Shown: piece by piece, positions 1 to 64,000 of the stretch
Numbering within the stretch: position 1 is the stretch's first letter
How the letters are laid out: every line of letters starts with the position of its first letter
Assembly (NCBI GenBank): GCA_050287085.1
Contig: JBNKBE010000010.1
Location: 128,001-192,000, forward strand
Direction: 5' to 3'
DNA length: 64,000 bases
Source of the DNA: Polyangiaceae bacterium
GTDB taxonomy: Bacteria > Myxococcota_A > Polyangia > Polyangiales > Polyangiaceae
The notes under the pieces: generated by a model
The model's database searches: none
Told to the model about the DNA's origin: nothing
What the model saw: only the letters and a program-made list of their open reading frames with translations
Program-made: the position numbers and the translations under genes

Positions 1-347
1 CCTGATGGGGCGGCGTCGGTCTCGCCGCCTGCGTCGCTGACACGGTCGTCGGAGTTGTGGCGCCGTGGTGTGCCGCCATCGGACCTGCTGCCTTGTGCGG
101 AAGCGTCCAAGGATGCCTTGCCGGGCGTCTTCGAGGCGCGCAGTGCCGCGCGTTGGAGTCTCGGAACCTCGTTTTGGCAAGCAGCGCCCCCTTGGCTGCT
201 CAGCAATGCAGCGAGCAGAGCCGGCTTCAGACCGCCAGCGCGCGGTGTCCTTTGGCGCGTGGCGTGCCCTCGCCCTCGCTCGCAACGACACACACCTTCA
301 CGCTGGGGGATGCCGACGCGGTCGTTATCGCTCGTTCTCGTAGCCAC
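1..347 (-). CDS. 5' part of a probable lipoprotein running off the left edge (start uncertain)
   Basis: Manual translation of the minus strand gives ...LKPALLAALLSSQGGAAC-QNEV...DASAQGSRSDGG...DAGGETDAAPS: hydrophobic stretch, lipobox-like Cys, DAG-type linker; frame open to position 1. Confidence 0.4.
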   Translation of the reverse strand, partial: MATRTSDNDRVGIPQREGVCRCERGRGHATRQRTPRAGGLKPALLAALLSSQGGAACQNEVPRLQRAALRASKTPGKASLDASAQGSRSDGGTPRRHNSDDRVSDAGGETDAAPS

Positions 348-409
348 GTCGCGTTTATGCCGTACGACTCGGGTGTGGGCAACTGCTAGCGAAGCGTGAG
401 TGGGGGCGT

Positions 410-1321
410 TTACAGTTCTGCGTAGTTCTGGACAGCGAAGGTATCGCAACGCTTGGCGTCCCCGCCGTCGAAGCCGCGCCGGAACCAGCGCATGCGCTGA
501 GCGCTCGAGCCGTGGGTGAATTGCGCCTTGTCGGAGTGCCCCAGGGCGTCGTCGCCGATGCGGTGGGCGGCGTTGAGGGCCTCTTGGAGATCGTCTTCCG
601 TAATGGAAAGCGAGGCGCGTGCCGAATGCCCCCAGACGCCGGCGAGGCAGTCAGCTTGGAGCTCCACGCGGACCGAGACCTGATTCTTCGATTCACCCCT
701 TACCGACAATTGCGACGAGCCGATCAGGTTCTGCACGTGATGGCCCACCTCGTGTGCGATGACGTAGGCCTGGGCGAAGTCACCTGGAGCTTTCAGCCGC
801 TTTGCCATGACATCGTAGAAGGTCGGATCGATGTACAGCTTGCGGTCCGCGCCGCAGTAGAATGGCCCCGAATCCGAAGTAGCGCCCCCACATCCCCCGG
901 TTTGAACGGAGTTGGAGAATACCACCAAAGTGGGGTCTTGGTAGATGACCCCCGCATTGCCGTAGCTGGGCAACGCGCCGGCTCGAAACTTGTCGGCCCA
1001 TACGTCTTCCGTGGAGGCCAGGACGACTCTCGAAAAGTCGCAGGCTTGGCCGTTGGAAGCTGAGGCCTGACAGGCCGTGCCCCCTCCCGCCTGACTTGGC
1101 CCGCTGCCCGTTGCTTGACTGAAGAGCACTTGGCGCAAAGCGGAAGGCATCAAGAAGTAGCCGACGGCGACGAGGGCCCCCACCGCTAAAGTGCCTTTGA
1201 GTCCCAAGGCGCGCATCAAGGGCGCAAGCAATTGCAACGGGAGCCCCCCGCCGCTAGGTGCGCGGCCACCGCTGCCACGATCTTCGAAATTGTCGGAACG
1301 CCTGCGGCCCTGAATATCCAT
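410..1321 (-). CDS. ypfJ: Neutral zinc metallopeptidase (YpfJ family)
   Basis: N-terminal GRRRSDNFEDR, GPFYC, AHEVGHHVQ (HExxH), ELQADCLAG, THGSSAQR. Confidence 0.9.
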   Translation of the reverse strand: MDIQGRRRSDNFEDRGSGGRAPSGGGLPLQLLAPLMRALGLKGTLAVGALVAVGYFLMPSALRQVLFSQATGSGPSQAGGGTACQASASNGQACDFSRVVLASTEDVWADKFRAGALPSYGNAGVIYQDPTLVVFSNSVQTGGCGGATSDSGPFYCGADRKLYIDPTFYDVMAKRLKAPGDFAQAYVIAHEVGHHVQNLIGSSQLSVRGESKNQVSVRVELQADCLAGVWGHSARASLSITEDDLQEALNAAHRIGDDALGHSDKAQFTHGSSAQRMRWFRRGFDGGDAKRCDTFAVQNYAEL

Positions 1322-1804
1322 GAGTGGACTCCTTTGAGGGAGTTGTCTCCCGCTTTGAGACGAAGCGCAACGCTTGCGTGTCCGTCGCGTGCAATGGGCT
1401 CGGTCGCGCAGGTTTGCGTGGTGTTGGTCCCGCGACGGGGGGCATTCGGCATGCGCGAAACGACCTCACTTGCTGTGCTTGGAGCACTGCTGCGCTAGAC
1501 CCGGAAGGTGCGACATGGTAGGGTGCAACCCTTAGCGGGGAACACAGGTTTGCCCAGGGTGCCTTTTTTGGGCCCGGCCAGAGCGTCGCCTCCTCTGAGC
1601 TTTTCCAGAGGAGTATTCGTGGATGACGTCGTTGACACAAACACCGTGGGCCCCAGCGCTGTGGGCCCCAGCGCCGTGAGCCTAAGCGCCAGGTCACCGC
1701 TCGACCCAGAGTCGCGTTTGTCTCGCGACTCGGAGCTGACCTCCGGCGGGCTGCGGCGCGGGCTTGTGCCTAATACCGACCGCTGACGTTCGCGTTCTTG
1801 AGCG

Positions 1805-2935
1805 GTGTGGTGCGTCCGGCAACGCGCATTGTACCGCTCCGCAGTCGCCAATGCGGCTGATAAAGGTTTAAGGAGAATACCGATTCAACCACCACCACTC
1901 AGTTCCTCTCGGGCCCATACGGTCCTTTCCGATTTCCGCGCAGAGCTTCGCGCTCGCGCTCTCCTCCGCCCCGACGGGCTTGGCACCTACGTTCGCATCT
2001 TGGTGTGGACACCTGCACTCATTGGACTGCTATGGGTTGCATGGACTAGTTCATCTCTTCTGCTGGCAGGGCTTGCCATTTTCGGTGCAAGTATTCTGCA
2101 GGCGCAGTTTGCGTTCATCGGACATGACGCTTCTCACGGAACGGCGGCGCTACGTCGCGGCCGCAATCTGTTCGCTGGCGAATGGGGGATGGGGGTAGTT
2201 GGGGGGTTGTGCTTCGAAGAGTGGCGGCACCGCCACTTGTTGCATCACAAGTACTGTCAGGATGAAGACCAAGATCCCGACATGCAGTTTGCGACACTGT
2301 TTTCGTTGTCGGACGAGGCTGTCCTGGCCAAGGGGCGTTTGGGACGACGTATCGCCCCCTATCAGGCCTACTACTTCTGGCCCAGCACGCTCCTATTCGC
2401 GCACAGCCTACGGGTGAGCGCGTTGGTTGAGGCATTGAGCAAGCCGATGCGCTATCGGGCCGACTTGGCGGCGGTGACAGCACACGTTGCAATGTGGTTT
2501 GGTGCCCCTCTGCTTCTCGGTTTGGACCCCATGCGTGTCCTGATCGTCTATTTGATCATCTCGTCGTTGTTGGGCGTGCGTCTGGCCGCGGTATTCACGG
2601 TCAATCACGTTGGCATGCCCAGCGTCAGCCCCGAGACGTCGTATCTAGAGCGCCAGGTTGTGACGTCGCGCAATGTGGATTGTCCGCGATGGATGGACTG
2701 GTTCTTTGGCGGTCTGAACTTCCAGATTGAGCACCACGTATTGCCGGGATGTTCGCGCGTTCGACTGCGTCAGGTCCAACACCTATTCCGACCTTGTGTC
2801 GTGGCTGAAGGTCTCCCCTATAGCCATAGCGGCTGGCTGCAGGCGGTCGTGGATGTGACGCGTCACCTAGCTGCGGTGGCTAGGACGGCGCGCAAGCCAG
2901 ATAGGTCACGCAGTGCGCTAACGCGTACGGGCTAG
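1805..2935 (+). CDS. Membrane fatty acid desaturase, front-end (delta-5/6-like) type; true start probably downstream
   Basis: His boxes HDASH, HLLHH, QIEHH (Q replaces first H in box 3); GGLNFQ; TM segments. Confidence 0.85.
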   Translation: MWCVRQRALYRSAVANAADKGLRRIPIQPPPLSSSRAHTVLSDFRAELRARALLRPDGLGTYVRILVWTPALIGLLWVAWTSSSLLLAGLAIFGASILQAQFAFIGHDASHGTAALRRGRNLFAGEWGMGVVGGLCFEEWRHRHLLHHKYCQDEDQDPDMQFATLFSLSDEAVLAKGRLGRRIAPYQAYYFWPSTLLFAHSLRVSALVEALSKPMRYRADLAAVTAHVAMWFGAPLLLGLDPMRVLIVYLIISSLLGVRLAAVFTVNHVGMPSVSPETSYLERQVVTSRNVDCPRWMDWFFGGLNFQIEHHVLPGCSRVRLRQVQHLFRPCVVAEGLPYSHSGWLQAVVDVTRHLAAVARTARKPDRSRSALTRTG

Positions 2936-2946
2936 CGGAGGATCCA

Positions 2947-3786
2947 ATGCAAATACAAGTGGGCTATGAGTTGGTGTATCAGTTTCCTCAGCCGACCCCG
3001 ATGATCCTGTTGCTCAATGTTCACTTCAGTCGCGCGTCGGACGTCATCGTACCAGACCGCATGCGGGTCGAGCCCGGCGTGCGGATCGAAGGTTACCGCG
3101 ATACCTTTGGCAATTGGTGCAACCGCTTGGTTGCTCCGCAGGGAGCCGTCAGAATCACGGGCGCTGCCGTCGTCAGCGATAGTGGTATGGCGGAATCGAC
3201 GGTGCCGTTTGCCGCACAATATCCGGTGCAGGCATTGCCTGAGGAGACACTGATCTTTCTCCTTGGAAGTCGGTATTGCGAGACCGATCGGCTTACCGAG
3301 CCGGCGTGGCGCCTATTTGGTCACACTACGCCGGGAATAGCGCGTGTACAGGCCGTTTGTGATTTCGTCCATCAGCACATCACCTTTGGCTATGAGTTTG
3401 CGAGTGCCACCAAGACCGCTGCAGAGGTGTGGATGGAAAGGCGCGGAGTGTGCCGCGATTTTGCGCACCTCGCGATCGCCTTTTGTCGCGCCTTGAATAT
3501 TCCGGCTCGGTATTGCACCGGCTATTTGGGTGATATCGGAGTTCCACCACCTCACAGCCCGATGGACTTTGCCGCGTGGTTTGAGGTCTATCTCGGTGGT
3601 GCTTGGCACACTTTTGACGCGCGCAACAACACCCCGCGGATAGGGCGAGTCTTGATCGGTCGCGGCCGCGATGCCGCGGACGTGGCGATCGCGACCACGT
3701 TTGGGCCGAACACTCTCAGTCGCTTCCGAGTGTGGACGGACGAGGTAGGCGCGCCCGCTTTGGCGGATGCTCCGTTGGCAGCCTAG
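2947..3786 (+). CDS. Transglutaminase-like family protein
   Basis: SRYCETD, GVCRDFAH catalytic Cys, DFAAWFEVYL, FDAR, GRDAADVA. Confidence 0.9.
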   Translation: MQIQVGYELVYQFPQPTPMILLLNVHFSRASDVIVPDRMRVEPGVRIEGYRDTFGNWCNRLVAPQGAVRITGAAVVSDSGMAESTVPFAAQYPVQALPEETLIFLLGSRYCETDRLTEPAWRLFGHTTPGIARVQAVCDFVHQHITFGYEFASATKTAAEVWMERRGVCRDFAHLAIAFCRALNIPARYCTGYLGDIGVPPPHSPMDFAAWFEVYLGGAWHTFDARNNTPRIGRVLIGRGRDAADVAIATTFGPNTLSRFRVWTDEVGAPALADAPLAA

Positions 3787-3872
3787 CATTGGCAGCCTAG
3801 CGGCGGCGACCTCGCCGCTCTCGGCCCAAGAAGGGCTGGCGGCCGCCGAAATCCTGAAGCTCGGCTTTCCAG

Positions 3873-5459
3873 CTATCGGGCTGGCACCTGCAGAAGCAAC
3901 GACTGCGCTGCCTGCGCTGGCGTCTGCTTGTTGTTATCGCGGTCGACAAGGAGGTTTGTTTGTCGCATGAGCGATCCGGATATCGCACCCAGCAAGGGTC
4001 GCAAAGCGCGCCTGACGCGGGCGTCGTCGGCCGCGGCGCGCGAAAGCAAGATGACGGCTTCATAGGGAGGAAAACCCTGTCGATCATCCTTCAGCAAGAC
4101 CAGACCGTGGCTGTCGATTCTTCCATCGCTGGAGAAGGCGGTTATCACGTCCACGTTGCCGCGGCGCGCCGCCTCGTACATGAAGGTCGAGTCCATGCTG
4201 ACGTGTTCGGCAAAGCGCAGATTATAGATCGAGCGCAGATGCTTCCACTCTGGACGATCGAAGAACTCGTAGTCGCCGCCCAATCTCAGCTTGGGCGATA
4301 GGGACGCAAGGTCGCTGATCTGTGTGATGCCGAGCTGTTCTGCGCGGTCTGCGCGCATCGCCAGGGCGTAGGCATTCTCGAAGCCCAAGGCGCCGAGTAG
4401 TTCAACGCCATAGCGTCGTTGGAGTTCCTGGCGGCAGAGCGTGCGTACGCGCTCTGCCGTTTGGACGTCGCTTTGATGCAATACGTTGGCGTAGAGGGTG
4501 CCCGTGTAGTCGACGTAGACGTCGATATCACCGTGGGCCAGGGCGTCGAAAGCGAGGGCCGAGCCCAGGCTCGAGACATGTCGAACCGTCACGCCAGCGC
4601 CCTCGAGCTGCAAAGCCAGAAGCTCTGCCAGGATGTATTGTTCGGTGAACGTCTTGGCGCCGACGGCCAACGTGGGGGGCGTCGAAGGGAGGGGCCCAGC
4701 GGCTCCGGGAGCCGCAGTCTCCGAAGGCTGAGGCGCGCCTTCGATTTCGGGAGAGAGCAGGGTGCGTTCTTGGGTGAGCAAGAGGCCGGCCAACGCGAGG
4801 CCGAGGAGTCCAGCGCTGCTCAGAAGTACCGGCGCCTTGCGTCGTTCGCGGACGGCTCGTGTGCTCCAAGCAAGCAGGCCGTCGAGCACCAGCGCCAAGA
4901 GTGCAGCGGCAAGGCAGCCGCTGAGCACCGACACCCAATTGCGGGTCTGCAGCCCGCTGAAAATGTAGTTGCCGAGGCTTGCTTGACCTACGGGCGTGCT
5001 GAGCGTCGCGGTACCCACGACCCACACCGAGGCCGTTCGGACTCCGGCGAGAATCAGGGGTAACGCTAGCGGCAGCTCCACGTGCCAGAGCATCTGGCGC
5101 GGCGTCATGCCGAGACCCTCGGATGCCTCGCGCACGTCGCTGGGCACAGCTTGCATACCCGCGACCGTATTGCTCAGCACGGGCAAGATGCCGTAGAGGG
5201 TGAGCGCACTCAGAGCGGGCCAGAAGCCAAACCCGCCCAGCAGCAGTACCATCAGTGCTAGCAGGGCTAGACCCGGCACGGTTTGCGCGACGCCCACGAC
5301 CGACAGTGCGACGGCTCGGAGCCAGCGATGCCGTGAGGCGACGACACCGAGCGGTAGGCTGATCGTGCTCGCGAGCGCAAGCGCCGCCAGCGAGAGTACG
5401 ATATGGGGACCCAGCCGGCTCGGGAGAAGCGACGCTTGAGCAAGCCACTGTTCCCTCAC
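3873..5459 (-). CDS. Osmoprotectant (glycine betaine/choline) ABC transporter, fused permease and substrate-binding protein
   Basis: EASEGLGMT (EAA loop), ELPLALP, KTFTEQYIL, YVDYTGT, GFENAYA, FPPY. Confidence 0.9.
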   Translation of the reverse strand: MREQWLAQASLLPSRLGPHIVLSLAALALASTISLPLGVVASRHRWLRAVALSVVGVAQTVPGLALLALMVLLLGGFGFWPALSALTLYGILPVLSNTVAGMQAVPSDVREASEGLGMTPRQMLWHVELPLALPLILAGVRTASVWVVGTATLSTPVGQASLGNYIFSGLQTRNWVSVLSGCLAAALLALVLDGLLAWSTRAVRERRKAPVLLSSAGLLGLALAGLLLTQERTLLSPEIEGAPQPSETAAPGAAGPLPSTPPTLAVGAKTFTEQYILAELLALQLEGAGVTVRHVSSLGSALAFDALAHGDIDVYVDYTGTLYANVLHQSDVQTAERVRTLCRQELQRRYGVELLGALGFENAYALAMRADRAEQLGITQISDLASLSPKLRLGGDYEFFDRPEWKHLRSIYNLRFAEHVSMDSTFMYEAARRGNVDVITAFSSDGRIDSHGLVLLKDDRQGFPPYEAVILLSRAAADDARVRRALRPLLGAISGSLMRQTNLLVDRDNNKQTPAQAAQSLLLQVPAR

Positions 5460-6274
5460 GACAATGTCCTCGCGGGGGATAGGGGTTGCGCTTGGGCCAG
5501 CAGGTGAGTGAGTGTTTGGTGCTGAGAGCGGGTGGCCGTCAGCAAGTCGGCGACGTATTGGGAGGCCGGGGCACTGAGCAACTCATTGGGTGGGGCACAC
5601 TGCACCAGCTTGCCCCCGTCGAGCACGGCGATGCGATCGCCCAGCAGCAGCGCCTCAGCGATGTCGTGGGTGACCAGGAGGGTAGTCAGTCCCAGGGTAT
5701 CGTGAAGTCCGCGGTAGAGTGTCTGCAGTTCACTTCGTGTGACCAGGTCGAGTGCCCCAAAGGGCTCGTCCATCAACATGACCTTAGGGCGTGCGGCCAG
5801 CGCACGCGCCAACCCGACGCGTTGCTTCTCGCCGCCGGATAGCTGGCTCGGGTAGCGACCAGCGTATTGCCGGGGCGGAAGACCTACAGCGCCAAGAAGT
5901 TCGCTGGCGCGCGCGCCTACAGCGCTTGAGGGCCAGCCCAATAGGCGAGGCACCAGCCCCACATTTTCCGCTGCGGTGCGATGGGGCAGCAGCCCAAAGT
6001 GCTGCAGTACGTAGCCAATTCCGCGCCGGAGCTGCACGGTGTTCTGCTCGGCAATGTCTTGCCCCGCCACGCGGACTTGTCCGGAGCAAGGTCTGCTCAT
6101 GCGATTGACAAGCCGGAGCAGGGTGGTTTTTCCCGCGCCCGAAGCACCGAGCAGCGCAACGAGCTCGCCGGGGGCGATCCGCAGTGAGATCCCGTCGAGC
6201 ACCACGCGGTCGGCGACTTGGGTTTGGACGTTGTCAAAGTGGATCACGCGCTTGAAGTCGCTTACACCTCCCAC
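5456..6274 (-). CDS. Osmoprotectant ABC transporter ATP-binding protein
   Basis: GASGAGKT, LSGGEKQRV, LMDEPFGALD, VTHD; stop overlaps the permease start. Confidence 0.92.
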   Translation of the reverse strand: MGGVSDFKRVIHFDNVQTQVADRVVLDGISLRIAPGELVALLGASGAGKTTLLRLVNRMSRPCSGQVRVAGQDIAEQNTVQLRRGIGYVLQHFGLLPHRTAAENVGLVPRLLGWPSSAVGARASELLGAVGLPPRQYAGRYPSQLSGGEKQRVGLARALAARPKVMLMDEPFGALDLVTRSELQTLYRGLHDTLGLTTLLVTHDIAEALLLGDRIAVLDGGKLVQCAPPNELLSAPASQYVADLLTATRSQHQTLTHLLAQAQPLSPARTLS

Positions 6275-6395
6275 GCTGCGGGTACAAGGTACAGCCCGTC
6301 AGGCCGTAGGTGAGCCGCACAGATCTGAGCAGCGGATGCCTTTGCAACGGGAGCTGCGCATTGCTCGCGCCAACACAAAGCGTTACAACCAGTTC

Positions 6396-7064
6396 ATGTC
6401 GTCGCATCGCGTTGGCTTGTCGACGGACTCGGACGGTGATGTGCCGTGCGAGTCGTTGCCCGCAGCAGGGGGTGTTGCGACCCGGGACGCCTTGGTGTCT
6501 CGTCGCAATGTCCTCAGCTTGGTGGTGATAGCTGGGGCTCAAACGTTTGAGCCAAGTGGCTATGCGCTCCCCGCGCCCAAGCGCTTTCTGCTCGCGGACG
6601 ACGGGCGTTTCCCCAATAGCAAGTTGTGCGCATTGGTGTATGAGCGGGCGCTTCTGGCCGCGGATCTAGCGTCTGCTTTCGAACAACGTTTCGAGCGCAA
6701 CGGTTGGTCCGGTTCATGGCGCAACGGATTGTTTCGCACGCATCACTATCACAGCACGGCACACGAGGTGCTGGGGGTATATCGCGGCAGCGTGCGGGCT
6801 CGACTGGGGGGACCCTCTGGACCCGTGGTCACGCTAAGCGCAGGGGACGTTGCGATCTTGCCGGCGGGTGTCGCTCACAAGAACGAGGGCCAGTCCTCGG
6901 ATTTTGCGGTGGTGGGGGCTTATCCCAAGGGGACATCAGCAGACGTGCGATACGGAACGTCCACAGAGCGGCCGCGCGCCGATCGCAACATTGCTGCAGT
7001 GCCCTTGCCCCCTGCCGATCCTGTGCTGGGCCGGCAGGGGCCCCTCGTTTCGCTGTGGGCTTGA
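6396..7064 (+). CDS. Cupin-domain protein (YjlB-like) with possible Tat leader
   Basis: FPNS, HHYHSTAHEVLG, GDVAILPAGVAH, VVGAYP; SRRNVL leader; ATG 6396 chosen within ORF 6039..7064. Confidence 0.8.
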   Translation: MSSHRVGLSTDSDGDVPCESLPAAGGVATRDALVSRRNVLSLVVIAGAQTFEPSGYALPAPKRFLLADDGRFPNSKLCALVYERALLAADLASAFEQRFERNGWSGSWRNGLFRTHHYHSTAHEVLGVYRGSVRARLGGPSGPVVTLSAGDVAILPAGVAHKNEGQSSDFAVVGAYPKGTSADVRYGTSTERPRADRNIAAVPLPPADPVLGRQGPLVSLWA

Positions 7065-7072
7065 GCGCGGGC

Positions 7073-8329
7073 TTAAAAGAACTGCGAGAGGAAGTCCCAG
7101 ACCTCTTCCGACATCCAAGAAGAGTTCTGACCTGCGTCGTTGGGCAGCGGGGTATGGCCGGCGTCGAAAGAACACCAGCGCACTGGAAAGCCGTCCATGC
7201 ATCCCGAGTAGTCCGTGCACACGTGACTCCCACCTGGGCCCCGCGGCAGCGTGTCGATGGTGCAGCCGTTGGATTCCGCGAAGAAGTCCGTTTGGGAGTT
7301 CTGCCCGCCGCCCTCTTGCGTTCCCAGCGAGCCGAAATACGGGATAGGATCACATTCGTCGCCGAGCGCAAGCCCACCCGCCGAATGACCTATGGCGGCG
7401 CGGAAGACGCCGGGGCGCTCGCAGGCGAGCCGGCGCGCCATGGCACCTCCCTGGCTGAAGCCTTGGACGTAGATCTGCCCCTTGTCGATGCATAGATCTG
7501 CCTCGACCTGGGCAAGAATGTCATCGACGTACCCGACGTCCGCCACGTCCCAGATGCCACCCACTGCTTCGGGGGCAATGAAGATGGTGCTGCCCTCCGC
7601 CAGCGCATAGAGTCCGAAGTAGGCAGGATTGCCCGCCACATGCCCCGCGTTGTTGGTTGCGCCGTGAAATCCGAGAATGAGGCGGTGGGGATGGGTGTTG
7701 TCGTAGTTTTCTGGGAGACGCAATACGTAGCGTCTTTGGGCCCCGCCGCTCATCAGACTGTTGTAGTTCAGCATGTTGGGCGAGGGGCTATCCTGCAGCA
7801 TGGAGGCGCTCCCGCAGCCCTCAGACGCGTCCACCGTGGGTTCGTCGTCCATCGCGTCGGGCGCGCCTCCGGCGTCGCTTCCAGCCACCGCGTCCCCTCC
7901 TGCGCCCCCGGGGTCAGCGCCGGCTGCGCCGGCACCTGCCCCGCCTGCGCCGGCACCCCCGGACTCGTTGGGACTGCTCCCAGCTGTACCCGCGCTCTCG
8001 CCCCCGGCGCCCGCGCCACCTGCTTCGGTGCCCGCAGCGTTGAGCCCGCCCGCGCCTGCGACCGTACCCCCTGCTCCGGCTGTCGGCGCAGCGCCCCCGA
8101 CTGCCCCGCCACTACCGGAAGTACCACCCGCGCCCGAGTTACCAGACTGCGGGTCTACGGCTGCGCTCGGTTCAACGGAGCAAGCGCCGGCCAAGAGCAG
8201 GCACAACGCGGCGCCCAAGAAGGGGCCCTTCGGCTGAGCCTGTGAAACGGTGGAATGCGTTTTCGATGGGGTTGGACGATGCGACAATGCCGGCTCCTTG
8301 GGTTCAAGGTGGTGTCCATGCGGGGGCAT
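7073..8329 (-). CDS. Lipoprotein with Gly/Ala-rich linker and alpha/beta-hydrolase (PHB depolymerase / CE1 esterase-like) domain
   Basis: LLLAGAC lipobox, long GGAGAGG linker, LILGFHG, GFSQGG nucleophile, C-terminal GH and EVWDFLSQF; start uncertain. Confidence 0.8.
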   Translation of the reverse strand: MPPHGHHLEPKEPALSHRPTPSKTHSTVSQAQPKGPFLGAALCLLLAGACSVEPSAAVDPQSGNSGAGGTSGSGGAVGGAAPTAGAGGTVAGAGGLNAAGTEAGGAGAGGESAGTAGSSPNESGGAGAGGAGAGAAGADPGGAGGDAVAGSDAGGAPDAMDDEPTVDASEGCGSASMLQDSPSPNMLNYNSLMSGGAQRRYVLRLPENYDNTHPHRLILGFHGATNNAGHVAGNPAYFGLYALAEGSTIFIAPEAVGGIWDVADVGYVDDILAQVEADLCIDKGQIYVQGFSQGGAMARRLACERPGVFRAAIGHSAGGLALGDECDPIPYFGSLGTQEGGGQNSQTDFFAESNGCTIDTLPRGPGGSHVCTDYSGCMDGFPVRWCSFDAGHTPLPNDAGQNSSWMSEEVWDFLSQFF

Positions 8330-8749
8330 GGAGCTTGAGACCCATGACGTCTCCCCTATCTCACGGGGACGTTCAAGCGGATATGCGAGGCTCACCGTGC
8401 GGCGGCAAAGCCGCGCCCGCTTGTGACCGGATTTCGTAGCACGAAAGTCCATTTGCACCTCGGCGGAGGACAGTACCGCCGTATTGTTCCTGCATTGCTG
8501 CGAGGGCGCGGATGTTGGAAGCGCTGGCGCGTCACAAGCAGTGCCACCGCCTATGAAGCCAGCAGCAAGGCGCGCACGCTGCTCGAGCCAAGCGACGGCG
8601 TGGAGCACTCGCTCGTTTCGGGACAGCGCTGTGATGCGGGCGGTGGCGGCCCACGGCGATGCACTCGTTTTGTGTCAATCAGGACTCTTCGATGCCGCGC
8701 TCGGCATGGCGAGCTGCGGTCTGCGTCCTTGGTTGTGTCGGCCAAAGGT

Positions 8750-10183
8750 TCACACAGCTTCGGAGAGAGCTCGTCCCTTTGAGGGGCGGCGATTGGCAAC
8801 GTGGACCGCACTGCCACGCCCGTGTTCGGCGGCGTCGTGGACCGCCTCCGAAAGTGTCGGATGCGGGTGTACGGTGAGGGCGATGTCTTCGAGCGTTGCA
8901 CCCACCTCGATCGCCAGCGTCAACTCGGCGATCAGTTCGCTCGCTTCGGAGCCGACGATTCCGGCTCCGACCAGGCGATCGCTCTGGGCTATCAGCTTGA
9001 CGTAGCCGTCCGTCTTAGCGCGGGCGCTGGCGCGGCTGGATGCGGAGAATGGGAATCGACCGAGTTCTACGTTGAGGCCGCGGGCGCCGGCTTGGGTCTG
9101 GCTCAGACCAACGGTTGCGATTTCAGGCTCGGTGAAGACCACCGCTGGCATGGCGCGCCAGTCGCGCTTGACGTTGCGGCCAGAGATGACGTCCACGACG
9201 ACCTGCGCTTCGGCGAAGGCCTTATGTGCCAAGTAGGGGGGCCCAGCGATGTCTCCTATGGCGTAGATGCCTGGGACGTTTGTCTCGCAATTCTCCCGGG
9301 TTGCAATGTGACCTCGCGCGTCCAATTGCACCCCTGCGGCTTCCAAGCCCAGCCCCGCCACGCGCGGGACGAACCCTGCTGCGACCAGAACGTGAGTGCC
9401 TTCTATGACGTGTTCACCCTGTGCTCCTCGGAACTGCACGCGAACGCCGTTTTGGGTGTAGTCGTGACGGAGAGCAGTTGTCTCCAGTTCAAAGCGCGCG
9501 CTACTTCCCTCGAGCCGCCTGCGCACGACGGCCACCAGGTCAGGATCGATTCCCGGCAGCAGCGCGGGGCCCAGCTCAATGACGGTCAGTCGCGCACCGA
9601 GGTGATGGAACGCGCTGCCCAGTTCCAATCCGACGACGCCACCGCCCAGCACGATCAGGTGCTCAGGGACTTGCTCTAGGAATACCGCCTCCCGGGCGCT
9701 GAGGATGCGTTTCCGGTCGACGGCAAAGCCCGGTACCTCACGCGGGCTTGCACCCGTAGCCAGCACGATGCCGCGCCGGGCTCGGACACGGCGGGTCTTT
9801 CCTTCCCGGGCGACGATCTCGATTTCGCTTGGGGAGGTGAGCCGAGCGCTGCCATAGACGAGTTCTGCGCCCGCCGCTCGGATGAGCGTTGCGACGCCCT
9901 GCGTGTGGTGCTGGACGACAGAACGGCTGTGCTCCTGCGCCTGGTGCATGTCGAGCCGGACGCGGTCAACCTGGACGCCGAGTCTGGCGCCGGTCATGGC
10001 CGATTGATAGCGTTGAGCGACGGTGATCAATGACTTGGACGGGACGCAGCCCCAATTGAGGCACACACCACCCACGTGTTCTTTCTCGACGCAGAGCGTG
10101 TCTAGCCCGGACTGCGCGGCTCGAATGGTGGCTGAATAGCCTCCGGGACCGCCGCCGACTACGATCAAGTCCACCGTCTTCAT
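8750..10183 (-). CDS. lpdA: Dihydrolipoamide dehydrogenase
   Basis: GGGPGG, GGVCLNWGCVPSK, GGGVVGLE, AIGD, LAHKA, HPHPTLSE; ATGA overlap with TetR stop. Confidence 0.9.
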   Translation of the reverse strand: MKTVDLIVVGGGPGGYSATIRAAQSGLDTLCVEKEHVGGVCLNWGCVPSKSLITVAQRYQSAMTGARLGVQVDRVRLDMHQAQEHSRSVVQHHTQGVATLIRAAGAELVYGSARLTSPSEIEIVAREGKTRRVRARRGIVLATGASPREVPGFAVDRKRILSAREAVFLEQVPEHLIVLGGGVVGLELGSAFHHLGARLTVIELGPALLPGIDPDLVAVVRRRLEGSSARFELETTALRHDYTQNGVRVQFRGAQGEHVIEGTHVLVAAGFVPRVAGLGLEAAGVQLDARGHIATRENCETNVPGIYAIGDIAGPPYLAHKAFAEAQVVVDVISGRNVKRDWRAMPAVVFTEPEIATVGLSQTQAGARGLNVELGRFPFSASSRASARAKTDGYVKLIAQSDRLVGAGIVGSEASELIAELTLAIEVGATLEDIALTVHPHPTLSEAVHDAAEHGRGSAVHVANRRPSKGRALSEAV

Positions 10184-10803
10184 GCTTCTTCCTGTCTTTG
10201 GTTGACGGTTGTAGCTGTACACATGGCTTCGAGCCACCGATCGAGCTGATGAACCACTTCGCACATGGGGGCATTGGACCGATACACCGAGGTGAGCATG
10301 ATCGCTCCCTCCAAGCTTGCGAGCATTAGGGAGGCGACCGAAGCCGGATTGGCCGACGTCACCATTTGTCCAGAGTCCCGGGCGGCCTGGACGGCGGTTT
10401 CGATGACCTGTCGCAGGTCGTCGAGGGCGTTCTTTGCCCGCTCGATCAGTTCTGGATTGGTGTCGTCGGCTTCTACGGCCGCGTTGAGGACGGGGCAGCC
10501 GCCGGCGATAGGCGGGTCGTCGGGAAAGCGCGCGTAGACTCCTATTACGGCGCGCAGGCGCTCTAGCGGATCTGTCTTTCCCGCCAGGGCGGAGACGAAG
10601 CGTTGCCGCATCGTGGCGAGAGCAAAGTCGAGAGCCGCTTCCGCGAGCGCTTCTTTGCTATCAAAATGCCGATAGATTCCACCCTTTTGCAGCCCCGTCG
10701 CGCCCATCACATCCGCGATGGAAGTCGCTTGGTAGCCCGTCTGATTGAAGAGTGCGGCGGCTTTGGCCACCAGTCGCTCGCGAGTCCGAGTGCCTTTGCT
10801 CAT
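10180..10803 (-). CDS. TetR-family regulator (NemR/LmrA-like)
   Basis: HTH GYQATSIADVM...KGGIYRHFDSKE; GGCP motif; SLEGAIM. Confidence 0.9.
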   Translation of the reverse strand: MSKGTRTRERLVAKAAALFNQTGYQATSIADVMGATGLQKGGIYRHFDSKEALAEAALDFALATMRQRFVSALAGKTDPLERLRAVIGVYARFPDDPPIAGGCPVLNAAVEADDTNPELIERAKNALDDLRQVIETAVQAARDSGQMVTSANPASVASLMLASLEGAIMLTSVYRSNAPMCEVVHQLDRWLEAMCTATTVNQRQEEA

Positions 10804-10815
10804 TGGCCTTTCCCG

Positions 10816-10841
10816 AAAAAGAAACCGATTGGTCTCTTTTT
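10816..10841. promoter_or_regulatory. Putative TetR autoregulatory operator
   Basis: Imperfect palindrome AAAAAGAAACCGATTGGTCTCTTTTT 12 nt upstream of the TetR start; core resembles the NemR-type AGACC-N4-GGTCT box. Confidence 0.65.
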
Positions 10842-11154
10842 GGGTGCACCTAGCGCTCCTGTCAAGGAGCAGGCCCTCATTCTGCCGCTCCGCTCGGTGG
10901 CGGGAGCGGAAGTGGAACGGCCCTTCTTGGGGCCGCCGAGGGCGACCATAACCCCCACCGCGAAGGGAGTGTGGGCGGGCAGAAGTCGCTGGCTCGGGGC
11001 GCGCCCTATTTCAAGGTCGCAGCACGCGGGAGCCGCTTCGTCGACGCGCTCCGCCCCACAGGCTGCTGCGCGTTGTCTGTCAAGCAGGGCACACGACGCT
11101 ACAGTTTGCGGCGCCGCGGCGGCCGCGGAACGGCCACCCTGGATCGATTGCGAA

Positions 11155-11511
11155 TCAGTTAGGGGTGCCGCAGAGTCCCCAGTTGTAGATCTGTTGTTTC
11201 TCTTCTTCCGTCAGTTGGACCGCTCCTGAGGGAGGCATTTCTCCTTCGAAGATTACCTCGACGGTTTCGGTGGGATCCATGCGGGCCCCCTCGTATGTGT
11301 CGTAGTTCCACTCACCCGGTGCGTCTTGGCGCGTGTCACCCATGAGCGCGGTCGAGTGGCAAGAGATACATTTGTTGAAGGCCTGGATTTCGGAGAATGT
11401 GGGCACGGTGGCCGTGTCGCAATTCACCTCCGGAAGCTCTTCGTCCTCTGAGTCGCAACCGGAGAACGCGAGTGCGGACAGCAGCAAAGCAAGCACAGTG
11501 GTGTGGTTCAT
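11155..11511 (-). CDS. Small monoheme c-type cytochrome lipoprotein
   Basis: LAFSGC lipobox, CISCH heme motif, MPP distal Met. Confidence 0.75.
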   Translation of the reverse strand: MNHTTVLALLLSALAFSGCDSEDEELPEVNCDTATVPTFSEIQAFNKCISCHSTALMGDTRQDAPGEWNYDTYEGARMDPTETVEVIFEGEMPPSGAVQLTEEEKQQIYNWGLCGTPN

Positions 11512-11909
11512 GGTGCAATCCAATACTCGTTTCGGCCGGGCAGCTCAAGCTACGGGATGGCAAGAGGGCGCTCCGCGTCGACCGCCGACTCACCGCTGAA
11601 GGGGACTTCTGCCCTGGGACGCCCGGACCTGCCATTTTACGTTCGGTTCTTCGCCTTATGCGTCGGCGAAGCGGTTCTTGCTGGCGTATCGAGCTTGTGA
11701 ACGGAGGCCCGGTCCAGGCGGGGTGGCCGCGGGGTGGTGTGCCCTCGACCATCGCGTGGGCGTTGAGTTCAGATGCGGGGGAGCTCGAAGCGTCGGGCTG
11801 GGTTTGAGGGAGAGGAAGCGGGTTGCCCCGGGGTGGCTGAGCGCGCGGGCTGGACATTTCTTGAGTGGTGCCCCATGCCTGCTGCCCGCCGCGACTGAAG
11901 GATGAAGTG

Positions 11910-12749
11910 ATGACTGAGAGCTATACGCCGCCCAGAGTCTGGACCTGGGATCAAGAAAATGGGGGCAGCTTCTCCAAGATAAACCGCCCCATTGCCGGAG
12001 CAACCCACGAAAGGGAGCTACCAATTGGGGAGCACCCGTTCCAACTTTATTCATTGGCGACGCCCAACGGTCAGAAGGTGACCGTCCTCTTCGAGGAACT
12101 GCTCGAGGCTGGGCACCATGCCGAGTACGACGCCTGGCTGATCAATATTAGCGAGGGCGATCAGTTTGGCAGCGGCTTTGTCGGGCTGAACCCCAACTCA
12201 AAGATCCCGGCTTTGCTGGACCGCACTGCGGAGGTGCCTCAGCGCGTGTTCGAATCAGGTGCCATTCTGCTCTATCTGGCTGAGAAGTTTGGAGCATTTG
12301 TGCCGAGCGATGCGCGGCGTCGGACCGAGATGCTCAGCTGGCTCTTCTGGCAGATGGGGGCGGCCCCCTTGCTGGGCGGAGGCTTCGGTCACTTCTATGC
12401 TTACGCTCCCACCAAACAGGAGTATCCGATCAACCGCTACGCGATGGAGGTCAAGCGCCAGCTTCATGTGCTCGACCTGCACTTGGCGGAGCACGAGTAC
12501 CTAGCTGACGAATACTCGATAGCGGACATGGCGATCTGGCCCTGGTACGGTGCGTTGGTGCGCAGCGACGCCTATAGCGCGGCGGAGTTTCTCTCCACCC
12601 ACAACTATCAGAATGTGATCCGTTGGACCGATGCGATTGCGGCTCGCCCTGCGGTCAAGCGCGGGCGGCTCGTCAACCGCAGTTGGGGCGCGGAGCACGA
12701 GCGGCTTCCAGAGCGCCACGACCGAGAGGACTTTGCGGGGAAGGTTTAG
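11910..12749 (+). CDS. yghU: Glutathione-dependent disulfide-bond oxidoreductase (Nu-class GST)
   Basis: INRPIAGATH, LYSLATPNGQKV, NPNSKIPAL, FESGAIL, GGGFGHFY. Confidence 0.92.
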   Translation: MTESYTPPRVWTWDQENGGSFSKINRPIAGATHERELPIGEHPFQLYSLATPNGQKVTVLFEELLEAGHHAEYDAWLINISEGDQFGSGFVGLNPNSKIPALLDRTAEVPQRVFESGAILLYLAEKFGAFVPSDARRRTEMLSWLFWQMGAAPLLGGGFGHFYAYAPTKQEYPINRYAMEVKRQLHVLDLHLAEHEYLADEYSIADMAIWPWYGALVRSDAYSAAEFLSTHNYQNVIRWTDAIAARPAVKRGRLVNRSWGAEHERLPERHDREDFAGKV

Positions 12750-12771
12750 GGGCTGACCGCTCTGAAGACAG

Positions 12772-12814
12772 CCCCGCACTCAAGCCCCGCTCACTCAACC
12801 CCCGCTCACTCAAC
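12772..12814. repeat. Short tandem repeat: CCCCGCTCACTCAAC x2 plus one degenerate copy
   Basis: Read directly; the last unit contains the stop codon of the 12806..15514 gene. Confidence 0.8.
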
Positions 12815-15514
12815 CCAATAGTTGAGCACCTGAAAAGGGCGCTCTTGCCCGCTCAGGGAATCGAGATAGACGAATAGGCCATATCCGTAGCCCTTGTCGG
12901 GTGTGAAGCTATCAGGGTGAATGTCGCCTACGGAGCCGCTGAACGTGGTTGTTGAACCCACGCTGACGCCCAGGGAAGCGGTGACGGATTCACCGACGGA
13001 GTAGCCCGTCATATAGGCGCCGGAGGTGGCCTTGAGGGTGGCCTCGTAGGAAACGCTGATCGCTGAGCGAAAGCCGGCAGTGACGGTCTCACTGATCTCG
13101 ACATCGGTATTGCCAGTGCTTGCACCGACTTCGACGGGGCCTATGCGCAGGGAGGTTTGTCGGCGAGCATCGGCCTCGGACGGGTAGCTGTGAGGATTGC
13201 CGATTTCATGTTGGAATACAGCGTCGTCGATGGGGGTTGCAGCGCCGGCCAGGGCTCGATTGAAGAACTGACGCTCCACCTGGATGGTGCGCGGGCGCCG
13301 CGGCAGGGATACCACCAGCTCTTGCCCAACCAGCTCTGGGTATTCGGAGTGCGAAACCAGGGTGTAGACGTATTGGTCGTAGGGAACGACGGTCGCAATG
13401 ACCGTGTCTTCCATGGCCCCCGTCTGGTAGGTGATGGTGGACGTTAGCTCGTAGCCCAGGCTTGCTTCGTTCGTGAGCGAGACTCCCACCGTTTCTTCGA
13501 ATTCAACGCCGATCTCGCCGACAAAGGGAATGTCGACACCACCCTCCCAGCCCATGTGTTTGCGGGCGCTGATCTCGTGAGCAATCGAGGCGTCTGCACC
13601 GGCGGACGAGCCTTTGCCCCACGAGGTACGGCACGCGTCGCTATCTTGGGTTCCGTCGTTCCAACACGGGGGCGCGGCCAAGGTCGCATGCACCACGGGC
13701 TCGGTGAAGATCACGCGGTGGGTACCTGTGTATTTGACCACCGTGGAGTCAGCGTTCACGTTGAGGGCAACCAAGTTCGCGGGGGGCCCAGAGGTCCCCG
13801 GGTAGATGGCCCGCGGAAAGCCGGCCAGGGTTTCGCTATGCTTGAGTCCCCAGGCGCCGGTGTTGGGGTCTAGACCCCAGACCCTCAGATGGTGGTGGAG
13901 GAATTCGTCGTCGCCGTATTTTTCCGTGGTTGGGGTGTAGACGACGATGTCCTCGAAGCCGTCGTCGGTGACGTCACCGACTGCCCATGCGGCGTTGCGT
14001 TTGCCGATTTGTGGCCGCCCATTGCTGGCTCCTCGGAACACTTCGGCCCCGGGAATTTCGAAGGGCTGGCCCTCCACTTCGTAGGGGGTGAACGGGGGGG
14101 TGTTGCTGAAGTCGTCAAACACTTTGCCGTTGACGTGTAGCTCGCGGGCCTCGTCGTCGTCGACGTTGAAGATGCCAGCCCAGATGTGGTTTGTCCATCC
14201 GTTGTTGCCGCTCGATTCGCAACCGGGCGAAACCGATACCGAGCTTTGGGCGGCGCCCAGCAGCGCGAAGTCGCTTGCCGCATCGTCGAGGACGAAGTGC
14301 ATGCTATCAAGTGGCTCGCATGTGACTGGGAAGCGACCGGTCAAACCGGCGAGCAAGATCTCGTCGAGGCTATCACCGTCCAAGTCGCCAAGCGCTACAG
14401 TTGCCTTTAGGGCGTCCACGCTTGCGTTGTCGACGCGAGTAGTAACGATGCCGCTCTTGAGCTCGGTCAGCCCTTCGTTTGCGTCGTCTAATACGTAGTA
14501 GTGACTGACGCCCGATCCGGCGCTGTTGTTGCTACCGCCACCCCCCGTTTCGTTGACCACTACCACCAGCTCGGAAGCCGCGTCGCGGTCGAGTTGACCT
14601 GCTGCCAGCTCGAGACTGAGATCACCCGCGTTGCGCGCCTCAAAGTGAATCGAGATTGCCCCCAAACGGGTGTAGCCGTCTTGGGAGTTGCCTTCCAACA
14701 CCGTGACCGTTGCCGTCCCGTCCTGTACGACGCCCATCACCAGAGCATCGGAGCCCGTTCCGTAGAGATCCGTCGCCAGCACGCTCAGTTCGCTGGGTGC
14801 GGCCGCACCCAGGGTGTCAACGGCGGAGGGAGCAAACGCGCCGTCTTGGTCGTCAACGGTTTGCAGGTGGAGTTCGCTCTCTGCCTCGTCCCACCAGAGA
14901 AATACCATTTCGTCGAAGCCGTCGCCGTCCACGTCTCCGCCAGCGCTAGCGCTCACCGAGCTGGCTTGCCACACCTGGGGCAGCGGCTCGTTCGGAAGGA
15001 GCGCCATTTGGCCGCTGCCCATGGCGTCTACTCGGGCGTATTGCAGCAAACTGGCGGTCTGGTCCTCTGCGTTGAAGGGAATGCCTGCCAACAAGACTTC
15101 GCTCCTCTGTCGCAGCGTCCTGCGCGTGCGCAGCGGGGTGTATGACTCGGGCAGTGGCTCACCGTGTTGGTCGACCCGCGGCGTCTCTTCGGTGTCGATG
15201 TTGAGAGCTTCGAGGGTGTTCTTGATGGCGTCCTGGCTGGCTGTGCCGGCATCCGCATCCGGTGGGCTGATGTCATCGTCCGCCGTATCGTCGTCGGCGC
15301 TCGTGTCAGCGTCGGCGCTCGTGTCAGCGTCAGCGTTAGGGCCGTCATCGTCAGCCGCGCGTTCCGGCTGGGTCCCGTCGTCGCTTGGGTCGTCACTGAT
15401 GGTGACGTCAGGTACGCAGCCCCAGGCTAGCGACGCGGCGAGCGGGAGCCAGGCGAAGGCCTGGCGGGCTGAGGATGTGGCTCGGGAAGGTTCGGGGTGG
15501 CGCTTGGTCTTCAT
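12806..15514 (-). CDS. Large acidic lipoprotein with FG-GAP/VCBS-like repeats and a beta-rich C-terminal domain
   Basis: LAWGC lipobox, Asp-rich linker, repeats GDVDGDGFDE / GDLDGDSLDE / GDVTDDGFED, Ser/Thr-rich C-terminus. Confidence 0.8.
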   Translation of the reverse strand: MKTKRHPEPSRATSSARQAFAWLPLAASLAWGCVPDVTISDDPSDDGTQPERAADDDGPNADADTSADADTSADDDTADDDISPPDADAGTASQDAIKNTLEALNIDTEETPRVDQHGEPLPESYTPLRTRRTLRQRSEVLLAGIPFNAEDQTASLLQYARVDAMGSGQMALLPNEPLPQVWQASSVSASAGGDVDGDGFDEMVFLWWDEAESELHLQTVDDQDGAFAPSAVDTLGAAAPSELSVLATDLYGTGSDALVMGVVQDGTATVTVLEGNSQDGYTRLGAISIHFEARNAGDLSLELAAGQLDRDAASELVVVVNETGGGGSNNSAGSGVSHYYVLDDANEGLTELKSGIVTTRVDNASVDALKATVALGDLDGDSLDEILLAGLTGRFPVTCEPLDSMHFVLDDAASDFALLGAAQSSVSVSPGCESSGNNGWTNHIWAGIFNVDDDEARELHVNGKVFDDFSNTPPFTPYEVEGQPFEIPGAEVFRGASNGRPQIGKRNAAWAVGDVTDDGFEDIVVYTPTTEKYGDDEFLHHHLRVWGLDPNTGAWGLKHSETLAGFPRAIYPGTSGPPANLVALNVNADSTVVKYTGTHRVIFTEPVVHATLAAPPCWNDGTQDSDACRTSWGKGSSAGADASIAHEISARKHMGWEGGVDIPFVGEIGVEFEETVGVSLTNEASLGYELTSTITYQTGAMEDTVIATVVPYDQYVYTLVSHSEYPELVGQELVVSLPRRPRTIQVERQFFNRALAGAATPIDDAVFQHEIGNPHSYPSEADARRQTSLRIGPVEVGASTGNTDVEISETVTAGFRSAISVSYEATLKATSGAYMTGYSVGESVTASLGVSVGSTTTFSGSVGDIHPDSFTPDKGYGYGLFVYLDSLSGQERPFQVLNYWVE

Positions 15515-15620
15515 GTTTTGCTCCAGTTCGCGCACTGCGCGTCCTGTCACCGTGTCAGCTCCGGCCGGAGGCGCCCACTACAGTTCGCTACAGCGCGTGG
15601 TGGCCCGGGCCGCTGCGGGC

Positions 15621-16826
15621 TCAGAATCGCCCCAAGAGGCTAATACCATTGGGGTTCAGGCGCGCCTCGGTGTTGCTATCGTGGCTCTGCCATAGGAGAA
15701 AGCCTCCGGCAGCAAGCCCTAGGCCTGCGGCGACAGCTGAGGCGGCGTACCAGGTCTTCCACGTTTCGTAGCGCTCGAGAGCGGAGCTATCGTGTTCGCT
15801 CTTGGTACAGGAGCTGCGGCCCGCGCAGACTTCACTCGCCGCGCCCGTTGCGCCAATGAAACTCACAATCGCAACACCCGCCGCGGCTGTGCCCACGCCT
15901 AAGGCGATCCAAGACGCCTGGCGTATCGTCTCGCCGCTTCCCAGCGGCGGGTTGCTGGTAGTATCGGGCGGCGGGATGTCGCCGGGGCGATGCGGCGCGA
16001 TGGATGCAGAGCGTGCCGCGGCTTCGCCCTGTTGGGGCGCGACCAGCTCTTCGATCGGAGCCCGCGGCGTCGGCGCGTTTGCTGCGAGCTCGCCTTGAGC
16101 CATAGGGGGGGCGCCGGATTGGGGGACATCCGCCGGTTTCACCTGGGGGACCAGATCGGCTACAACGACAAGTTGGGTGGCGCCGCGCGCGCTTAAGGTC
16201 CGCGCTAGGGGCTGATATCCGGAGGCCACCACTTCGACCAGAACAGAGCCGGGGTCCACCAAGAGCGGCTCCGGAAGCGGGATCTGCCCGACCGATGCGC
16301 CGTTAACCCGTACCTCGGCTCCCGCGACGCTACAGTCGAGTTGTATCGAGGCAACCTCCCGCTCCAGGGACGCCATCAGCTCGTCAAGTCCGCTGACTCG
16401 CGCGCGGAGTTCGGGGGAAGCCGTGCGCCTAAAAACCCGCAGCAGCTCAAGGGATGCAGCCCGCTTGCCGACCATTTCCAGCGCTCGCGCTCGGTTGTAG
16501 AGCAAGGCTGGTTTCGGGCTGTAGCGATAGGCGGCTTCATAACACGCGAGCGCGAGCCCGAAGTCGCTGGCAAGCATGGCCTCGTCTCCAACGCGTTGGC
16601 TGTCGGTGCCGCTAGTGGGGCACGGAGGACGTCCCTCGGACTCAATCTGCGGGCCGCCGGATTCAGCGGCCTGCACGACCTTTGGAGTGAGAAATAACGC
16701 GCCCAGCAGCGCCGCAGCGCTGCTCAGTGGCAGCCGTGGCGAACGCTGACGAGGCGGCAACGGGCGTGCCCCGTTCGTCGGAGGCGGATATGGGAAGCGA
16801 GCACCCTTCGGGGAGCGATGCGGCAT
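15621..16826 (-). CDS. TPR + PEGA domain exported protein
   Basis: Signal peptide, YEAAY...PALLYNRARALE, VAGAEVRVNG...P(L)LVDPG..VEVVASGY, two C-terminal hydrophobic segments. Confidence 0.8.
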   Translation of the reverse strand: MPHRSPKGARFPYPPPTNGARPLPPRQRSPRLPLSSAAALLGALFLTPKVVQAAESGGPQIESEGRPPCPTSGTDSQRVGDEAMLASDFGLALACYEAAYRYSPKPALLYNRARALEMVGKRAASLELLRVFRRTASPELRARVSGLDELMASLEREVASIQLDCSVAGAEVRVNGASVGQIPLPEPLLVDPGSVLVEVVASGYQPLARTLSARGATQLVVVADLVPQVKPADVPQSGAPPMAQGELAANAPTPRAPIEELVAPQQGEAAARSASIAPHRPGDIPPPDTTSNPPLGSGETIRQASWIALGVGTAAAGVAIVSFIGATGAASEVCAGRSSCTKSEHDSSALERYETWKTWYAASAVAAGLGLAAGGFLLWQSHDSNTEARLNPNGISLLGRF

Positions 16827-16905
16827 CGCGCTAGGTTATCCTAGAGTGCTTTCGAACGCGACCCGATTGGGATGGCGCTGGTGATTCGCTGGCTCTTCGA
16901 GCAGG

Positions 16906-17370
16906 TTATCCGCCGAGCAGCCCGCCGAGCCCGCCAAGCGCACCCCCGAGACCTCCGCCGCCCGAGAGGCCTTTGAGCCATGGTACTGCGCTCTGCACCT
17001 TTTCCATCAGCTCGGGGCTGAGTCTGGATTTTAGGAAATCCAAGACCAGTGGGAGTGCGCCTTGGACCACACTGGCGTCCAAACCTAGGCCTGAGACCTG
17101 CTTAATGAGGCCTCCGACATCACCACCGCCCAGGAGACCGGAAGCCAAGCCCATCAAACCACCACCCTCGCTTCCGCCAGAGCTCAGCGCCTTGGCCTGT
17201 GCGACCCAACCCGACAATTCTGGCAGGGCGTTGGCCAGTTCACCCGCTGCACCGGTGCCCAGTTTTTCGCCAATCTGCTCCTGCACCAGGCCGAGTGCGG
17301 TGCCGGCAAGACCCTGTGCCTTGTCTGGGTCTAGGCCGAGTTGCGACGTCAGTGATGCGATAAGATCCAT
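16906..17370 (-). CDS. Small Gly-rich protein (DUF2780-like)
   Basis: MDLIASLTSQLG...AQGLAG...LGLDASVV...PLVLDFL pattern. Confidence 0.6.
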   Translation of the reverse strand: MDLIASLTSQLGLDPDKAQGLAGTALGLVQEQIGEKLGTGAAGELANALPELSGWVAQAKALSSGGSEGGGLMGLASGLLGGGDVGGLIKQVSGLGLDASVVQGALPLVLDFLKSRLSPELMEKVQSAVPWLKGLSGGGGLGGALGGLGGLLGG

Positions 17371-17648
17371 GCTGCTGCTCCTTCTGGGCTTCGGTTGGGC
17401 ACGCAGGGTATCATCAATGCCGCCGTCCGGCCTGCGAAAAGGAGCCGCTTGGGCCCTGCAGTCGCACGGGCACCGCCGGAGGTTTCCGGCCATGTCGAGC
17501 ACCACGTCGAAGTGCCGCAGCGGCGAGGGGGCCGGACCGCCCAAGACGTTGCCGTTGCCTAGGACGCGTCGCATCTATTGAGCGCGCTGCTCTGGCGCCA
17601 AGTGAAGCTCCCGGCGGCGTCCGCGGCTGACGGCCCGTAAACGAAGGG

Positions 17649-18908
17649 TTAGGTCGCGCCGGGCCCCAGGATCAAAGCTGCGTTGGTGCCTCCGAAGCCA
17701 AAGGAGTTCGACATCGCGCGCCGCATGGCGTGCTGTTTGGCCCTTAGCGGCACCAGGTCGAATTCCCGATCACAGGGGGTGATGAGGTTGAGCGTCGGGG
17801 GCGCTACCTGATCGCGCAGTGCGAGCCACGTGAAGATGGCCTCGACCGCGCCCGTGGCCCCTAGGAGATGGCCCGTGGCGGATTTGGTCGACGACACGCA
17901 GGGTAGTTGGCGGCTGCCCGCGAGCAGGGCGCGCAGTGCCGTGAGCTCAACGGGGTCTCCCGCGGGGGTCGACGTGGCGTGGGCATTGACGTAGTCGATG
18001 TCGCTGGCTGCCAAGCCAGCGTTGTGGAGGGCTGCAGCCATGGCGCGTCTAGCTCCGCCTCCCAAGGGATCGGGCGCCGTGAGGTGAAAAGCGTCCCCGG
18101 CCAAACCGTAGCCAAGCACTTCACCCAATACCGGTGCGCCGCGCCGCTTCGCGTGTTCCAGCTCCTCCAGCACAACGACGCCGGCACCTTCACCCAAGAC
18201 GAAGCCGTCGCGCGCTTCGTCCCAGGGACGCGACGCCGCTTCCGGGCTGTCGTTGAAAGCGGTGGAGAGCGCACGCATCACCGAGAATCCGGCGAGTGTC
18301 AGGCGAGCCACGGCGCTCTCGGTTCCCCCGGCTACCATCACGTCCGCGTCACCGTATTGGATTAGTCGCGCCGCATCGCCGATCGCGTGAGCTCCTGTTG
18401 CGCAGGCGGTCACGACCGCATGATTCGGTCCCCTTAGATGATGGCGCATCGAGACGTGTCCCGACGCCTCGTTTATCAGGACTCGGGGAATGAAGTAGGG
18501 GGATACGCGGCGTGGTCCCTTCTGTTCAAGCAGGAGCGCGTTTTCAGCAATAGCTTCGAAGCCGCCGATGCCAGAGCCGATGAGCACGCCGGCGCGGTCC
18601 CGCGCGGCGTCATCCAGTTCGCTTAGGCCTGCCTGGGCGATGGCTTCGTCGGTTGCGGCCAGGGCAAAGGCAACGAAGTCTTCCAGGCGTCGTTGCTCTT
18701 TCGGCGACGCCACTTTCGCGATGTCGAACTCACCGGGGCCCCTTCCGCGTGGGACCTGCCCTGCGATACGGGCCGGCAGGTCGCTGACGTCGAAATGCTG
18801 GATGCGGCTGACGCCTGATTCGCCATTGAGCAGTCGCGACCATGAACGTTCGACGCCCACGCCGAGGGGCGACACGAGGCCCATTCCGGTTACAACGACG
18901 CGTCTCAC
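17649..18908 (-). CDS. fabF: Beta-ketoacyl-ACP synthase II
   Basis: RRVVVTGMG, TACATG, NAHATST, KSATGHLLGA, SNSFGFGG; GTG start after AAGGAG. Confidence 0.95.
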   Translation of the reverse strand: MRRVVVTGMGLVSPLGVGVERSWSRLLNGESGVSRIQHFDVSDLPARIAGQVPRGRGPGEFDIAKVASPKEQRRLEDFVAFALAATDEAIAQAGLSELDDAARDRAGVLIGSGIGGFEAIAENALLLEQKGPRRVSPYFIPRVLINEASGHVSMRHHLRGPNHAVVTACATGAHAIGDAARLIQYGDADVMVAGGTESAVARLTLAGFSVMRALSTAFNDSPEAASRPWDEARDGFVLGEGAGVVVLEELEHAKRRGAPVLGEVLGYGLAGDAFHLTAPDPLGGGARRAMAAALHNAGLAASDIDYVNAHATSTPAGDPVELTALRALLAGSRQLPCVSSTKSATGHLLGATGAVEAIFTWLALRDQVAPPTLNLITPCDREFDLVPLRAKQHAMRRAMSNSFGFGGTNAALILGPGAT

Positions 18909-19540
18909 TGCTGACTCCTTGTCTTGTTGTGGGGACCTCTGCCGCTCGAGTGCGGCGCGCCGCAAGCGCGGGGCGGGCTAGGTCCCTGGCGGGATGCACT
19001 CTTATCGGTGAGCGTATCGCATTGGGGTTGCGCGCGGCTCTCTTCGACACTCGGCAGTAGGGGAGCGTTGCGCAGCAGCTCCTTGAGCGGCGCGTCCGCG
19101 GCCGGTCCGGCCAGTACGCGAATCATACCGGGTTCGACAAGGCGCCCCGTGCGCGCGTCAACGAGTTTGGGCACAATAGGCTCTCCGGAACGGTGGTCGA
19201 CGGCTTGTATTGCGGCTCCTTCAGGAGCTAGCCACTGCTGTCCCCAGCTCGTGAGCGTGATGACTACGGGCAACAGATCGATCCCCTTGGGCGTGAGAGC
19301 ATATTCGTGGCGGGGGGGGTGCTGCTGATATTGATGTCGCTCGAGGATCCCGTCACCACACAGTTGGCGCAAGCGACGGTTGAGGGTTGTCGGGGTCACT
19401 TCCAGGTTGCGCTGCAAGTCCTGAAATCTGCGCATACCCAAGAAGACGTTGCGCAGGATGAGCAAGTTCCACCACGGGCCGACTTGCTCTACGGCGCGGG
19501 CTAGCGGGCAGGCCCGCGTTGCAAACGAGGTAGCTTCCAC
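18905..19540 (-). CDS. HxlR-family winged-helix regulator
   Basis: CPLARA..VG..WNLLILR, RRFQDL, EYALTPKG; stop overlaps the fabF start. Confidence 0.9.
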   Translation of the reverse strand: MEATSFATRACPLARAVEQVGPWWNLLILRNVFLGMRRFQDLQRNLEVTPTTLNRRLRQLCGDGILERHQYQQHPPRHEYALTPKGIDLLPVVITLTSWGQQWLAPEGAAIQAVDHRSGEPIVPKLVDARTGRLVEPGMIRVLAGPAADAPLKELLRNAPLLPSVEESRAQPQCDTLTDKSASRQGPSPPRACGAPHSSGRGPHNKTRSQQ

Positions 19541-19557
19541 CAGACGCAGTGTGCGCT

Positions 19558-19582
19558 AGTTACTAGCATTATGCAAGTAACT
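19558..19582. promoter_or_regulatory. Putative HxlR operator
   Basis: Palindrome AGTTACT-A-GCAT-T-ATGC-A-AGTAACT just upstream of the regulator. Confidence 0.65.
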
Positions 19583-19639
19583 GATTGGGCTTTCGGAGCG
19601 ACGCGGGATTTCTGCTACGGATCCGCTAGACTTTCGTGC

Positions 19640-21121
19640 GTGAAGTGGTCTGTATGTTGTGCTGTGGGGCTGATTGGCCTCGTTTTCTCGCTGGCTGTGA
19701 GCCCCGATGTCGCTGCCGCACCGTCGGGGCGGGCGAGGTTGGAATCGTTGTTTCGTCTGGGCGGGCCGGAGTACCACGCGGACACCGCGCGCTGCGATTG
19801 GCTCAGGCAACAGGCCCGCGGACTCGATGTCCAGCTTGGGCTCCGTCGGGAGCAGCCCTCACGGCTTCGGCTAGAGGTCGACGGAAGGCTTTGGGGCACC
19901 CTTCCTGGCGCCACCCATGTGGCGCTTCGGCAGGCCAACGGCGAGATGGCGGCATTGTGGCTGACGGCATCAGCGAGGGCGCGATTGGCGCTTCGAGGCA
20001 AGCTACCGAAGGTGGGGCAGCAGGTGGCGTTGTTCTTGGAGCAGGAGCAGGAGCAGGTCGCGGTTTTCTGTGGACGCGTCGCAGAGGCGACTGTTTCTGA
20101 GCACTCAGGGCTTGCACTTGTCGCCTATGCGCCAGGCCCCGGCGGCGGGGAAAGAACTCGCTTGTGGACCGAGATGCGACCAGAAGAGATCGTTTCGGCC
20201 ATCGCACAGGAGCACGGGCTCAGTGTTGAGCTGACCCAGGGCGACCTCCCCGTGATCACGGTGCGGCAACAGAAGGAGCCGGACTGGGACTTCCTGAGGC
20301 GCTTGGCGGCGACATGGAATCATTCGTTGGTGCTGCGCGAAGGCCGCCTGCATTTTTCGAGGGGTGGGTATGTGCGCACTGTGCCTCAGCACGCCCGGAA
20401 GGACTTCCGAGACATGACCTACGTCGACGTGGTCCAGAGCATCGCGGCGGAGCTGGGGTTGACGGCGGAAGTCGACGTACCCACACAACCCGTCGAAGCG
20501 ATCATTCGACAGCGCCGGCGCTCCGAGCTCGTGTTCTTGAGAGATGCGGGGGTGGGTCGTGGTCTCGACTTCAGGCTGCTTTCCGGACGCCGTGCGCGTG
20601 TTACGGTGGGCCAGCAACTGTCTGCCCCGCCCGCTGACGTACTGCTCTACGAGTTCAGTCTAACGTCTGCTTCGCCAGGTTATGCCGAAACGTCCGCCAC
20701 GAGCGCGGGGGGCGCAGCTCGTTTGGTTCGTGCGCAGGTGGCGCCGCAGAGTAGCGGACTGGGCCAAGCTCCGCCCCCCCTGTTTTCGCTGCGGAGCGCG
20801 CTTCCGACAACGAGGGGGGTCTCCGCGGCGCTGGCGCGGGTGATCTCTCTGGCACGGGCCGATTCGCCGGGAGATCCGGCAACGGAGTTCTTGGCTGCGG
20901 AGGCCGAACGCCAGCGGCAGACTCTGATTCATGCTTTCTCTCTCAACCCGCAGGGGTTAGCGCGCCTCGAAGCCCTCGCTTCGTCCGAGCCGGTCGTTCC
21001 GGCATCGAAGCCGTCCACCCGGCACACGGCGCCGCCATACGGCGCAGCCGGCAACCCGGTGCAGCCGGCACACGATGCAACCGGTAACAACAAGGCGAAG
21101 CCGGTAACAAGGCGGAAGTAA
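19640..21121 (+). CDS. Exported protein with duplicated phage late-control D (GpD) / contractile-injection hub-like segment
   Basis: Signal-like leader; two copies of R.(W/F)..M...(I/V)V..IA.E.GL..E......RQ.....FLR. Confidence 0.6.
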   Translation: MKWSVCCAVGLIGLVFSLAVSPDVAAAPSGRARLESLFRLGGPEYHADTARCDWLRQQARGLDVQLGLRREQPSRLRLEVDGRLWGTLPGATHVALRQANGEMAALWLTASARARLALRGKLPKVGQQVALFLEQEQEQVAVFCGRVAEATVSEHSGLALVAYAPGPGGGERTRLWTEMRPEEIVSAIAQEHGLSVELTQGDLPVITVRQQKEPDWDFLRRLAATWNHSLVLREGRLHFSRGGYVRTVPQHARKDFRDMTYVDVVQSIAAELGLTAEVDVPTQPVEAIIRQRRRSELVFLRDAGVGRGLDFRLLSGRRARVTVGQQLSAPPADVLLYEFSLTSASPGYAETSATSAGGAARLVRAQVAPQSSGLGQAPPPLFSLRSALPTTRGVSAALARVISLARADSPGDPATEFLAAEAERQRQTLIHAFSLNPQGLARLEALASSEPVVPASKPSTRHTAPPYGAAGNPVQPAHDATGNNKAKPVTRRK

Positions 21122-21289
21122 GTCGCGGCGATCTCGACCAGCTCGCGACGGACCTTCTCCTCCGCGAGCCCCAAGTCGCGGTGAGCGTGTTCAGTCCGCA
21201 TGTCCCAGCGCGGTGGGGGACAGCGGCTGGCACCACCGCACAGCGGGTGGCTGCGCGCCCCCTGTGCGGCCGTGTTATGGGCAACTTGC

Positions 21290-21317
21290 CAGAGCGTTCG
21301 ATAATTCGAACACTCTG
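21290..21317. promoter_or_regulatory. Inverted repeat upstream of pirin (possible LysR-type operator)
   Basis: CAGAGcGTTCGA-taat-TCGAACaCTCTG containing T-N11-A. Confidence 0.45.
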
Positions 21318-21409
21318 TTGCCGACGACCGGGTTGTCGTCTGGCTCATGCCCCGGCATCTTGAGTCCTTCGCCGAGACATCCAATTGAGTTCTTCAGGAG
21401 CCGCCCGTT

Positions 21410-22117
21410 ATGTTTGAGCTTCGCCGCGCGCAGGAAAGAGGGCACGCCAGCCATGGCTGGCTCGACAGTCGTCACACCTTCTCGTTTGCCGATTACTACG
21501 ATCCGCGTTTCATGGGGTTTGGGGTTCTGCGCGTGATCAACGACGATCGGGTGGCTCCGGGGGCTGGCTTTGGGACACACCCTCACCGCAACATGGAGAT
21601 CGTCTCCTATGTCGTAGAAGGCGAGCTCGAGCATCGAGATAGCATGGGTCACGGCTCCGTCATCAGAGCGGGTGAGGTTCAGCGTATGACCGCGGGTACA
21701 GGCGTGACTCATAGCGAATACAATCACTCCAAGAATGCTGGCCTTCGTTTCCTTCAGATCTGGATCATTCCGGAGCGTGCTGGTCTGGAGCCGAGCTACG
21801 AGCAAAAGTCCTTCGGTGAGAAGGGGCGCAATGACTTGTGTCTGGTCGCCTCACCCAGAGGAGGCGAAGACGCGGTGCTCGTGCATCAAGACGTCAATCT
21901 GTACACATCGCAGTTGGAGCCCGGCAGCAGCGTGGTTCACGAACTCAGGCCGGGCCGCCAGGTTTGGCTGCAGATGATCAGCGGCGAGGTGACACTCCTC
22001 GAGCAAACGCTGCACGGCGGGGACGGAATAGCTGTGGTGGATGAGCGGCAGCTGGTTGTGGGCGCGCAGCGCGCCGCGCATTTCCTCCTGTTTGATATGT
22101 CGCGAAAGGTCGCTTGA
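21410..22117 (+). CDS. Pirin family protein (YhhW-like)
   Basis: HGWLDSRHTFSF, LRVINDD, GFGTHPHRNMEI, HRDSMG, LQIWI. Confidence 0.93.
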   Translation: MFELRRAQERGHASHGWLDSRHTFSFADYYDPRFMGFGVLRVINDDRVAPGAGFGTHPHRNMEIVSYVVEGELEHRDSMGHGSVIRAGEVQRMTAGTGVTHSEYNHSKNAGLRFLQIWIIPERAGLEPSYEQKSFGEKGRNDLCLVASPRGGEDAVLVHQDVNLYTSQLEPGSSVVHELRPGRQVWLQMISGEVTLLEQTLHGGDGIAVVDERQLVVGAQRAAHFLLFDMSRKVA

Positions 22118-22118
22118 G

Positions 22119-22649
22119 ATGAAACTTATTGGATATGTTGGTAGCCTGCGTCAGGAATCCGTCAACCGAAGACTCCTGACGGCGTTGAAGACTCACTTGC
22201 CGGAGGGTGTTGTGCTCGAGGAGCAGCGTTATGGCGATGTCCCGCTGTACAACGCGGACCTCGACAAGCCAAAATCCGTTGTCGAGTTGGAGAGGGCGCT
22301 GCGGGATGCCGATGGCGTTGTCATCGCAACTCCGGAGTTCAACTACGGCATTCCTGGGCCGCTCAAGAACGTCATCGACTGGTTGTCGCGTCCCGCCTAC
22401 CAGTCTGGTTGGGCCAAGAAGCCCGTCGCTGTGCTGGGAGCATCCGTGGGCCCCATCGGCTCCGCCCGCGCGCAGGGACAGCTCAAGCAGGTATTGCTCG
22501 GCATGGCGGCGCTCGTATTCCCCTATCCAGAGATCACCGTGGGGGTTGCTGGAGCCAAGTTTGACGGAAGCGGCGCGCTCGTAGATGAGAAGACCCACGC
22601 CGAGTTGGAGCGCATGAGTCGCGAGTTTGTCGCGTTCGTCAGGCGATAA
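22119..22649 (+). CDS. NAD(P)H-dependent FMN reductase (ChrR-like)
   Basis: GSLRQES, TPEFNYGIPGPLKNVIDWLSR. Confidence 0.9.
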   Translation: MKLIGYVGSLRQESVNRRLLTALKTHLPEGVVLEEQRYGDVPLYNADLDKPKSVVELERALRDADGVVIATPEFNYGIPGPLKNVIDWLSRPAYQSGWAKKPVAVLGASVGPIGSARAQGQLKQVLLGMAALVFPYPEITVGVAGAKFDGSGALVDEKTHAELERMSREFVAFVRR

Positions 22650-22749
22650 GCTCCCCCGAGGCTAGCACCAAGGTCCGCAGAAAGCCCCCGCGTTGGCGAG
22701 ATAGGCCAGCTTGCTACAAAGGCAGTGCTCCCCTCGCGGGCGAGCGCTG

Positions 22750-23946
22750 CTACGCGGTCAGACTGGCAGCAACCAGTTTGGACAGCGCATTGTCGGCGCG
22801 CGGGACGATACGGACGCGTTCGCATTGATTGAACGCTGCAACGCGCTGCAACCTGCGAGCCAGCTTCTTCGCGAATCGCGATGCGTCTCGAATGGGGGCC
22901 TCGATGTGCAGAGCTTTGATGACGAGCGTCTTCGTCTTGCGGTCGGCGGTTGGATCAAGTCGCCCCACGATATCTGTGCCGTAGAGTATCGGCAGGCAGT
23001 AGTACCCAAATTGGCGCTTGGCCGCCGGCACGAAGCATTCGAGCTGGTAGTCGCTGCCGAAGAGTTGCCGGATGCGCTTTCGTTGAACCACGAGATTGTC
23101 GAATGGCGACAGTAGGTGAACGTTGGCAGTGATGCGTCGCGCCGCCAACGCTTCTAGGGTTGAGCTTGTCGTGTAGTAGGTTTGGGGAACGCCCGATACG
23201 GATATCTGAAGCAAGTCTCCCATCTCTAGTCGTTCCTGTATCCTGGTCCTTGCTCCGAGCAGCGTTCCTTTGCGGAGGTAGGTCACTTCGCGTTCGGTCA
23301 CCAGACCATGGGCAAGGATGGCACTCGAGATGAGGTGGTCCAGGAACTCGCGCTCGGAAGGCATGCGGGTATCGAGAGCCGCGGGCAGAGCACGTTCGGG
23401 AAGGTCGTACACCTTCTGGAACCCTTCCCTGCGGCATGCGATCAGCTTTCCCTCGATAAATAGCTGTTCCAGTGCGATCTTGGCCGGCTTCCAGTTCCAA
23501 CCCCAATGGTCGTCACGACTCCTAGAATCGTCGAAATCTCGAGCTCTCAGCGGGCCCTCAGCGCGGACGCGATCCAAGACCGCTCGCATTGCTTTCTTGT
23601 CGGGTCTCCGCCAGTGCTTTTGTCCGGAGGCAATCGCATGCATGTAGGGCAGACAGAAGCGATAGTGGCTCATCGGGACATAGGCGGCCGCATGCGTCCA
23701 GTACTCGAAGACTCTGCCTTCGCGTTGAAGGGCATCCAGGTGGTGTTGGGCATAGCTCGGTACGCGGCACCACAGGGTGTGGTCGTGGGAGCGCCGGATG
23801 ACCGAGATGGTATCAATTTGGACGTAGCCAATTCGCTCGATGCAGCGCTCGACGGCGTCCTTTCCTGAGCCGAATGGCCCCGACGCATGTAGCCCTTGGC
23901 TGAGCACCGCGAGTTTGCGAGCCTCTTGTACGGAGAGTTCAAGCAC
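22750..23946 (-). CDS. YcaQ/AlkZ-family winged-helix DNA glycosylase (crosslink repair)
   Basis: QIDTISV (QxD), FEYWTHAA, LLSPFDNL, KRQFGYYCLPIL. Confidence 0.88.
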   Translation of the reverse strand: MLELSVQEARKLAVLSQGLHASGPFGSGKDAVERCIERIGYVQIDTISVIRRSHDHTLWCRVPSYAQHHLDALQREGRVFEYWTHAAAYVPMSHYRFCLPYMHAIASGQKHWRRPDKKAMRAVLDRVRAEGPLRARDFDDSRSRDDHWGWNWKPAKIALEQLFIEGKLIACRREGFQKVYDLPERALPAALDTRMPSEREFLDHLISSAILAHGLVTEREVTYLRKGTLLGARTRIQERLEMGDLLQISVSGVPQTYYTTSSTLEALAARRITANVHLLSPFDNLVVQRKRIRQLFGSDYQLECFVPAAKRQFGYYCLPILYGTDIVGRLDPTADRKTKTLVIKALHIEAPIRDASRFAKKLARRLQRVAAFNQCERVRIVPRADNALSKLVAASLTA

Positions 23947-24105
23947 AGCCGGAGCGTAGCATAGGTGGTGTGCTCGGCAGTGCGCAAAGCAAGAACGGCT
24001 GTAGCATCGTGTCGACCCCGTGGGTAAGGCCGCCTGAATCGTCCAATCGATGGCCGGGGTCGATTAACCGTGTGCTTCAACCAAGTCAGGCGCATGCTCC
24101 CTGTC

Positions 24106-24555
24106 ATGAAGCCATTCACGCTTGGTAAGAGCTTGCTCCTCGTCTTGTCGCTTGCACATATGAGTTGCGCTCAGCGCCAGGCGCCTCCCCCCGCTTCGCC
24201 TGAAGCGACCTTCGGCCAATGTTCCCCTGCTGGTGGTACTCCAGAGGCTTCGCCTGCGGAGCAAGACCCGGCGCTGACAGATGGAGACAAGTATCGTGTC
24301 ATTCTCGACAACAGTCACGTTCGGGTATTTCACTACACGGACAAGCCTGGTGACAAGACCCACCAGCATCATCATTCGGAGTTCGTGCTCTACGCGCTAT
24401 CCTCATTTCGGAGGAAGCTATCTTTTCCGGATGGGACATCCAAAGAGCGTGACTTCACAGCAGGGGATGTCATCTGGATGCCGGAGCAGACACATATTGG
24501 CGAGAACAAGGGCTCAACCGATACCGACGTGCTTATCGTGGAGATGAAGCGCTGA
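24106..24555 (+). CDS. Small cupin-like lipoprotein
   Basis: LAHMSC lipobox; KYRVILDN..VRV, HHH, QTHIGEN. Confidence 0.75.
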   Translation: MKPFTLGKSLLLVLSLAHMSCAQRQAPPPASPEATFGQCSPAGGTPEASPAEQDPALTDGDKYRVILDNSHVRVFHYTDKPGDKTHQHHHSEFVLYALSSFRRKLSFPDGTSKERDFTAGDVIWMPEQTHIGENKGSTDTDVLIVEMKR

Positions 24556-24607
24556 TAGACCGGAGGCGGGAGCATTCGTCTCTGACGAGGGGTCGACATT
24601 CCTCCTG

Positions 24608-25579
24608 TCAGAGACGAAATTCACCCACGGCGGACTCGCAGCCTTCCCAGCAGAGCGCGATGTTTTGGGGATCCAAGAGCAGTGATTCCGGTGTGAGCTT
24701 TACGGCGATGCCCGTCATGGCTTCGGGGCCGTAGAAGTCGCCAGAGTTCGCGCTTGGATCGGCGCAAGAGCGAATGATGCCTAGCGCACCGTCCTCGGCG
24801 GTCTGGGCTTGTGACATGATGGGATGACTTGCATTCACGCCGCCGAACTCTGCTGAGGTCACTTGTAGACTCGTGCGTGCCACGCCAGGGTGAGCTAGCA
24901 GAACCTTCACGTTCTGGATACCAGCCGCCTCCAGGCGCTGCTTCAGACCGTAGCTGAAGGTGCAGTTTGCCAGCTTGGACTGGTGATATCGCTCCCAGCG
25001 CGGTCCACTGAAGTTGGCGATTTCTTCCGGCTCGCCATTGCCGCCTAGATTTCCGCCATTCCTGCCGAAGTATTTGGGGTCGTGATCGGAGCCCAGGCGA
25101 GCGCCAGAGCTGTGGCTTACGACGCGGGCTTCCTGGCTATTGCGCAGGAGCGGAAATAGTTCCTTGGTCAATAGAAATGGGGAGAGCATGTTCGTCTGCA
25201 TCTGTACATCGTATCCGTCAGCGGTCGCGACATCTGGCAGAGCCATTACACCGGCGTTGTTGCACAACACGTCGAGTCGATCGAAGCGGCGTCGAATGGC
25301 CGCGGCCGCGCTTCGGACGCTTTCGAACGCTTGCAGGTTGCATGGGAAAGGGACGAAGTCTCCGTCTGGAACTTCTCGCTTCAGCCCAGCGAGCGCCTGT
25401 TCCTCGCGCACACTAGCACGATTGAGCAAGAGTAGGGTTGCGCCGAGCTTCGCCAGTTCGCGTGCGCACACGTAGCCCGTGCCGCTTGTGGTGCCGGTGA
25501 TGGCCACCACGCGGCCGGTCATGTCCTGGGTGTGCTTCGCCAGCACTTCGTCTAGGTACTTCGTCTCGAGGGTTGTCAT
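24608..25579 (-). CDS. SDR oxidoreductase (retinol dehydrogenase-like)
   Basis: TGTTSGTG, NNAGVM, YHQSK, HPG. Confidence 0.9.
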   Translation of the reverse strand: MTTLETKYLDEVLAKHTQDMTGRVVAITGTTSGTGYVCARELAKLGATLLLLNRASVREEQALAGLKREVPDGDFVPFPCNLQAFESVRSAAAAIRRRFDRLDVLCNNAGVMALPDVATADGYDVQMQTNMLSPFLLTKELFPLLRNSQEARVVSHSSGARLGSDHDPKYFGRNGGNLGGNGEPEEIANFSGPRWERYHQSKLANCTFSYGLKQRLEAAGIQNVKVLLAHPGVARTSLQVTSAEFGGVNASHPIMSQAQTAEDGALGIIRSCADPSANSGDFYGPEAMTGIAVKLTPESLLLDPQNIALCWEGCESAVGEFRL

Positions 25580-25761
25580 GGTCACTATCTTCCTTGGAGC
25601 AGGGTCGCCGTGTCGCGAAGAGACGACCACGGTGGAGTCCGTAGGATAACGCGCGGGCAAGGGCCACGCGTGCCATATCCTATGGACCTCGTGCCTGATC
25701 CTCTCGACCTGCGTGATTTTGAGCTAGACGGGCCGGGCCTCGAGTACACTTCGGACCCGAG

Positions 25762-26643
25762 ATGAAGCATCAACGGCTCTTGGAGCGCGTCCAAGAATCC
25801 CTTCGCACTGAGCCACTTTCCCATGGGGGGTGTCAGTGTCTATCGAGGTTTGGGATGACGCTTCTTTCAGAGCGTGCGCCGACGGCGTTTGAGGCGAGCA
25901 TCTACGAGCCGGTCGCGTGTCTGATTTTGCAGGGACAGAAGGAAACCACGATCGCCGAGCAGACTCGAGTCGTGTCTGCTGGGGAGTGTATTGTCGTCAG
26001 TCACGATCTGCCTGTGCTTGCCCGGGTGACAGTGGCCTCTCGGACACGTCCGTACATCGCAGTGATCGTTGAACTGGACTTGTCCGTATTGCGCGGCCTC
26101 TATGATGAAGTGGATCCAGCCTATCTTGAGATGGCTGCGGCCCGCTCCATGGAAGTGGCTCCGATCGAAGACGCCGTTGAAGATGTAGTGATTCGCTACC
26201 TGCAGCTATTGAAGGATCCGCTTGCGGGGCGAGTTCTATTGCCGCTGGTGCGCAAAGAGCTGCACTTTCGGCTATTGGTCTCCAAGGCGGGGGCCATGCT
26301 GCGAGCGTTGATTCACCGAGACAGCAACGAGAGCAACATCGCTCGCGCGATCCAGACGCTTCGGGCTGAATTTCGGCAGTCGTGGGACATCCCGGAGCTC
26401 GCCCGATCCGTTGGGATGAGTGCGTCGGTCTTCCACAAGCACTTCAAGGCGGTTACTATGACGACGCCTCTTCAGTATCAAAAGGCATTGCGTCTGATGG
26501 AAGCGCGTCGCCTGTTGCGGCGCGGTGCCTGCAGCGTTGCAAGGGCTGCTTTTGAAGTCGGCTACGAGAGCCCTTCGCAGTTCAGTCGCGAGTATGCCAG
26601 GAGGTTTGGCAAGCCACCTAGCGCGGACCTGGGTGTCCCTTGA
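25762..26643 (+). CDS. AraC-family regulator (YqhC-like), divergent from the SDR gene
   Basis: YEP..CLILQGQK, GMS.S.FHKHFK, VGYESPSQFSREY. Confidence 0.9.
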   Translation: MKHQRLLERVQESLRTEPLSHGGCQCLSRFGMTLLSERAPTAFEASIYEPVACLILQGQKETTIAEQTRVVSAGECIVVSHDLPVLARVTVASRTRPYIAVIVELDLSVLRGLYDEVDPAYLEMAAARSMEVAPIEDAVEDVVIRYLQLLKDPLAGRVLLPLVRKELHFRLLVSKAGAMLRALIHRDSNESNIARAIQTLRAEFRQSWDIPELARSVGMSASVFHKHFKAVTMTTPLQYQKALRLMEARRLLRRGACSVARAAFEVGYESPSQFSREYARRFGKPPSADLGVP

Positions 26644-26802
26644 AACGAGCGCTCCGGTTCTGCTGCGGGGCCGAGCCTTTGGGGGGCATTGCCACGCGAT
26701 TGTTGTCTACTTCGCTACGCATCGCCCGCAAAGCAGGCTAACGTCCGCGTAACGTCAGCCCAGACGTCCAGCCAACCCCTGGTCCGCGTGACTTCGAGCC
26801 AT

Positions 26803-27120
26803 ATGCTAGCCCCGCCCCCGCCCCCCTCATCGTCACCTTTCGACGCCGACAGCCAGTCGTCCGCGCTGGATCCCTCTTTTGGGCAGTGCTGTGGCGTGCT
26901 GGCACTCATGTTCATTCCCTTCTTGGGGACGATGGCTCTGGCCCTGTACGGCTTTCGGCGCCGAGGTTCTCAGCTGCGCGCTTTGATCCGCGCCGCCATG
27001 GTGTGGAACGTGTTGTTGTCGCTGCTACTCCTTCTGGTGCTAGTTGCCGCAGGGTATGCTGCGTTCTTCATTGCCAACTTGATCTGGGCCGCGTTCAGTG
27101 GCCTCGCCCCGGTGAAATGA
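26803..27120 (+). CDS. Small membrane protein
   Basis: Hydrophobic segments, FIPFLG...RA motif. Confidence 0.6.
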   Translation: MLAPPPPPSSSPFDADSQSSALDPSFGQCCGVLALMFIPFLGTMALALYGFRRRGSQLRALIRAAMVWNVLLSLLLLLVLVAAGYAAFFIANLIWAAFSGLAPVK

Positions 27121-27359
27121 TGCAAACGCCCGCGAGCTCCCACCGGCCTCTTACGATGGCCGGTTGCTTTGGTCTTATCACGTGTCTGTTCATTCCCGTT
27201 TTTGGACTCGGACCGCTGGTGTACACGGCAGCGTTCAGTCGTCACCCCGGGAAGGTGAGACTGGCTCGCGCTCTGCTGGTTTACGCTGCTGCGCTGTATG
27301 CCGCTGCGCTGTACGCCGCTGTCCTGTGGGCGCTGCCTGTGCTGATGCAGACTCGCTAA
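27117..27359 (+). CDS. Small membrane protein, apparent paralog of the upstream gene
   Basis: ATGA overlap; FIPVFG...ARA motif; YAAAL repeat. Confidence 0.55.
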   Translation: MMQTPASSHRPLTMAGCFGLITCLFIPVFGLGPLVYTAAFSRHPGKVRLARALLVYAAALYAAALYAAVLWALPVLMQTR

Positions 27360-27492
27360 GGGCCCGCTTGGGAAAGTCAGTCGCGAGCCGGTCGAGACGC
27401 CGCAGCAAGAGGATCGGCCGGCGTAGTATGACTTTCCCGTCCGCGGGCCCCAAGGGTGCCGGCCGAGTGAAGAGCTGAGGCCGCAGGCGCCA

Positions 27493-30400
27493 TCAGGGGC
27501 CAACCGGGGTACAGGCTGCAGAGTATTCGTCTTCGGCGAATGGGTTCGCTCGATTGTTTGTCAGTCTCCCGAGCGTTCGAATTTCCAGCGAATCGATCGT
27601 GCCCTCGAACTCGAGCACGTCCCAGAAGAAGCCGCTACCGCTGGTTGGCACCGCAAACGACATGATGGGTGCTGAGTCCTCATAAACCACTACTTCGGCT
27701 TCAGAGCCCTCGAAGCCGTCAGCGCCGTCGTTCTGGGCCGAGAAGTTGTGGACGTAGAGCGTATAGACCCCGGGCAATACGTCCACGATGCGGATGCTCT
27801 CGGGGCCATCGGCCGCTAGGTGGTCGACCTCGAATAGTGCAAAGGGCTCTTCTTCTGCGGAGCCGGCACATTCTCCGAATGCGACTTCGTCTCCGCTCGG
27901 CAACAAGAGATGTAGATCCATGTCGTCGGGACGCGCCCAGTTGAGCACGAAGGAGAAGCCGGGCGCGCCACGGGGGATGAGGTGCACGTCGCGGAGGTCA
28001 CTGTCCCCGCATGCCGAAACCTCGCGCAAGCCGCTCGCTTCGTATCCGTCGGCGCTCACTTCAATCGTGTAGTATCCGCCAGTAAGTCCTTCAACGAGGT
28101 ATAAGCCGTCCGTATCGCTGACCACGTTGTCGAGCAATGGGTCACTGCTGGAAGCGCCAGGCCCTTCTCGGATCTCAATGGTGGCGTCAACAACGGGCTC
28201 GCCGGTGAAGCCGTCGATCACGTGCCCACCTAGAGACGCCGCTTCTAGCGCGCAGGCTTCGTCAAGCGCTTTGAGCTCGACGAGCTGAACAACCACGCCG
28301 TCCTCGTTGATGGCAACACCAAGCTGAGCGGTGACATAGCCTTCAGCAACGATTTCGACTCCGTATTCACCGCAGGGTAGCAGTTCGGATTCAAAGGTGC
28401 CGTCACTACCGCTTGTGGTCTCTCCGCCGTAGCTTACCACGGCGCCTTCAACGGGTTGTCTTGTCTCGAAGTCGACAACGCGGCCGGCGAATTGTCCCTC
28501 GCACTCGGTTCCAGAAGCCGTGTCATCGTCGTCGGGGACGTCATCCTCGGGCGCTTCGCGACAACCGCACCAGATCTCGCCGGCTTCCTGGAAGCTCAGT
28601 TCCTCGTAGTTGTCGATGTCGAGGTAGATGACCGTGTCTGGGATCTCCAGCGAGTCGCATAGGGATATCGCGGCTCCGTCAAAGGCGTCTTCCGTTCCGA
28701 AGCGCAAGTGGCGGCCTGCGAACTCCCCGCACACCTCGCACAGTGGACCAGGTTCAGTCGTCTTGAGCGTCTCCAGGTCCTCCGCGGTGGTGACCGTGCA
28801 CCACTCCGTAGCAAAGCCCTTGTGGAAGGCGCGAGCCAGGGCATCGGCGCGGTCCTCGTCGGTGGCGAACTGCGTTTCGAGGGAGAAGCTTGGCTCGTAC
28901 GGTGTTGGGGGGTCGTTGTAGTGGGCGGGAGGATCGTGTTGGTACTCGGAGGCGCCGTTGTGATTGACGCCGAGGACCGCTGGAAGTCCGGTGGCGGTGT
29001 CGATTCCGTCAGGGTTGGAGCGCGCCCGATCTTCGATGAAGTCGGCCACACCAGCTAGGTCGAGCCGAAATTGAGCTCGCATGTCCTCGGGAATGCTGGT
29101 CATTCCGGCCGATTCGGAGAGCCCGATGATGACCTCGGCCGCACTGCCCTCGCGGTCACCGAGGGCCTTGAGCGGGATGGTGTGCGCCGCGATGAGAGGA
29201 TTCAGGGGAGCGTGGATATAGAATGTGAAGTGTTTTGCGGCCATCAGCGTGATATGCCCAAAAATGGGAGCATCGAAGCCGATCTCCGGCAGAACCTGCA
29301 CGTCCTCCAGAACGGCGTCGACGCCCGCGCCGAGCCACATCGACGCGTTGGTCGCGCGCTGCGCAAAACACAAGTCAGAGTACTCCTCGCTGAGTGGTGG
29401 CGGAACGGTATTGCCTGATACTACTGCGAGCCCAGCTGCGTCTGCGACATCCTGAATACTCGATTCCGCGCAACCCACGAGCCGCTGCCAGGCATGGCGA
29501 TAGGTGAACGAAGTGCTGAGATCGGAGGCAAATAGGTCACCAATACCGGCATGCTTACTTCCGTCCGCCCCGTCGATATAAGCAGGCGGTTCGAGCGGCA
29601 CATCCGGTGCCACACAGACGAACTCGGAGCTATCACACGGAAAGTCGCGCGGATCGATCGGTGCACACATAGCGTCTCGGAAGTCGACGCGGCCTCCAGA
29701 GAGGCCAATCTTTCGCACCCATTCGTTGGTGTCGATCGCCTCTTGGAGGACACCCTTTGCGCCATGGATTAGACCTGCCGAGAGTGCTGCTAGCAGTCCG
29801 CGTTCTCGCCAGTCATCGTCTCCAAAGTCGAGGGGCTCGGGACCGCCCCAGCGCTGCCACATATGGCCCATGCTCCACGCGTCTTGCAGATAGTGGTGGG
29901 CAATCGCTTCGAAAGTAAACGCCTGCTGGTCGCATTGCTCGAGGTATTCGGGGAAGCTCAGGTCAAGGCGAGCGCGCATGTTGCCACAGACCGTTGCGCG
30001 TTCCACGGCAAGCTCGTGATAGTATCGATACCAATTCTCCGCTTGAGGCAGGAAGTGGCTGGAGTTCAGCGTACCCATATGAGAGCTAAACGAGTGACAG
30101 GCGCGCACCGTCTGGAGCGGACCGATGGGACAGACTTCATTGCCCATAGCCCAATCCCAAAGCGAGTACGCCAGGTCCGGCAGTTGGGTCATCTCGGCGA
30201 TCTTGTATTCGCGCCGCGCGATGTTTGTCGTTTCGGCAAACGGGTGCGGCTGCACCGTTTCGACGCCTTCCACGCGTGCGGCGATCGTGGGCACTTCGAG
30301 GCGAACAGTCGCACGCAGATGATCCGGGAGGTCCATAGGACCTGTGATGCGGTCCCAAAGTTGTGCGTGTTCTGAGTCGTGAGCGTTCCACCGCCGGCGG

Positions 30401-30519
30401 GCCGTGACCGGTCCTGGCTCGCACTCAGCGCCGTCATCGGCTCGACACTTCGAGTCGAACCCCGCGGCGCTGCCGCTCACTGTGACGAGAGCAGGCACTA
30501 GTAGCCAGATTCGTTTCAT
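27493..30519 (-). CDS. Secreted multidomain protein: Zn-dependent phospholipase C / P1-nuclease-like N-domain, two carboxypeptidase-regulatory-like domains, YfaP-like C-domain
   Basis: Signal peptide; SEH, NSSHF, HHYLQDAWSMGH; G.V.D..T..PV..A repeats; LNW..DMDLH...GPE.I. Confidence 0.6.
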   Translation of the reverse strand: MKRIWLLVPALVTVSGSAAGFDSKCRADDGAECEPGPVTARRRWNAHDSEHAQLWDRITGPMDLPDHLRATVRLEVPTIAARVEGVETVQPHPFAETTNIARREYKIAEMTQLPDLAYSLWDWAMGNEVCPIGPLQTVRACHSFSSHMGTLNSSHFLPQAENWYRYYHELAVERATVCGNMRARLDLSFPEYLEQCDQQAFTFEAIAHHYLQDAWSMGHMWQRWGGPEPLDFGDDDWRERGLLAALSAGLIHGAKGVLQEAIDTNEWVRKIGLSGGRVDFRDAMCAPIDPRDFPCDSSEFVCVAPDVPLEPPAYIDGADGSKHAGIGDLFASDLSTSFTYRHAWQRLVGCAESSIQDVADAAGLAVVSGNTVPPPLSEEYSDLCFAQRATNASMWLGAGVDAVLEDVQVLPEIGFDAPIFGHITLMAAKHFTFYIHAPLNPLIAAHTIPLKALGDREGSAAEVIIGLSESAGMTSIPEDMRAQFRLDLAGVADFIEDRARSNPDGIDTATGLPAVLGVNHNGASEYQHDPPAHYNDPPTPYEPSFSLETQFATDEDRADALARAFHKGFATEWCTVTTAEDLETLKTTEPGPLCEVCGEFAGRHLRFGTEDAFDGAAISLCDSLEIPDTVIYLDIDNYEELSFQEAGEIWCGCREAPEDDVPDDDDTASGTECEGQFAGRVVDFETRQPVEGAVVSYGGETTSGSDGTFESELLPCGEYGVEIVAEGYVTAQLGVAINEDGVVVQLVELKALDEACALEAASLGGHVIDGFTGEPVVDATIEIREGPGASSSDPLLDNVVSDTDGLYLVEGLTGGYYTIEVSADGYEASGLREVSACGDSDLRDVHLIPRGAPGFSFVLNWARPDDMDLHLLLPSGDEVAFGECAGSAEEEPFALFEVDHLAADGPESIRIVDVLPGVYTLYVHNFSAQNDGADGFEGSEAEVVVYEDSAPIMSFAVPTSGSGFFWDVLEFEGTIDSLEIRTLGRLTNNRANPFAEDEYSAACTPVGP

Positions 30520-31163
30520 GGTGCCTCTCCCCTTGATGTATTCTTCTTGGCCGCGGTCATGAACTCACCCAGGCCGGGAAAGCAATTGCCGGTGCGCGTG
30601 AGCTTCCAGGCTTCGAAGCGCGAATACCCCTTGGTTCGAAGCTTCTCGTAGACGTCCTTGCAGGCCGCTGAGCAGCAGGCCTCCGCCTCGTCCCAGGGGT
30701 GGTTGCTTTCGCAGGTGCGCGCGGACTTCATGCAGCTGTCCCTCTCGCGTCCGTTCTTGACCGTCGGTGGCTGGATACAGGTTGTTACCAGTTGCATGCA
30801 GCTGGCGGCGGCGGTGATTGGATCGGACAGTGTTTCGTCGACGATCAGAGCGCCTTCGTGGGACGCAAACAACAACGGCTTGCCAGTGCCCGTGGGGGGA
30901 AGAACGCTTGTGCGCAGGGGCTCGAGTGGGGGTACATCGACTTGTCGTGGCTCGTAGGGCTCCGGCTCTTCCTTGGGAGGCGCCTTCTTGGTGGCCGTCT
31001 TGACCAGTTCTGCGACCGGCGGGGGATCGTACCCAGGGAATGAGTTCGCTTTGCCGTCTGCCTTTGAGCCTTCTTCTTTTGGAGGATCGGATGCGCACCC
31101 GACCAACACCGAGAACAGACCGAGTACCCAAGTGGTTCTTCGAAGACGCCCCATGGAACCCAT
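30516..31163 (-). CDS. Cys-rich lipoprotein
   Basis: VLVGC lipobox, Pro/Lys linker, Cys-rich C-domain; ATGA overlap with the downstream gene. Confidence 0.75.
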   Translation of the reverse strand: MGSMGRLRRTTWVLGLFSVLVGCASDPPKEEGSKADGKANSFPGYDPPPVAELVKTATKKAPPKEEPEPYEPRQVDVPPLEPLRTSVLPPTGTGKPLLFASHEGALIVDETLSDPITAAASCMQLVTTCIQPPTVKNGRERDSCMKSARTCESNHPWDEAEACCSAACKDVYEKLRTKGYSRFEAWKLTRTGNCFPGLGEFMTAAKKNTSRGEAP

Positions 31164-31435
31164 TTACCATACCCACAGGCTCGCAATCGATTCAAACGCA
31201 AGCCCCGCGTCTCACCGGTGAGACAGCCTTCAAACTCAGTGTCCTAGCCAGACCAAGGAGAGAAATTGCATGTCAGCGCGATCCGCATCGCGGGCGTGCG
31301 AGCACGGTTGCGGGGGCATACAACAACCCGAAAAAGGCCCTACTAAGCGCCCCGATGCTGCATCTGCCGTCCGTATTGCCGTTCTGGTTGTGTCGTGTGG
31401 GTTCTAGGGGAATCGACTTGCACGGGAAGGACGCC

Positions 31436-32239
31436 CTATTGGCGATGCCCCGCCACGGCGCTCGCGAACAAGGAGCGATACTGGGTAGGTATCCCGGCCA
31501 AATGCTGGGCGGTTAGACGCAGCGGGGGGACTTCCTCGAAGTTCTCGGAGTCTCGGAACCACGGACGACTGTAGACGATGTAGAGAATGGGCCGCGGAAC
31601 AAGCCCGACGTTGGCGGTTCCGTTGTGGCACACACGGTAGTCCATCACTCCGACGTCACCGAGCATCAGGGGCAAGACAGTGGAGCCCGGCAGCTTATCG
31701 TGCCACAGGTCTGGCGTGGCCATCAGGGGCCCGCGGGGCCACACTTCGGTGCTACCGGTCGAGTTGTTCAGATCCAATAGGGGGATGATGGCGGTCAACG
31801 CGTAGGGGGGAGCGGCCACGCTGGTCGCCTCGTCGCTCGGAAACAACATGCGGTGGTCCAGGTGAGGGCGTTGAGCCTCGGCCCCCGGGAGGGCGACCAC
31901 GACGGTTAGACTGTTGACAATGACGTCAACGCCCAGGGTTGCTCTTGCGATAGCCAGCAATGGCGGACTGGCGAAGAGCTCGGGTCGATCGAAGGGAGAG
32001 TTCCAGTCGGGGGTGACCATGTAGCGGGCGTCGCCAACACGGACCGCGCGCCGCCTGGCTTGGTTTGCGTCTTGGCCGCAGAGGCTCTCGAGCACGGCCT
32101 GCCCCGCGTCCGATAGCACCTTGTGTTCGACTGCCTGGCGTAGAATCAGAATACCGGTGCCCGTCAACGCGTCCTTGGCTTGGGAAACGAGCGCTGCGCT
32201 AGGCGGAATCAGGTCGACCTCAAGGGTCGTGATAGGCAT
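31436..32239 (-). CDS. Phytanoyl-CoA dioxygenase-family Fe(II)/2-oxoglutarate oxygenase
   Basis: PGAEAQRPHLD (HxD), GSTEVWP, DYRVCHNGTAN, RPILY, WFRD. Confidence 0.85.
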   Translation of the reverse strand: MPITTLEVDLIPPSAALVSQAKDALTGTGILILRQAVEHKVLSDAGQAVLESLCGQDANQARRRAVRVGDARYMVTPDWNSPFDRPELFASPPLLAIARATLGVDVIVNSLTVVVALPGAEAQRPHLDHRMLFPSDEATSVAAPPYALTAIIPLLDLNNSTGSTEVWPRGPLMATPDLWHDKLPGSTVLPLMLGDVGVMDYRVCHNGTANVGLVPRPILYIVYSRPWFRDSENFEEVPPLRLTAQHLAGIPTQYRSLFASAVAGHRQ

Positions 32240-32248
32240 CTGGTCGCC

Positions 32249-32707
32249 TCATAGACGAAAGCGCGCCACAAGACTAATTGTTCCGAAGAATGGCGGTTCC
32301 GTGCGCGCAAGAAAGGCTGGTGCGGCGCCTTGGGGTGGGCCGCGAGAACGCGGACTTGGGCTCGCCGGAACATGGTGTGGCGTGACGTCGCAACTGCGTT
32401 CAACGCTAGCGCGTGCGCAGGCCCGTTGCGTCGAGCAAGACTCGACTGCTGCCGTCAGCTTGTCGTACGACCAGGGAACTCTCCCTTGGGAGCCAACGAA
32501 TTCGGCGACGGGCAGCTCGTCTTCATCAATGATGACGAGCTGCCGCACGTTGACGCGAGTGAAGCTGGACGTTACCCCGGCGCAAGCCGCGAAGGTGGCC
32601 AGCAGGAGCAAGAGCCCTCCTTGCAGCCGTGCGTTTGAGCGCTCCAGGTGTTGTATTCGTTCTTCGAGCGATGGGCGGCGTTGGGTGGGTGAGGTCTTCG
32701 ACGTCAT
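32249..32707 (-). CDS. Hypothetical membrane-anchored protein
   Basis: LEERIQHLERSN coiled coil followed by a TM segment; ends about 10 nt before the PhyH-family start. Confidence 0.5.
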   Translation of the reverse strand: MTSKTSPTQRRPSLEERIQHLERSNARLQGGLLLLLATFAACAGVTSSFTRVNVRQLVIIDEDELPVAEFVGSQGRVPWSYDKLTAAVESCSTQRACARASVERSCDVTPHHVPASPSPRSRGPPQGAAPAFLARTEPPFFGTISLVARFRL

Positions 32708-33377
32708 TGTACTAGATTGTACCCGGGGGCCCTCCCCAATCCAGTGCCGTTGCAAACCAGGGCGACAATCCGTTGCTTCGCTTTCCTGACGCATTTGATG
32801 CTGTACCAAGGCAAATACAAGGCGAACCACGGCGGAGGCGCCAGCCAACTGCTTTCGGATGCGTAGTGCTCATCCAGGCGCAGCTGCGGCGCGGTGTTTG
32901 AGACCCTGCGACCGGGCGGTGACGCAGCGGATCCGCTGCGAGTACCAGCCGTCGCCGTGGCGACCCAGGGTGGAACGGGTGTGCACCCGGAGCTATAGTG
33001 TCGGGAGCGTTGAGCTTGCGTCTGCTGTTATGCTGCTTCTGCGCGGCGGAGGGTCGAGTCGAGCAGGTGGGCGAGGTGGGTTTCAGCGCACTAGGATGGC
33101 GGTAGCCATGCAGCGGCGGAGTCGATTATACGAATCGGCTGTAGCCGGCTGGTCCACACCACATGGCCCCATCCCCGTTGCTACAGGACTGGCGTAGGAT
33201 GTTGTGCTTCATTTGCTATCGCTTGTGCTAAGTGCCCAGCAGAACCCGACGCCCAAGGCTACGAACTCGCGTTGCGAGGTGTGTGAAGGCGTCGGGTGCA
33301 CCCGATGCCGCGTCGAAATGTGTGCTTCTTGATCGCGGCAGCGAGGCCCTGAGCGTTCGAACAGCCATGAGGTTTGT

Positions 33378-35126
33378 ATGCAACACCTGCTTCCACAACA
33401 CGATCCAAGACTAGACGCGCGCCGCGCCGCCCTGGCGCAACGAGGGCGCGAGTATGTGTTTACCAAGTTCAACGATCTGCCGATAGGCCGCGAATTCTAC
33501 GAGCGCGATAAGGCTGGTGCGCGTTGGGTGACACAGTTGCTCGGACTCATTCATCACGGGCGTAGCAATCTTGAAGCGTACCTCGAGGCAAGCGGCGTGA
33601 GCTTCTTGAACCCCTTGCCGCAGCATTCGGCGGCAGAGCTGGGGGGTGCGTTGGCGCGCAAAGACTTCCCGTTCCTGCTGAAGCACTATTTGCCAGATCT
33701 TGGACCCATGGAAGGAGGCGGACGTCCTGCCAGTATTGAGGAATACCGGCGCATCTTCTGTCGTGAGAAGCTGCCCAAGGTCGCAGATGTCTTCATGGAG
33801 GACTGGGTTTTTGCTCGTTCCTTCGTGGCGGGGCCAAATCCTGTATTGCTGACTCGTCTCGACGCAGCGATGGAGACGTTTCCGGTAACGGATGAACACT
33901 TTCGGTGTGGCAGACCTTTTCAGGCGGACTCGCTGCACGAAGCCCTATCTGAGGGGCGGGTATTTGTCGTGGACTTCTCCGGGCTCAGGACGCTCCGACC
34001 AGGGCAGCATCCCCTACAGCCCAAGTATCTGGCAGCGCCACAGGTCATGTTGGCCCTACCTCGAGGAGGCCGATCGCTTGTCCCCATTGCCATCAGCGGG
34101 GGACCCGATGCGAATGCCCCGATTTGGACCCCAAGTGACGGCTGGGCGTGGCAGATCGCCAAGCAGGCTGTCAGGGTCGCGGACGGGTGTCATCAGGAGT
34201 TGCTGTCGCACCTGGCCTATACCCACCTGGTCATCGAGTCATTTGTGGTAGCGACCCGCCGTTGTTTGGCCGAGTCGCATCCCGTGTATGCGCTACTAAG
34301 CCCACACTACGAGGGTACGATGCCGATCAACGCGCTGGCGATCAAGAAACTGATCCAACCAGGGGAAGCCGTAGATCGCGTAGTGGGTGCCGAGGTGTCT
34401 TCCATCTACGAGGTGCTGCGCCAGGAGCGGCTGGCGTTCAATCTAGCCGAAAACTACGTGCCCAACGCCTTGCGCAGGCGCAAGGTAGACGATGTTGAAG
34501 CGCTACCCGACTACCCGTATCGCGACGACGCGCTTCAGATTTGGGGTGCCATCAGCCGTTGGGTCTCGGGGTATGTGGACCACTACTATCGGTGTGATTC
34601 TGATGTGCAAGAGGACGACGAGCTGCAGCGTTGGACCGCCGAGTTGGCGGATCCTGACGCGGGGGCAATTGTCGGCCTCGGTCGCCACGGCCGGATCGAG
34701 GATCGAGAAACCCTCAAGGAAGTGCTTACGATGGTCATCTTCACGGCCTCGGCGCAACATGCCGCCATCAATTTCGCCCAGCTGAGCGAGATGGCGTTTA
34801 GCCCGGCATACCCGCTGGCATTGTATGCACCGTTGCCGACAGCGGGCAGTGTCGTCACGGAGCAGGACTTTCTAGACGTGTTGCCTCCTCTAGACGTTGC
34901 CCTGCGTACCGAGCAGACCTTGGTATTCCTTGGCTCCTTACATTACGGTCAGCTGGGGCACTATCCGGCGCGCCACTTCAGGAGTTCTGAAGTGGTGGCG
35001 CTGATGAAGAGGTTCCAAGACGAGCTTCGCGATATCGAGGCAAAGATAGTAGAGCGCAATGAAGGGCAGATTCTGCCCTACGTGCACTTGCAACCGACGC
35101 GAGTGCCGCAGAGCATCAACATTTGA
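33378..35126 (+). CDS. Lipoxygenase (bacterial, no signal peptide or PLAT domain seen)
   Basis: AGPNP, WQIAK, SHLAYTH, DYPYRDD, IFTASAQHAAINF, C-terminal PQSINI (Fe ligands present). Confidence 0.95.
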   Translation: MQHLLPQHDPRLDARRAALAQRGREYVFTKFNDLPIGREFYERDKAGARWVTQLLGLIHHGRSNLEAYLEASGVSFLNPLPQHSAAELGGALARKDFPFLLKHYLPDLGPMEGGGRPASIEEYRRIFCREKLPKVADVFMEDWVFARSFVAGPNPVLLTRLDAAMETFPVTDEHFRCGRPFQADSLHEALSEGRVFVVDFSGLRTLRPGQHPLQPKYLAAPQVMLALPRGGRSLVPIAISGGPDANAPIWTPSDGWAWQIAKQAVRVADGCHQELLSHLAYTHLVIESFVVATRRCLAESHPVYALLSPHYEGTMPINALAIKKLIQPGEAVDRVVGAEVSSIYEVLRQERLAFNLAENYVPNALRRRKVDDVEALPDYPYRDDALQIWGAISRWVSGYVDHYYRCDSDVQEDDELQRWTAELADPDAGAIVGLGRHGRIEDRETLKEVLTMVIFTASAQHAAINFAQLSEMAFSPAYPLALYAPLPTAGSVVTEQDFLDVLPPLDVALRTEQTLVFLGSLHYGQLGHYPARHFRSSEVVALMKRFQDELRDIEAKIVERNEGQILPYVHLQPTRVPQSINI

Positions 35127-35139
35127 GAGGGTAGCTGGT

Positions 35140-36141
35140 ATGGGCTTTCACGAAGTCGTCGCATCGGACGAAGATATACGCTTTGAGCGATACGCCAAAG
35201 AGCTCGAAGAGCTGCGGACGCGTCGCGATACAACACCCGGCTCCGCCCGTCGCATTCTGCATCTCAAACAGCATATTGGTGCAGTGGGTGAACTAGTGGT
35301 CAATGCTCAAGCCTCTGGGAAGGTGGGGGTCTTTTCTGAAGACGGCCACCGCTGGCCCGTTTATGCGCGATTCTCCAACGGTAGCATCCGACAGCAGCGC
35401 GACAGAGTTCCGGATGTCCGGGGCTTTGCGATCAAGTTGTTGGGGGTGACCGGCAGGAAGCTCATCGCGGGGCTGGAAGATGCACAAACCCAAGACTTCC
35501 TGTTGATCAATACGCCGTCCATTGCGTTTCGAGATCCGGACGAGTTCGTCGCTTTTGCCCGGGCTGCCAAAGATGGTCCCAGGAAGATGTTGCCTCGAGT
35601 GCTGGCGACGTTCGGGCTGTGGCGTACGTTGGCAATTCTCAAGCGCTTGGCGACGATGCCGAAGGTGCGGTCGTTTGCGACTCATGACTTTCATACGGCG
35701 GCGCCCATTGCGTTTGGTGATACCGCGGCGAAGCTTGCGCTATTTCCGGCTGGCAACGCACCCGGCACGGACGAGACGGACGAGAGCCTACGGGATGATC
35801 TGGTTCGCCGTCTCAAGTCGGGGCCGCTGCGTTGGAGCGTTCGTGCCAAGCTGTTCATCGATGATGAGCAAACGCCGATCGAAGATACTTCCGTGTCTTG
35901 GCCTGGGCCCTGGGTCGAGCTTGGTACCCTGATCTTGTATCAGCAGGAGGTCGAGTCGGACGCGGGTCGGGCCTTGGATGCGTTGGTCGAAGAGCTTTCA
36001 TTTGATCCGTGGCACGCAATCGAGGCGCACCGTCCGCTTGGCGGCATCATGCGTGCCCGGGCGATTGCGTATCGAGACAGCGCAATCGGACGAAAGGCGG
36101 CCTCTGAGCTCACGGTTCCGGTTCCTGAGCTTCGCGGGTAG
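35140..36141 (+). CDS. Small catalase-related heme protein (allene oxide synthase / hydroperoxide-metabolising type)
   Basis: RILHLKQH distal His, RFSNG, DVRGFAIK, QDFLLIN, FDPWH, HRPLG, proximal RAIAY; 13 nt after the LOX stop. Confidence 0.85.
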   Translation: MGFHEVVASDEDIRFERYAKELEELRTRRDTTPGSARRILHLKQHIGAVGELVVNAQASGKVGVFSEDGHRWPVYARFSNGSIRQQRDRVPDVRGFAIKLLGVTGRKLIAGLEDAQTQDFLLINTPSIAFRDPDEFVAFARAAKDGPRKMLPRVLATFGLWRTLAILKRLATMPKVRSFATHDFHTAAPIAFGDTAAKLALFPAGNAPGTDETDESLRDDLVRRLKSGPLRWSVRAKLFIDDEQTPIEDTSVSWPGPWVELGTLILYQQEVESDAGRALDALVEELSFDPWHAIEAHRPLGGIMRARAIAYRDSAIGRKAASELTVPVPELRG

Positions 36142-36480
36142 CAGCTCTCACGTTCTTGTTGCTGGTGCGTCAGATGGGTAGCCGTGTGGCGCACTGCAAG
36201 CCGTCTTCACGAGGGCGTTCGGGGCATCGCTCCGAATGGGAACGCGGCTAGTTCGGAATAGATTTGGAGTGGCTGCAGGGGCTGGGTGAGGAACCGGCGC
36301 CGCGTTGGAGAGCGCGATAACTGTTCGGAGTCGTAGCCGTATGCGCTGTGTCAGGTGTTGGTCATGGCTTGGTCATGATGGTGCACGGCGTCTTGCTGAC
36401 GATGCCATGGGTGTCAAGGTTAACAAAGGACGGTCCCCGCGGCACTCTTGCGGCGGCGCGCTGCCGCTTCTTGAATTGCC

Positions 36481-37578
36481 ATGCCCAAACCAGCCCAACA
36501 GGCCCCGAACCCGCGCGCTCGATTTCAGTTTTCCAAGATTGCCTGGACCAATCTAGCATTTATCGCTGGAGTTCATGCGGTTGCACTCTGGGGTCTGAGT
36601 GAGCTGCTGGTGGGCGGTAAGCTGTCGTGGTCGGGTGTGCTCTTCTGCGCCCTTTCCGTAGCGCTCACCACGTTTGCGATCTCCGCCGGCTATCATCGAC
36701 TGTTCTCGCATCGGACATTTGATACCGGCCCCATTCTTCGCGGAGTGCTGCTGCTAGGCGGTGCGGCAGCGTTTCAGAATTCTGTCTTGGAGTGGGCTTG
36801 CAAGCACCGCCGGCATCATCACCATATGGACACACCGCTCGACCCGTATGATGCCACGCGGGGCTTCTGGTATTCCCATGTAGGCTGGGTCATTGAGCGT
36901 AGCCCTCCGGAGGACCTGAACGCCCCCGACCTTCAGGCGGACGCCCTAGTACGACTGCAACACCGCTACTACGTGCCGTTGGCGATTCTGACCGGGCTTG
37001 GGGCGCCCGCATTGATGGGATGGTGGTTGTTGGGTAGCGCGTGGCACGGTTTGCTGCTTGGGGGCGCACTGCGGCTGGTTATAGCCTATCACATGACATT
37101 CTCGATCAACTCGGTGGCGCATTGGATTGGGAGTCAGCCCTACGGAGCCAAGGGCACCGCGCGCGATAGTTGGCTGACGGCGCTGGTGACGATGGGAGAG
37201 GGGTATCACAACTACCATCACACATTTCCAGGGGACTACCGAAACGGCATTCGCTTGTACGACTTCGATCCACCGAAGTGGGCGATTGCCGCACTTGCCA
37301 AGTTGGGATGGGTCTGGAATCTGAAACGAACGCCAGGACACCTAATTGCACTCCGGCGAGTTAGAGCCGACAGAGAGCAGCTGAAGGTCTTGAGTCTGAG
37401 CCAGGTCCAGCGCCGGCGTTTGGAGCAAGCGTACGAAACGGTGGAGCTGCGACTGCGCGCGTGGGCCCGCGCGTTCAATGCGACCCGTGCAGGGGGCGCG
37501 AGTGCCGCGAGGGCTGAGCGTGACGCCTTCTGGATTGCCTACAGAGTATGGCGCGAGTTGCTCGGAAGAGCCTGTTGA
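36481..37578 (+). CDS. Acyl-CoA delta-9 desaturase
   Basis: GYHRLFSH, HRRHH, GFWYSH, NSVAH, GEGYHNYHH, DYRNG. Confidence 0.93.
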   Translation: MPKPAQQAPNPRARFQFSKIAWTNLAFIAGVHAVALWGLSELLVGGKLSWSGVLFCALSVALTTFAISAGYHRLFSHRTFDTGPILRGVLLLGGAAAFQNSVLEWACKHRRHHHHMDTPLDPYDATRGFWYSHVGWVIERSPPEDLNAPDLQADALVRLQHRYYVPLAILTGLGAPALMGWWLLGSAWHGLLLGGALRLVIAYHMTFSINSVAHWIGSQPYGAKGTARDSWLTALVTMGEGYHNYHHTFPGDYRNGIRLYDFDPPKWAIAALAKLGWVWNLKRTPGHLIALRRVRADREQLKVLSLSQVQRRRLEQAYETVELRLRAWARAFNATRAGGASAARAERDAFWIAYRVWRELLGRAC

Positions 37579-37977
37579 CAAGCCCTGCAAGCTGGATGAA
37601 CCTTTCAACGATGTTGTTAGACGTTCGCGCAGCTTCAGTGCTTTCTGCCGGGCTCGCCACCGTGATGGTCTGAGCCCAGCCCAGCCAGGTCGCGTCGGAG
37701 GGCGCGGAAAGGCCTTGGAGCAAGGAGCGGGCTTCATCGCCCAGGGTTGGGCCCGAGTCACCGGCAGCGCCGGGGTGTGTCTTGGAACGCGAACCTCGGC
37801 GACTGAGATTGCCGGTATCGACTTGGGGGTCAGGGCGGAGCCGCTAGGGGCGGTGTGGAACCTTGGACCACACGCAGGACTTCAGCGTTCACAAGGAGCT
37901 GGCAGCTTCCGTCAGATGGCGGCGGCCCGACGGAGTGGTCTTACGTGCCAGATGAGCGCGGGGCACGAGAAGAGCTT

Positions 37978-38024
37978 CGTCGAATTGCTCACACCGTGGC
38001 GCAGCCATTGTCGGTGATCTGACA
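37978..38024 (+). promoter_or_regulatory. Paired NifA upstream activator sites for the nifZ operon
   Basis: CGT-N10-ACA at 37978-37993 and perfect TGT-CGGTGATCTG-ACA at 38009-38024. Confidence 0.8.
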
Positions 38025-38103
38025 ATACGAGCGTCGCAGCGAGGAGAACCCGCAACAGGGGCGTCTCGCGCGACGAGAAGCGCGATAGGTCGTCCAGAGC
38101 CAC

Positions 38104-38119
38104 TGGCATTCGCTTTGCA
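38104..38119 (+). promoter_or_regulatory. Sigma54 -24/-12 promoter (nifZ)
   Basis: TGGCATTCGCTTTGCA. Confidence 0.85.
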
Positions 38120-38131
38120 TCTACACCAAAC

Positions 38132-38659
38132 GTGAAGGCACGATATGAACTGGGGCAGCACGTTCGGGTGACGCGAAACGTGCGCAATGACGGCACGTTT
38201 CCTGGGCGTGACATGGGTGAGCTCTTGCTACGCCGTGGGGCCACCGGCTATGTCCGTGATATCGGAGCGTTTCTCCAGGATCAGGTCATCTACTCGGTTG
38301 ACTTTATCGAGTACGGCTATCGGGTGGGGTGTCGCGAGCAAGAGCTCATTGCGGCGGAGGCGCCGTGGCTCCCCAACAGGTACGAGTTCAGAGACCGTGT
38401 TTATCTGACAAGAGCGATAGGTGTGCGAGGAGAACAGGTGGCGCTCGCGGGTACTGAAGTAGAGATCCTTCGCGTTGTTCGTACTCACCCGACGTGCATC
38501 CTGTATCATGTCCTTGTTGCAGGTCGGACTTTTCAACTGCCGGAAGCCGTCCTTGAAGGCGAAAGTGACTTTGATGAAAAGGTCAAAGAGACAGTCGCGC
38601 GCGGTATAGATGCCAATGGAACCACCGCTGGCGCCACCTTGCCCTGGCAGAATCTATGA
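38132..38659 (+). CDS. nifZ: Nitrogen fixation protein NifZ
   Basis: VRNDGTFPG, GYVRDIGAFLQDQVIYSVDF, VGCREQEL. Confidence 0.92.
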   Translation: MKARYELGQHVRVTRNVRNDGTFPGRDMGELLLRRGATGYVRDIGAFLQDQVIYSVDFIEYGYRVGCREQELIAAEAPWLPNRYEFRDRVYLTRAIGVRGEQVALAGTEVEILRVVRTHPTCILYHVLVAGRTFQLPEAVLEGESDFDEKVKETVARGIDANGTTAGATLPWQNL

Positions 38660-38671
38660 AAGGCCACAGCC

Positions 38672-39148
38672 ATGCTACCTATTGCATCACAGAATGCGTT
38701 TTCAGATGCAGCTTCGGAGGACCTGTTGACGGTGGCCTTGGCTACCAGCGACGATAAGAGTGTGAATCAACACTTTGGCTCTGCAAAGCGCTTTGTCATT
38801 TTCGGTCTTTCAAGAGATGAACGGCGGCCCCTCGGAGAGCGCGCTTTCGCCGACGCGGTACAAGACGGAAACGAGGACAAGCTCGTGGACAAGCTCCAAT
38901 GGTTGAAGGGCTGCGACGTCGTGGTCTGTGCGCAAGTGGGGCAGTCTGCGGCCAAGCAATTGCTCAGCGGCGGCACGCGGCCCATTGTCGTCAGAGGGGG
39001 GGCAGCCATTGCTGAAGTGCTTGCTGAGCTTCAGAAGGAGCTCGTCGAGCAGAAAGCCGCGTGGCTCAATCAGATCATGCGTCGCAAGGGAGCTGCTTCC
39101 AAGGAGCGGCTTTATGACATGCTTGATGATGATTGGGAGGCGTCATGA
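38672..39148 (+). CDS. nifX: NifX, second copy (FeMo-co precursor carrier)
   Basis: VALATSD...VNQHFGS, QDGNEDKL, L.GC, C-terminal RLYDMLDDDW. Confidence 0.85.
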   Translation: MLPIASQNAFSDAASEDLLTVALATSDDKSVNQHFGSAKRFVIFGLSRDERRPLGERAFADAVQDGNEDKLVDKLQWLKGCDVVVCAQVGQSAAKQLLSGGTRPIVVRGGAAIAEVLAELQKELVEQKAAWLNQIMRRKGAASKERLYDMLDDDWEAS

Positions 39149-39582
39149 GCGCCTTGTCGTTTGAAGCGTCGGCGCCAAGCACGTCGTTGCCGCGAACTCT
39201 CGAGAATTGGATGACGGAGCGCTGGCATGGAGTACTGAAGCTCCGCTTGACGCGGGAAGAACAAGCCGGCGATCTGGCACGCGCCTCGGAGTTGCGGGCG
39301 CGCTTGGAGCGTGCCGTGGTGGTCAGGCGGGAGGACATTCTGTCGACGCGAGTGCAGTTTGGCTCAGAGGTTACGGTATTCAACATCGATGAGGCGGAGG
39401 AGCAGACCTTTGTGGTGGTTAGTCAAGATGAGGCAAGCGTTGGGGCAGGACTCGTAGACCAAGCGAGTCCGCTGGCGCAGGCGTTGTTTGGAGCTCAAGA
39501 GGGAGATGAGGTGGAAGTTGTGCTTCCCCGCGGCAACACCTGCCGCTATGAAGTGACAGCGATCGGCATTCCCAAGAGTTGA
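39145..39582 (+). CDS. GreA/GreB/Rnk-family protein with shortened coiled coil
   Basis: VQFGSEV, DEA, SPLAQALFG, EGDEVEV.LP.G; ATGA overlap with nifX2. Confidence 0.8.
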   Translation: MSALSFEASAPSTSLPRTLENWMTERWHGVLKLRLTREEQAGDLARASELRARLERAVVVRREDILSTRVQFGSEVTVFNIDEAEEQTFVVVSQDEASVGAGLVDQASPLAQALFGAQEGDEVEVVLPRGNTCRYEVTAIGIPKS

Positions 39583-39625
39583 GCCAGCGAGTGCTTTGCC
39601 TCAGCCACTCTTCGCCGAAGACCGC

Positions 39626-40381
39626 CTAGTCATTCCCTTGATCGGAGGGGTCCGTCTGACTTAGGCGGGCTTCGACGAGTCGCCGTACCTCTGGCTCTGG
39701 ATCGTCGACGAGTCGGCGAATTGCGTCGAGTGGCGCAAGCGAGGCAGCCTCGAGGCGCACGGTCCAGTCGGTATCTTTCAGCAGAGGAGCTAGGTCCGCT
39801 CCTCTCAGTCGGGTGGCGACAACACGGCGCACTTCGGGTGCCTCGTCGTAGGTCATGAAAGGCAGGCTCACCAGGGGCAGCCGCGCTGCAACCACCTTGC
39901 GCACTTCTCGCTCCCGATCGTTCATGAGCGGAAAGAGGCGATCGGCGTGCATGCGACGTGCGGCGTAGACCCGCACCTGATAGTCAGGATCGTTGGCAAG
40001 CTCTCCGAGGGCATCGGCGGGCAAGCGATCGGCAACCGTAATGCGCACTTCGCGATCCGGATCCGTCTTGAGTAGGACGAGTTGCTCCAGTGGCAGGCGG
40101 TATGCAACGGCTCTGCGCACTGTTTCGTCCGGATCGGAAATGAGCTCGGGGAGCTGCTCGACCGGAAGGTATCGCGCGCTGATCGCTCTGCGTTCCCAGA
40201 AGGGGTCCTTTGTGTACTGCGAGGCACAAGCTGGATTGTTGCGAAAGAAGCGATCGATCTGTCGACCACTATTCACCTTTACACAGGCGTCGCCAGGGGC
40301 GCATCGGCCAACGTGTGCCAGCACTTGGTGGCAACAGCGTGAGCAGTCAGCGATTGGCGTGTGGCGCTCGGGCTGAGCCAT
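39626..40381 (-). CDS. lrv: 4Fe-4S leucine-rich-repeat variant (LRV) protein
   Basis: CSRC...C.PGDAC, RQIDRFF, repeated D(P)D..VR..VA.RL. Confidence 0.9.
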   Translation of the reverse strand: MAQPERHTPIADCSRCCHQVLAHVGRCAPGDACVKVNSGRQIDRFFRNNPACASQYTKDPFWERRAISARYLPVEQLPELISDPDETVRRAVAYRLPLEQLVLLKTDPDREVRITVADRLPADALGELANDPDYQVRVYAARRMHADRLFPLMNDREREVRKVVAARLPLVSLPFMTYDEAPEVRRVVATRLRGADLAPLLKDTDWTVRLEAASLAPLDAIRRLVDDPEPEVRRLVEARLSQTDPSDQGND

Positions 40382-40384
40382 GCA

Positions 40385-40789
40385 CTACTCCGGAACCAAG
40401 CGCAGCTCACTCTTGAGTGCGCTCTTGCGACCCCATACCTGTACCGCTTCGACGTGTAGCTGAGGGCGCATGGGATGGGTGCGAGTTACGAAGTACTCCG
40501 CGAAAACACTGCCGTCGCCACGAAGTAGGACACTACCCTGTTGTTCTCCGCTTCTATGCCAGGCGATTTCCAAGGCGAGTGAGCCATCAAACGGATCGCT
40601 TCGAAATGTCGCAGTTGTTGCGTCTTCGAACGGGGCTTTGGGAAGTTGCAGTCCGATGTGAGTGAGCTCGACTACTATGCGTTCTGAAACCGCGCCCGCG
40701 AGCTCACGTACCGCTTGCTCGGTGAGGGGAAAGGCAGCCGGAGCGCGCTCAGTGATTGTTGTGGGCATTGTCATCGACCTTGGCGTCAA
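40385..40789 (-). CDS. Nif-associated hypothetical protein
   Basis: DPFDG, DGSVFAEY, HP, VEAV..WG; tightly packed in the operon. Confidence 0.7.
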   Translation of the reverse strand: MTPRSMTMPTTITERAPAAFPLTEQAVRELAGAVSERIVVELTHIGLQLPKAPFEDATTATFRSDPFDGSLALEIAWHRSGEQQGSVLLRGDGSVFAEYFVTRTHPMRPQLHVEAVQVWGRKSALKSELRLVPE

Positions 40790-41127
40790 CGCTTGAGCAC
40801 GACGATCAGTTCTGCGACGGGGGTTCCCCGTGTCAGGTGCGAGTCGACGATGAGGTCGATATCATCTTTGCTCTTGGGTTGGTACCAAACCCCTTCCGGG
40901 TAGATCACCATCAGGGGCCCAGCGCTGCAGAAGCCCATACAGCCCGTTGTGTTGAGGGATACTCTCGGGTCCTGCATGCGCTCCAGTCGAACGGATAGGT
41001 GTTCCCAGAGCGGTCGCGCTCCGGCCGATCCGCAACTGCCTCGGGGGTGGTTCGGAGGGCGGTCTTGGCAACAGACAAGGCAATGATACTTGTAGACAAC
41101 CGGTAGTTCGAAACCGCTTACGTTCAT
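40786..41127 (-). CDS. Thioredoxin-like [2Fe-2S] ferredoxin (FeSI-like)
   Basis: C..DRPPNHPRGSC, TGCMGFCSAGP, IYPEGVWY. Confidence 0.88.
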   Translation of the reverse strand: MNVSGFELPVVYKYHCLVCCQDRPPNHPRGSCGSAGARPLWEHLSVRLERMQDPRVSLNTTGCMGFCSAGPLMVIYPEGVWYQPKSKDDIDLIVDSHLTRGTPVAELIVVLKR

Positions 41128-41876
41128 AGCGATGACTCCTGGCACACGGGGCTTGTGGCGATCGAATCGGAACCGGACACTACGAAGCATTCTTCGAAAC
41201 TCGAACACTCGTCGCAGGACGGCGCTCGGCAGACGTAGTCGCCGCCCAGTTCGCATAGTTGTCGGTAGAAGAAGCGCTTCCAACGCATGTCACGCGTGTT
41301 CTTTGCTACCAGCTGGGGAAAGCAAGCGGACAACAAGAGGCGCAGCTCTGCCCTGGAATTGAGGCCCAGATCCTTCCAGAGGTGTTGTCCTCCAAGGCAT
41401 GCATGAGCCACTATCCTGGCCACCAGGCGGGGCGCTTCATCTTCGGGTCCAAGCTCGGTGCTGAGCAACTTCACTAGCTGCGAGACTTCGTCTTGCCGCT
41501 GGGACGCGAGCAGCGCTCGCAGCGCCCCGCGTTCGTCGAATCGCTTGGCGCATTGCTGGTATGCGGGTATTCGGATGAGTTCGTTCATCAGCTCATCGAG
41601 TGTTGGTGCGCTGCCATACGCGAGAGCCAGCAAGTGATTGAGCGCGTCTCTGCCAAGGCCCAGGTAGCTCGGTAGCGCCGAGTCACCTGCCAGTGTGCTT
41701 GCCAGAATACCCGTCAGGATTCTCGACAGTGTGCCCTCCAGCGGGCGGGTCGCGCCCTGTTGCGGGGGGCTACGCTGTAGCCGCGCGGACACGTAGCGCC
41801 GTAGATCCACTGGTACGGAACGTCCCTCGCCTTGTTCGGGAAGGGTGGAGGTATACATGAACTCTGCACAGCTCAT
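41124..41876 (-). CDS. nifQ: Molybdenum donor NifQ
   Basis: HLWKDLGL..R, NTRDMRWKRFFYRQLC, CRAPSCDECSSFEECF. Confidence 0.93.
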   Translation of the reverse strand: MSCAEFMYTSTLPEQGEGRSVPVDLRRYVSARLQRSPPQQGATRPLEGTLSRILTGILASTLAGDSALPSYLGLGRDALNHLLALAYGSAPTLDELMNELIRIPAYQQCAKRFDERGALRALLASQRQDEVSQLVKLLSTELGPEDEAPRLVARIVAHACLGGQHLWKDLGLNSRAELRLLLSACFPQLVAKNTRDMRWKRFFYRQLCELGGDYVCRAPSCDECSSFEECFVVSGSDSIATSPVCQESSL

Positions 41877-41892
41877 AAGGGGCTTCGCGTGA

Positions 41893-42189
41893 CTAGGAGC
41901 TAGACGCGGCGGACCTGTCGGCCTCTTTGGCTCGGAGTTCTAGGGTGCGTTCAGCCGGAATGCCGGTGAGTGTTCCCAGTGGATTCAAGGGCTGACCGCT
42001 TGCGTCTAGAATTGCCTCCTCGACGGGACAGATGGTCGCGCATTGAGGCGTGTCGTAGTCTCCGGCGCATTCCGTGCACTTGCGGGAGTTCACTTTGAAG
42101 TGTGGTTTGCTCTCGTAGATGGCGTCATTCGGACAGACCATCATGCAGGCAAAGCAATTGACACATAGCTCTACGATCTTGACCGACAT
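41893..42189 (-). CDS. fdxN: 2[4Fe-4S] ferredoxin FdxN
   Basis: CVNCFACMMVCP and CTEC...PQCATICP, directly after nifB. Confidence 0.88.
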   Translation of the reverse strand: MSVKIVELCVNCFACMMVCPNDAIYESKPHFKVNSRKCTECAGDYDTPQCATICPVEEAILDASGQPLNPLGTLTGIPAERTLELRAKEADRSAASSS

Positions 42190-42199
42190 GAGACGCCTC

Positions 42200-43681
42200 C
42201 TATCCGGCAACCGTCAGGGCTTGTGGCGTGAGAGCCAGCTGCAACTTGGGGAGAAGTTCGCGGTAGACCGCGGCCACTGCCTCTTCAATGGGTTCCATAG
42301 CGTGGGCCCCATCCGGAACGATACCGGCCTCTTCGAGCTGCTCCCACGGACCGAAGCCGATTTTGGAGCACAGCACCGCCGCACATCCCTCCAGGGTGCG
42401 GATATTCCTCTCGAGAGCGTCTTCCGCCTCACCACAGGTGTCACCGCCACTGCAGTACAGATCGACCTTGCGATGGCTGATAAAACGAACCCCCTGAGGA
42501 GAAGCTTCATAGACCAGGAACTCTCGAGCATGACCGAAGTGCTCGTTCACGACGCCTCCTCCCTTGGTTGCGACGGCTATCAGAGCTGGCGGGGCGTAGA
42601 GCGCAGATAGCTTCTCTTGTTCTGGCCGGGCGGCCCTGGTCTTTGCCTCGAGCTCGACGGCGATGGCGTCATGGAGCTTCTTGCGTCTTACCATGGCGGC
42701 TTCGTAGTCGATATCCATCTCCGCTATCTTGTCCAACGTGAACTCGGCACCACGGTCCTCTCCGAGAAGACCCACCGCGTCAGCACGGCATTGGCGGCAG
42801 TGGCGCATCATGTTCATGTCTCCGGAACAGGCATCTTGAAGCGTCTGAAGCTCTTCCTGCGTGGGGCCACGTTGATGCATGACCCCGTAGTAGGTGCCAT
42901 GTTCTTCTTCGGCAATAAGTGGCATCACGTTGTGGAGGAACGCCCCTTTCTGCTTCACAACTCTACTTACTTCGGACAGGTGTTGGTCGTTGACCCCGGG
43001 TATCATTACGGAGTTGACCTTCACGAGGATGTTGCGTGCAACGAGCATCTCGAGTCCGCGTTGCTGTTGTTTGATAAGAATGTGCGCCCCCTTGCGTCCA
43101 CGGATCCGCTTGTTGTTCCAGTAGATCCAAGGATAGATCTTGGCACCGATCTCGGGATCGACGCAGTTGATCGTGATGGTGACATGATCGATGTTATGCT
43201 TTGCGATTTCATCGACGTATTGAGGGAGGTTCAGCCCGTTGGTGGACAAGCAGAGCTTGATATCCGGAGTCTGTGCCGTAAGACCGTTGAACGTCGCGAA
43301 CGTGCGTTCGGGGTTGGCGAGCGGATCTCCAGGTCCGGCTATTCCCAGAACCGTCATTTGGGGAATGGTCGCGGCTACCGCCTTCGTCTTCATCACGGCT
43401 TGTTCCGGCGTCAGTAGTTCCGAAACGACACCAGGCCGTGACTCGTTTGAGCAATCATACTTGCGGTTGCAGTAGTTGCATTGGATGTTGCATGCCGGTG
43501 CCACCGCGACGTGCATGCGCGCAAAATAGTGGTGCGCTTGCTCAGAGTAGCAGGGATGATTCTGTACCTTGGCGCGCACCTCGTCTGAGAGATGTGCCAG
43601 TTGGTCGCCAGAACTGCCGCAGGAGTTCGCGTCGCAGCCGGCACCGGCGGAAGGCGTGTCTTGTATCACCTCAAGGTCCAT
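42200..43681 (-). CDS. nifB: Radical SAM FeMo-co biosynthesis protein NifB with C-terminal NifX-like domain
   Basis: HPC, CNIQCNYC, ESRPG, AGPGDPL, CRQCRADA, NEHFGHA. Confidence 0.97.
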   Translation of the reverse strand: MDLEVIQDTPSAGAGCDANSCGSSGDQLAHLSDEVRAKVQNHPCYSEQAHHYFARMHVAVAPACNIQCNYCNRKYDCSNESRPGVVSELLTPEQAVMKTKAVAATIPQMTVLGIAGPGDPLANPERTFATFNGLTAQTPDIKLCLSTNGLNLPQYVDEIAKHNIDHVTITINCVDPEIGAKIYPWIYWNNKRIRGRKGAHILIKQQQRGLEMLVARNILVKVNSVMIPGVNDQHLSEVSRVVKQKGAFLHNVMPLIAEEEHGTYYGVMHQRGPTQEELQTLQDACSGDMNMMRHCRQCRADAVGLLGEDRGAEFTLDKIAEMDIDYEAAMVRRKKLHDAIAVELEAKTRAARPEQEKLSALYAPPALIAVATKGGGVVNEHFGHAREFLVYEASPQGVRFISHRKVDLYCSGGDTCGEAEDALERNIRTLEGCAAVLCSKIGFGPWEQLEEAGIVPDGAHAMEPIEEAVAAVYRELLPKLQLALTPQALTVAG

Positions 43682-43742
43682 ATTGTGCTCCCGATTGAGT
43701 CCGTGGTTGGAATGGGGGTTAGTCTAGCGGTGGAGCGGTCGC

Positions 43743-44030
43743 TCAGGCAGGCATCGGAGAGTGAGTGTGACAGTCGCGCGGACAGACCGCGTCGCAGGCC
43801 CGACATCCAATGCAGTCCAGGGGATCTTTCAGAGTCATCACTTTGAGCACGTCGTCGTCGTTGTCGTCGTCGTCGTCGTCGCAGGCTTCGCGCTCCATGA
43901 GTTCAAAGACGTCCCGCGGGCATACTTTGAAGCAGCGGCCACAACCGATACACTTGCTCTCGTCCAAGGCGGTTACGTATTGAGGTACCCACTCGTCGCC
44001 TCGGAGCGTACGGCCCACGATATTAGCCAT
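43743..44030 (-). CDS. fdxB: Nif-specific ferredoxin III
   Basis: W.PQYV, CIGCGRCFKVCPR, acidic loop, CIGCRAC..VCP. Confidence 0.9.
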   Translation of the reverse strand: MANIVGRTLRGDEWVPQYVTALDESKCIGCGRCFKVCPRDVFELMEREACDDDDDDNDDDVLKVMTLKDPLDCIGCRACDAVCPRDCHTHSPMPA

Positions 44031-44265
44031 CGGAACTCTCCTGCTCGGGGGTCGTGGGCAGGCTTCCAGCGGCTTCCAGCCTCTCGCTACACACGCGCCA
44101 ATGCTCGCAGGCATCAAAGGTGGACTGCGATAGCTCTGGTAGCTCCTGATAGGCCGCCGGAAGACGGTCTTCGGCCAGGTCGTGAAGCTTCGAGGCCCAT
44201 TCGGTGGCGATACGCTTGCTACGGCGAACCTCTTTTTGCAATGCCTTGAGTTCCTCCGGCGTCAT
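44023..44265 (-). CDS. CCE_0567 / Rop-like nif-associated protein
   Basis: LHDLAEDRLP motif. Confidence 0.85.
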   Translation of the reverse strand: MTPEELKALQKEVRRSKRIATEWASKLHDLAEDRLPAAYQELPELSQSTFDACEHWRVCSERLEAAGSLPTTPEQESSDG

Positions 44266-44269
44266 GGCA

Positions 44270-44740
44270 CTACGCTCCGGCGACTTCAGGATGGTCTTCG
44301 ATGGCCTTTAGCGCCTGTTCGACGAGTCTGTCGCCCTGGGCTTCCATCTTGGCGAGGGATGGAAAGCCAAAGCGATGGACGTCACGGAGGGTGCGGTCGA
44401 GGACCACCAGCTTTCCGGTCGTTATCAGTGCCCGTCCAAACCCCTCGTGACTGAGATGGATCAGCGGAACGCTGAGCAGACGAGTTTGCGTCTCGATTCG
44501 CACCGCGATCGCATTGTAGAACGCGCGAACTCTCGACACAGTGACCTCGTCCGGATCGCCTACCAAAGGGATCTCTGCTTTTCGCTCCTTGGTCAAAATC
44601 ATGGGATCAAGAATCTTGTCGTCGCTCCAGCTGTCGTACTGACCATAGGAGTCGAGAGCTCTGAGTTGACGTACGAGCTCCTTCGAGAACGGGCCTAGAC
44701 TCGACTGAGACGAGGGCGCTACTGCTTGTACTGCTTCCAC
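44270..44740 (-). CDS. NifX-associated protein (DUF269)
   Basis: RALDSYG, IPLVGDPD, FYNAIA, HEGFGR, LRDVHRFGF. Confidence 0.9.
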   Translation of the reverse strand: MEAVQAVAPSSQSSLGPFSKELVRQLRALDSYGQYDSWSDDKILDPMILTKERKAEIPLVGDPDEVTVSRVRAFYNAIAVRIETQTRLLSVPLIHLSHEGFGRALITTGKLVVLDRTLRDVHRFGFPSLAKMEAQGDRLVEQALKAIEDHPEVAGA

Positions 44741-44744
44741 GAAA

Positions 44745-45218
44745 CTAGTCCTTCTGTTGACGAAGTGGGTTGCGTTTGGAGAATCGCGCTGTGAGGCTCT
44801 CGAGCCGCGGGTTGCGACCACGCCAGTTGGCGATGCTGTCGTTCAATTCGCTCTGCAGCACTGGGAGCAAAGACTTGATCTCGGTGCCGCTGACTGTTCT
44901 TAGAGGAAGCACGCCCCGTGCCAGTAGTCTGCGGCTAGCCGAAGAGCCGATAGCTGCCGCATAAACCAGGTCACATTGGCCGAGCCACTCCAAGCGCCCA
45001 GCCAGCCTGTGTTCGTGACCGCTCCCTTCGCTTGTCGCGAAGTCGCCAATTGTGATGGGGGCAGCTGTAGAGTTGTCAACGAGATAGACCAGATATGTGG
45101 AGGCTGCGCCGAGATGTTGGTCCACCGTGACGCCATCCGAGGTGGCGAAAGCCGCGCGAACACCGTCTGCCGTCGGCTGAAGTCCGCTGAGAATGTCTAG
45201 TTGACGCAGCAGAGGCAT
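44745..45218 (-). CDS. nifX: NifX at canonical position (divergent)
   Basis: Follows nifN; AFATSD..VDQHLG, C..VY..AIG. Confidence 0.8.
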   Translation of the reverse strand: MPLLRQLDILSGLQPTADGVRAAFATSDGVTVDQHLGAASTYLVYLVDNSTAAPITIGDFATSEGSGHEHRLAGRLEWLGQCDLVYAAAIGSSASRRLLARGVLPLRTVSGTEIKSLLPVLQSELNDSIANWRGRNPRLESLTARFSKRNPLRQQKD

Positions 45219-45227
45219 GGCGTCGGA

Positions 45228-46601
45228 CTATTGTGCAGCGACCGAGGTTGAGTTCTTTGATGGCGACAGCTGGGACTGATAGGCGGGTATCTCGTCAAGC
45301 TGTAGGTGATGGACGGTGTTGGCCAGGTTGAAGAGCACATCCCGCACTCCACGATACCCAACCCAGCGGCGAGCGTAGCCGCCGATCGTGTCGTATTGGG
45401 GAAAGCCGGCGCGAAGTAGCGGGACATGGAGGCGCTCTGCGGTCTCGGCGGCGTGGGAATTGCCGAGCAAGAGCTGCACACCAGCGGCCGCTGCTTCAGT
45501 CTCCAGATCTTCTAGATCGCCCACTGTTACGTGGGGTACGAGCATGCGATCAAGGGCCGGTCCACGGCTCGGAGCGACCGTTGCTACCGCTTCGCAGCCG
45601 ACGCTTTGCACCAAGCTGCTCAATGCGAGCAGCAAGTCTGGGTCTCCGGCGAGCCCGAGTCGGCGTTGTCCCAGAAAGAAGTGGGTGTCCAGCATCGCAT
45701 CCGTCAATTGCCGACGCTGGCGGAGAACGCGGGAACTTGGCTGCTTCCGACCACTGGTCTCCAGGAGAGCCGAGACGAAGGCGTCGACTGCTGACAAAGA
45801 ATGAAGATGATCCAGGAAGTGGGTTCGCACACCGGTTTGCTGTTGTAGCCACGCTCCGCACTTATGCATGGACGGTCCCAGGGCGAGGGTTGCTGCCGCG
45901 GCTCCCAGAGCGGATACTTCGGACACTGGGGTGCCGCCAACGGTGACTGAACTAAAATCGATGTTTGTCAACTCCCCGCCGAGGGACTCTGCCAAGTTGG
46001 GAACGGTTCGACACTTCAGTCCGAACTCTGCGACCAGAGCTTCAATCTCTTCCAAGTCGCCCGGGGTGAACATGGAGGACGGAAGTATGTTCACAGTATC
46101 CAGCCCCTGTCCCAGACATGGTGCTGGAGCCATGGTCTTTAGCAGTTCGAGGACTGCGGCGGCGTAGCCCGTTTCAAGACAACCAGCGAAGTCAGGAGCG
46201 CTGACGGCTACAACCCGTGTACCCCGCAGTTCGGGGTGCAAGGCGTAGAATCGCTTCACAGCGCCTCGCAGATCACACCCCTGCGTTTCCGCTAGCCCAG
46301 TCGAAATTACGCCTACGACCTCCGGTTTGGCCTTGCCGCAGATCGCTACCAGCGCTTCTACTATGCTCTCGTCGGCCCCCATGACGGAGCTGACTTGATC
46401 CATCGCCGTGGTCTGCAGTGGAATCGGCTCGCGAAAGTGCCGGACAAGAAAGACTTTGGCGAACGCGGTGCATCCCTGTGCTCCGTGCATGAGCGGCATC
46501 GCACCTTGAAGACCGAGAAATGCCAGACTGGCTCCGACGGGCTGACTGACCTTGAGGGGGCTGACGCTTAGCGCCTTCTTCCGTTGGCGTAGGGCTACCA
46601 T
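45228..46601 (-). CDS. nifN: FeMo-co scaffold subunit NifN
   Basis: PLKVSQP.GA, HGAQGC, HFREPIPLQTTA, DAMLDTHF; TGATG overlap with nifE. Confidence 0.96.
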   Translation of the reverse strand: MVALRQRKKALSVSPLKVSQPVGASLAFLGLQGAMPLMHGAQGCTAFAKVFLVRHFREPIPLQTTAMDQVSSVMGADESIVEALVAICGKAKPEVVGVISTGLAETQGCDLRGAVKRFYALHPELRGTRVVAVSAPDFAGCLETGYAAAVLELLKTMAPAPCLGQGLDTVNILPSSMFTPGDLEEIEALVAEFGLKCRTVPNLAESLGGELTNIDFSSVTVGGTPVSEVSALGAAAATLALGPSMHKCGAWLQQQTGVRTHFLDHLHSLSAVDAFVSALLETSGRKQPSSRVLRQRRQLTDAMLDTHFFLGQRRLGLAGDPDLLLALSSLVQSVGCEAVATVAPSRGPALDRMLVPHVTVGDLEDLETEAAAAGVQLLLGNSHAAETAERLHVPLLRAGFPQYDTIGGYARRWVGYRGVRDVLFNLANTVHHLQLDEIPAYQSQLSPSKNSTSVAAQ

Positions 46602-48037
46602 CAGACCACCGCCGCTAGGGGAGAACACTCGAGCTTGGCTCTTGCGGTGACGTGTTGCGGACATGACTCCCAGGGAGCAGCAGCGCGTACCGCCTCCCAT
46701 ATGGGGCTTTGCAACGATAGCGTCAGCTGGCGCACCAGTTGCAGCATGCCAGCGTAGCCAGCGTAGGCAAAGTCGCGCTCCTGATTGATGTCTAGGAATG
46801 GGACCTTGGCTTTCAAAGCTGTATACATGTTGCGTCCGCCCGCGATCAGAATGTCGGCGCGGAGTTCCGCAACCGTATCAAGCAGAACTCGCGGATTGCC
46901 GTCATCGAGCATCTTTGTGTTTTGCCCCATCAGTTCGCGAATGCGCGCCTTGTCCTCTTCGGTGGACTTCTTGGTGCCGGTGGCCACGACAATCATTCCT
47001 AGGTCTTGGAGGGCACTTACTACCGACCACGACTTGACACCACCGGTGTACAGTAGCACACGTTTACCAGCCACGAGAGGCTTCAGCCGGGTGAGCTCAG
47101 CGCGTACCCTTGATTCTTCCCGCGCTATCAGGCGTTCCGTGCGTTGTTGCAGCTCAGGATCGCCGATAAGCTTGGAGATGCCGCGCAGGGCCGCAGAGGT
47201 GTCCTCGATGCCGTAGAAGCTGCCTTCAAACCAAGGCGTGCCGTACTTTGCTTCGAGTGAGCGGGCAACGTTGAGCATCGCCTTGGAGCAGACCATCATG
47301 TTGACGCGCGCTCGATGCATGGTCTGAACTTCGCCAAATCGCGCGTCACCCGACAGGGTGCAAAGAATTCTTATGCCGAGCTCGTCAAATAGCGGAAGTA
47401 CGCTCCAGAATTCGCCTGCGATGTTGTACTCGCCAATGAGATTGATGTCGTAGACGGGAAAAGGCAGGTTAGCTGGTGGAGGCGGCGGTTCGCGCGTGCC
47501 GATGACGTACTTGACCATGGCTTCGCCCGCGATGCGGTTGCCTAGGTTCTTGGTGCCGTAGAAGCCCGCGGCGTCGATCGGAACTGTGGGAACCCCCCAC
47601 TGCTCTCTGGCAAGCTTGCAAACGGCCTCGATATCATCGCCAATGAGCGCAGGCACGCATGTGTTGTAGACAAAGACCGCGGCGGGCGAGTGTTCAAGGA
47701 TCGCTTGCTTGATGGCGTGAAGCAGTCGTTTCTCACCACGACCCATGACCACATCTTGCTCCGACAGGTCCGTTGTCATGCCCAGTCGATACAATGCAGG
47801 GCCTGATGAGCGCGTACCGCGGTTGTCCCATGAGCTGCCGGCGCAGGCGATAGGACCATGTACGATATGCGCAACATCGGCAATGGGGAGCAAGGCTATT
47901 TGCGCACCATCGAATGCACAGCCGCCTGCGGCCGACCCGGGCTTGGGTTTTGCGCAGCCGGACTTGGACTTCTTATTGTGTGCGCACGAGGGTTCGTCGA
48001 GCAGAGCCGTCAGCTCTGATTGCTTCTTCAACGCCAT
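46601..48037 (-). CDS. nifE: FeMo-co scaffold subunit NifE
   Basis: [39 protein letters not shown]. Confidence 0.97.
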
Positions 48038-48078
48038 ACTGAGCTCCTTCAGACAGCGCGACCTGCGGCCGCTTGTGT

Positions 48079-48333
48079 CTAGAGCTCTGCAAGAACCAGT
48101 CCCACGGCATTCTCGAGCTCCGATGTCAGACTCAGGCAGTGACCGCTGCTGGTGAGAAGATGAATCTGGAAGTCCGTCCCCTCTCGATAGGGTGTATGGG
48201 TCTCGACGTCGTCAGCACTGCAGGTTGTCAAGCGGATTGAGGGATGAAGGCGCCGCAGTTCCGATAGCGTTTCCGGTCGAACGCCGTCGAGTTCAAGACG
48301 CTCTACAATGGCTTTAAGTTCAGACTGTTGCAT
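48079..48333 (-). CDS. Small nif-associated protein (DUF6129-like)
   Basis: TTCSADD, GHCLSLT...A.GLVLA; position between nifY and nifE. Confidence 0.75.
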
Positions 48334-49022
48334 GGGTACGTTTCCCCTTGAGGTCGTAGTTGCATCGCCTTGGTCAACCACGGGGCGGGTGAGTTCTTCA
48401 TGACGTGTTGCAGGCGTTTGAGCACTGCGGAGCAAGGAATGGGCTGGACCATCTTCACTGGATAGATCCCGAGTCGAACGAGTGACGCGATCGCTGCACC
48501 CCCGACCGACAACGTGTAGACAACCCGACAATCTTCTACGAGCTTGAGGCGTTGACTCAGGGAATCACGTCGAGTGAGACTACGTGGCGCTTCACGAACG
48601 GCGACCAGCGCAGAGTCCGAGATGGCTACGTCGTAGATCAGCATTCGGCGACAGCGAAGCAGGCTGCCGTCGAGCCAGTGCCCTTCGTGGGACGCAAAAC
48701 CGACTCGGAGTACTCCTGTTGCCGGGGCTATCCACGTTGCATCGGGGCGGGGCGTTTGCGTGGCCTTGTAGGGTGGCAGCCCTCGTCCGTGCAGGCGGGC
48801 GACGGCGCGCCCGGCGCGGCTACGTGAACACCGCCCTCCGAAGGCCCGTGCGACGCCGCGCTCCCCGAGTTGGGAAAGGCTTTCGACTGTGAGCTGCCCA
48901 CCCGTCAGGGTGAGCAGTACCTGAACTAGCTCGCGGAGCGGGACCTCGGGGAGCTCACGGCTGGCGGCGGCGACCCGCAGGGCGACATCGCGTGTCATCG
49001 TTGGCGGCGAAAGACTGCACAT
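48303..49022 (-). CDS. nifY: NifY/NafY-family protein (divergent)
   Basis: Follows nifT; RDVALRV.AA, DC.VVY..SVGG, GIYPVK, PAPWL.KAM. Confidence 0.8.
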   Translation of the reverse strand: MCSLSPPTMTRDVALRVAAASRELPEVPLRELVQVLLTLTGGQLTVESLSQLGERGVARAFGGRCSRSRAGRAVARLHGRGLPPYKATQTPRPDATWIAPATGVLRVGFASHEGHWLDGSLLRCRRMLIYDVAISDSALVAVREAPRSLTRRDSLSQRLKLVEDCRVVYTLSVGGAAIASLVRLGIYPVKMVQPIPCSAVLKRLQHVMKNSPAPWLTKAMQLRPQGETYPCNSLNLKPL

Positions 49023-49046
49023 GATGTCATACACCTCTCGTGAAGA

Positions 49047-49072
49047 GGCCGGAGAGCGCAGACTCTCCGGCC
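49047..49072 (-). terminator. Stem-loop after nifT (leaky terminator or mRNA stabiliser)
   Basis: GGCCGGAGAG / CTCTCCGGCC 10-bp stem, 6-nt loop, weak U tract. Confidence 0.6.
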
Positions 49073-49077
49073 GCCAT

Positions 49078-49302
49078 TCACTGCGAGAGCGATCGTTTGG
49101 TGGCCCGAACCGTGGTTGGTAGCGAAGGCTTCCCCGGGCGTGGCTCAAGGTAGTAGATAGATCCGTCTCCGAGAGTTAGTTCGCCACCCCATTTGTCGAC
49201 CTCGTCGTGTTCTACCTTGACGACAATCTCCTCGAGATCCTTCTTTGCAAGATAGAAGACCAGTTGGCCAGCAGCGTCTTCTCGCAACATTACATTGGCC
49301 AT
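49078..49302 (-). CDS. nifT: NifT/FixU
   Basis: Y.AKKDLEE, WGG, LPTTVRA. Confidence 0.93.
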   Translation of the reverse strand: MANVMLREDAAGQLVFYLAKKDLEEIVVKVEHDEVDKWGGELTLGDGSIYYLEPRPGKPSLPTTVRATKRSLSQ

Positions 49303-49319
49303 CGCGATGATACCAATCG

Positions 49320-50891
49320 TTAGCGAATGAGATCGTAGTTGTAGTCCGTCGTCATCATGCCACGTGTCTCTTCGTCGAGGCGCTCGAGCACGGCGTTGAC
49401 CAGGATGGTGAGCATCTGCATCGCGCCTTCGTATCCCATGGTGGTTTGACGATGCAGGTGATGGCGATCGAAGATCGGAAAGCCGAGCCGAATGAGCGGT
49501 ACCTCAAACTCCTTGCCCTTGTGCAGCGTGTCCCGTTGAATGAACTTGCCATACGAGTTGCCGATCATGAAGTCCGGCTTGTCCGTGAATACGAGCGAGC
49601 GCATGTGCCACAGATCAGCCCCGATATGGACTTTGCAATTGGCGCCGTAGGGGGAGGCAGCAAGTAGATCTTCGACCCCTTTGCGCCAACGCTTGTTGGC
49701 ATTGTGGCAGACGATGTGAATCGGCTCAGCGCCTAGCTCGAGTAGAAACTTGACCATGCCTCGGACGAAGTCCGGATCGCCCCACAGCGCGAAGCGCTTT
49801 CCGTGGAGCCACGCGTGTGAGTCGGTCATCATGTCGACGAGGCGGCCGCGTTCCGTGGCAAGCGAGTCCGGGATGGGCTTTCCGGTCAGCTCGCTCACGT
49901 GCATGAGCCACTGGTCGGTCCAATCGAGCCCCATGGGTATTTCGAGCGACTCCGCCTTGTGCTTCCAAGTATTCTTCACGTACTTGAGCGTCTTGACCGC
50001 TTGATTGGGTTGAAGGCACAGCGTATCAATTGCGTTCGGCGCGTCCCTGACTTCGTCGAGAGTCGTGCCGCCCGCGTACATGCGAAAGTGGCCGTCTGCG
50101 GGGGTGTCGAGCACCTCTTCCGGATCGCTCAGGAATGTATAGTCGACGTCCATTTCACTGAGCATGCGCTTGATGACGCGGAAGTTGCCCAGATACGTCT
50201 CGAACCCTGGAACAATGTTGAGCTTGCCATTGCTTCCAACACTCTTGCCTTCCATGCTGTTGAGCGTGAAGTAGCGAAGGATTCCTTCGAACATATTGTC
50301 CCAGCCGGTGACATGGCTGCCGACGAAGCTCGGGGTGTGAGCAAAGGGAGTAGGGAACTCTTGCGGAACGCGCCCGTCTTTCTTGGCGTTGTTGATGAAT
50401 GCATTCAGATCGTCGCCGATGACCTCCGCCATGCAGGTGGTGCTAACCGCGATCATGTCGGGCTTGTAGACTTCCTTGCAGTTTTGCAGGCCCGCAAACA
50501 TATTCTTCTGCCCACCGAAGACGGCGGCGTCCTCAGTCATGGAGTCGCTAACGCAGGCGATGGGTTCCTTGAAGTGACGGTTGAAGTACGTTCTGAAGTA
50601 CGCGACGCAGCCCTGGCTGCCGTGCACATAGGGCATTGTCTTCTCAAAACCCAGCGCGCACAGAACGGCACCCAGGGGCTGACAGGCCTTCGCGGGGTTC
50701 ACCGTCAATGCTTCCCGCTTGAAGTTGAGGTCCTGGTATTCTTGAGTAGTTGTCCACTGGAAGACCTCGTCGAGCTTTTCTTGAGGAAACTTCTCCTCGA
50801 ATTGGTCCGCCTTGTTCTTGAGGGTGTCCTTGTATTCCTGTTCGCGGAATAGAGGGTAGCTTGGCTTTATGTCGTCAACGGTCTGGGGCAT
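49320..50891 (-). CDS. nifK: Nitrogenase MoFe protein beta chain
   Basis: NPAKACQP, HGSQGC, TTCMAE, HTPSF, 523 aa with long Group I N-terminus, YNYDLIR. Confidence 0.99.
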   Translation of the reverse strand: MPQTVDDIKPSYPLFREQEYKDTLKNKADQFEEKFPQEKLDEVFQWTTTQEYQDLNFKREALTVNPAKACQPLGAVLCALGFEKTMPYVHGSQGCVAYFRTYFNRHFKEPIACVSDSMTEDAAVFGGQKNMFAGLQNCKEVYKPDMIAVSTTCMAEVIGDDLNAFINNAKKDGRVPQEFPTPFAHTPSFVGSHVTGWDNMFEGILRYFTLNSMEGKSVGSNGKLNIVPGFETYLGNFRVIKRMLSEMDVDYTFLSDPEEVLDTPADGHFRMYAGGTTLDEVRDAPNAIDTLCLQPNQAVKTLKYVKNTWKHKAESLEIPMGLDWTDQWLMHVSELTGKPIPDSLATERGRLVDMMTDSHAWLHGKRFALWGDPDFVRGMVKFLLELGAEPIHIVCHNANKRWRKGVEDLLAASPYGANCKVHIGADLWHMRSLVFTDKPDFMIGNSYGKFIQRDTLHKGKEFEVPLIRLGFPIFDRHHLHRQTTMGYEGAMQMLTILVNAVLERLDEETRGMMTTDYNYDLIR

Positions 50892-51014
50892 AGTGTCCTC
50901 CTGCCACTCATACGTGGCTTTCCGGGGGCGAAGTCTGGGGTGTGAAGTAGAATGATGTTGGGAGCGCCCCCGTGTTGCGCAGCACGGCGCACGTGCGCAA
51001 CCGGAGGCTTCAGC

Positions 51015-52511
51015 TCAGCTCGCAGCGCCAGCTGCAAGCGATTGAGTTGCGGTAGCGCCGACAGAGGCGCGTTGCCATGGAGCTGCGAGCTTCTTCCAGC
51101 ATGGATTGTTCAGTGTCATGTCCATGTCACGAGCGAAGATGGCGAAGCCATCGTACCCGTGGTATGGGCCTGAGTAGTCCCATGAGTGCATCTGCCGGAA
51201 GGGAATCCCCATCTTCTGGAAGATGTACTTCTCTTTGATCCCTGAGCCGATGAGATCGGGTTTGAGCGCTTTGACAAACTCCTCGAACTCGTAGCCGGTA
51301 ACATCGTCGTAGAGCAGCGTCGCGTTGCCCATTTCCTTGAGCGTGCGGTCGTAGTCGTCGTTGTGTCCGAACTCGTATCCGGTTCCTATGACTTCCATAC
51401 CGAGGTCCTCGTAGGCGCCGATTACGTGACGCGGACGAAGACCACCGACAAAGAGCATGACGCGCTTGCCTTCCAGCCGCGGTCTGAACTTCTGTACCAC
51501 TGGCTCCCACTTGGCCTTGTACTTGGCGATGACCGCTTCGGTCTTGGCCTGTATCGTTTCGTCGAAGAAGGCAGCGATCTTACGAAGAGACTCGTCACAC
51601 TTCGTCGGCCCAAAGAAGTTGTACTCCATCCACGGGATGCCGTACTTCTCTTCCATGTGTCGCGATATGTAGTTCATTGAGCGATAGCAATGAACGAGGT
51701 TGAGCTTCACCTTCGGCGTGAGCTCCATCTCGCTCAAGGTCCCATCTCCTGACCACTGTGCGACGACACGCAGTCCCATTTCCTCTAGTAGGGTACGAGA
51801 GGACCACGCGTCGCCACCAATGTTGTAGTCGCCAATGATGGCCACGTCGTATGGCGTGGACTGGAAGGAGGTATCCTCGTCGCGTTTGGACAGCACCCAA
51901 TCACGGACGGAGTCGTTGGCGATATGGTGTCCGAGTGACTGAGATACGCCCCGGAACCCTTCGCAGCGCACTGGGACAACGGTCTTACCATGTTCCGCCG
52001 TTTTCTTCTTGGAGACGGCCTCAATGTCATCACCAATGAGACCGATGGGGCACTCCGACTGGATGGTGATGCCCTTGTTGAGGGGAAAGAGCTCTTCGAT
52101 TTCGTCGATCAGCTTGGCTAGCTTCTTGTCGCCGCCGAAGACGATGTCCTTCTCCTGGAAGTCGGACGTGAAGTTCATGGTCACGAACGCGTTTACGCCG
52201 GTGGTTCCGATGTAGTAGTTGCGACGGCCAGCGCGGGAGTATTGTCCACATCCGACAGGGCCGTGAGAGATATGGATCATATCTTTCACAGGGCCCCAGA
52301 CTACGCCCTTTGAGCCGGCATAGGCGCAGCCCCGAATCGTCATCAGACCGGGCAGCGACTTCTTGTTGGACGTGATGCATTTCTTGGAGCGATCTAGCTC
52401 TGGGTCATTAGGCGAAAGATGCTTTGAGCGGTCCTTCTTGGCCTCCTCTGGGTAGATCGCGAGCACTTCTTCGATGAGGGCTTCGGTCTCTTCACGGGTC
52501 ATTTCGGGCAT
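51015..52511 (-). CDS. nifD: Nitrogenase MoFe protein alpha chain
   Basis: RGCAYAG, HGPVGC, SECP, HCYRS, GGLRPRH, YEFGH, QMHSWDY; no Group II insertion. Confidence 0.99.
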
Positions 52512-52549
52512 AATCCTGCTCCTTTATGAGTCCAAAAGTTGTGGTGAGC

Positions 52550-52578
52550 GGACCGGCAAGCGCGCGGCGAGCCGGTCC
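52550..52578 (-). other. nifH-nifD intergenic stem-loop
   Basis: GGACCGGC-N13-GCCGGTCC. Confidence 0.6.
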
Positions 52579-52585
52579 AAGGTGA

Positions 52586-53809
<1,224 letters not shown>

Positions 53810-53869
53810 TCATACTGCGCCGCCTCATCCCCACGACGGACTCTTCCCTCCGCGGGCCCTTGGGCTGGT

Positions 53870-54172
53870 TTAGGCGGCGCGCTGCCAGGCGACGAAGCCT
53901 CCGGCGAGGCTGTAGACGCGTTGAAAGCCCGCCGCGGCGAAGAGTCTTCCCTTGGCCATGCTGAGCTGTCCGCGAAAGCAGTAGATGAGTAGTGCTTGCT
54001 CAATCTCCCGGCGCTTGACTAGGGCGGCAATGAGGTCGTCGTGCAGGAGCATGGCGCCACTGATGTGACCAGCCTTGTACGAGTGAGCGTCTCGCGCGTC
54101 GAGGATCGTCGGGTGTTCGTGAGCAATCAGCTTCTGAGCTTCGCCGATTGTCAGTCGAATGGGAGCCTTCAT
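53870..54172 (-). CDS. Rhodanese (GlpE-like sulfurtransferase)
   Basis: ILDARD..SY.AGHI.GA, IYCFRGQLS, VYSLAGGF.AW. Confidence 0.88.
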   Translation of the reverse strand: MKAPIRLTIGEAQKLIAHEHPTILDARDAHSYKAGHISGAMLLHDDLIAALVKRREIEQALLIYCFRGQLSMAKGRLFAAAGFQRVYSLAGGFVAWQRAA

Positions 54173-54186
54173 CAGCGTTGGTCTCC

Positions 54187-54462
54187 TCAAAGTTCGAGTT
54201 CCGCGGGGGTGTGAGCGGAAATGCTTAGGGCATGAATGATGCCGGATCTCAGCTCATCGCCAAAGAGGCCAAGGAGCTGCTGCTGGCGCGCCAACTTGGA
54301 CTGCCCGGCGAACGCTTCCGACACGATGCGGAGTGAGAACGAACAGTCTTGTCCTGCGATGTACACAGCTGCATCGGGTAGCGCCGCGGTGACGCGCTGT
54401 TTGATCTGAGCGCTCGTCAGACCAGCTGGCGACGCGGGCTCAGCGAGAACTTGTAGCTTCAC
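54187..54462 (-). CDS. BolA/IbaG family protein
   Basis: DCSF, VSEAFAG, RQQ, IHALSISAHTP; GTGA overlap with grx. Confidence 0.85.
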   Translation of the reverse strand: MKLQVLAEPASPAGLTSAQIKQRVTAALPDAAVYIAGQDCSFSLRIVSEAFAGQSKLARQQQLLGLFGDELRSGIIHALSISAHTPAELEL

Positions 54463-54794
54463 GAAGCGACCTCCCGAACGGGGCGAGCCGTTATGAGGGA
54501 GATGATTTCTCCGCTGGCAACCAAGTCTTCGATGATGTCGCTCCCGCCGATCAGTTCTTGGTGGATGAAGAGCTGAGGAAACGTTGGGAAGTGCGATATC
54601 TTGGGCAGGGTTTCGCGGATTCTGGGAGACTGCAATACGTCGATGTATGCGAAGCTCAGGCCAGCGGACTGGAGTGCAGCGACCGCCTTGGCCGAGAACC
54701 CACATTGGGGGGCCTCTGGGCTCCCCTTCATGAACAAGATGACAGGGGCGTCGGCGATGTACGACTTGATGCGATCCTCAGTGGTGTTCGACAT
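54459..54794 (-). CDS. grxD: Monothiol glutaredoxin (Grx4/Grx5 type)
   Basis: LFMKGSP..PQCGFS, PTFPQLF, GGSDI. Confidence 0.93.
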   Translation of the reverse strand: MSNTTEDRIKSYIADAPVILFMKGSPEAPQCGFSAKAVAALQSAGLSFAYIDVLQSPRIRETLPKISHFPTFPQLFIHQELIGGSDIIEDLVASGEIISLITARPVREVAS

Positions 54795-54861
54795 AGTGAC
54801 TCCTTGCGATACGTGCGCACCTCATTGAGCGGGTGCGCCCAGAGGTCGGTAGAGCTTGAGT

Positions 54862-54877
54862 CGCAATTCTTGGGCCA
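54862..54877 (-). promoter_or_regulatory. Sigma54 promoter (grx-bolA-rhodanese)
   Basis: TGGCCCAAGAATTGCG on the minus strand. Confidence 0.8.
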
Positions 54878-54973
54878 CTTCTGCGAGATGCGGGGCGGCG
54901 GTCTAGCGCTTGCTTCTTCCGGAGTGATGTGGCGGCTCACTGGCGAACGGGCGTGCCAGTGACGGAGCCTTCC

Positions 54974-55019
54974 TGTGCCGTAAGAGACAATCAAACGCAG
55001 CGATGTCACCTTCCACACA
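54974..55019 (-). promoter_or_regulatory. Two perfect NifA sites
   Basis: TGT-GCCGTAAGAG-ACA at 54974-54989 and TGT-CACCTTCCAC-ACA at 55004-55019. Confidence 0.8.
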
Positions 55020-55037
55020 ATCAGGATGAGCGAATGC

Positions 55038-55239
55038 CGAGGGCCTTTCGCGACCGGGGCCCCTCGCGCCCTCACCCATCGGCATGTCAGCCGTCGAACC
55101 AATGTTCTTGGAGGCAGAGCGCGCCGTGTTGGAGGTCGGAGCGTTCGACGCACTTGACGGCGCGCCGCTGCTCGACATCAAGCCGCATACTGCCCGTTGC
55201 GATGCGCATCTGGAATCGAAGGCGCGATGGCTTGACGCC
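55038..55239 (+). pseudogene. Frameshifted C-terminal remnant of a TrmO (TsaA/YaeB) tRNA methyltransferase
   Basis: RGPFATGAPR / frameshift / PSPIGMSAV...DALDGAPLLDIKPH...WLD matches GVFATR.P.RPNPIG.S...D.LDGTP.LDIKPY; N-terminal half absent. Confidence 0.65.
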
Positions 55240-55348
55240 GTAGATGCTGCCGGAAAGAGCAGGCGAGCGCTTCTCGTGATAGAAAGCGCCCTTCGCGCCG
55301 TGGAACCGGCGGACGGGGGCTACATTGGAAGCCGAGTAGTCCAGCTAT

Positions 55349-56179
55349 CTACCCGAGAAGCGATTGCGGACGCGCCTCGATGATGGATAGCCTAAGACGT
55401 TGGCAGAAGCGTCGCTCCTTGTCGGTGGGATTGTTGAGAAGAACCCACCCGGTACTAGTTTTGTCCGCGCCGTAGGTCAATTCTGTAAGGAGCATGCGTT
55501 CGGTATCTCGTCTGAAGCGCAGTCCCACAACCAGATAGCGCTTGTCGATACGACGAGCTTTTACGAACGACGGGATGGCAAAGCCACCCATCAACTCAGT
55601 AATGTAGTCGACGAAGTCTGCATCCGAGGCAATGAAGCTTGGACTGGGAAGCGGCGTTCCTAGCGGTTTGAAGAGGACAGGTAGGGCCTTGTCGACCGCT
55701 TCAGGCGAACGCTCAACATAGCTACTTCCGGTAAACTCGAAGAGCTTGTAGCGATAGTCGGTTGCACCGATGCGGGCCACGCCCAGAATCAGTGTGTGTC
55801 TTCTCCCCTCGTAGGCCTTCTGCAGCTGTGAGTCGCGATTGGTGTCAATTATGTAGGGGAGATTCTGGGCCGCAAGCCACTGGTGAAGTGGGGACGCCGT
55901 CCACTGTCTCGTGGCGTAGGTACGCGTCAGGGAGTCTTCTACGAAGCGCCGACCTTTCTTGAGTTCAAGATTCATGGCAGCTCGCGAAAACTCGTACATC
56001 AGTTTTGGCGCCATCGGCTTGCCGGCGTTCAGCGAGAGAATCAGGCTGTCGGAGTCCGCCGGAATCGGCGTCCCATTCGCTGCGTCGACGACTCCGTCGA
56101 GCGCCTCCGGTCCGAGATAGGGAACGACGCTTCCGTTTGCCAGGCCTTGTTTGATTTCTTGGATAACTTCGAGGTTCAT
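55349..56179 (-). CDS. Nif-associated SIR2-like domain protein
   Basis: VPYLGP, MAPKLMYEFSRAAM, IDTNRD, LFKP.G, SDADFVDYITELMGGF. Confidence 0.75.
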   Translation of the reverse strand: MNLEVIQEIKQGLANGSVVPYLGPEALDGVVDAANGTPIPADSDSLILSLNAGKPMAPKLMYEFSRAAMNLELKKGRRFVEDSLTRTYATRQWTASPLHQWLAAQNLPYIIDTNRDSQLQKAYEGRRHTLILGVARIGATDYRYKLFEFTGSSYVERSPEAVDKALPVLFKPLGTPLPSPSFIASDADFVDYITELMGGFAIPSFVKARRIDKRYLVVGLRFRRDTERMLLTELTYGADKTSTGWVLLNNPTDKERRFCQRLRLSIIEARPQSLLG

Positions 56180-56183
56180 GACT

Positions 56184-57497
56184 CTACCCGTGTCCGTTGG
56201 CGGCGCTTTCGCTGGTGGGGGGGACCTGCTGCGCGCTCCATTCGCACTCCAGGTGCTGGACTTGGTCCAGGTAGAGCTCATCATCTGCGGAGCAGCGAAG
56301 CGTGCAGCGTGTTGGTCGATCGAATGGCAGTTCAAACATTGTCGGGAGCAGGGCTTTTTCCAGGACGGAACGGAGCCCTCGGGCACCCGTTTTCGCCTCC
56401 AACGCCACGCGCGCTACGCGCTTGAGCGCGGCTGTGTCGAAGTCCAGCGTCACGCCGCTTTGAGCGAACAGTACTTGGTATTGACGAGTCAGCGCATTGC
56501 GAGGTTCACGTAGAATGCTGACCAACGCTTCTTCGTCAAGTTCCTCAAGTCCTGCCAGGACCGGGAATCGTCCGAGGAACTCGGGAATGAAGCCATATGA
56601 GCGGAAGTCGCGATTCTCTGCCTGAGAGATGAGTTCGAGCATCTCGGCCTCGCCGCGGGCAACCGAGCCGGTGCTGAACCCAATGCGCTTCTCGGGACGC
56701 ATGCGCTTGGCGACGCTCTCCAAGAGCCCATCAAAGGCACCGCCGACGATGAACAGGATGTTGGTAGTATCTAGGTAGTCACGACTGTCACGTCCGTCGC
56801 GGTCCTTGCTCTTCTGCTTTGGTAGAGAGACACGATGTCCTTCGACGAGCTTGAGAAGTGCTTGTTGTACACCCTCGCCGGAGATGTCGCGCACTCCGGT
56901 CGGACCCTGGGAGCGCCGGGCGAGCTTGTCGACCTCGTCTATGTAGACGATGCCCCACTCGGCGCGGCCGACGTCACCGTCCCCGGAGTCAAGGAGGCGA
57001 TGAATGATGGTGTCCACGTCTTCCCCAACGTAACCGGCTTGCGTGAGGGTCGTCGCGTCGGCTATGGCAAAGGGGACTCCAACAAGGGCCGCCAAGCGTC
57101 TTGCGAGCAGCGTCTTTCCGGAGCCGGTCGGACCGAACAGGAGCACGTTGGACTTCTCGAGGACTACGCTGTCGTCGGCTTCGGTGGACAGTTTCGCGTC
57201 GGCACGCAGGTGCAGGCGTTGATAGTGGTTGTAGACGGCCACCGAGAGAATGCGTTTCGCAGCGTCCTGTCCGATAATGAACTCGTCGAGTTGGCGCTTC
57301 AGTTCGCGAGGAGAAGGCACGGTGGGCGCTTCACCTTTGCGCCCTCCACGACTGCCCCATGCCGACACCACACGGTGCGCACAGCGCACGCAAGCATCGC
57401 AGATATAGCCGTCTTGGCCCGCAATGAGTGGGGTTCCGGGACCTTGTGCCACGCCACAAAACGAGCAGCTGGGGGAGGAGGGGGCTCTAGTTGACAT
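56184..57497 (-). CDS. clpX: Nif-associated ClpX ATPase (ClpX2-like)
   Basis: CSFC...CDAC zinc finger, GPTGSGKT, AGYVGED, IDEVDK, IGF loop, GARGLR. Confidence 0.93.
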   Translation of the reverse strand: MSTRAPSSPSCSFCGVAQGPGTPLIAGQDGYICDACVRCAHRVVSAWGSRGGRKGEAPTVPSPRELKRQLDEFIIGQDAAKRILSVAVYNHYQRLHLRADAKLSTEADDSVVLEKSNVLLFGPTGSGKTLLARRLAALVGVPFAIADATTLTQAGYVGEDVDTIIHRLLDSGDGDVGRAEWGIVYIDEVDKLARRSQGPTGVRDISGEGVQQALLKLVEGHRVSLPKQKSKDRDGRDSRDYLDTTNILFIVGGAFDGLLESVAKRMRPEKRIGFSTGSVARGEAEMLELISQAENRDFRSYGFIPEFLGRFPVLAGLEELDEEALVSILREPRNALTRQYQVLFAQSGVTLDFDTAALKRVARVALEAKTGARGLRSVLEKALLPTMFELPFDRPTRCTLRCSADDELYLDQVQHLECEWSAQQVPPTSESAANGHG

Positions 57498-58230
57498 GAT
57501 GGGTCTCCGCGAGCACCGTCTGAACCCAACGCTTTTGTGCGGACAGCTGTCGTCGTCGTAGCAGCGTAGACCTCAACTTGGCTTCAACGTTGGAGAAGCT
57601 CTTGATATGCTCCGGAACGACTTCAAGGCACTGCACGATGTGCCATCCCATTGTCGTGCGAATTGGGACGCTCACCTCGCCCTCATCGAGTTCGAAGGCC
57701 GCCGCATCCAGTTCCTTGTAGAGCTGACCTCGCTGTATCCAGCCCAGTAGCGCCTGGTCCATCGCAGTGGGGCACTCCGACACCTCGAGTGCCAGCGTTC
57801 CGAAGTCTGCGCCCAAGTCCAGCTTGCGCTTGACCTCGTCTATTCGGAGCCTAGCTGTCTGTTCCGTGTTGTCGATAAATCGATCTTGAACGGTGATCAG
57901 AATATGTCGCAGTTTTCGCTTCTCTGGGACGAGCCAGCGTTCCGGGTAGCGGCGGTAGAAGTTCTCGAGCTCGTGTTGTTCAAGAGGCATGACATCTTTG
58001 GACACCTCCTCGAGAGTCGCCTTAAGCCATTCCTTGCGGAACAGTTCGTCCGCCACCTGCTCTGCTCGAAGATGCGTTGAAGCAAGCTGCCCGCGCAGTT
58101 CGGGATCGGTCGAAAGGAGCTCCAAGAGGACCGCCTTGCTCGGGAGTCGCGCCTTGACCCGGAGCGCTTCTTGCGTTGCGAGCAGTCTCGCAGCGAGCTC
58201 GCTGCGCTCCAATGTAGGGCGCGACGTCAC
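57487..58230 (-). CDS. nifM: NifM (parvulin-type PPIase domain)
   Basis: RHILIT, SECPTA, LG...RGQLY.ELD, GWHI; located between nifW and clpX. Confidence 0.87.
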   Translation of the reverse strand: MTSRPTLERSELAARLLATQEALRVKARLPSKAVLLELLSTDPELRGQLASTHLRAEQVADELFRKEWLKATLEEVSKDVMPLEQHELENFYRRYPERWLVPEKRKLRHILITVQDRFIDNTEQTARLRIDEVKRKLDLGADFGTLALEVSECPTAMDQALLGWIQRGQLYKELDAAAFELDEGEVSVPIRTTMGWHIVQCLEVVPEHIKSFSNVEAKLRSTLLRRRQLSAQKRWVQTVLAETHHVN

Positions 58231-58580
58231 TTGTTGGCTCCGCTGTCCGTCTGGACGTTCAGGGCTCCTTCAAGATGCGTGAGTGGGACGAACGTCTCAC
58301 CAATAGCGTTCTTCAGTACCTTAAATACGCGCTCGTCGAGGGGCGTTGATTCGACGAAGTCCTGATAGGCGCGAGCGAGCAGGGCCCTATGGACAACGTG
58401 GCGGGCGGATTCGTTCTCCGGACTTATGTCACTGCTTCGTTCCAAGTAGTCGTGGTAGCGCTGGAGGATGTGAAGGCGATTGACATGAACAACACTCGCT
58501 TCGTATGGCACCTCGAAGTAGTCGAGGAAGTCTTCTGCGGAACTGAGTTCCGACAGGGCATCGTCAAGTTCAGTCATCAT
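58227..58580 (-). CDS. nifW: NifW
   Basis: LSSAEDFL.YF, VNRLHILQR, AYQDF, FKV. Confidence 0.93.
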   Translation of the reverse strand: MMTELDDALSELSSAEDFLDYFEVPYEASVVHVNRLHILQRYHDYLERSSDISPENESARHVVHRALLARAYQDFVESTPLDERVFKVLKNAIGETFVPLTHLEGALNVQTDSGANK

Positions 58581-58594
58581 GGTGCTCTCCTTCA

Positions 58595-59767
58595 TCAGGG
58601 GCGATTTGCGTTTGGCGAGGGTGCTCGGGCGCTTGCGCCGTCGTCGGCGAGTCGACTGTTTGTGTAAAGAGCGAGTAGCTCCTTCCGACGGGGCGAACGC
58701 TTATTGACGATCGCAAAGCGGCGCACTTCGTTGAGGAGTAGCGTGCTTCGCTCCGGCTCGAGTGCGATGCCCAGGTTCTCAAAAACGCGGCTCAGGGCCC
58801 GCGTTCCGGAGTGTTTTCCGAGCACAATGGTGTGTCGTCTGCCGAGCAAGCGGGCATTGACCCCGTCGTAGTTGTGCACGTCTTTGAGCAAGCCATCGAC
58901 ATGGATACCAGCCTCATGGGTGAAGACCGCTCGGCCGACGATGCTTTTCTGTGCCGGCACGGCTCGTCCCGACGCCTTCGACACGGCTCCGGACAGAGAG
59001 CGTAGACGTTCGGTGCGCACTCCGGTGGTGCGGCCATAGAGCTGGTGCAAGGCAACCACAACCTCCTCGAGTGGAGCGTTCCCCGCCCGTTCACCTAGAC
59101 CGTTGACGGTTGTGTTGACATGCGTGGCGCCTCCGACCACCGCAGCTAGGCTGTTTGCTGTGGCAAGACCCAAGTCGTCGTGCGCGTGAATCTCGAGCTC
59201 GAGGTCGGTCGCGCTTCGCATCCGACGAAACGCGGTTGCGATACCAAAGGGCTCGGCTACGCCGAGAGTATCGGCATAGCGAAAGCGACGTGCACCTGCC
59301 GCTTGGGCAGCCTCGAGCACACGAAGAACGAACTCAGGATCGGCCCTCGACGCATCTTCTCCGCCGATACATACCTCGAATCCGAGGTCACGAACGGCTG
59401 CGGTGCACGTTGCTATCTGGGATAGGACCCAACGGCGGTCTTTGCCGAGCTTGTGATGAATATGCTGCTCCGACATCGGTACTGAAATGTCGACGATGTG
59501 AACAGGGAGACCGGCAAGGAGCGCGACGTCCGCTGGGTTGCAGCGGCTCCATACCAACAATCTCGACGGGAGGCCGGCGCTCCCGATCGCGGCTATAGCC
59601 TCCCGCTCTTCTGCGCCCATCGCTGGGATACCCACCTCGAGCTCAGGTACTCCGAGCTCGGAGAGTCGACGTGCTATAGCCACCTTTTCGTCGAGACAAA
59701 AGGCGACGCCCGCCGTCTGCTCACCATCACGCAACGTCGTGTCGTCAATGACGATATGCTGGGTCAT
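58595..59767 (-). CDS. nifV: Homocitrate synthase
   Basis: [38 protein letters not shown]. Confidence 0.96.
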
Positions 59768-59808
59768 CAGGGCTCCTGCTGGGCGCGTGTATCCACGTGG
59801 CCCGCGTT

Positions 59809-61020
59809 CTAGGCGTAGACTGGTGCGAACGCCTGCTCTGGGTCTTCTTTGGGGCCGCTTTCGCCCCAGTAGGGCGATAGCTTGCGGAGTTGGGCTACGA
59901 CAGCGGGTGTCTCCGCGATGACGTGGGCGACTTCGTCCGCCGTGGTATATGTGGACAGAGAGAAGCGAACGGTCCCGTGAGCGGCCGTATAGGGAATACC
60001 CATCGCTCGCATCACGTGGGACGGTTCGAGCGAGCCGGAGGTGCAGGCAGAGCCACTGGATGCGGCGATTCCGAGACGATTTAGCAGCAGCAGGATCGCT
60101 TCGCCTTCGATGAATTCGAAGGCGATATTGGCAGTATTGGGCAATCGATTCGTCGGATCACCGGTGACGAAACATCTGGGAATGGCTGCGAGCAGACCTT
60201 GTTCCAGACGATCGCGAAGAGCACGGACGTAGGTATTCTCCCGCGCCATGTTGGCCAGTGCGAGCTTGGCAGCCTCCCCAAGTGCTACGATTCCGGGGAC
60301 GTTCTCCGTTCCGGCGCGACGACCACGTTCCTGGTGTCCACCCCGAAGAAAGGGTCGGAAGCGTGTGCCCCGCTTCACGTAGAGGGCGCCCACTCCCTTG
60401 GGTGCGTGCAACTTATGTCCGGAAAGCGACAGCATGTCGATCTTGGTACTCTTGAGATCGAGAGGGATCTTTCCGACGGCCTGTACCGCATCTGTATGAA
60501 ACGGCACTCCTTGTTCGTGGGCCAGCTCAGCCATCTCAGGAATCGGAAAGAGCGTTCCGGTTTCGTTGTTTGCCCACATGACGGTTGCGATCGCGACCTG
60601 CTCTGACAAGGCCCTCTTATATTCGGCCATGTCCAGGCGCCCCTGTGAGTCGACGCCGAGCCAATGCACTTTGTAGCCCTCAGACTTCTCCAGGTAGGAG
60701 CAAACGTTGAGTACCGCAGGATGCTCCACTGTAGTTGTGATGAGCTCTTTGCGCTCGGGGTTGGCGCGGACGGCGGAGAGAATCGCAGTGGAGTCCGACT
60801 CGCTTCCACAGGAGGTGAATACGACTTCGGTAGAATGAGCCGCGCCCAGCAGTTCCTGCACTGCCTTACGGGCGTCGTTCAGCGACTTCGCAACGCGATT
60901 GCCGAAGCTGTGCATCGAGGACGGATTGCCAAACTGCTCGGTTAGGAACGGAAGCATGGCTGTCACGACCTCGGGGGCTACTTGGGTCGTTGCGTTGTTG
61001 TCGAGATAGACGTCGGGCAT
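59809..61020 (-). CDS. nifS: Cysteine desulfurase NifS
   Basis: YLDNNATT, SGHKLH, SSGSACTS. Confidence 0.97.
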   Translation of the reverse strand: MPDVYLDNNATTQVAPEVVTAMLPFLTEQFGNPSSMHSFGNRVAKSLNDARKAVQELLGAAHSTEVVFTSCGSESDSTAILSAVRANPERKELITTTVEHPAVLNVCSYLEKSEGYKVHWLGVDSQGRLDMAEYKRALSEQVAIATVMWANNETGTLFPIPEMAELAHEQGVPFHTDAVQAVGKIPLDLKSTKIDMLSLSGHKLHAPKGVGALYVKRGTRFRPFLRGGHQERGRRAGTENVPGIVALGEAAKLALANMARENTYVRALRDRLEQGLLAAIPRCFVTGDPTNRLPNTANIAFEFIEGEAILLLLNRLGIAASSGSACTSGSLEPSHVMRAMGIPYTAAHGTVRFSLSTYTTADEVAHVIAETPAVVAQLRKLSPYWGESGPKEDPEQAFAPVYA

Positions 61021-61023
61021 TGT

Positions 61024-61941
61024 TCAGCCTCCCATGTGCACTAGTTGCTTCTTGGCATGCTGAGGGACCACCTTCAGGAATTCGCCAGTGGCTTCCATCA
61101 ACTTCTGCTGAACAAGGCCGAGTGTGGCAGAAGCCAGAGAACACCCGGAACACGCCCCCGTTAGTTCTACGAGGACTTGATTGCCGTCGATGTCAAGCAG
61201 GCTGATATCGCCGCCGTCAGCTCGCAGTGTCGGCCGTACGCTCTCTATGGCCTCTTCGATCAGGCGGATGCGCTGCAGATCGGTGAGTTGAGCGGGGGCT
61301 GCCTTCTTGGCACGGGTTGATTCTTCGGGAAGCGGTGGCTCAGTGAGATGGCCAGCACCGCTTTCGTAGTCGTCGCCGGCCAGTACTTCCGCGAGAATGT
61401 CTTCGATCGACTCGTGGCAGCAGGCGCACCCACCGCCTGCTTTGGTGTAGTTGACGACATCTTGGACCGTAGAGAGATTGTTTTCCCGAATGACGCGCTC
61501 GATCATGGGCGCGTCAATGGCAAAGCACTTGCAAACCAGGGCACCTTCCTCGTGATCGTCGACCCACTCTTCGCCGCGGTAGTTTGCAACGGCTGCGTGT
61601 AGCGCCTCTCGGCCCATTACCGAGCAATGCATCTTCTCAGGGGGCAATCCTTCGAGGTAGGCCGCGATGTCGTTGTTCGTGACAGCCAGCGCATCGTCCA
61701 GCGTCATACCTTTTACAATCTCGGTGAGAGCAGAGGACGAGGCGATAGCGGAGCCGCAGCCAAACGTTTCAAAGCCCGCCTCGAGAATAACGTCTGTGTT
61801 GGGGTCGACTTTGAGTGTTAGTCGGAGTGCGTCCCCGCATGCGATCGAGCCGACCTCGCCAATTCCATTGGGAGCGTCGACTGCACCCGCGTTGCGCGGA
61901 TTGAAGAAATGGTCCTTAACCTTATCGGTGTAATCCCACAT
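61024..61941 (-). CDS. nifU: Fe-S scaffold NifU (three-domain)
   Basis: CGDAL, FGCGS, KMHCS, CKCF, GGGCAC, DGGD...GACSGC. Confidence 0.97.
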
Positions 61942-61968
61942 GCTGGCCTCGTATCTGCGAATACCTGC

Positions 61969-62292
61969 CTAGCAGGCGAACGACTTGCCACAGTTGCAGG
62001 CGGCTGTGGCGTTGGGGTTTTGAAATTTGAATCCGGTCCCGTCGAGACCGTCTAGGAAGTCAAGCGTGACGCCTTCGAGCATCGGGGCACTTTCCGGATC
62101 AATGAAGACCCGCGCTTCGCCCTCGGTGATGACGGTGTCGTTGTCAGCAGCTCCAGTTTCCACTTTCATCTTGTACTGGAGACCGCTGCATCCTCCGTTT
62201 TCGACGGCGATGCGAACTCCGCTTTGGGTAGAGGACGCCGTCCCGGCGAACCGCACGACAGCGTTGACTGCGCTTTCTGTTAGCGTGAGCAT
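61969..62292 (-). CDS. iscA: IscA-nif (HesB family)
   Basis: GGCSGLQY, NPNA, CNCGKSF. Confidence 0.95.
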   Translation of the reverse strand: MLTLTESAVNAVVRFAGTASSTQSGVRIAVENGGCSGLQYKMKVETGAADNDTVITEGEARVFIDPESAPMLEGVTLDFLDGLDGTGFKFQNPNATAACNCGKSFAC

Positions 62293-62328
62293 CCGATGTT
62301 CTCCTTTGGTTGGCTGACACGAATAATG

Positions 62329-62344
62329 TGCACGCGCCGTGCCA
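62329..62344 (-). promoter_or_regulatory. Sigma54 promoter (iscA-nifUSV operon)
   Basis: TGGCACGGCGCGTGCA on the minus strand. Confidence 0.85.
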
Positions 62345-62483
62345 GCTCGGAATCTGACAAGTCCTGGAGTCAGTTGCCGCTGCGGTGGTGGAGAAGTTGC
62401 TGCTCAGGCCACGAGTCAGGCTGATGGCTACTGCTAGGTGCCGCCCTGAAACGCAGTCTACGACGTATCGAAACGCAGGCTGT

Positions 62484-62528
62484 TGTCACAAAGCAGACGC
62501 GACAGCGGCCTTTGTTGGAGTCGTGACA
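62484..62528 (-). promoter_or_regulatory. Paired NifA sites (iscA operon)
   Basis: TGT-N10-ACG at 62484-62499 and perfect TGT-TGGAGTCGTG-ACA at 62513-62528. Confidence 0.75.
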
Positions 62529-62590
62529 CGACCGACGGGTGGCGGTCACCGTATCACCGTGCGTGCGCGTCGACGCGCTGAACGGACGGG

Positions 62591-64000
62591 CTAGAAGCGC
62601 GGGACGTCTATCTTCAGGATCTGAATCCTGTACGCGACTTGTCGGGGCGTCATGCCAAGAAGTCGAGCCGCCTTCGCCTGCACCCAGCCGGCGCGTTCCA
62701 GGGCGGCCATGACCCTTTCTCGCTCATCAATGTTGGGATCGCGGAGATCGATTGTGGACGGCTGGTTGACACTGGCGGAGTGGGTTGTGAGTTCGCTCGA
62801 GACTCCTGCCATCGTGACCGCCTCATCATTGATGAGTCCGGCGCCGCTCATGATCGCTGCGCGTTCCAGGCAGTTTTCTAGTTCGCGCACGTTTCCAGGC
62901 CATTCAGCGGACTTCAGCAGACGTATCGCATCCTCGGTGATGCTCAGTTCTCGCTGTTGAACCCCCGCGAGCTTCTTGACGAGATGGACCGCGAGGTCAC
63001 CGATATCCTCCCGGCGATCGCGCAGCGGTGGCGTCAGAATTGGCATGACATTGAGCCGATAGAAGAGATCTTGACGGAACTTGTTTACCTCTACCTGTTG
63101 TTCCAGATCCTTGTTGGTCGCCGCAATGATTCGGACATCGGCCCTGAGCGTTTGGGTACCCCCCAGTCGCTCAAACTCGCCTTCCTGTAGTACACGCAGG
63201 AGCTTGGCTTGGAATGAGGGTGATATCTCTCCGATCTCATCCAAGAACAACGTTCCGCGGTGCGCTTGTTCAAAGCGACCACTGTGCCGTGCCACCGCAC
63301 CGGTGAAGGCTCCCTTTTCATGTCCGAAGAGCTCCGACTCGAGCAGGTTGTCGGGCAATGCTGCGCAGTTCAATTTGATGAATGGGCCTCGCGAGCGCTG
63401 GGAGCTATAATGAATGGCATGAGCTATGAGTTCCTTGCCAGTGCCCGACTCGCCCATGATCAAGACAGTGGTGTTCCACTTAGCGACCTGCCGCACCTGT
63501 GCAAAAACGCGACGCATCGCCGGTGTGTGGCCGACCAGATTCTCGAAGCCGTAGTGTGTTCCAGTGCTGGCAACGGCCGCCTGTCGAGCGCCATCAGATG
63601 ATGGCCAGCGAGCGGCTCCGTGTTGACCAACCAATGCGGCGCACATTTCGCAGAGCCGTGCAAAGGCGTCGAAGGCTTCTTCACTGAGAGATGGCTGAAT
63701 TTCGAGTACACCCGCTACCGCTCCGGCGGCGGTGCGAATTGGAACACCCACGAAGGGCATGGAAGAGTCATAGCTCGGGTTCTTGCCCACGAAGCGGTCA
63801 TCATCGCCGACCAACAGCGGCATGTGCAGTGGCTGTTCGCGTTCCGCTATCCAGCGTGCGGCACGGGAGTTGTTGATGCCTGCGGGGCGTGGGCTTCCGT
63901 CAGCAGCGTAGCTGGCGGCGACCTCCAGTGCGCTACCATCTTCGGTTAAGAACGAGATCTGTCCGAGTGCGGCTTGGGAGTGCTCGCATAGAACCCTCAA
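62591..64000 (-). CDS. nifA: Nif-specific sigma54 activator NifA (5' end outside the window)
   Basis: GAF remnant, [24 protein letters not shown], NifA-type [25 protein letters not shown]. Confidence 0.95.

What the first reader, a model, noticed from the sequence alone, without database searches (positions are those of the whole stretch)
37978..64000. Gammaproteobacterial-type Mo-nitrogenase system in an apparent myxobacterial genome
Seen: uninterrupted nifHDKENB plus T, Y, X, Q, U, S, V, W, Z, M, clpX, lrv and nifA, with P-cluster and FeMo-co ligands present. NifH ([18 protein letters not shown]), the 523-aa NifK, nifM-clpX and nifTY all resemble Azotobacter-type Group I clusters. The flanking genes (TPR-PEGA protein, Gly-rich esterase lipoprotein, DAG-linker lipoproteins) suggest Myxococcota, Polyangia-like. 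Known: the established diazotrophic Myxococcota, Anaeromyxobacter, carry a Geobacter-like nif set. Inference: cross-phylum transfer producing a diazotrophic, probably aerobic myxobacterium that nifH amplicon surveys would misassign to Gammaproteobacteria.
Basis: partly seen in the sequence, partly recalled or inferred. Interest (0 to 1): 0.92.

Follow-up and report, generated by a model that had tools for sequence, protein, structure and literature searches.

The report
Gammaproteobacterial nitrogen-fixation island in a myxobacterium
A complete, intact set of nitrogen-fixation genes of the kind found in Pseudomonas and Azotobacter relatives sits inside the chromosome of an uncultured myxobacterium-like organism, so this group probably gained the ability to fix nitrogen by gene transfer from another phylum.

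Summary
Window 38.0-64.0 kb carries an intact Mo-nitrogenase system, all but three genes on the minus strand: nifQ-B-fdxN-X-N-E-Y-T-K-D-H, clpX-nifM-W-V-S-U-iscA and nifA. It continues about 13.4 kb past the window with nifL, rnfABCDGEH, modABC, a nafY-like gene and flavodoxin, about 39 kb in all.

NifH, NifD and NifK are 88, 88 and 83% identical to the nearest named sequences, which are Pseudomonadales and Oceanospirillales Gammaproteobacteria. The host RpoB is only 57% identical to those genomes but 80-89% to its own family.

The host phylum carries MYXO-CTERM domains in 160 of 201 sampled genomes and in 0 of 14 controls, which points to Myxococcota. This is indirect.

The island lies in a 228 kb contig without N. 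Genes on both flanks match congeners better than gammaproteobacteria. An independent assembly of the probable source run bridges the left junction at even depth.

One congener (G008) has the orthologous, collinear island (NifD 95%). Synonymous sites are saturated and dN/dS is at most 0.07, so the transfer is old and the genes are maintained. A third congener has a different, alphaproteobacterial-type fixABC cluster.

Nitrogen fixation itself is not shown. I rate this a new member of a known kind, of moderate interest.

The parts
1..37578 (.). Host-type left flank. It includes a zinc peptidase, desaturases, an OpuA-type transporter, an esterase-like protein, a flavoprotein disulfide reductase, a FabF-like protein, a VgrG-like protein, a lipoxygenase and a catalase-related protein.
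   Evidence: Pfam families. Tetranucleotide make-up is typical of the genome. The gene at 8750-10264 is 56-63% identical to congeners against 35-39% to gammaproteobacteria. The Atlas neighbours of 7073-8608 are all Myxococcota-commonest clusters.
38009..38024 (.). NifA upstream-activator-like site, TGT-N10-ACA, about 80 nt before the promoter of the nifZ operon
   Evidence: with the sequence. The consensus is recalled from memory.
38104..38119 (+). Sigma-54 -24/-12-like promoter (TGGCATTCGCTTTGCA) before nifZ
38132..38659 (+). NifZ-domain protein; leftmost gene of the island
   Evidence: Pfam NifZ, 105 bits
38672..39148 (+). NifX/NifB-C-terminal-like FeMo-co-binding domain protein
39133..39582 (+). 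Protein with a GreA/GreB C-terminal domain
39626..40381 (-). Leucine-rich-repeat-variant (LRV) Fe-S protein
   Evidence: Pfam LRV and LRV_FeS
40786..41283 (-). 2Fe-2S ferredoxin-like protein
   Evidence: NF041613, 74 bits, below its cut-off
41124..41876 (-). nifQ
   Evidence: Pfam NifQ, 157 bits
41893..42210 (-). 4Fe-4S dicluster ferredoxin
42200..43681 (-). nifB
   Evidence: TIGR01290, 655 bits
43743..44117 (-). fdxN (ferredoxin III, nif-specific)
   Evidence: TIGR02936, 110 bits
44270..44821 (-). NifX-associated protein (DUF269)
   Evidence: TIGR02935, 192 bits
44745..45218 (-). nifX
   Evidence: TIGR02663, 61 bits, below its cut-off
45228..46700 (-). nifN
   Evidence: TIGR01285, 540 bits
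46601..48037 (-). nifE
   Evidence: TIGR01283, 680 bits
48303..49148 (-). nifY-like gene (DIMCO_N plus FeMo-co domain); the true start is probably further downstream
49078..49302 (-). nifT
   Evidence: Pfam NifT, 81.6 bits
49320..50891 (-). nifK (523 aa)
   Evidence: TIGR01286, 902 bits. Aligns 1-523 to solved beta chains. Ligands.
51015..52511 (-). nifD
   Evidence: TIGR01282, 865 bits. PDB alignment. Ligands.
52586..53461 (-). nifH (291 aa)
   Evidence: TIGR01287, 468 bits. Start and motifs.
53511..53526 (-). Sigma-54 -24/-12-like promoter (TGGCACAGCCGATGCA), 50 nt before nifH
53870..54190 (-). Rhodanese-domain protein
54187..54705 (-). BolA-like protein
55349..56386 (-). ORF with a weak SIR2_2 match. 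It is conserved near nifH in gammaproteobacterial loci at 57-63% identity among the best seven.
56184..57497 (-). nif-linked clpX
   Evidence: NF003745, 486 bits
57487..58230 (-). nifM-like peptidyl-prolyl isomerase
   Evidence: TIGR02933, 146 bits against a cut-off of 168. Rotamase domain.
58227..58595 (-). nifW
   Evidence: NF002009, 111 bits against a cut-off of 117
58595..59767 (-). nifV (homocitrate synthase)
   Evidence: TIGR02660, 498 bits
59809..61020 (-). nifS
   Evidence: TIGR03402, 627 bits
61024..61941 (-). nifU
   Evidence: TIGR02000, 459 bits
61969..62292 (-). IscA-type Fe-S carrier; first gene of the nifUSV operon
   Evidence: TIGR00049, 117 bits
62329..62344 (-). Sigma-54 -24/-12-like promoter (TGGCACGGCGCGTGCA) before iscA-nifUSV
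62513..62528 (.). NifA upstream-activator-like site, TGT-N10-ACA, about 170 nt before that promoter
62591..64000 (-). nifA, 3' part. The gene, then nifL, rnfABCDGEH, modABC, a nafY-like gene and flavodoxin continue beyond the window (L001 2-14009).
   Evidence: TIGR01817, 556 bits. NifL TIGR02938, 488 bits, and the rnf, mod and fldA families.

Best explanation
This is a real, chromosomally integrated nif island of about 39 kb. It runs from window 38.0 kb to about 13.4 kb past the window end. It is of the Group I, Pseudomonadales/Azotobacter kind.

**What the island encodes**
- The nitrogenase structural genes (nifHDK).
- FeMo-cofactor assembly (nifB, E, N, X, Y, Q, V and a nafY-like gene).
- Fe-S cluster supply (iscA, nifU, nifS).
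- Maturation (nifM, W, Z, T and clpX).
- Electron supply (rnfABCDGEH, flavodoxin and ferredoxins).
- Molybdate uptake (modABC).
- The oxygen- and nitrogen-responsive NifL-NifA switch.

**The host.** It is not a proteobacterium. It is most probably a member of Myxococcota, in a family that recalls Polyangiaceae.

**Likely history.** The island entered this lineage from a gammaproteobacterial donor long ago, at or before the split of two species of the genus. Its third-codon composition has since drifted to that of the host, and it has been kept under strong purifying selection.

**Inferred mechanism (not shown)**
1. Under nitrogen limitation and low oxygen, NifL releases NifA.
2. NifA works with the host's sigma-54 at -24/-12 promoters and switches on the nifH, iscA-nifUSV and nifZ operons.
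3. Rnf and flavodoxin deliver electrons to NifH.
4. The cell fixes N2, with respiration by cbb3- and aa3-type oxidases.
For: **Gene content and integrity**
- Searches identify the genes.
- All catalytic ligands are present.

**Gammaproteobacterial affinity**
- 600 NifD relatives were found in genome contigs and the best 80 were kept. By their titles 78 are Pseudomonadota, 1 is Isosphaeraceae, 1 is an 'uncultured bacterium', and none is Myxococcota or Desulfobacterota. The top identities are 86-89%.
- In the concatenated NifHDK trees the window and G008 pair with support 100. Next to them stands a clade of Pseudomonadales, Oceanospirillales and Cellvibrionaceae. Support for the joint clade is 96 in the quick tree of 77 rows and 88/95 in the careful tree of 37 rows.
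- NifL is above its cut-off.

**Host is not a gammaproteobacterium**
- RpoB is 57% identical to the three gammaproteobacterial genomes with a match, of four searched. It is 81-89% identical within the genus, 80% to another genus of the family, and 74% to a 1.8 Mb member of the family.

**Host phylum**
- MYXO-CTERM gives 7 hits in the genome. It is found in 160 of 201 genomes of the phylum and 0 of 14 controls.
- All 10 Atlas clusters listed for a flank protein are 'commonest Myxococcota'.

**Integration in the chromosome**
- The contig is 227,664 bp with no N, with 166 kb to the left of the island and 22 kb to the right.
- The nine 20-kb chunks outside 160-200 kb are compositionally typical of the genome, at the 10th to 81st percentile.
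- A left-flank gene is 56-63% identical to congeners against 35-39% to gammaproteobacteria.
- A right-flank fused gene is 58-60% identical over its full length in 6 of 15 congeners. In gammaproteobacteria it reaches 37-49% over the N-terminal part only.
- A Logan contig bridges the left junction at even depth.

**Age and maintenance**
- G008 contig C379 is collinear with the island at 65-80% nucleotide identity, and it is flanked by genes most like other contigs of G000.
- Every island protein compared is closest to its G008 counterpart.
- The proportion of synonymous differences is 0.68-0.79 for the nif genes against 0.60 for rpoB. dN/dS is 0.02-0.07.
- Third-position GC of the nif genes is 0.67-0.75, like flank genes at 0.68-0.73.

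**Regulatory fit**
- Sigma-54-like promoters lie before nifH, iscA-nifU and nifZ, two of them with TGT-N10-ACA sites upstream.
- The host has rpoN, one P-II gene, ccoN and a second heme-copper oxidase.
Against: - **Phylum name.** It is inferred, not classified. No named Myxococcota reference could be put in a tree.
- **No nif in the phylum sample.** NifD was found in 0 of 400 other genomes sampled evenly from the host phylum. If the phylum is Myxococcota, nif-bearing Anaeromyxobacter might have been expected in the sample. The draw may simply have missed them.
- **Right-flank Atlas result.** A protein without a family match has nearest clusters dominated by Bacteroidota and Pseudomonadota, not Myxococcota.
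- **Island composition.** The island chunks are tetranucleotide outliers at the 98th-99th percentile, with GC 59.3% against 62.8% for the genome. The host rpoB locus also has 59.3%, so this cuts both ways.
- **No empty-site comparison.** The genes next to the island are poorly conserved in congeners, at best 51% and 38%.
- **Junction evidence is limited.** Only one sequencing run holds the junction and it is probably the source, so the bridging contig is not an independent sample.
- **Patchy distribution.** Only 2 of 18 genomes of the genus have this island. In a single-gene RpoB tree the two holders are not sisters. That needs several losses, or transfer within the genus, or two related donors.
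- **Tree support.** The careful tree does not give starred support for the link to the Pseudomonadales-type clade, and its backbone is unresolved.
- **nifM and nifW** score below their curated cut-offs.
- **G008** is listed with 6% contamination.
Confidence: 0.8

Rival explanations
1. Assembly or binning artefact. A gammaproteobacterial nif contig was wrongly joined to, or binned with, a myxobacterial genome.
For: - The genome is a MAG of 160 contigs.
- The island is a compositional outlier.
- All of the nearest named Nif proteins are proteobacterial.
- Only the probable source run holds the sequence.
Against: - Two false joins would be needed inside a contig without N.
- A second assembler's contig crosses the left junction with 0 differences and the same depth.
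- Genes on both flanks are closer to congeners than to gammaproteobacteria.
- A second species of the genus has the orthologous island next to host-like genes.
- No sampled gammaproteobacterium is closer than 88-89% in NifD.
- Third-position GC of the nif genes equals that of the flanks.
Confidence: 0.05
2. The transfer is real, but the host belongs to a phylum other than Myxococcota.
For: - Names of the host lineage are withheld, so the assignment rests on one short sorting-signal model and on Atlas taxa.
- NifD was found in 0 of 400 genomes of the phylum, although Anaeromyxobacter is a known diazotroph.
- The Atlas result for the right-flank protein is not myxobacterial.
Against: - MYXO-CTERM is present in 160 of 201 genomes of the phylum, often 10-36 times per genome, and in 0 of 14 controls from other phyla.
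- Ten of ten listed Atlas clusters for the esterase-like flank protein are Myxococcota-commonest.
- The family spans 1.8 to 11.5 Mb genomes. As I recall, this fits Polyangiaceae with Pajaroellobacter. That point comes from memory.
Confidence: 0.08
3. The two islands in the genus come from two separate acquisitions from related, unsampled gammaproteobacterial donors, or from transfer between myxobacteria. They do not come from one ancestral gain followed by losses.
For: - G000 and G008 are not sisters in the RpoB tree. Their nearest relatives lack NifD with this query.
- The islands sit in different genomic surroundings.
- Synonymous divergence of the nif genes is at least that of rpoB.
Against: - The window and G008 pair with support 100 on a long common stem (0.11-0.12) in both trees.
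- Each island protein tested is closest to the other myxobacterial copy.
- The RpoB tree is a single gene, and several congeners are 85-93% complete.
Confidence: 0.25
4. The island is carried but silent, or no longer supports nitrogen fixation in this host.
For: - There are no expression data.
- nifM and nifW are below their curated cut-offs.
- NifL is only 38-41% identical to gammaproteobacterial NifL.
Against: - All genes are open.
- The ligand residues are intact.
- dN/dS is 0.02-0.07 across the divergence between the two species.
- Sigma-54 promoters and NifA sites are in place.
- The host has rpoN and a P-II gene.
Confidence: 0.15

Closest known systems
nif islands of Pseudomonas/Stutzerimonas stutzeri-group strains and the nif regions of Azotobacter vinelandii (Group I, Gammaproteobacteria)
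   Same: - The gene set is the same: nifQ, B, fdxN, HDKTY, ENX, iscA-USV, W, M, clpX, nifLA, rnfABCDGEH, modABC, a nafY-like gene and flavodoxin.
- NifK has 523 residues.
- NifH, NifD and NifK are 86, 87 and 81% identical to Stutzerimonas azotifigens.
- nifL lies about 13 kb from nifD in both.
- The PDB chains I recall as A. vinelandii MoFe protein align end to end.
   Different: - The host is from another phylum.
- nifZ lies apart, on the other strand at the island edge.
- The regulators are far more diverged than the enzyme: NifL is 38-41% identical.
- No integrase, tRNA or border repeats were found.
- The comparison with the published A1501 island and the Azotobacter gene order is from memory. 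Neither genome was among the loci fetched.
nif of Anaeromyxobacter (Myxococcota) and Geobacter, the 'deltaproteobacterial' clade of Group I
   Same: Both are Mo-nitrogenases of Group I in a member of Myxococcota.
   Different: PMC11127431 (passages read) describes deltaproteobacterial NifD/K as one monophyletic clade with no clear hallmark of recent transfer. Here the nearest 80 NifD loci bear no Myxococcota or Desulfobacterota title. The cluster also carries nifL and rnf. No Anaeromyxobacter sequence was on hand for a direct comparison.
nif-bearing Myxococcota MAGs from metagenomes, such as mangrove sediment (PMC11474244) and Arc-Myxo from the Arctic Ocean (PMC10356936)
   Same: These are uncultured Myxococcota, some of them Polyangia, reported with nitrogenase genes.
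   Different: - The mangrove Polyangia MAG encodes the Wood-Ljungdahl pathway. No nifH transcripts were detected from two of the mangrove Myxococcota MAGs.
- Arc-Myxo has only a cluster III nifH, without nifDK or nifENB.
- These points come from passages I read. Supplementary tables were not read.
- In the passages I read, none is described as having a gammaproteobacterial-type nifLA-rnf island.
nif cluster of congener G011 (same genus)
   Same: It is a Group I nifHDKEN with nifUS, nifV and nifA, in the same genus.
   Different: - NifD is only 72% identical to the window's and NifK 54%.
- It has fixABC-type electron-transfer flavoprotein genes and no nifL.
- Its NifD scores best against PDB chain 10zk/5koh, at 987 bits against 848 or less for the others. 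I recall that chain as Gluconacetobacter, an alphaproteobacterium.
- This looks like a second, independent gain.

Membership tests
Group I Mo-nitrogenase system (minimal set nifHDKENB) | All six genes present, each over the curated family cut-off | tested here: met
   Scores against cut-offs: nifH 468/394, nifD 865/654, nifK 902/427, nifE 680/505, nifN 540/327, nifB 655/344.
Group I Mo-nitrogenase system (minimal set nifHDKENB) | FeMo-co ligands (alpha Cys275, His442) and P-cluster ligands (alpha Cys62, 88, 154; beta Cys70, 95, 153, Ser188) | tested here: met
   The residues are found at exactly these positions, in blocks identical to solved MoFe chains. The residue numbers are recalled from A. 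vinelandii.
Group I Mo-nitrogenase system (minimal set nifHDKENB) | N2 reduction activity | not testable with these tools
   This needs acetylene reduction or 15N2 with cells.
Gammaproteobacterial (Pseudomonadales/Azotobacter-type) nif island | NifHDK branch with gammaproteobacterial sequences | tested here: met
   The window pair stands next to a Pseudomonadales/Oceanospirillales/Cellvibrionaceae clade, with support 96 in the quick tree and 88/95 in the careful tree. The backbone is poorly resolved.
Gammaproteobacterial (Pseudomonadales/Azotobacter-type) nif island | NifL-NifA regulatory pair | tested here: met
   NifL TIGR02938, 488 bits against a cut-off of 242. NifA TIGR01817, 556 against 529. 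The two genes are adjacent.
Gammaproteobacterial (Pseudomonadales/Azotobacter-type) nif island | Linked rnfABCDGEH, nifM and clpX | tested here: inconclusive
   All eight rnf genes and clpX match their family models, at least one model above its curated cut-off each. nifM scores 146 bits against a cut-off of 168.
Gammaproteobacterial (Pseudomonadales/Azotobacter-type) nif island | Host is a gammaproteobacterium | tested here: not met
   RpoB is 57% identical to the gammaproteobacterial genomes. Flank genes are closer to the host family.
Anaeromyxobacter/Geobacter-type nif | NifD/K fall in the deltaproteobacterial clade of Group I | tested here: inconclusive
   None of the 80 nearest NifD loci bears a Myxococcota or Desulfobacterota title. 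However, no reference of that clade was available for the trees.
Myxococcota (host) | Lineage-typical MYXO-CTERM sorting domains | tested here: met
   7 hits in G000. 160 of 201 genomes of the phylum and 0 of 14 controls have it. That the model is specific to Myxococcota is recalled.
Myxococcota (host) | Marker-gene phylogeny with named references | not testable with these tools
   Host-lineage names are withheld. No 16S gene was found.
Mobile genomic island | Integrase, tRNA target or flanking direct repeats | tested here: not met
   No tRNA in the window, L001 or L002. No shared word of 11 nt or more between the two border regions. No integrase family among the ORFs scanned.

The most novel reading that the evidence does not exclude
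A genus of uncultured, Polyangiaceae-like myxobacteria has taken up whole proteobacterial nif systems more than once. One is a gammaproteobacterial nifLA-rnf island, in G000 and G008. The other is an alphaproteobacterial-type fixABC cluster, in G011. The gammaproteobacterial island has been kept working for a long time, so these predatory or saprotrophic, oxygen-respiring bacteria would be active diazotrophs. Their nifH reads would be counted as Gammaproteobacteria in amplicon surveys. Their NifL-NifA switch would operate with a myxobacterial sigma-54 and P-II.
Probability: 0.45. Interest if true: 0.65.

Novelty: new member of a known kind. Interest (0 to 1): 0.55.

Why it matters
**Ecology.** Nitrogen fixers are usually named from nifH alone. 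An organism like this one would be booked as a gammaproteobacterium, because its NifH is 82-89% identical to proteobacterial sequences. Myxobacteria with large genomes and aerobic respiration would then go unseen as diazotrophs.

**Portability of the system.** A full 39 kb system, with its own regulators and electron supply, has crossed a phylum boundary and stayed under selection. That bears on how portable nitrogen fixation is, including for engineering.

**Limits on the surprise.** Transfer of nif clusters between lineages is well known. Myxococcota MAGs with nif have already been reported.

Tried and rejected
- **16S rRNA.** None was found in the genome, so no rRNA placement was possible.
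- **Own record in genome contigs.** It was left out of the results, so no title could be read.
- **Empty-site test.** The desaturase and the PEP-synthase-like gene next to the island are too poorly conserved in the genus, at best 51% and 38%.
- **Composition as evidence of recent transfer.** Rejected. The island is a tetranucleotide outlier, but third-position GC matches the flanks and the host rpoB locus has the same GC.
- **Mobility scars.** There are no tRNAs and no border repeats.
- **NifA sites across the whole window.** They are not enriched, with 12 found against 8.25 expected. Only their positions before two operons count.
- **Expression.** No RNA holder was listed for the junction stretch.
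- **Runs X2 and X3 of the same study.** They carry next to none of the sequence.
- **Earlier findings of this scan.** Nothing was on record for this genome or for the words searched.
- **Literature.** Four searches were made. The terms combined Myxococcota, Polyangia or Polyangiaceae with nifH, nifHDK, nitrogenase, diazotroph, Gammaproteobacteria and horizontal gene transfer. Passages were read in PMC10356936, PMC8139981, PMC11474244, PMC11613949, PMC11127431, PMC12685144 and bioRxiv 10.64898/2026.06.16.732551. None describes a gammaproteobacterial-type nif island in Polyangia. Supplementary tables, which may list such MAGs, were not read.
- **G029.** Its NifD is 36-41% identical, and it was left out of the trees as too distant.

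Full report
**1. What is in the window**

The window is G000:C10:128001-192000. The contig has 227,664 bp and no N. The genome is a MAG of 6.2 Mb in 160 contigs, 96.8% complete, 0.85% contaminated, with 62.8% GC.

NCBIfam and Pfam scans confirm a dense nif region from 38.1 kb to the window end.
- On the minus strand, in order of transcription:
  - nifA.
  - iscA-nifU-nifS-nifV-nifW-nifM-clpX.
  - An ORF with a weak SIR2_2 match, a 141-aa ORF without a family match, and BolA-like and rhodanese genes.
  - nifH-D-K-T-Y-E-N-X, DUF269, fdxN and nifB.
  - A ferredoxin, nifQ, a 2Fe-2S ferredoxin-like gene, an unknown ORF and an LRV Fe-S protein.
- On the plus strand at the left edge: a NifZ-domain gene, a NifX-like gene and a GreA-like gene.
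- Thirteen families score above their curated cut-offs. nifW, nifM, nifX and nifY are below theirs.

NifD and NifK align end to end with solved MoFe proteins. They carry the cofactor and P-cluster ligands at the positions I recall for A. vinelandii.

**2. The system is larger than the finding**

The next 14 kb of the contig hold the rest of nifA, then nifL, rnfABCDGEH, modABC, a nafY-like gene and a long-chain flavodoxin. After these come unrelated genes: a PAP2 protein, a PEP-synthase-like protein and an MSMEG_0565-0569-type cluster. The island is therefore about 39 kb. Host sequence extends 166 kb to the left and 22 kb to the right.

**3. Whose nitrogenase is it**

A scan of one genome per species found 600 NifD relatives and kept the best 80.
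- By their titles, 78 of the 80 are Pseudomonadota, one is an Isosphaeraceae MAG and one is an 'uncultured bacterium'. None is Myxococcota or Desulfobacterota.
- The top hits are at 86-89%: a Pseudomonadales MAG, Stutzerimonas azotifigens, a Cellvibrionaceae strain and Oceanobacter.

For the trees I started from 82 candidate loci and dropped six (L010, L020, L029, L030, L051, L056) because nifH or nifK was missing or cut.
- In a quick concatenated NifHDK tree of 77 rows, the window pairs with congener G008 (support 100). The pair stands next to ten Pseudomonadales, Oceanospirillales and Cellvibrionaceae rows, with support 96 for the joint clade.
- I then built a careful tree of 37 rows that I picked to represent the clades. 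The pair again has 100/100. The joint clade, which now includes the Isosphaeraceae row, has 88/95. The backbone is unresolved.
- The affinity is therefore clear, but the exact donor is not.

**4. Who is the host**

- RpoB (contig C34) was found in three of the four gammaproteobacterial genomes searched that hold the nearest NifD, and is 57% identical to each. It is 50% identical to the planctomycete.
- It is 81-89% identical within its genus, 80% to another genus of the family, and 74% to a 1.8 Mb single-contig member of the family.
- Host names are withheld, so I tested a lineage marker. MYXO-CTERM (TIGR03901) is found 7 times in G000. It occurs in 160 of 201 genomes drawn from the host phylum and in none of 14 named controls.
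- All ten listed nearest Atlas clusters of an esterase-like left-flank protein are 'commonest Myxococcota'.
- The second Atlas query, a right-flank protein, gave Bacteroidota- and Pseudomonadota-dominated acetyltransferase clusters, which is uninformative.
- A family that spans 1.8 to 11.5 Mb genomes recalls Polyangiaceae. That link is from memory only.

**5. Is the join real**

- The nine 20-kb chunks of C10 outside 160-200 kb lie at the 10th to 81st percentile of tetranucleotide distance from the genome mean, among 279 chunks. The two chunks at 160-200 kb, which hold most of the island, lie at the 98th-99th percentile.
- A left-flank reductase gene is 56-63% identical to congeners and 35-39% to the gammaproteobacterial genomes.
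- A right-flank fused CoA-transferase/acetyltransferase gene is 58-60% identical over its whole length in 6 of 15 congeners. In the gammaproteobacteria it is 37-49% identical over the first domain only.
- One public run holds the junction and is probably the source. Its independently built contig of 16,471 nt covers window 29000-43879 without a difference, at depth 17.4. The next island contigs have depths 17.8 and 17.5.

**6. History**

NifD was found in 2 of 17 congeners and in 1 further genome of the family. It was found in 0 of 400 other genomes sampled from the phylum.

*G008.*
- Its contig C379 is collinear with the island from modC to nifZ at 65-80% nucleotide identity.
- It has a 4.8 kb insert of host-like genes.
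- Its left flank has its best matches on other G000 contigs.
- All island proteins compared are closest to their G008 counterparts. NifE is 83% identical to G008 against 77% for the best named locus, NifN 65% against 56%, and NifL 69% against 41%.

*Divergence and selection.*
- Synonymous sites are saturated, with a proportion of differences of 0.68-0.79 against 0.60 for rpoB. dN/dS is 0.02-0.07.
- Third-position GC of the nif genes (0.67-0.75) equals that of flank genes (0.68-0.73). The same genes in the gammaproteobacteria range from 0.58 to 0.93.
- Together these point to an old gain and long maintenance.

*Distribution in the genus.*
- In a single-gene RpoB tree, G000 groups with G019 and G015, and G008 groups with five others. 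None of these relatives yielded NifD.
- So either several losses, or transfer within the genus, or two related donors must be assumed.

*Other nif clusters in the family.*
- Congener G011 carries a different cluster: nifHDKEN, fixABC-type genes, nifUS, nifV and nifA without nifL.
- Its NifD matches best a PDB chain that I recall as Gluconacetobacter. This suggests a second gain.
- G029 has a third, distant type.

**7. How it probably works**

- Sigma-54-type -24/-12 elements lie 50 nt before nifH, before iscA-nifU and before nifZ. The pattern gives 14 matches in the window against 6.3 expected, and 0 of 100 shuffles reach 14.
- TGT-N10-ACA sites lie about 80 and 170 nt upstream of two of these promoters.
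- The host has rpoN, one P-II gene, a cbb3-type oxidase and a second heme-copper oxidase.
- The regulatory and respiratory steps are inferred from what is known of NifL-NifA systems in Gammaproteobacteria. No expression or activity data exist.

**8. Novelty**

- Transfer of nif clusters is well documented.
- Anaeromyxobacter is an established myxobacterial diazotroph whose NifD/K form a separate deltaproteobacterial clade (PMC11127431, passages read).
- Myxococcota MAGs with nif have been listed (PMC11474244 and PMC10356936, passages read).
- The four literature searches and the passages I read turned up no gammaproteobacterial-type nifLA-rnf island in Polyangia-like myxobacteria. Supplements were not read.
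- I rate it a new member of a known kind, of moderate interest.

Noticed in passing
L097 (G011:C15:20001-40000) and L098: A congener carries a different nif cluster: nifHDKEN, DUF269, fixABC-type flavoprotein genes, nifUS, a nafY-like gene, a full-length nifA without nifL, and nifV. Its NifD is 72% identical to the window's and scores best against PDB chain 10zk/5koh. MNIO/MbnB-like and MbnP-like genes lie next to it.
   Followed up: partly
L087, L091 (G029:C226): Another genus of the family has a third nitrogenase-like cluster. Its NifH is 68% identical to the window's, but NifD only 36-41% and NifK 36-39%. The type was not determined.
   Followed up: no
L037 (Isosphaeraceae MAG, JARLIH010000002.1): A planctomycete-labelled MAG has NifHDK 78-85% identical to the window's, and it branches with the same Pseudomonadales-type clade. 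This is either another cross-phylum case or a binning error.
   Followed up: no
G000:C4:316765-318177 and homologues in nearly all relatives: Paralogues of the flavoprotein disulfide reductase at window 8750-10264 carry one in-frame TGA in most genomes of the order. This may be a conserved selenocysteine codon.
   Followed up: no
window 33378-37578: A lipoxygenase, a catalase-related protein and a fatty-acid desaturase lie side by side just left of the island. The arrangement suggests oxylipin synthesis.
   Followed up: no
window 55349-56386: An ORF with a weak SIR2_2 match, between clpX and nifH, has matches in 41 of the 80 named proteobacterial loci. The best seven are 57-63% identical. It is a conserved nif-linked gene of unknown role.
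   Followed up: partly
L002 9693-16373 (C10:218.7-225.4 kb): The right flank holds a conserved MSMEG_0565-0569 / sll0787-type cluster: a flavin oxidoreductase, a glycosyltransferase, an AIR-synthase-like protein, a radical SAM protein and a Nit6803-family nitrilase.
   Followed up: no
G008:C379:1786-6609 (L094): The orthologous island of G008 has about 4.8 kb of host-like genes inserted between its mod genes and its nafY-like gene. Their best matches are on G000 contigs C4, C34 and C23.
   Followed up: partly
window 19571-21121: A 516-aa protein has a weak match to the phage baseplate hub / VgrG family, below the Pfam cut-off.
   Followed up: no
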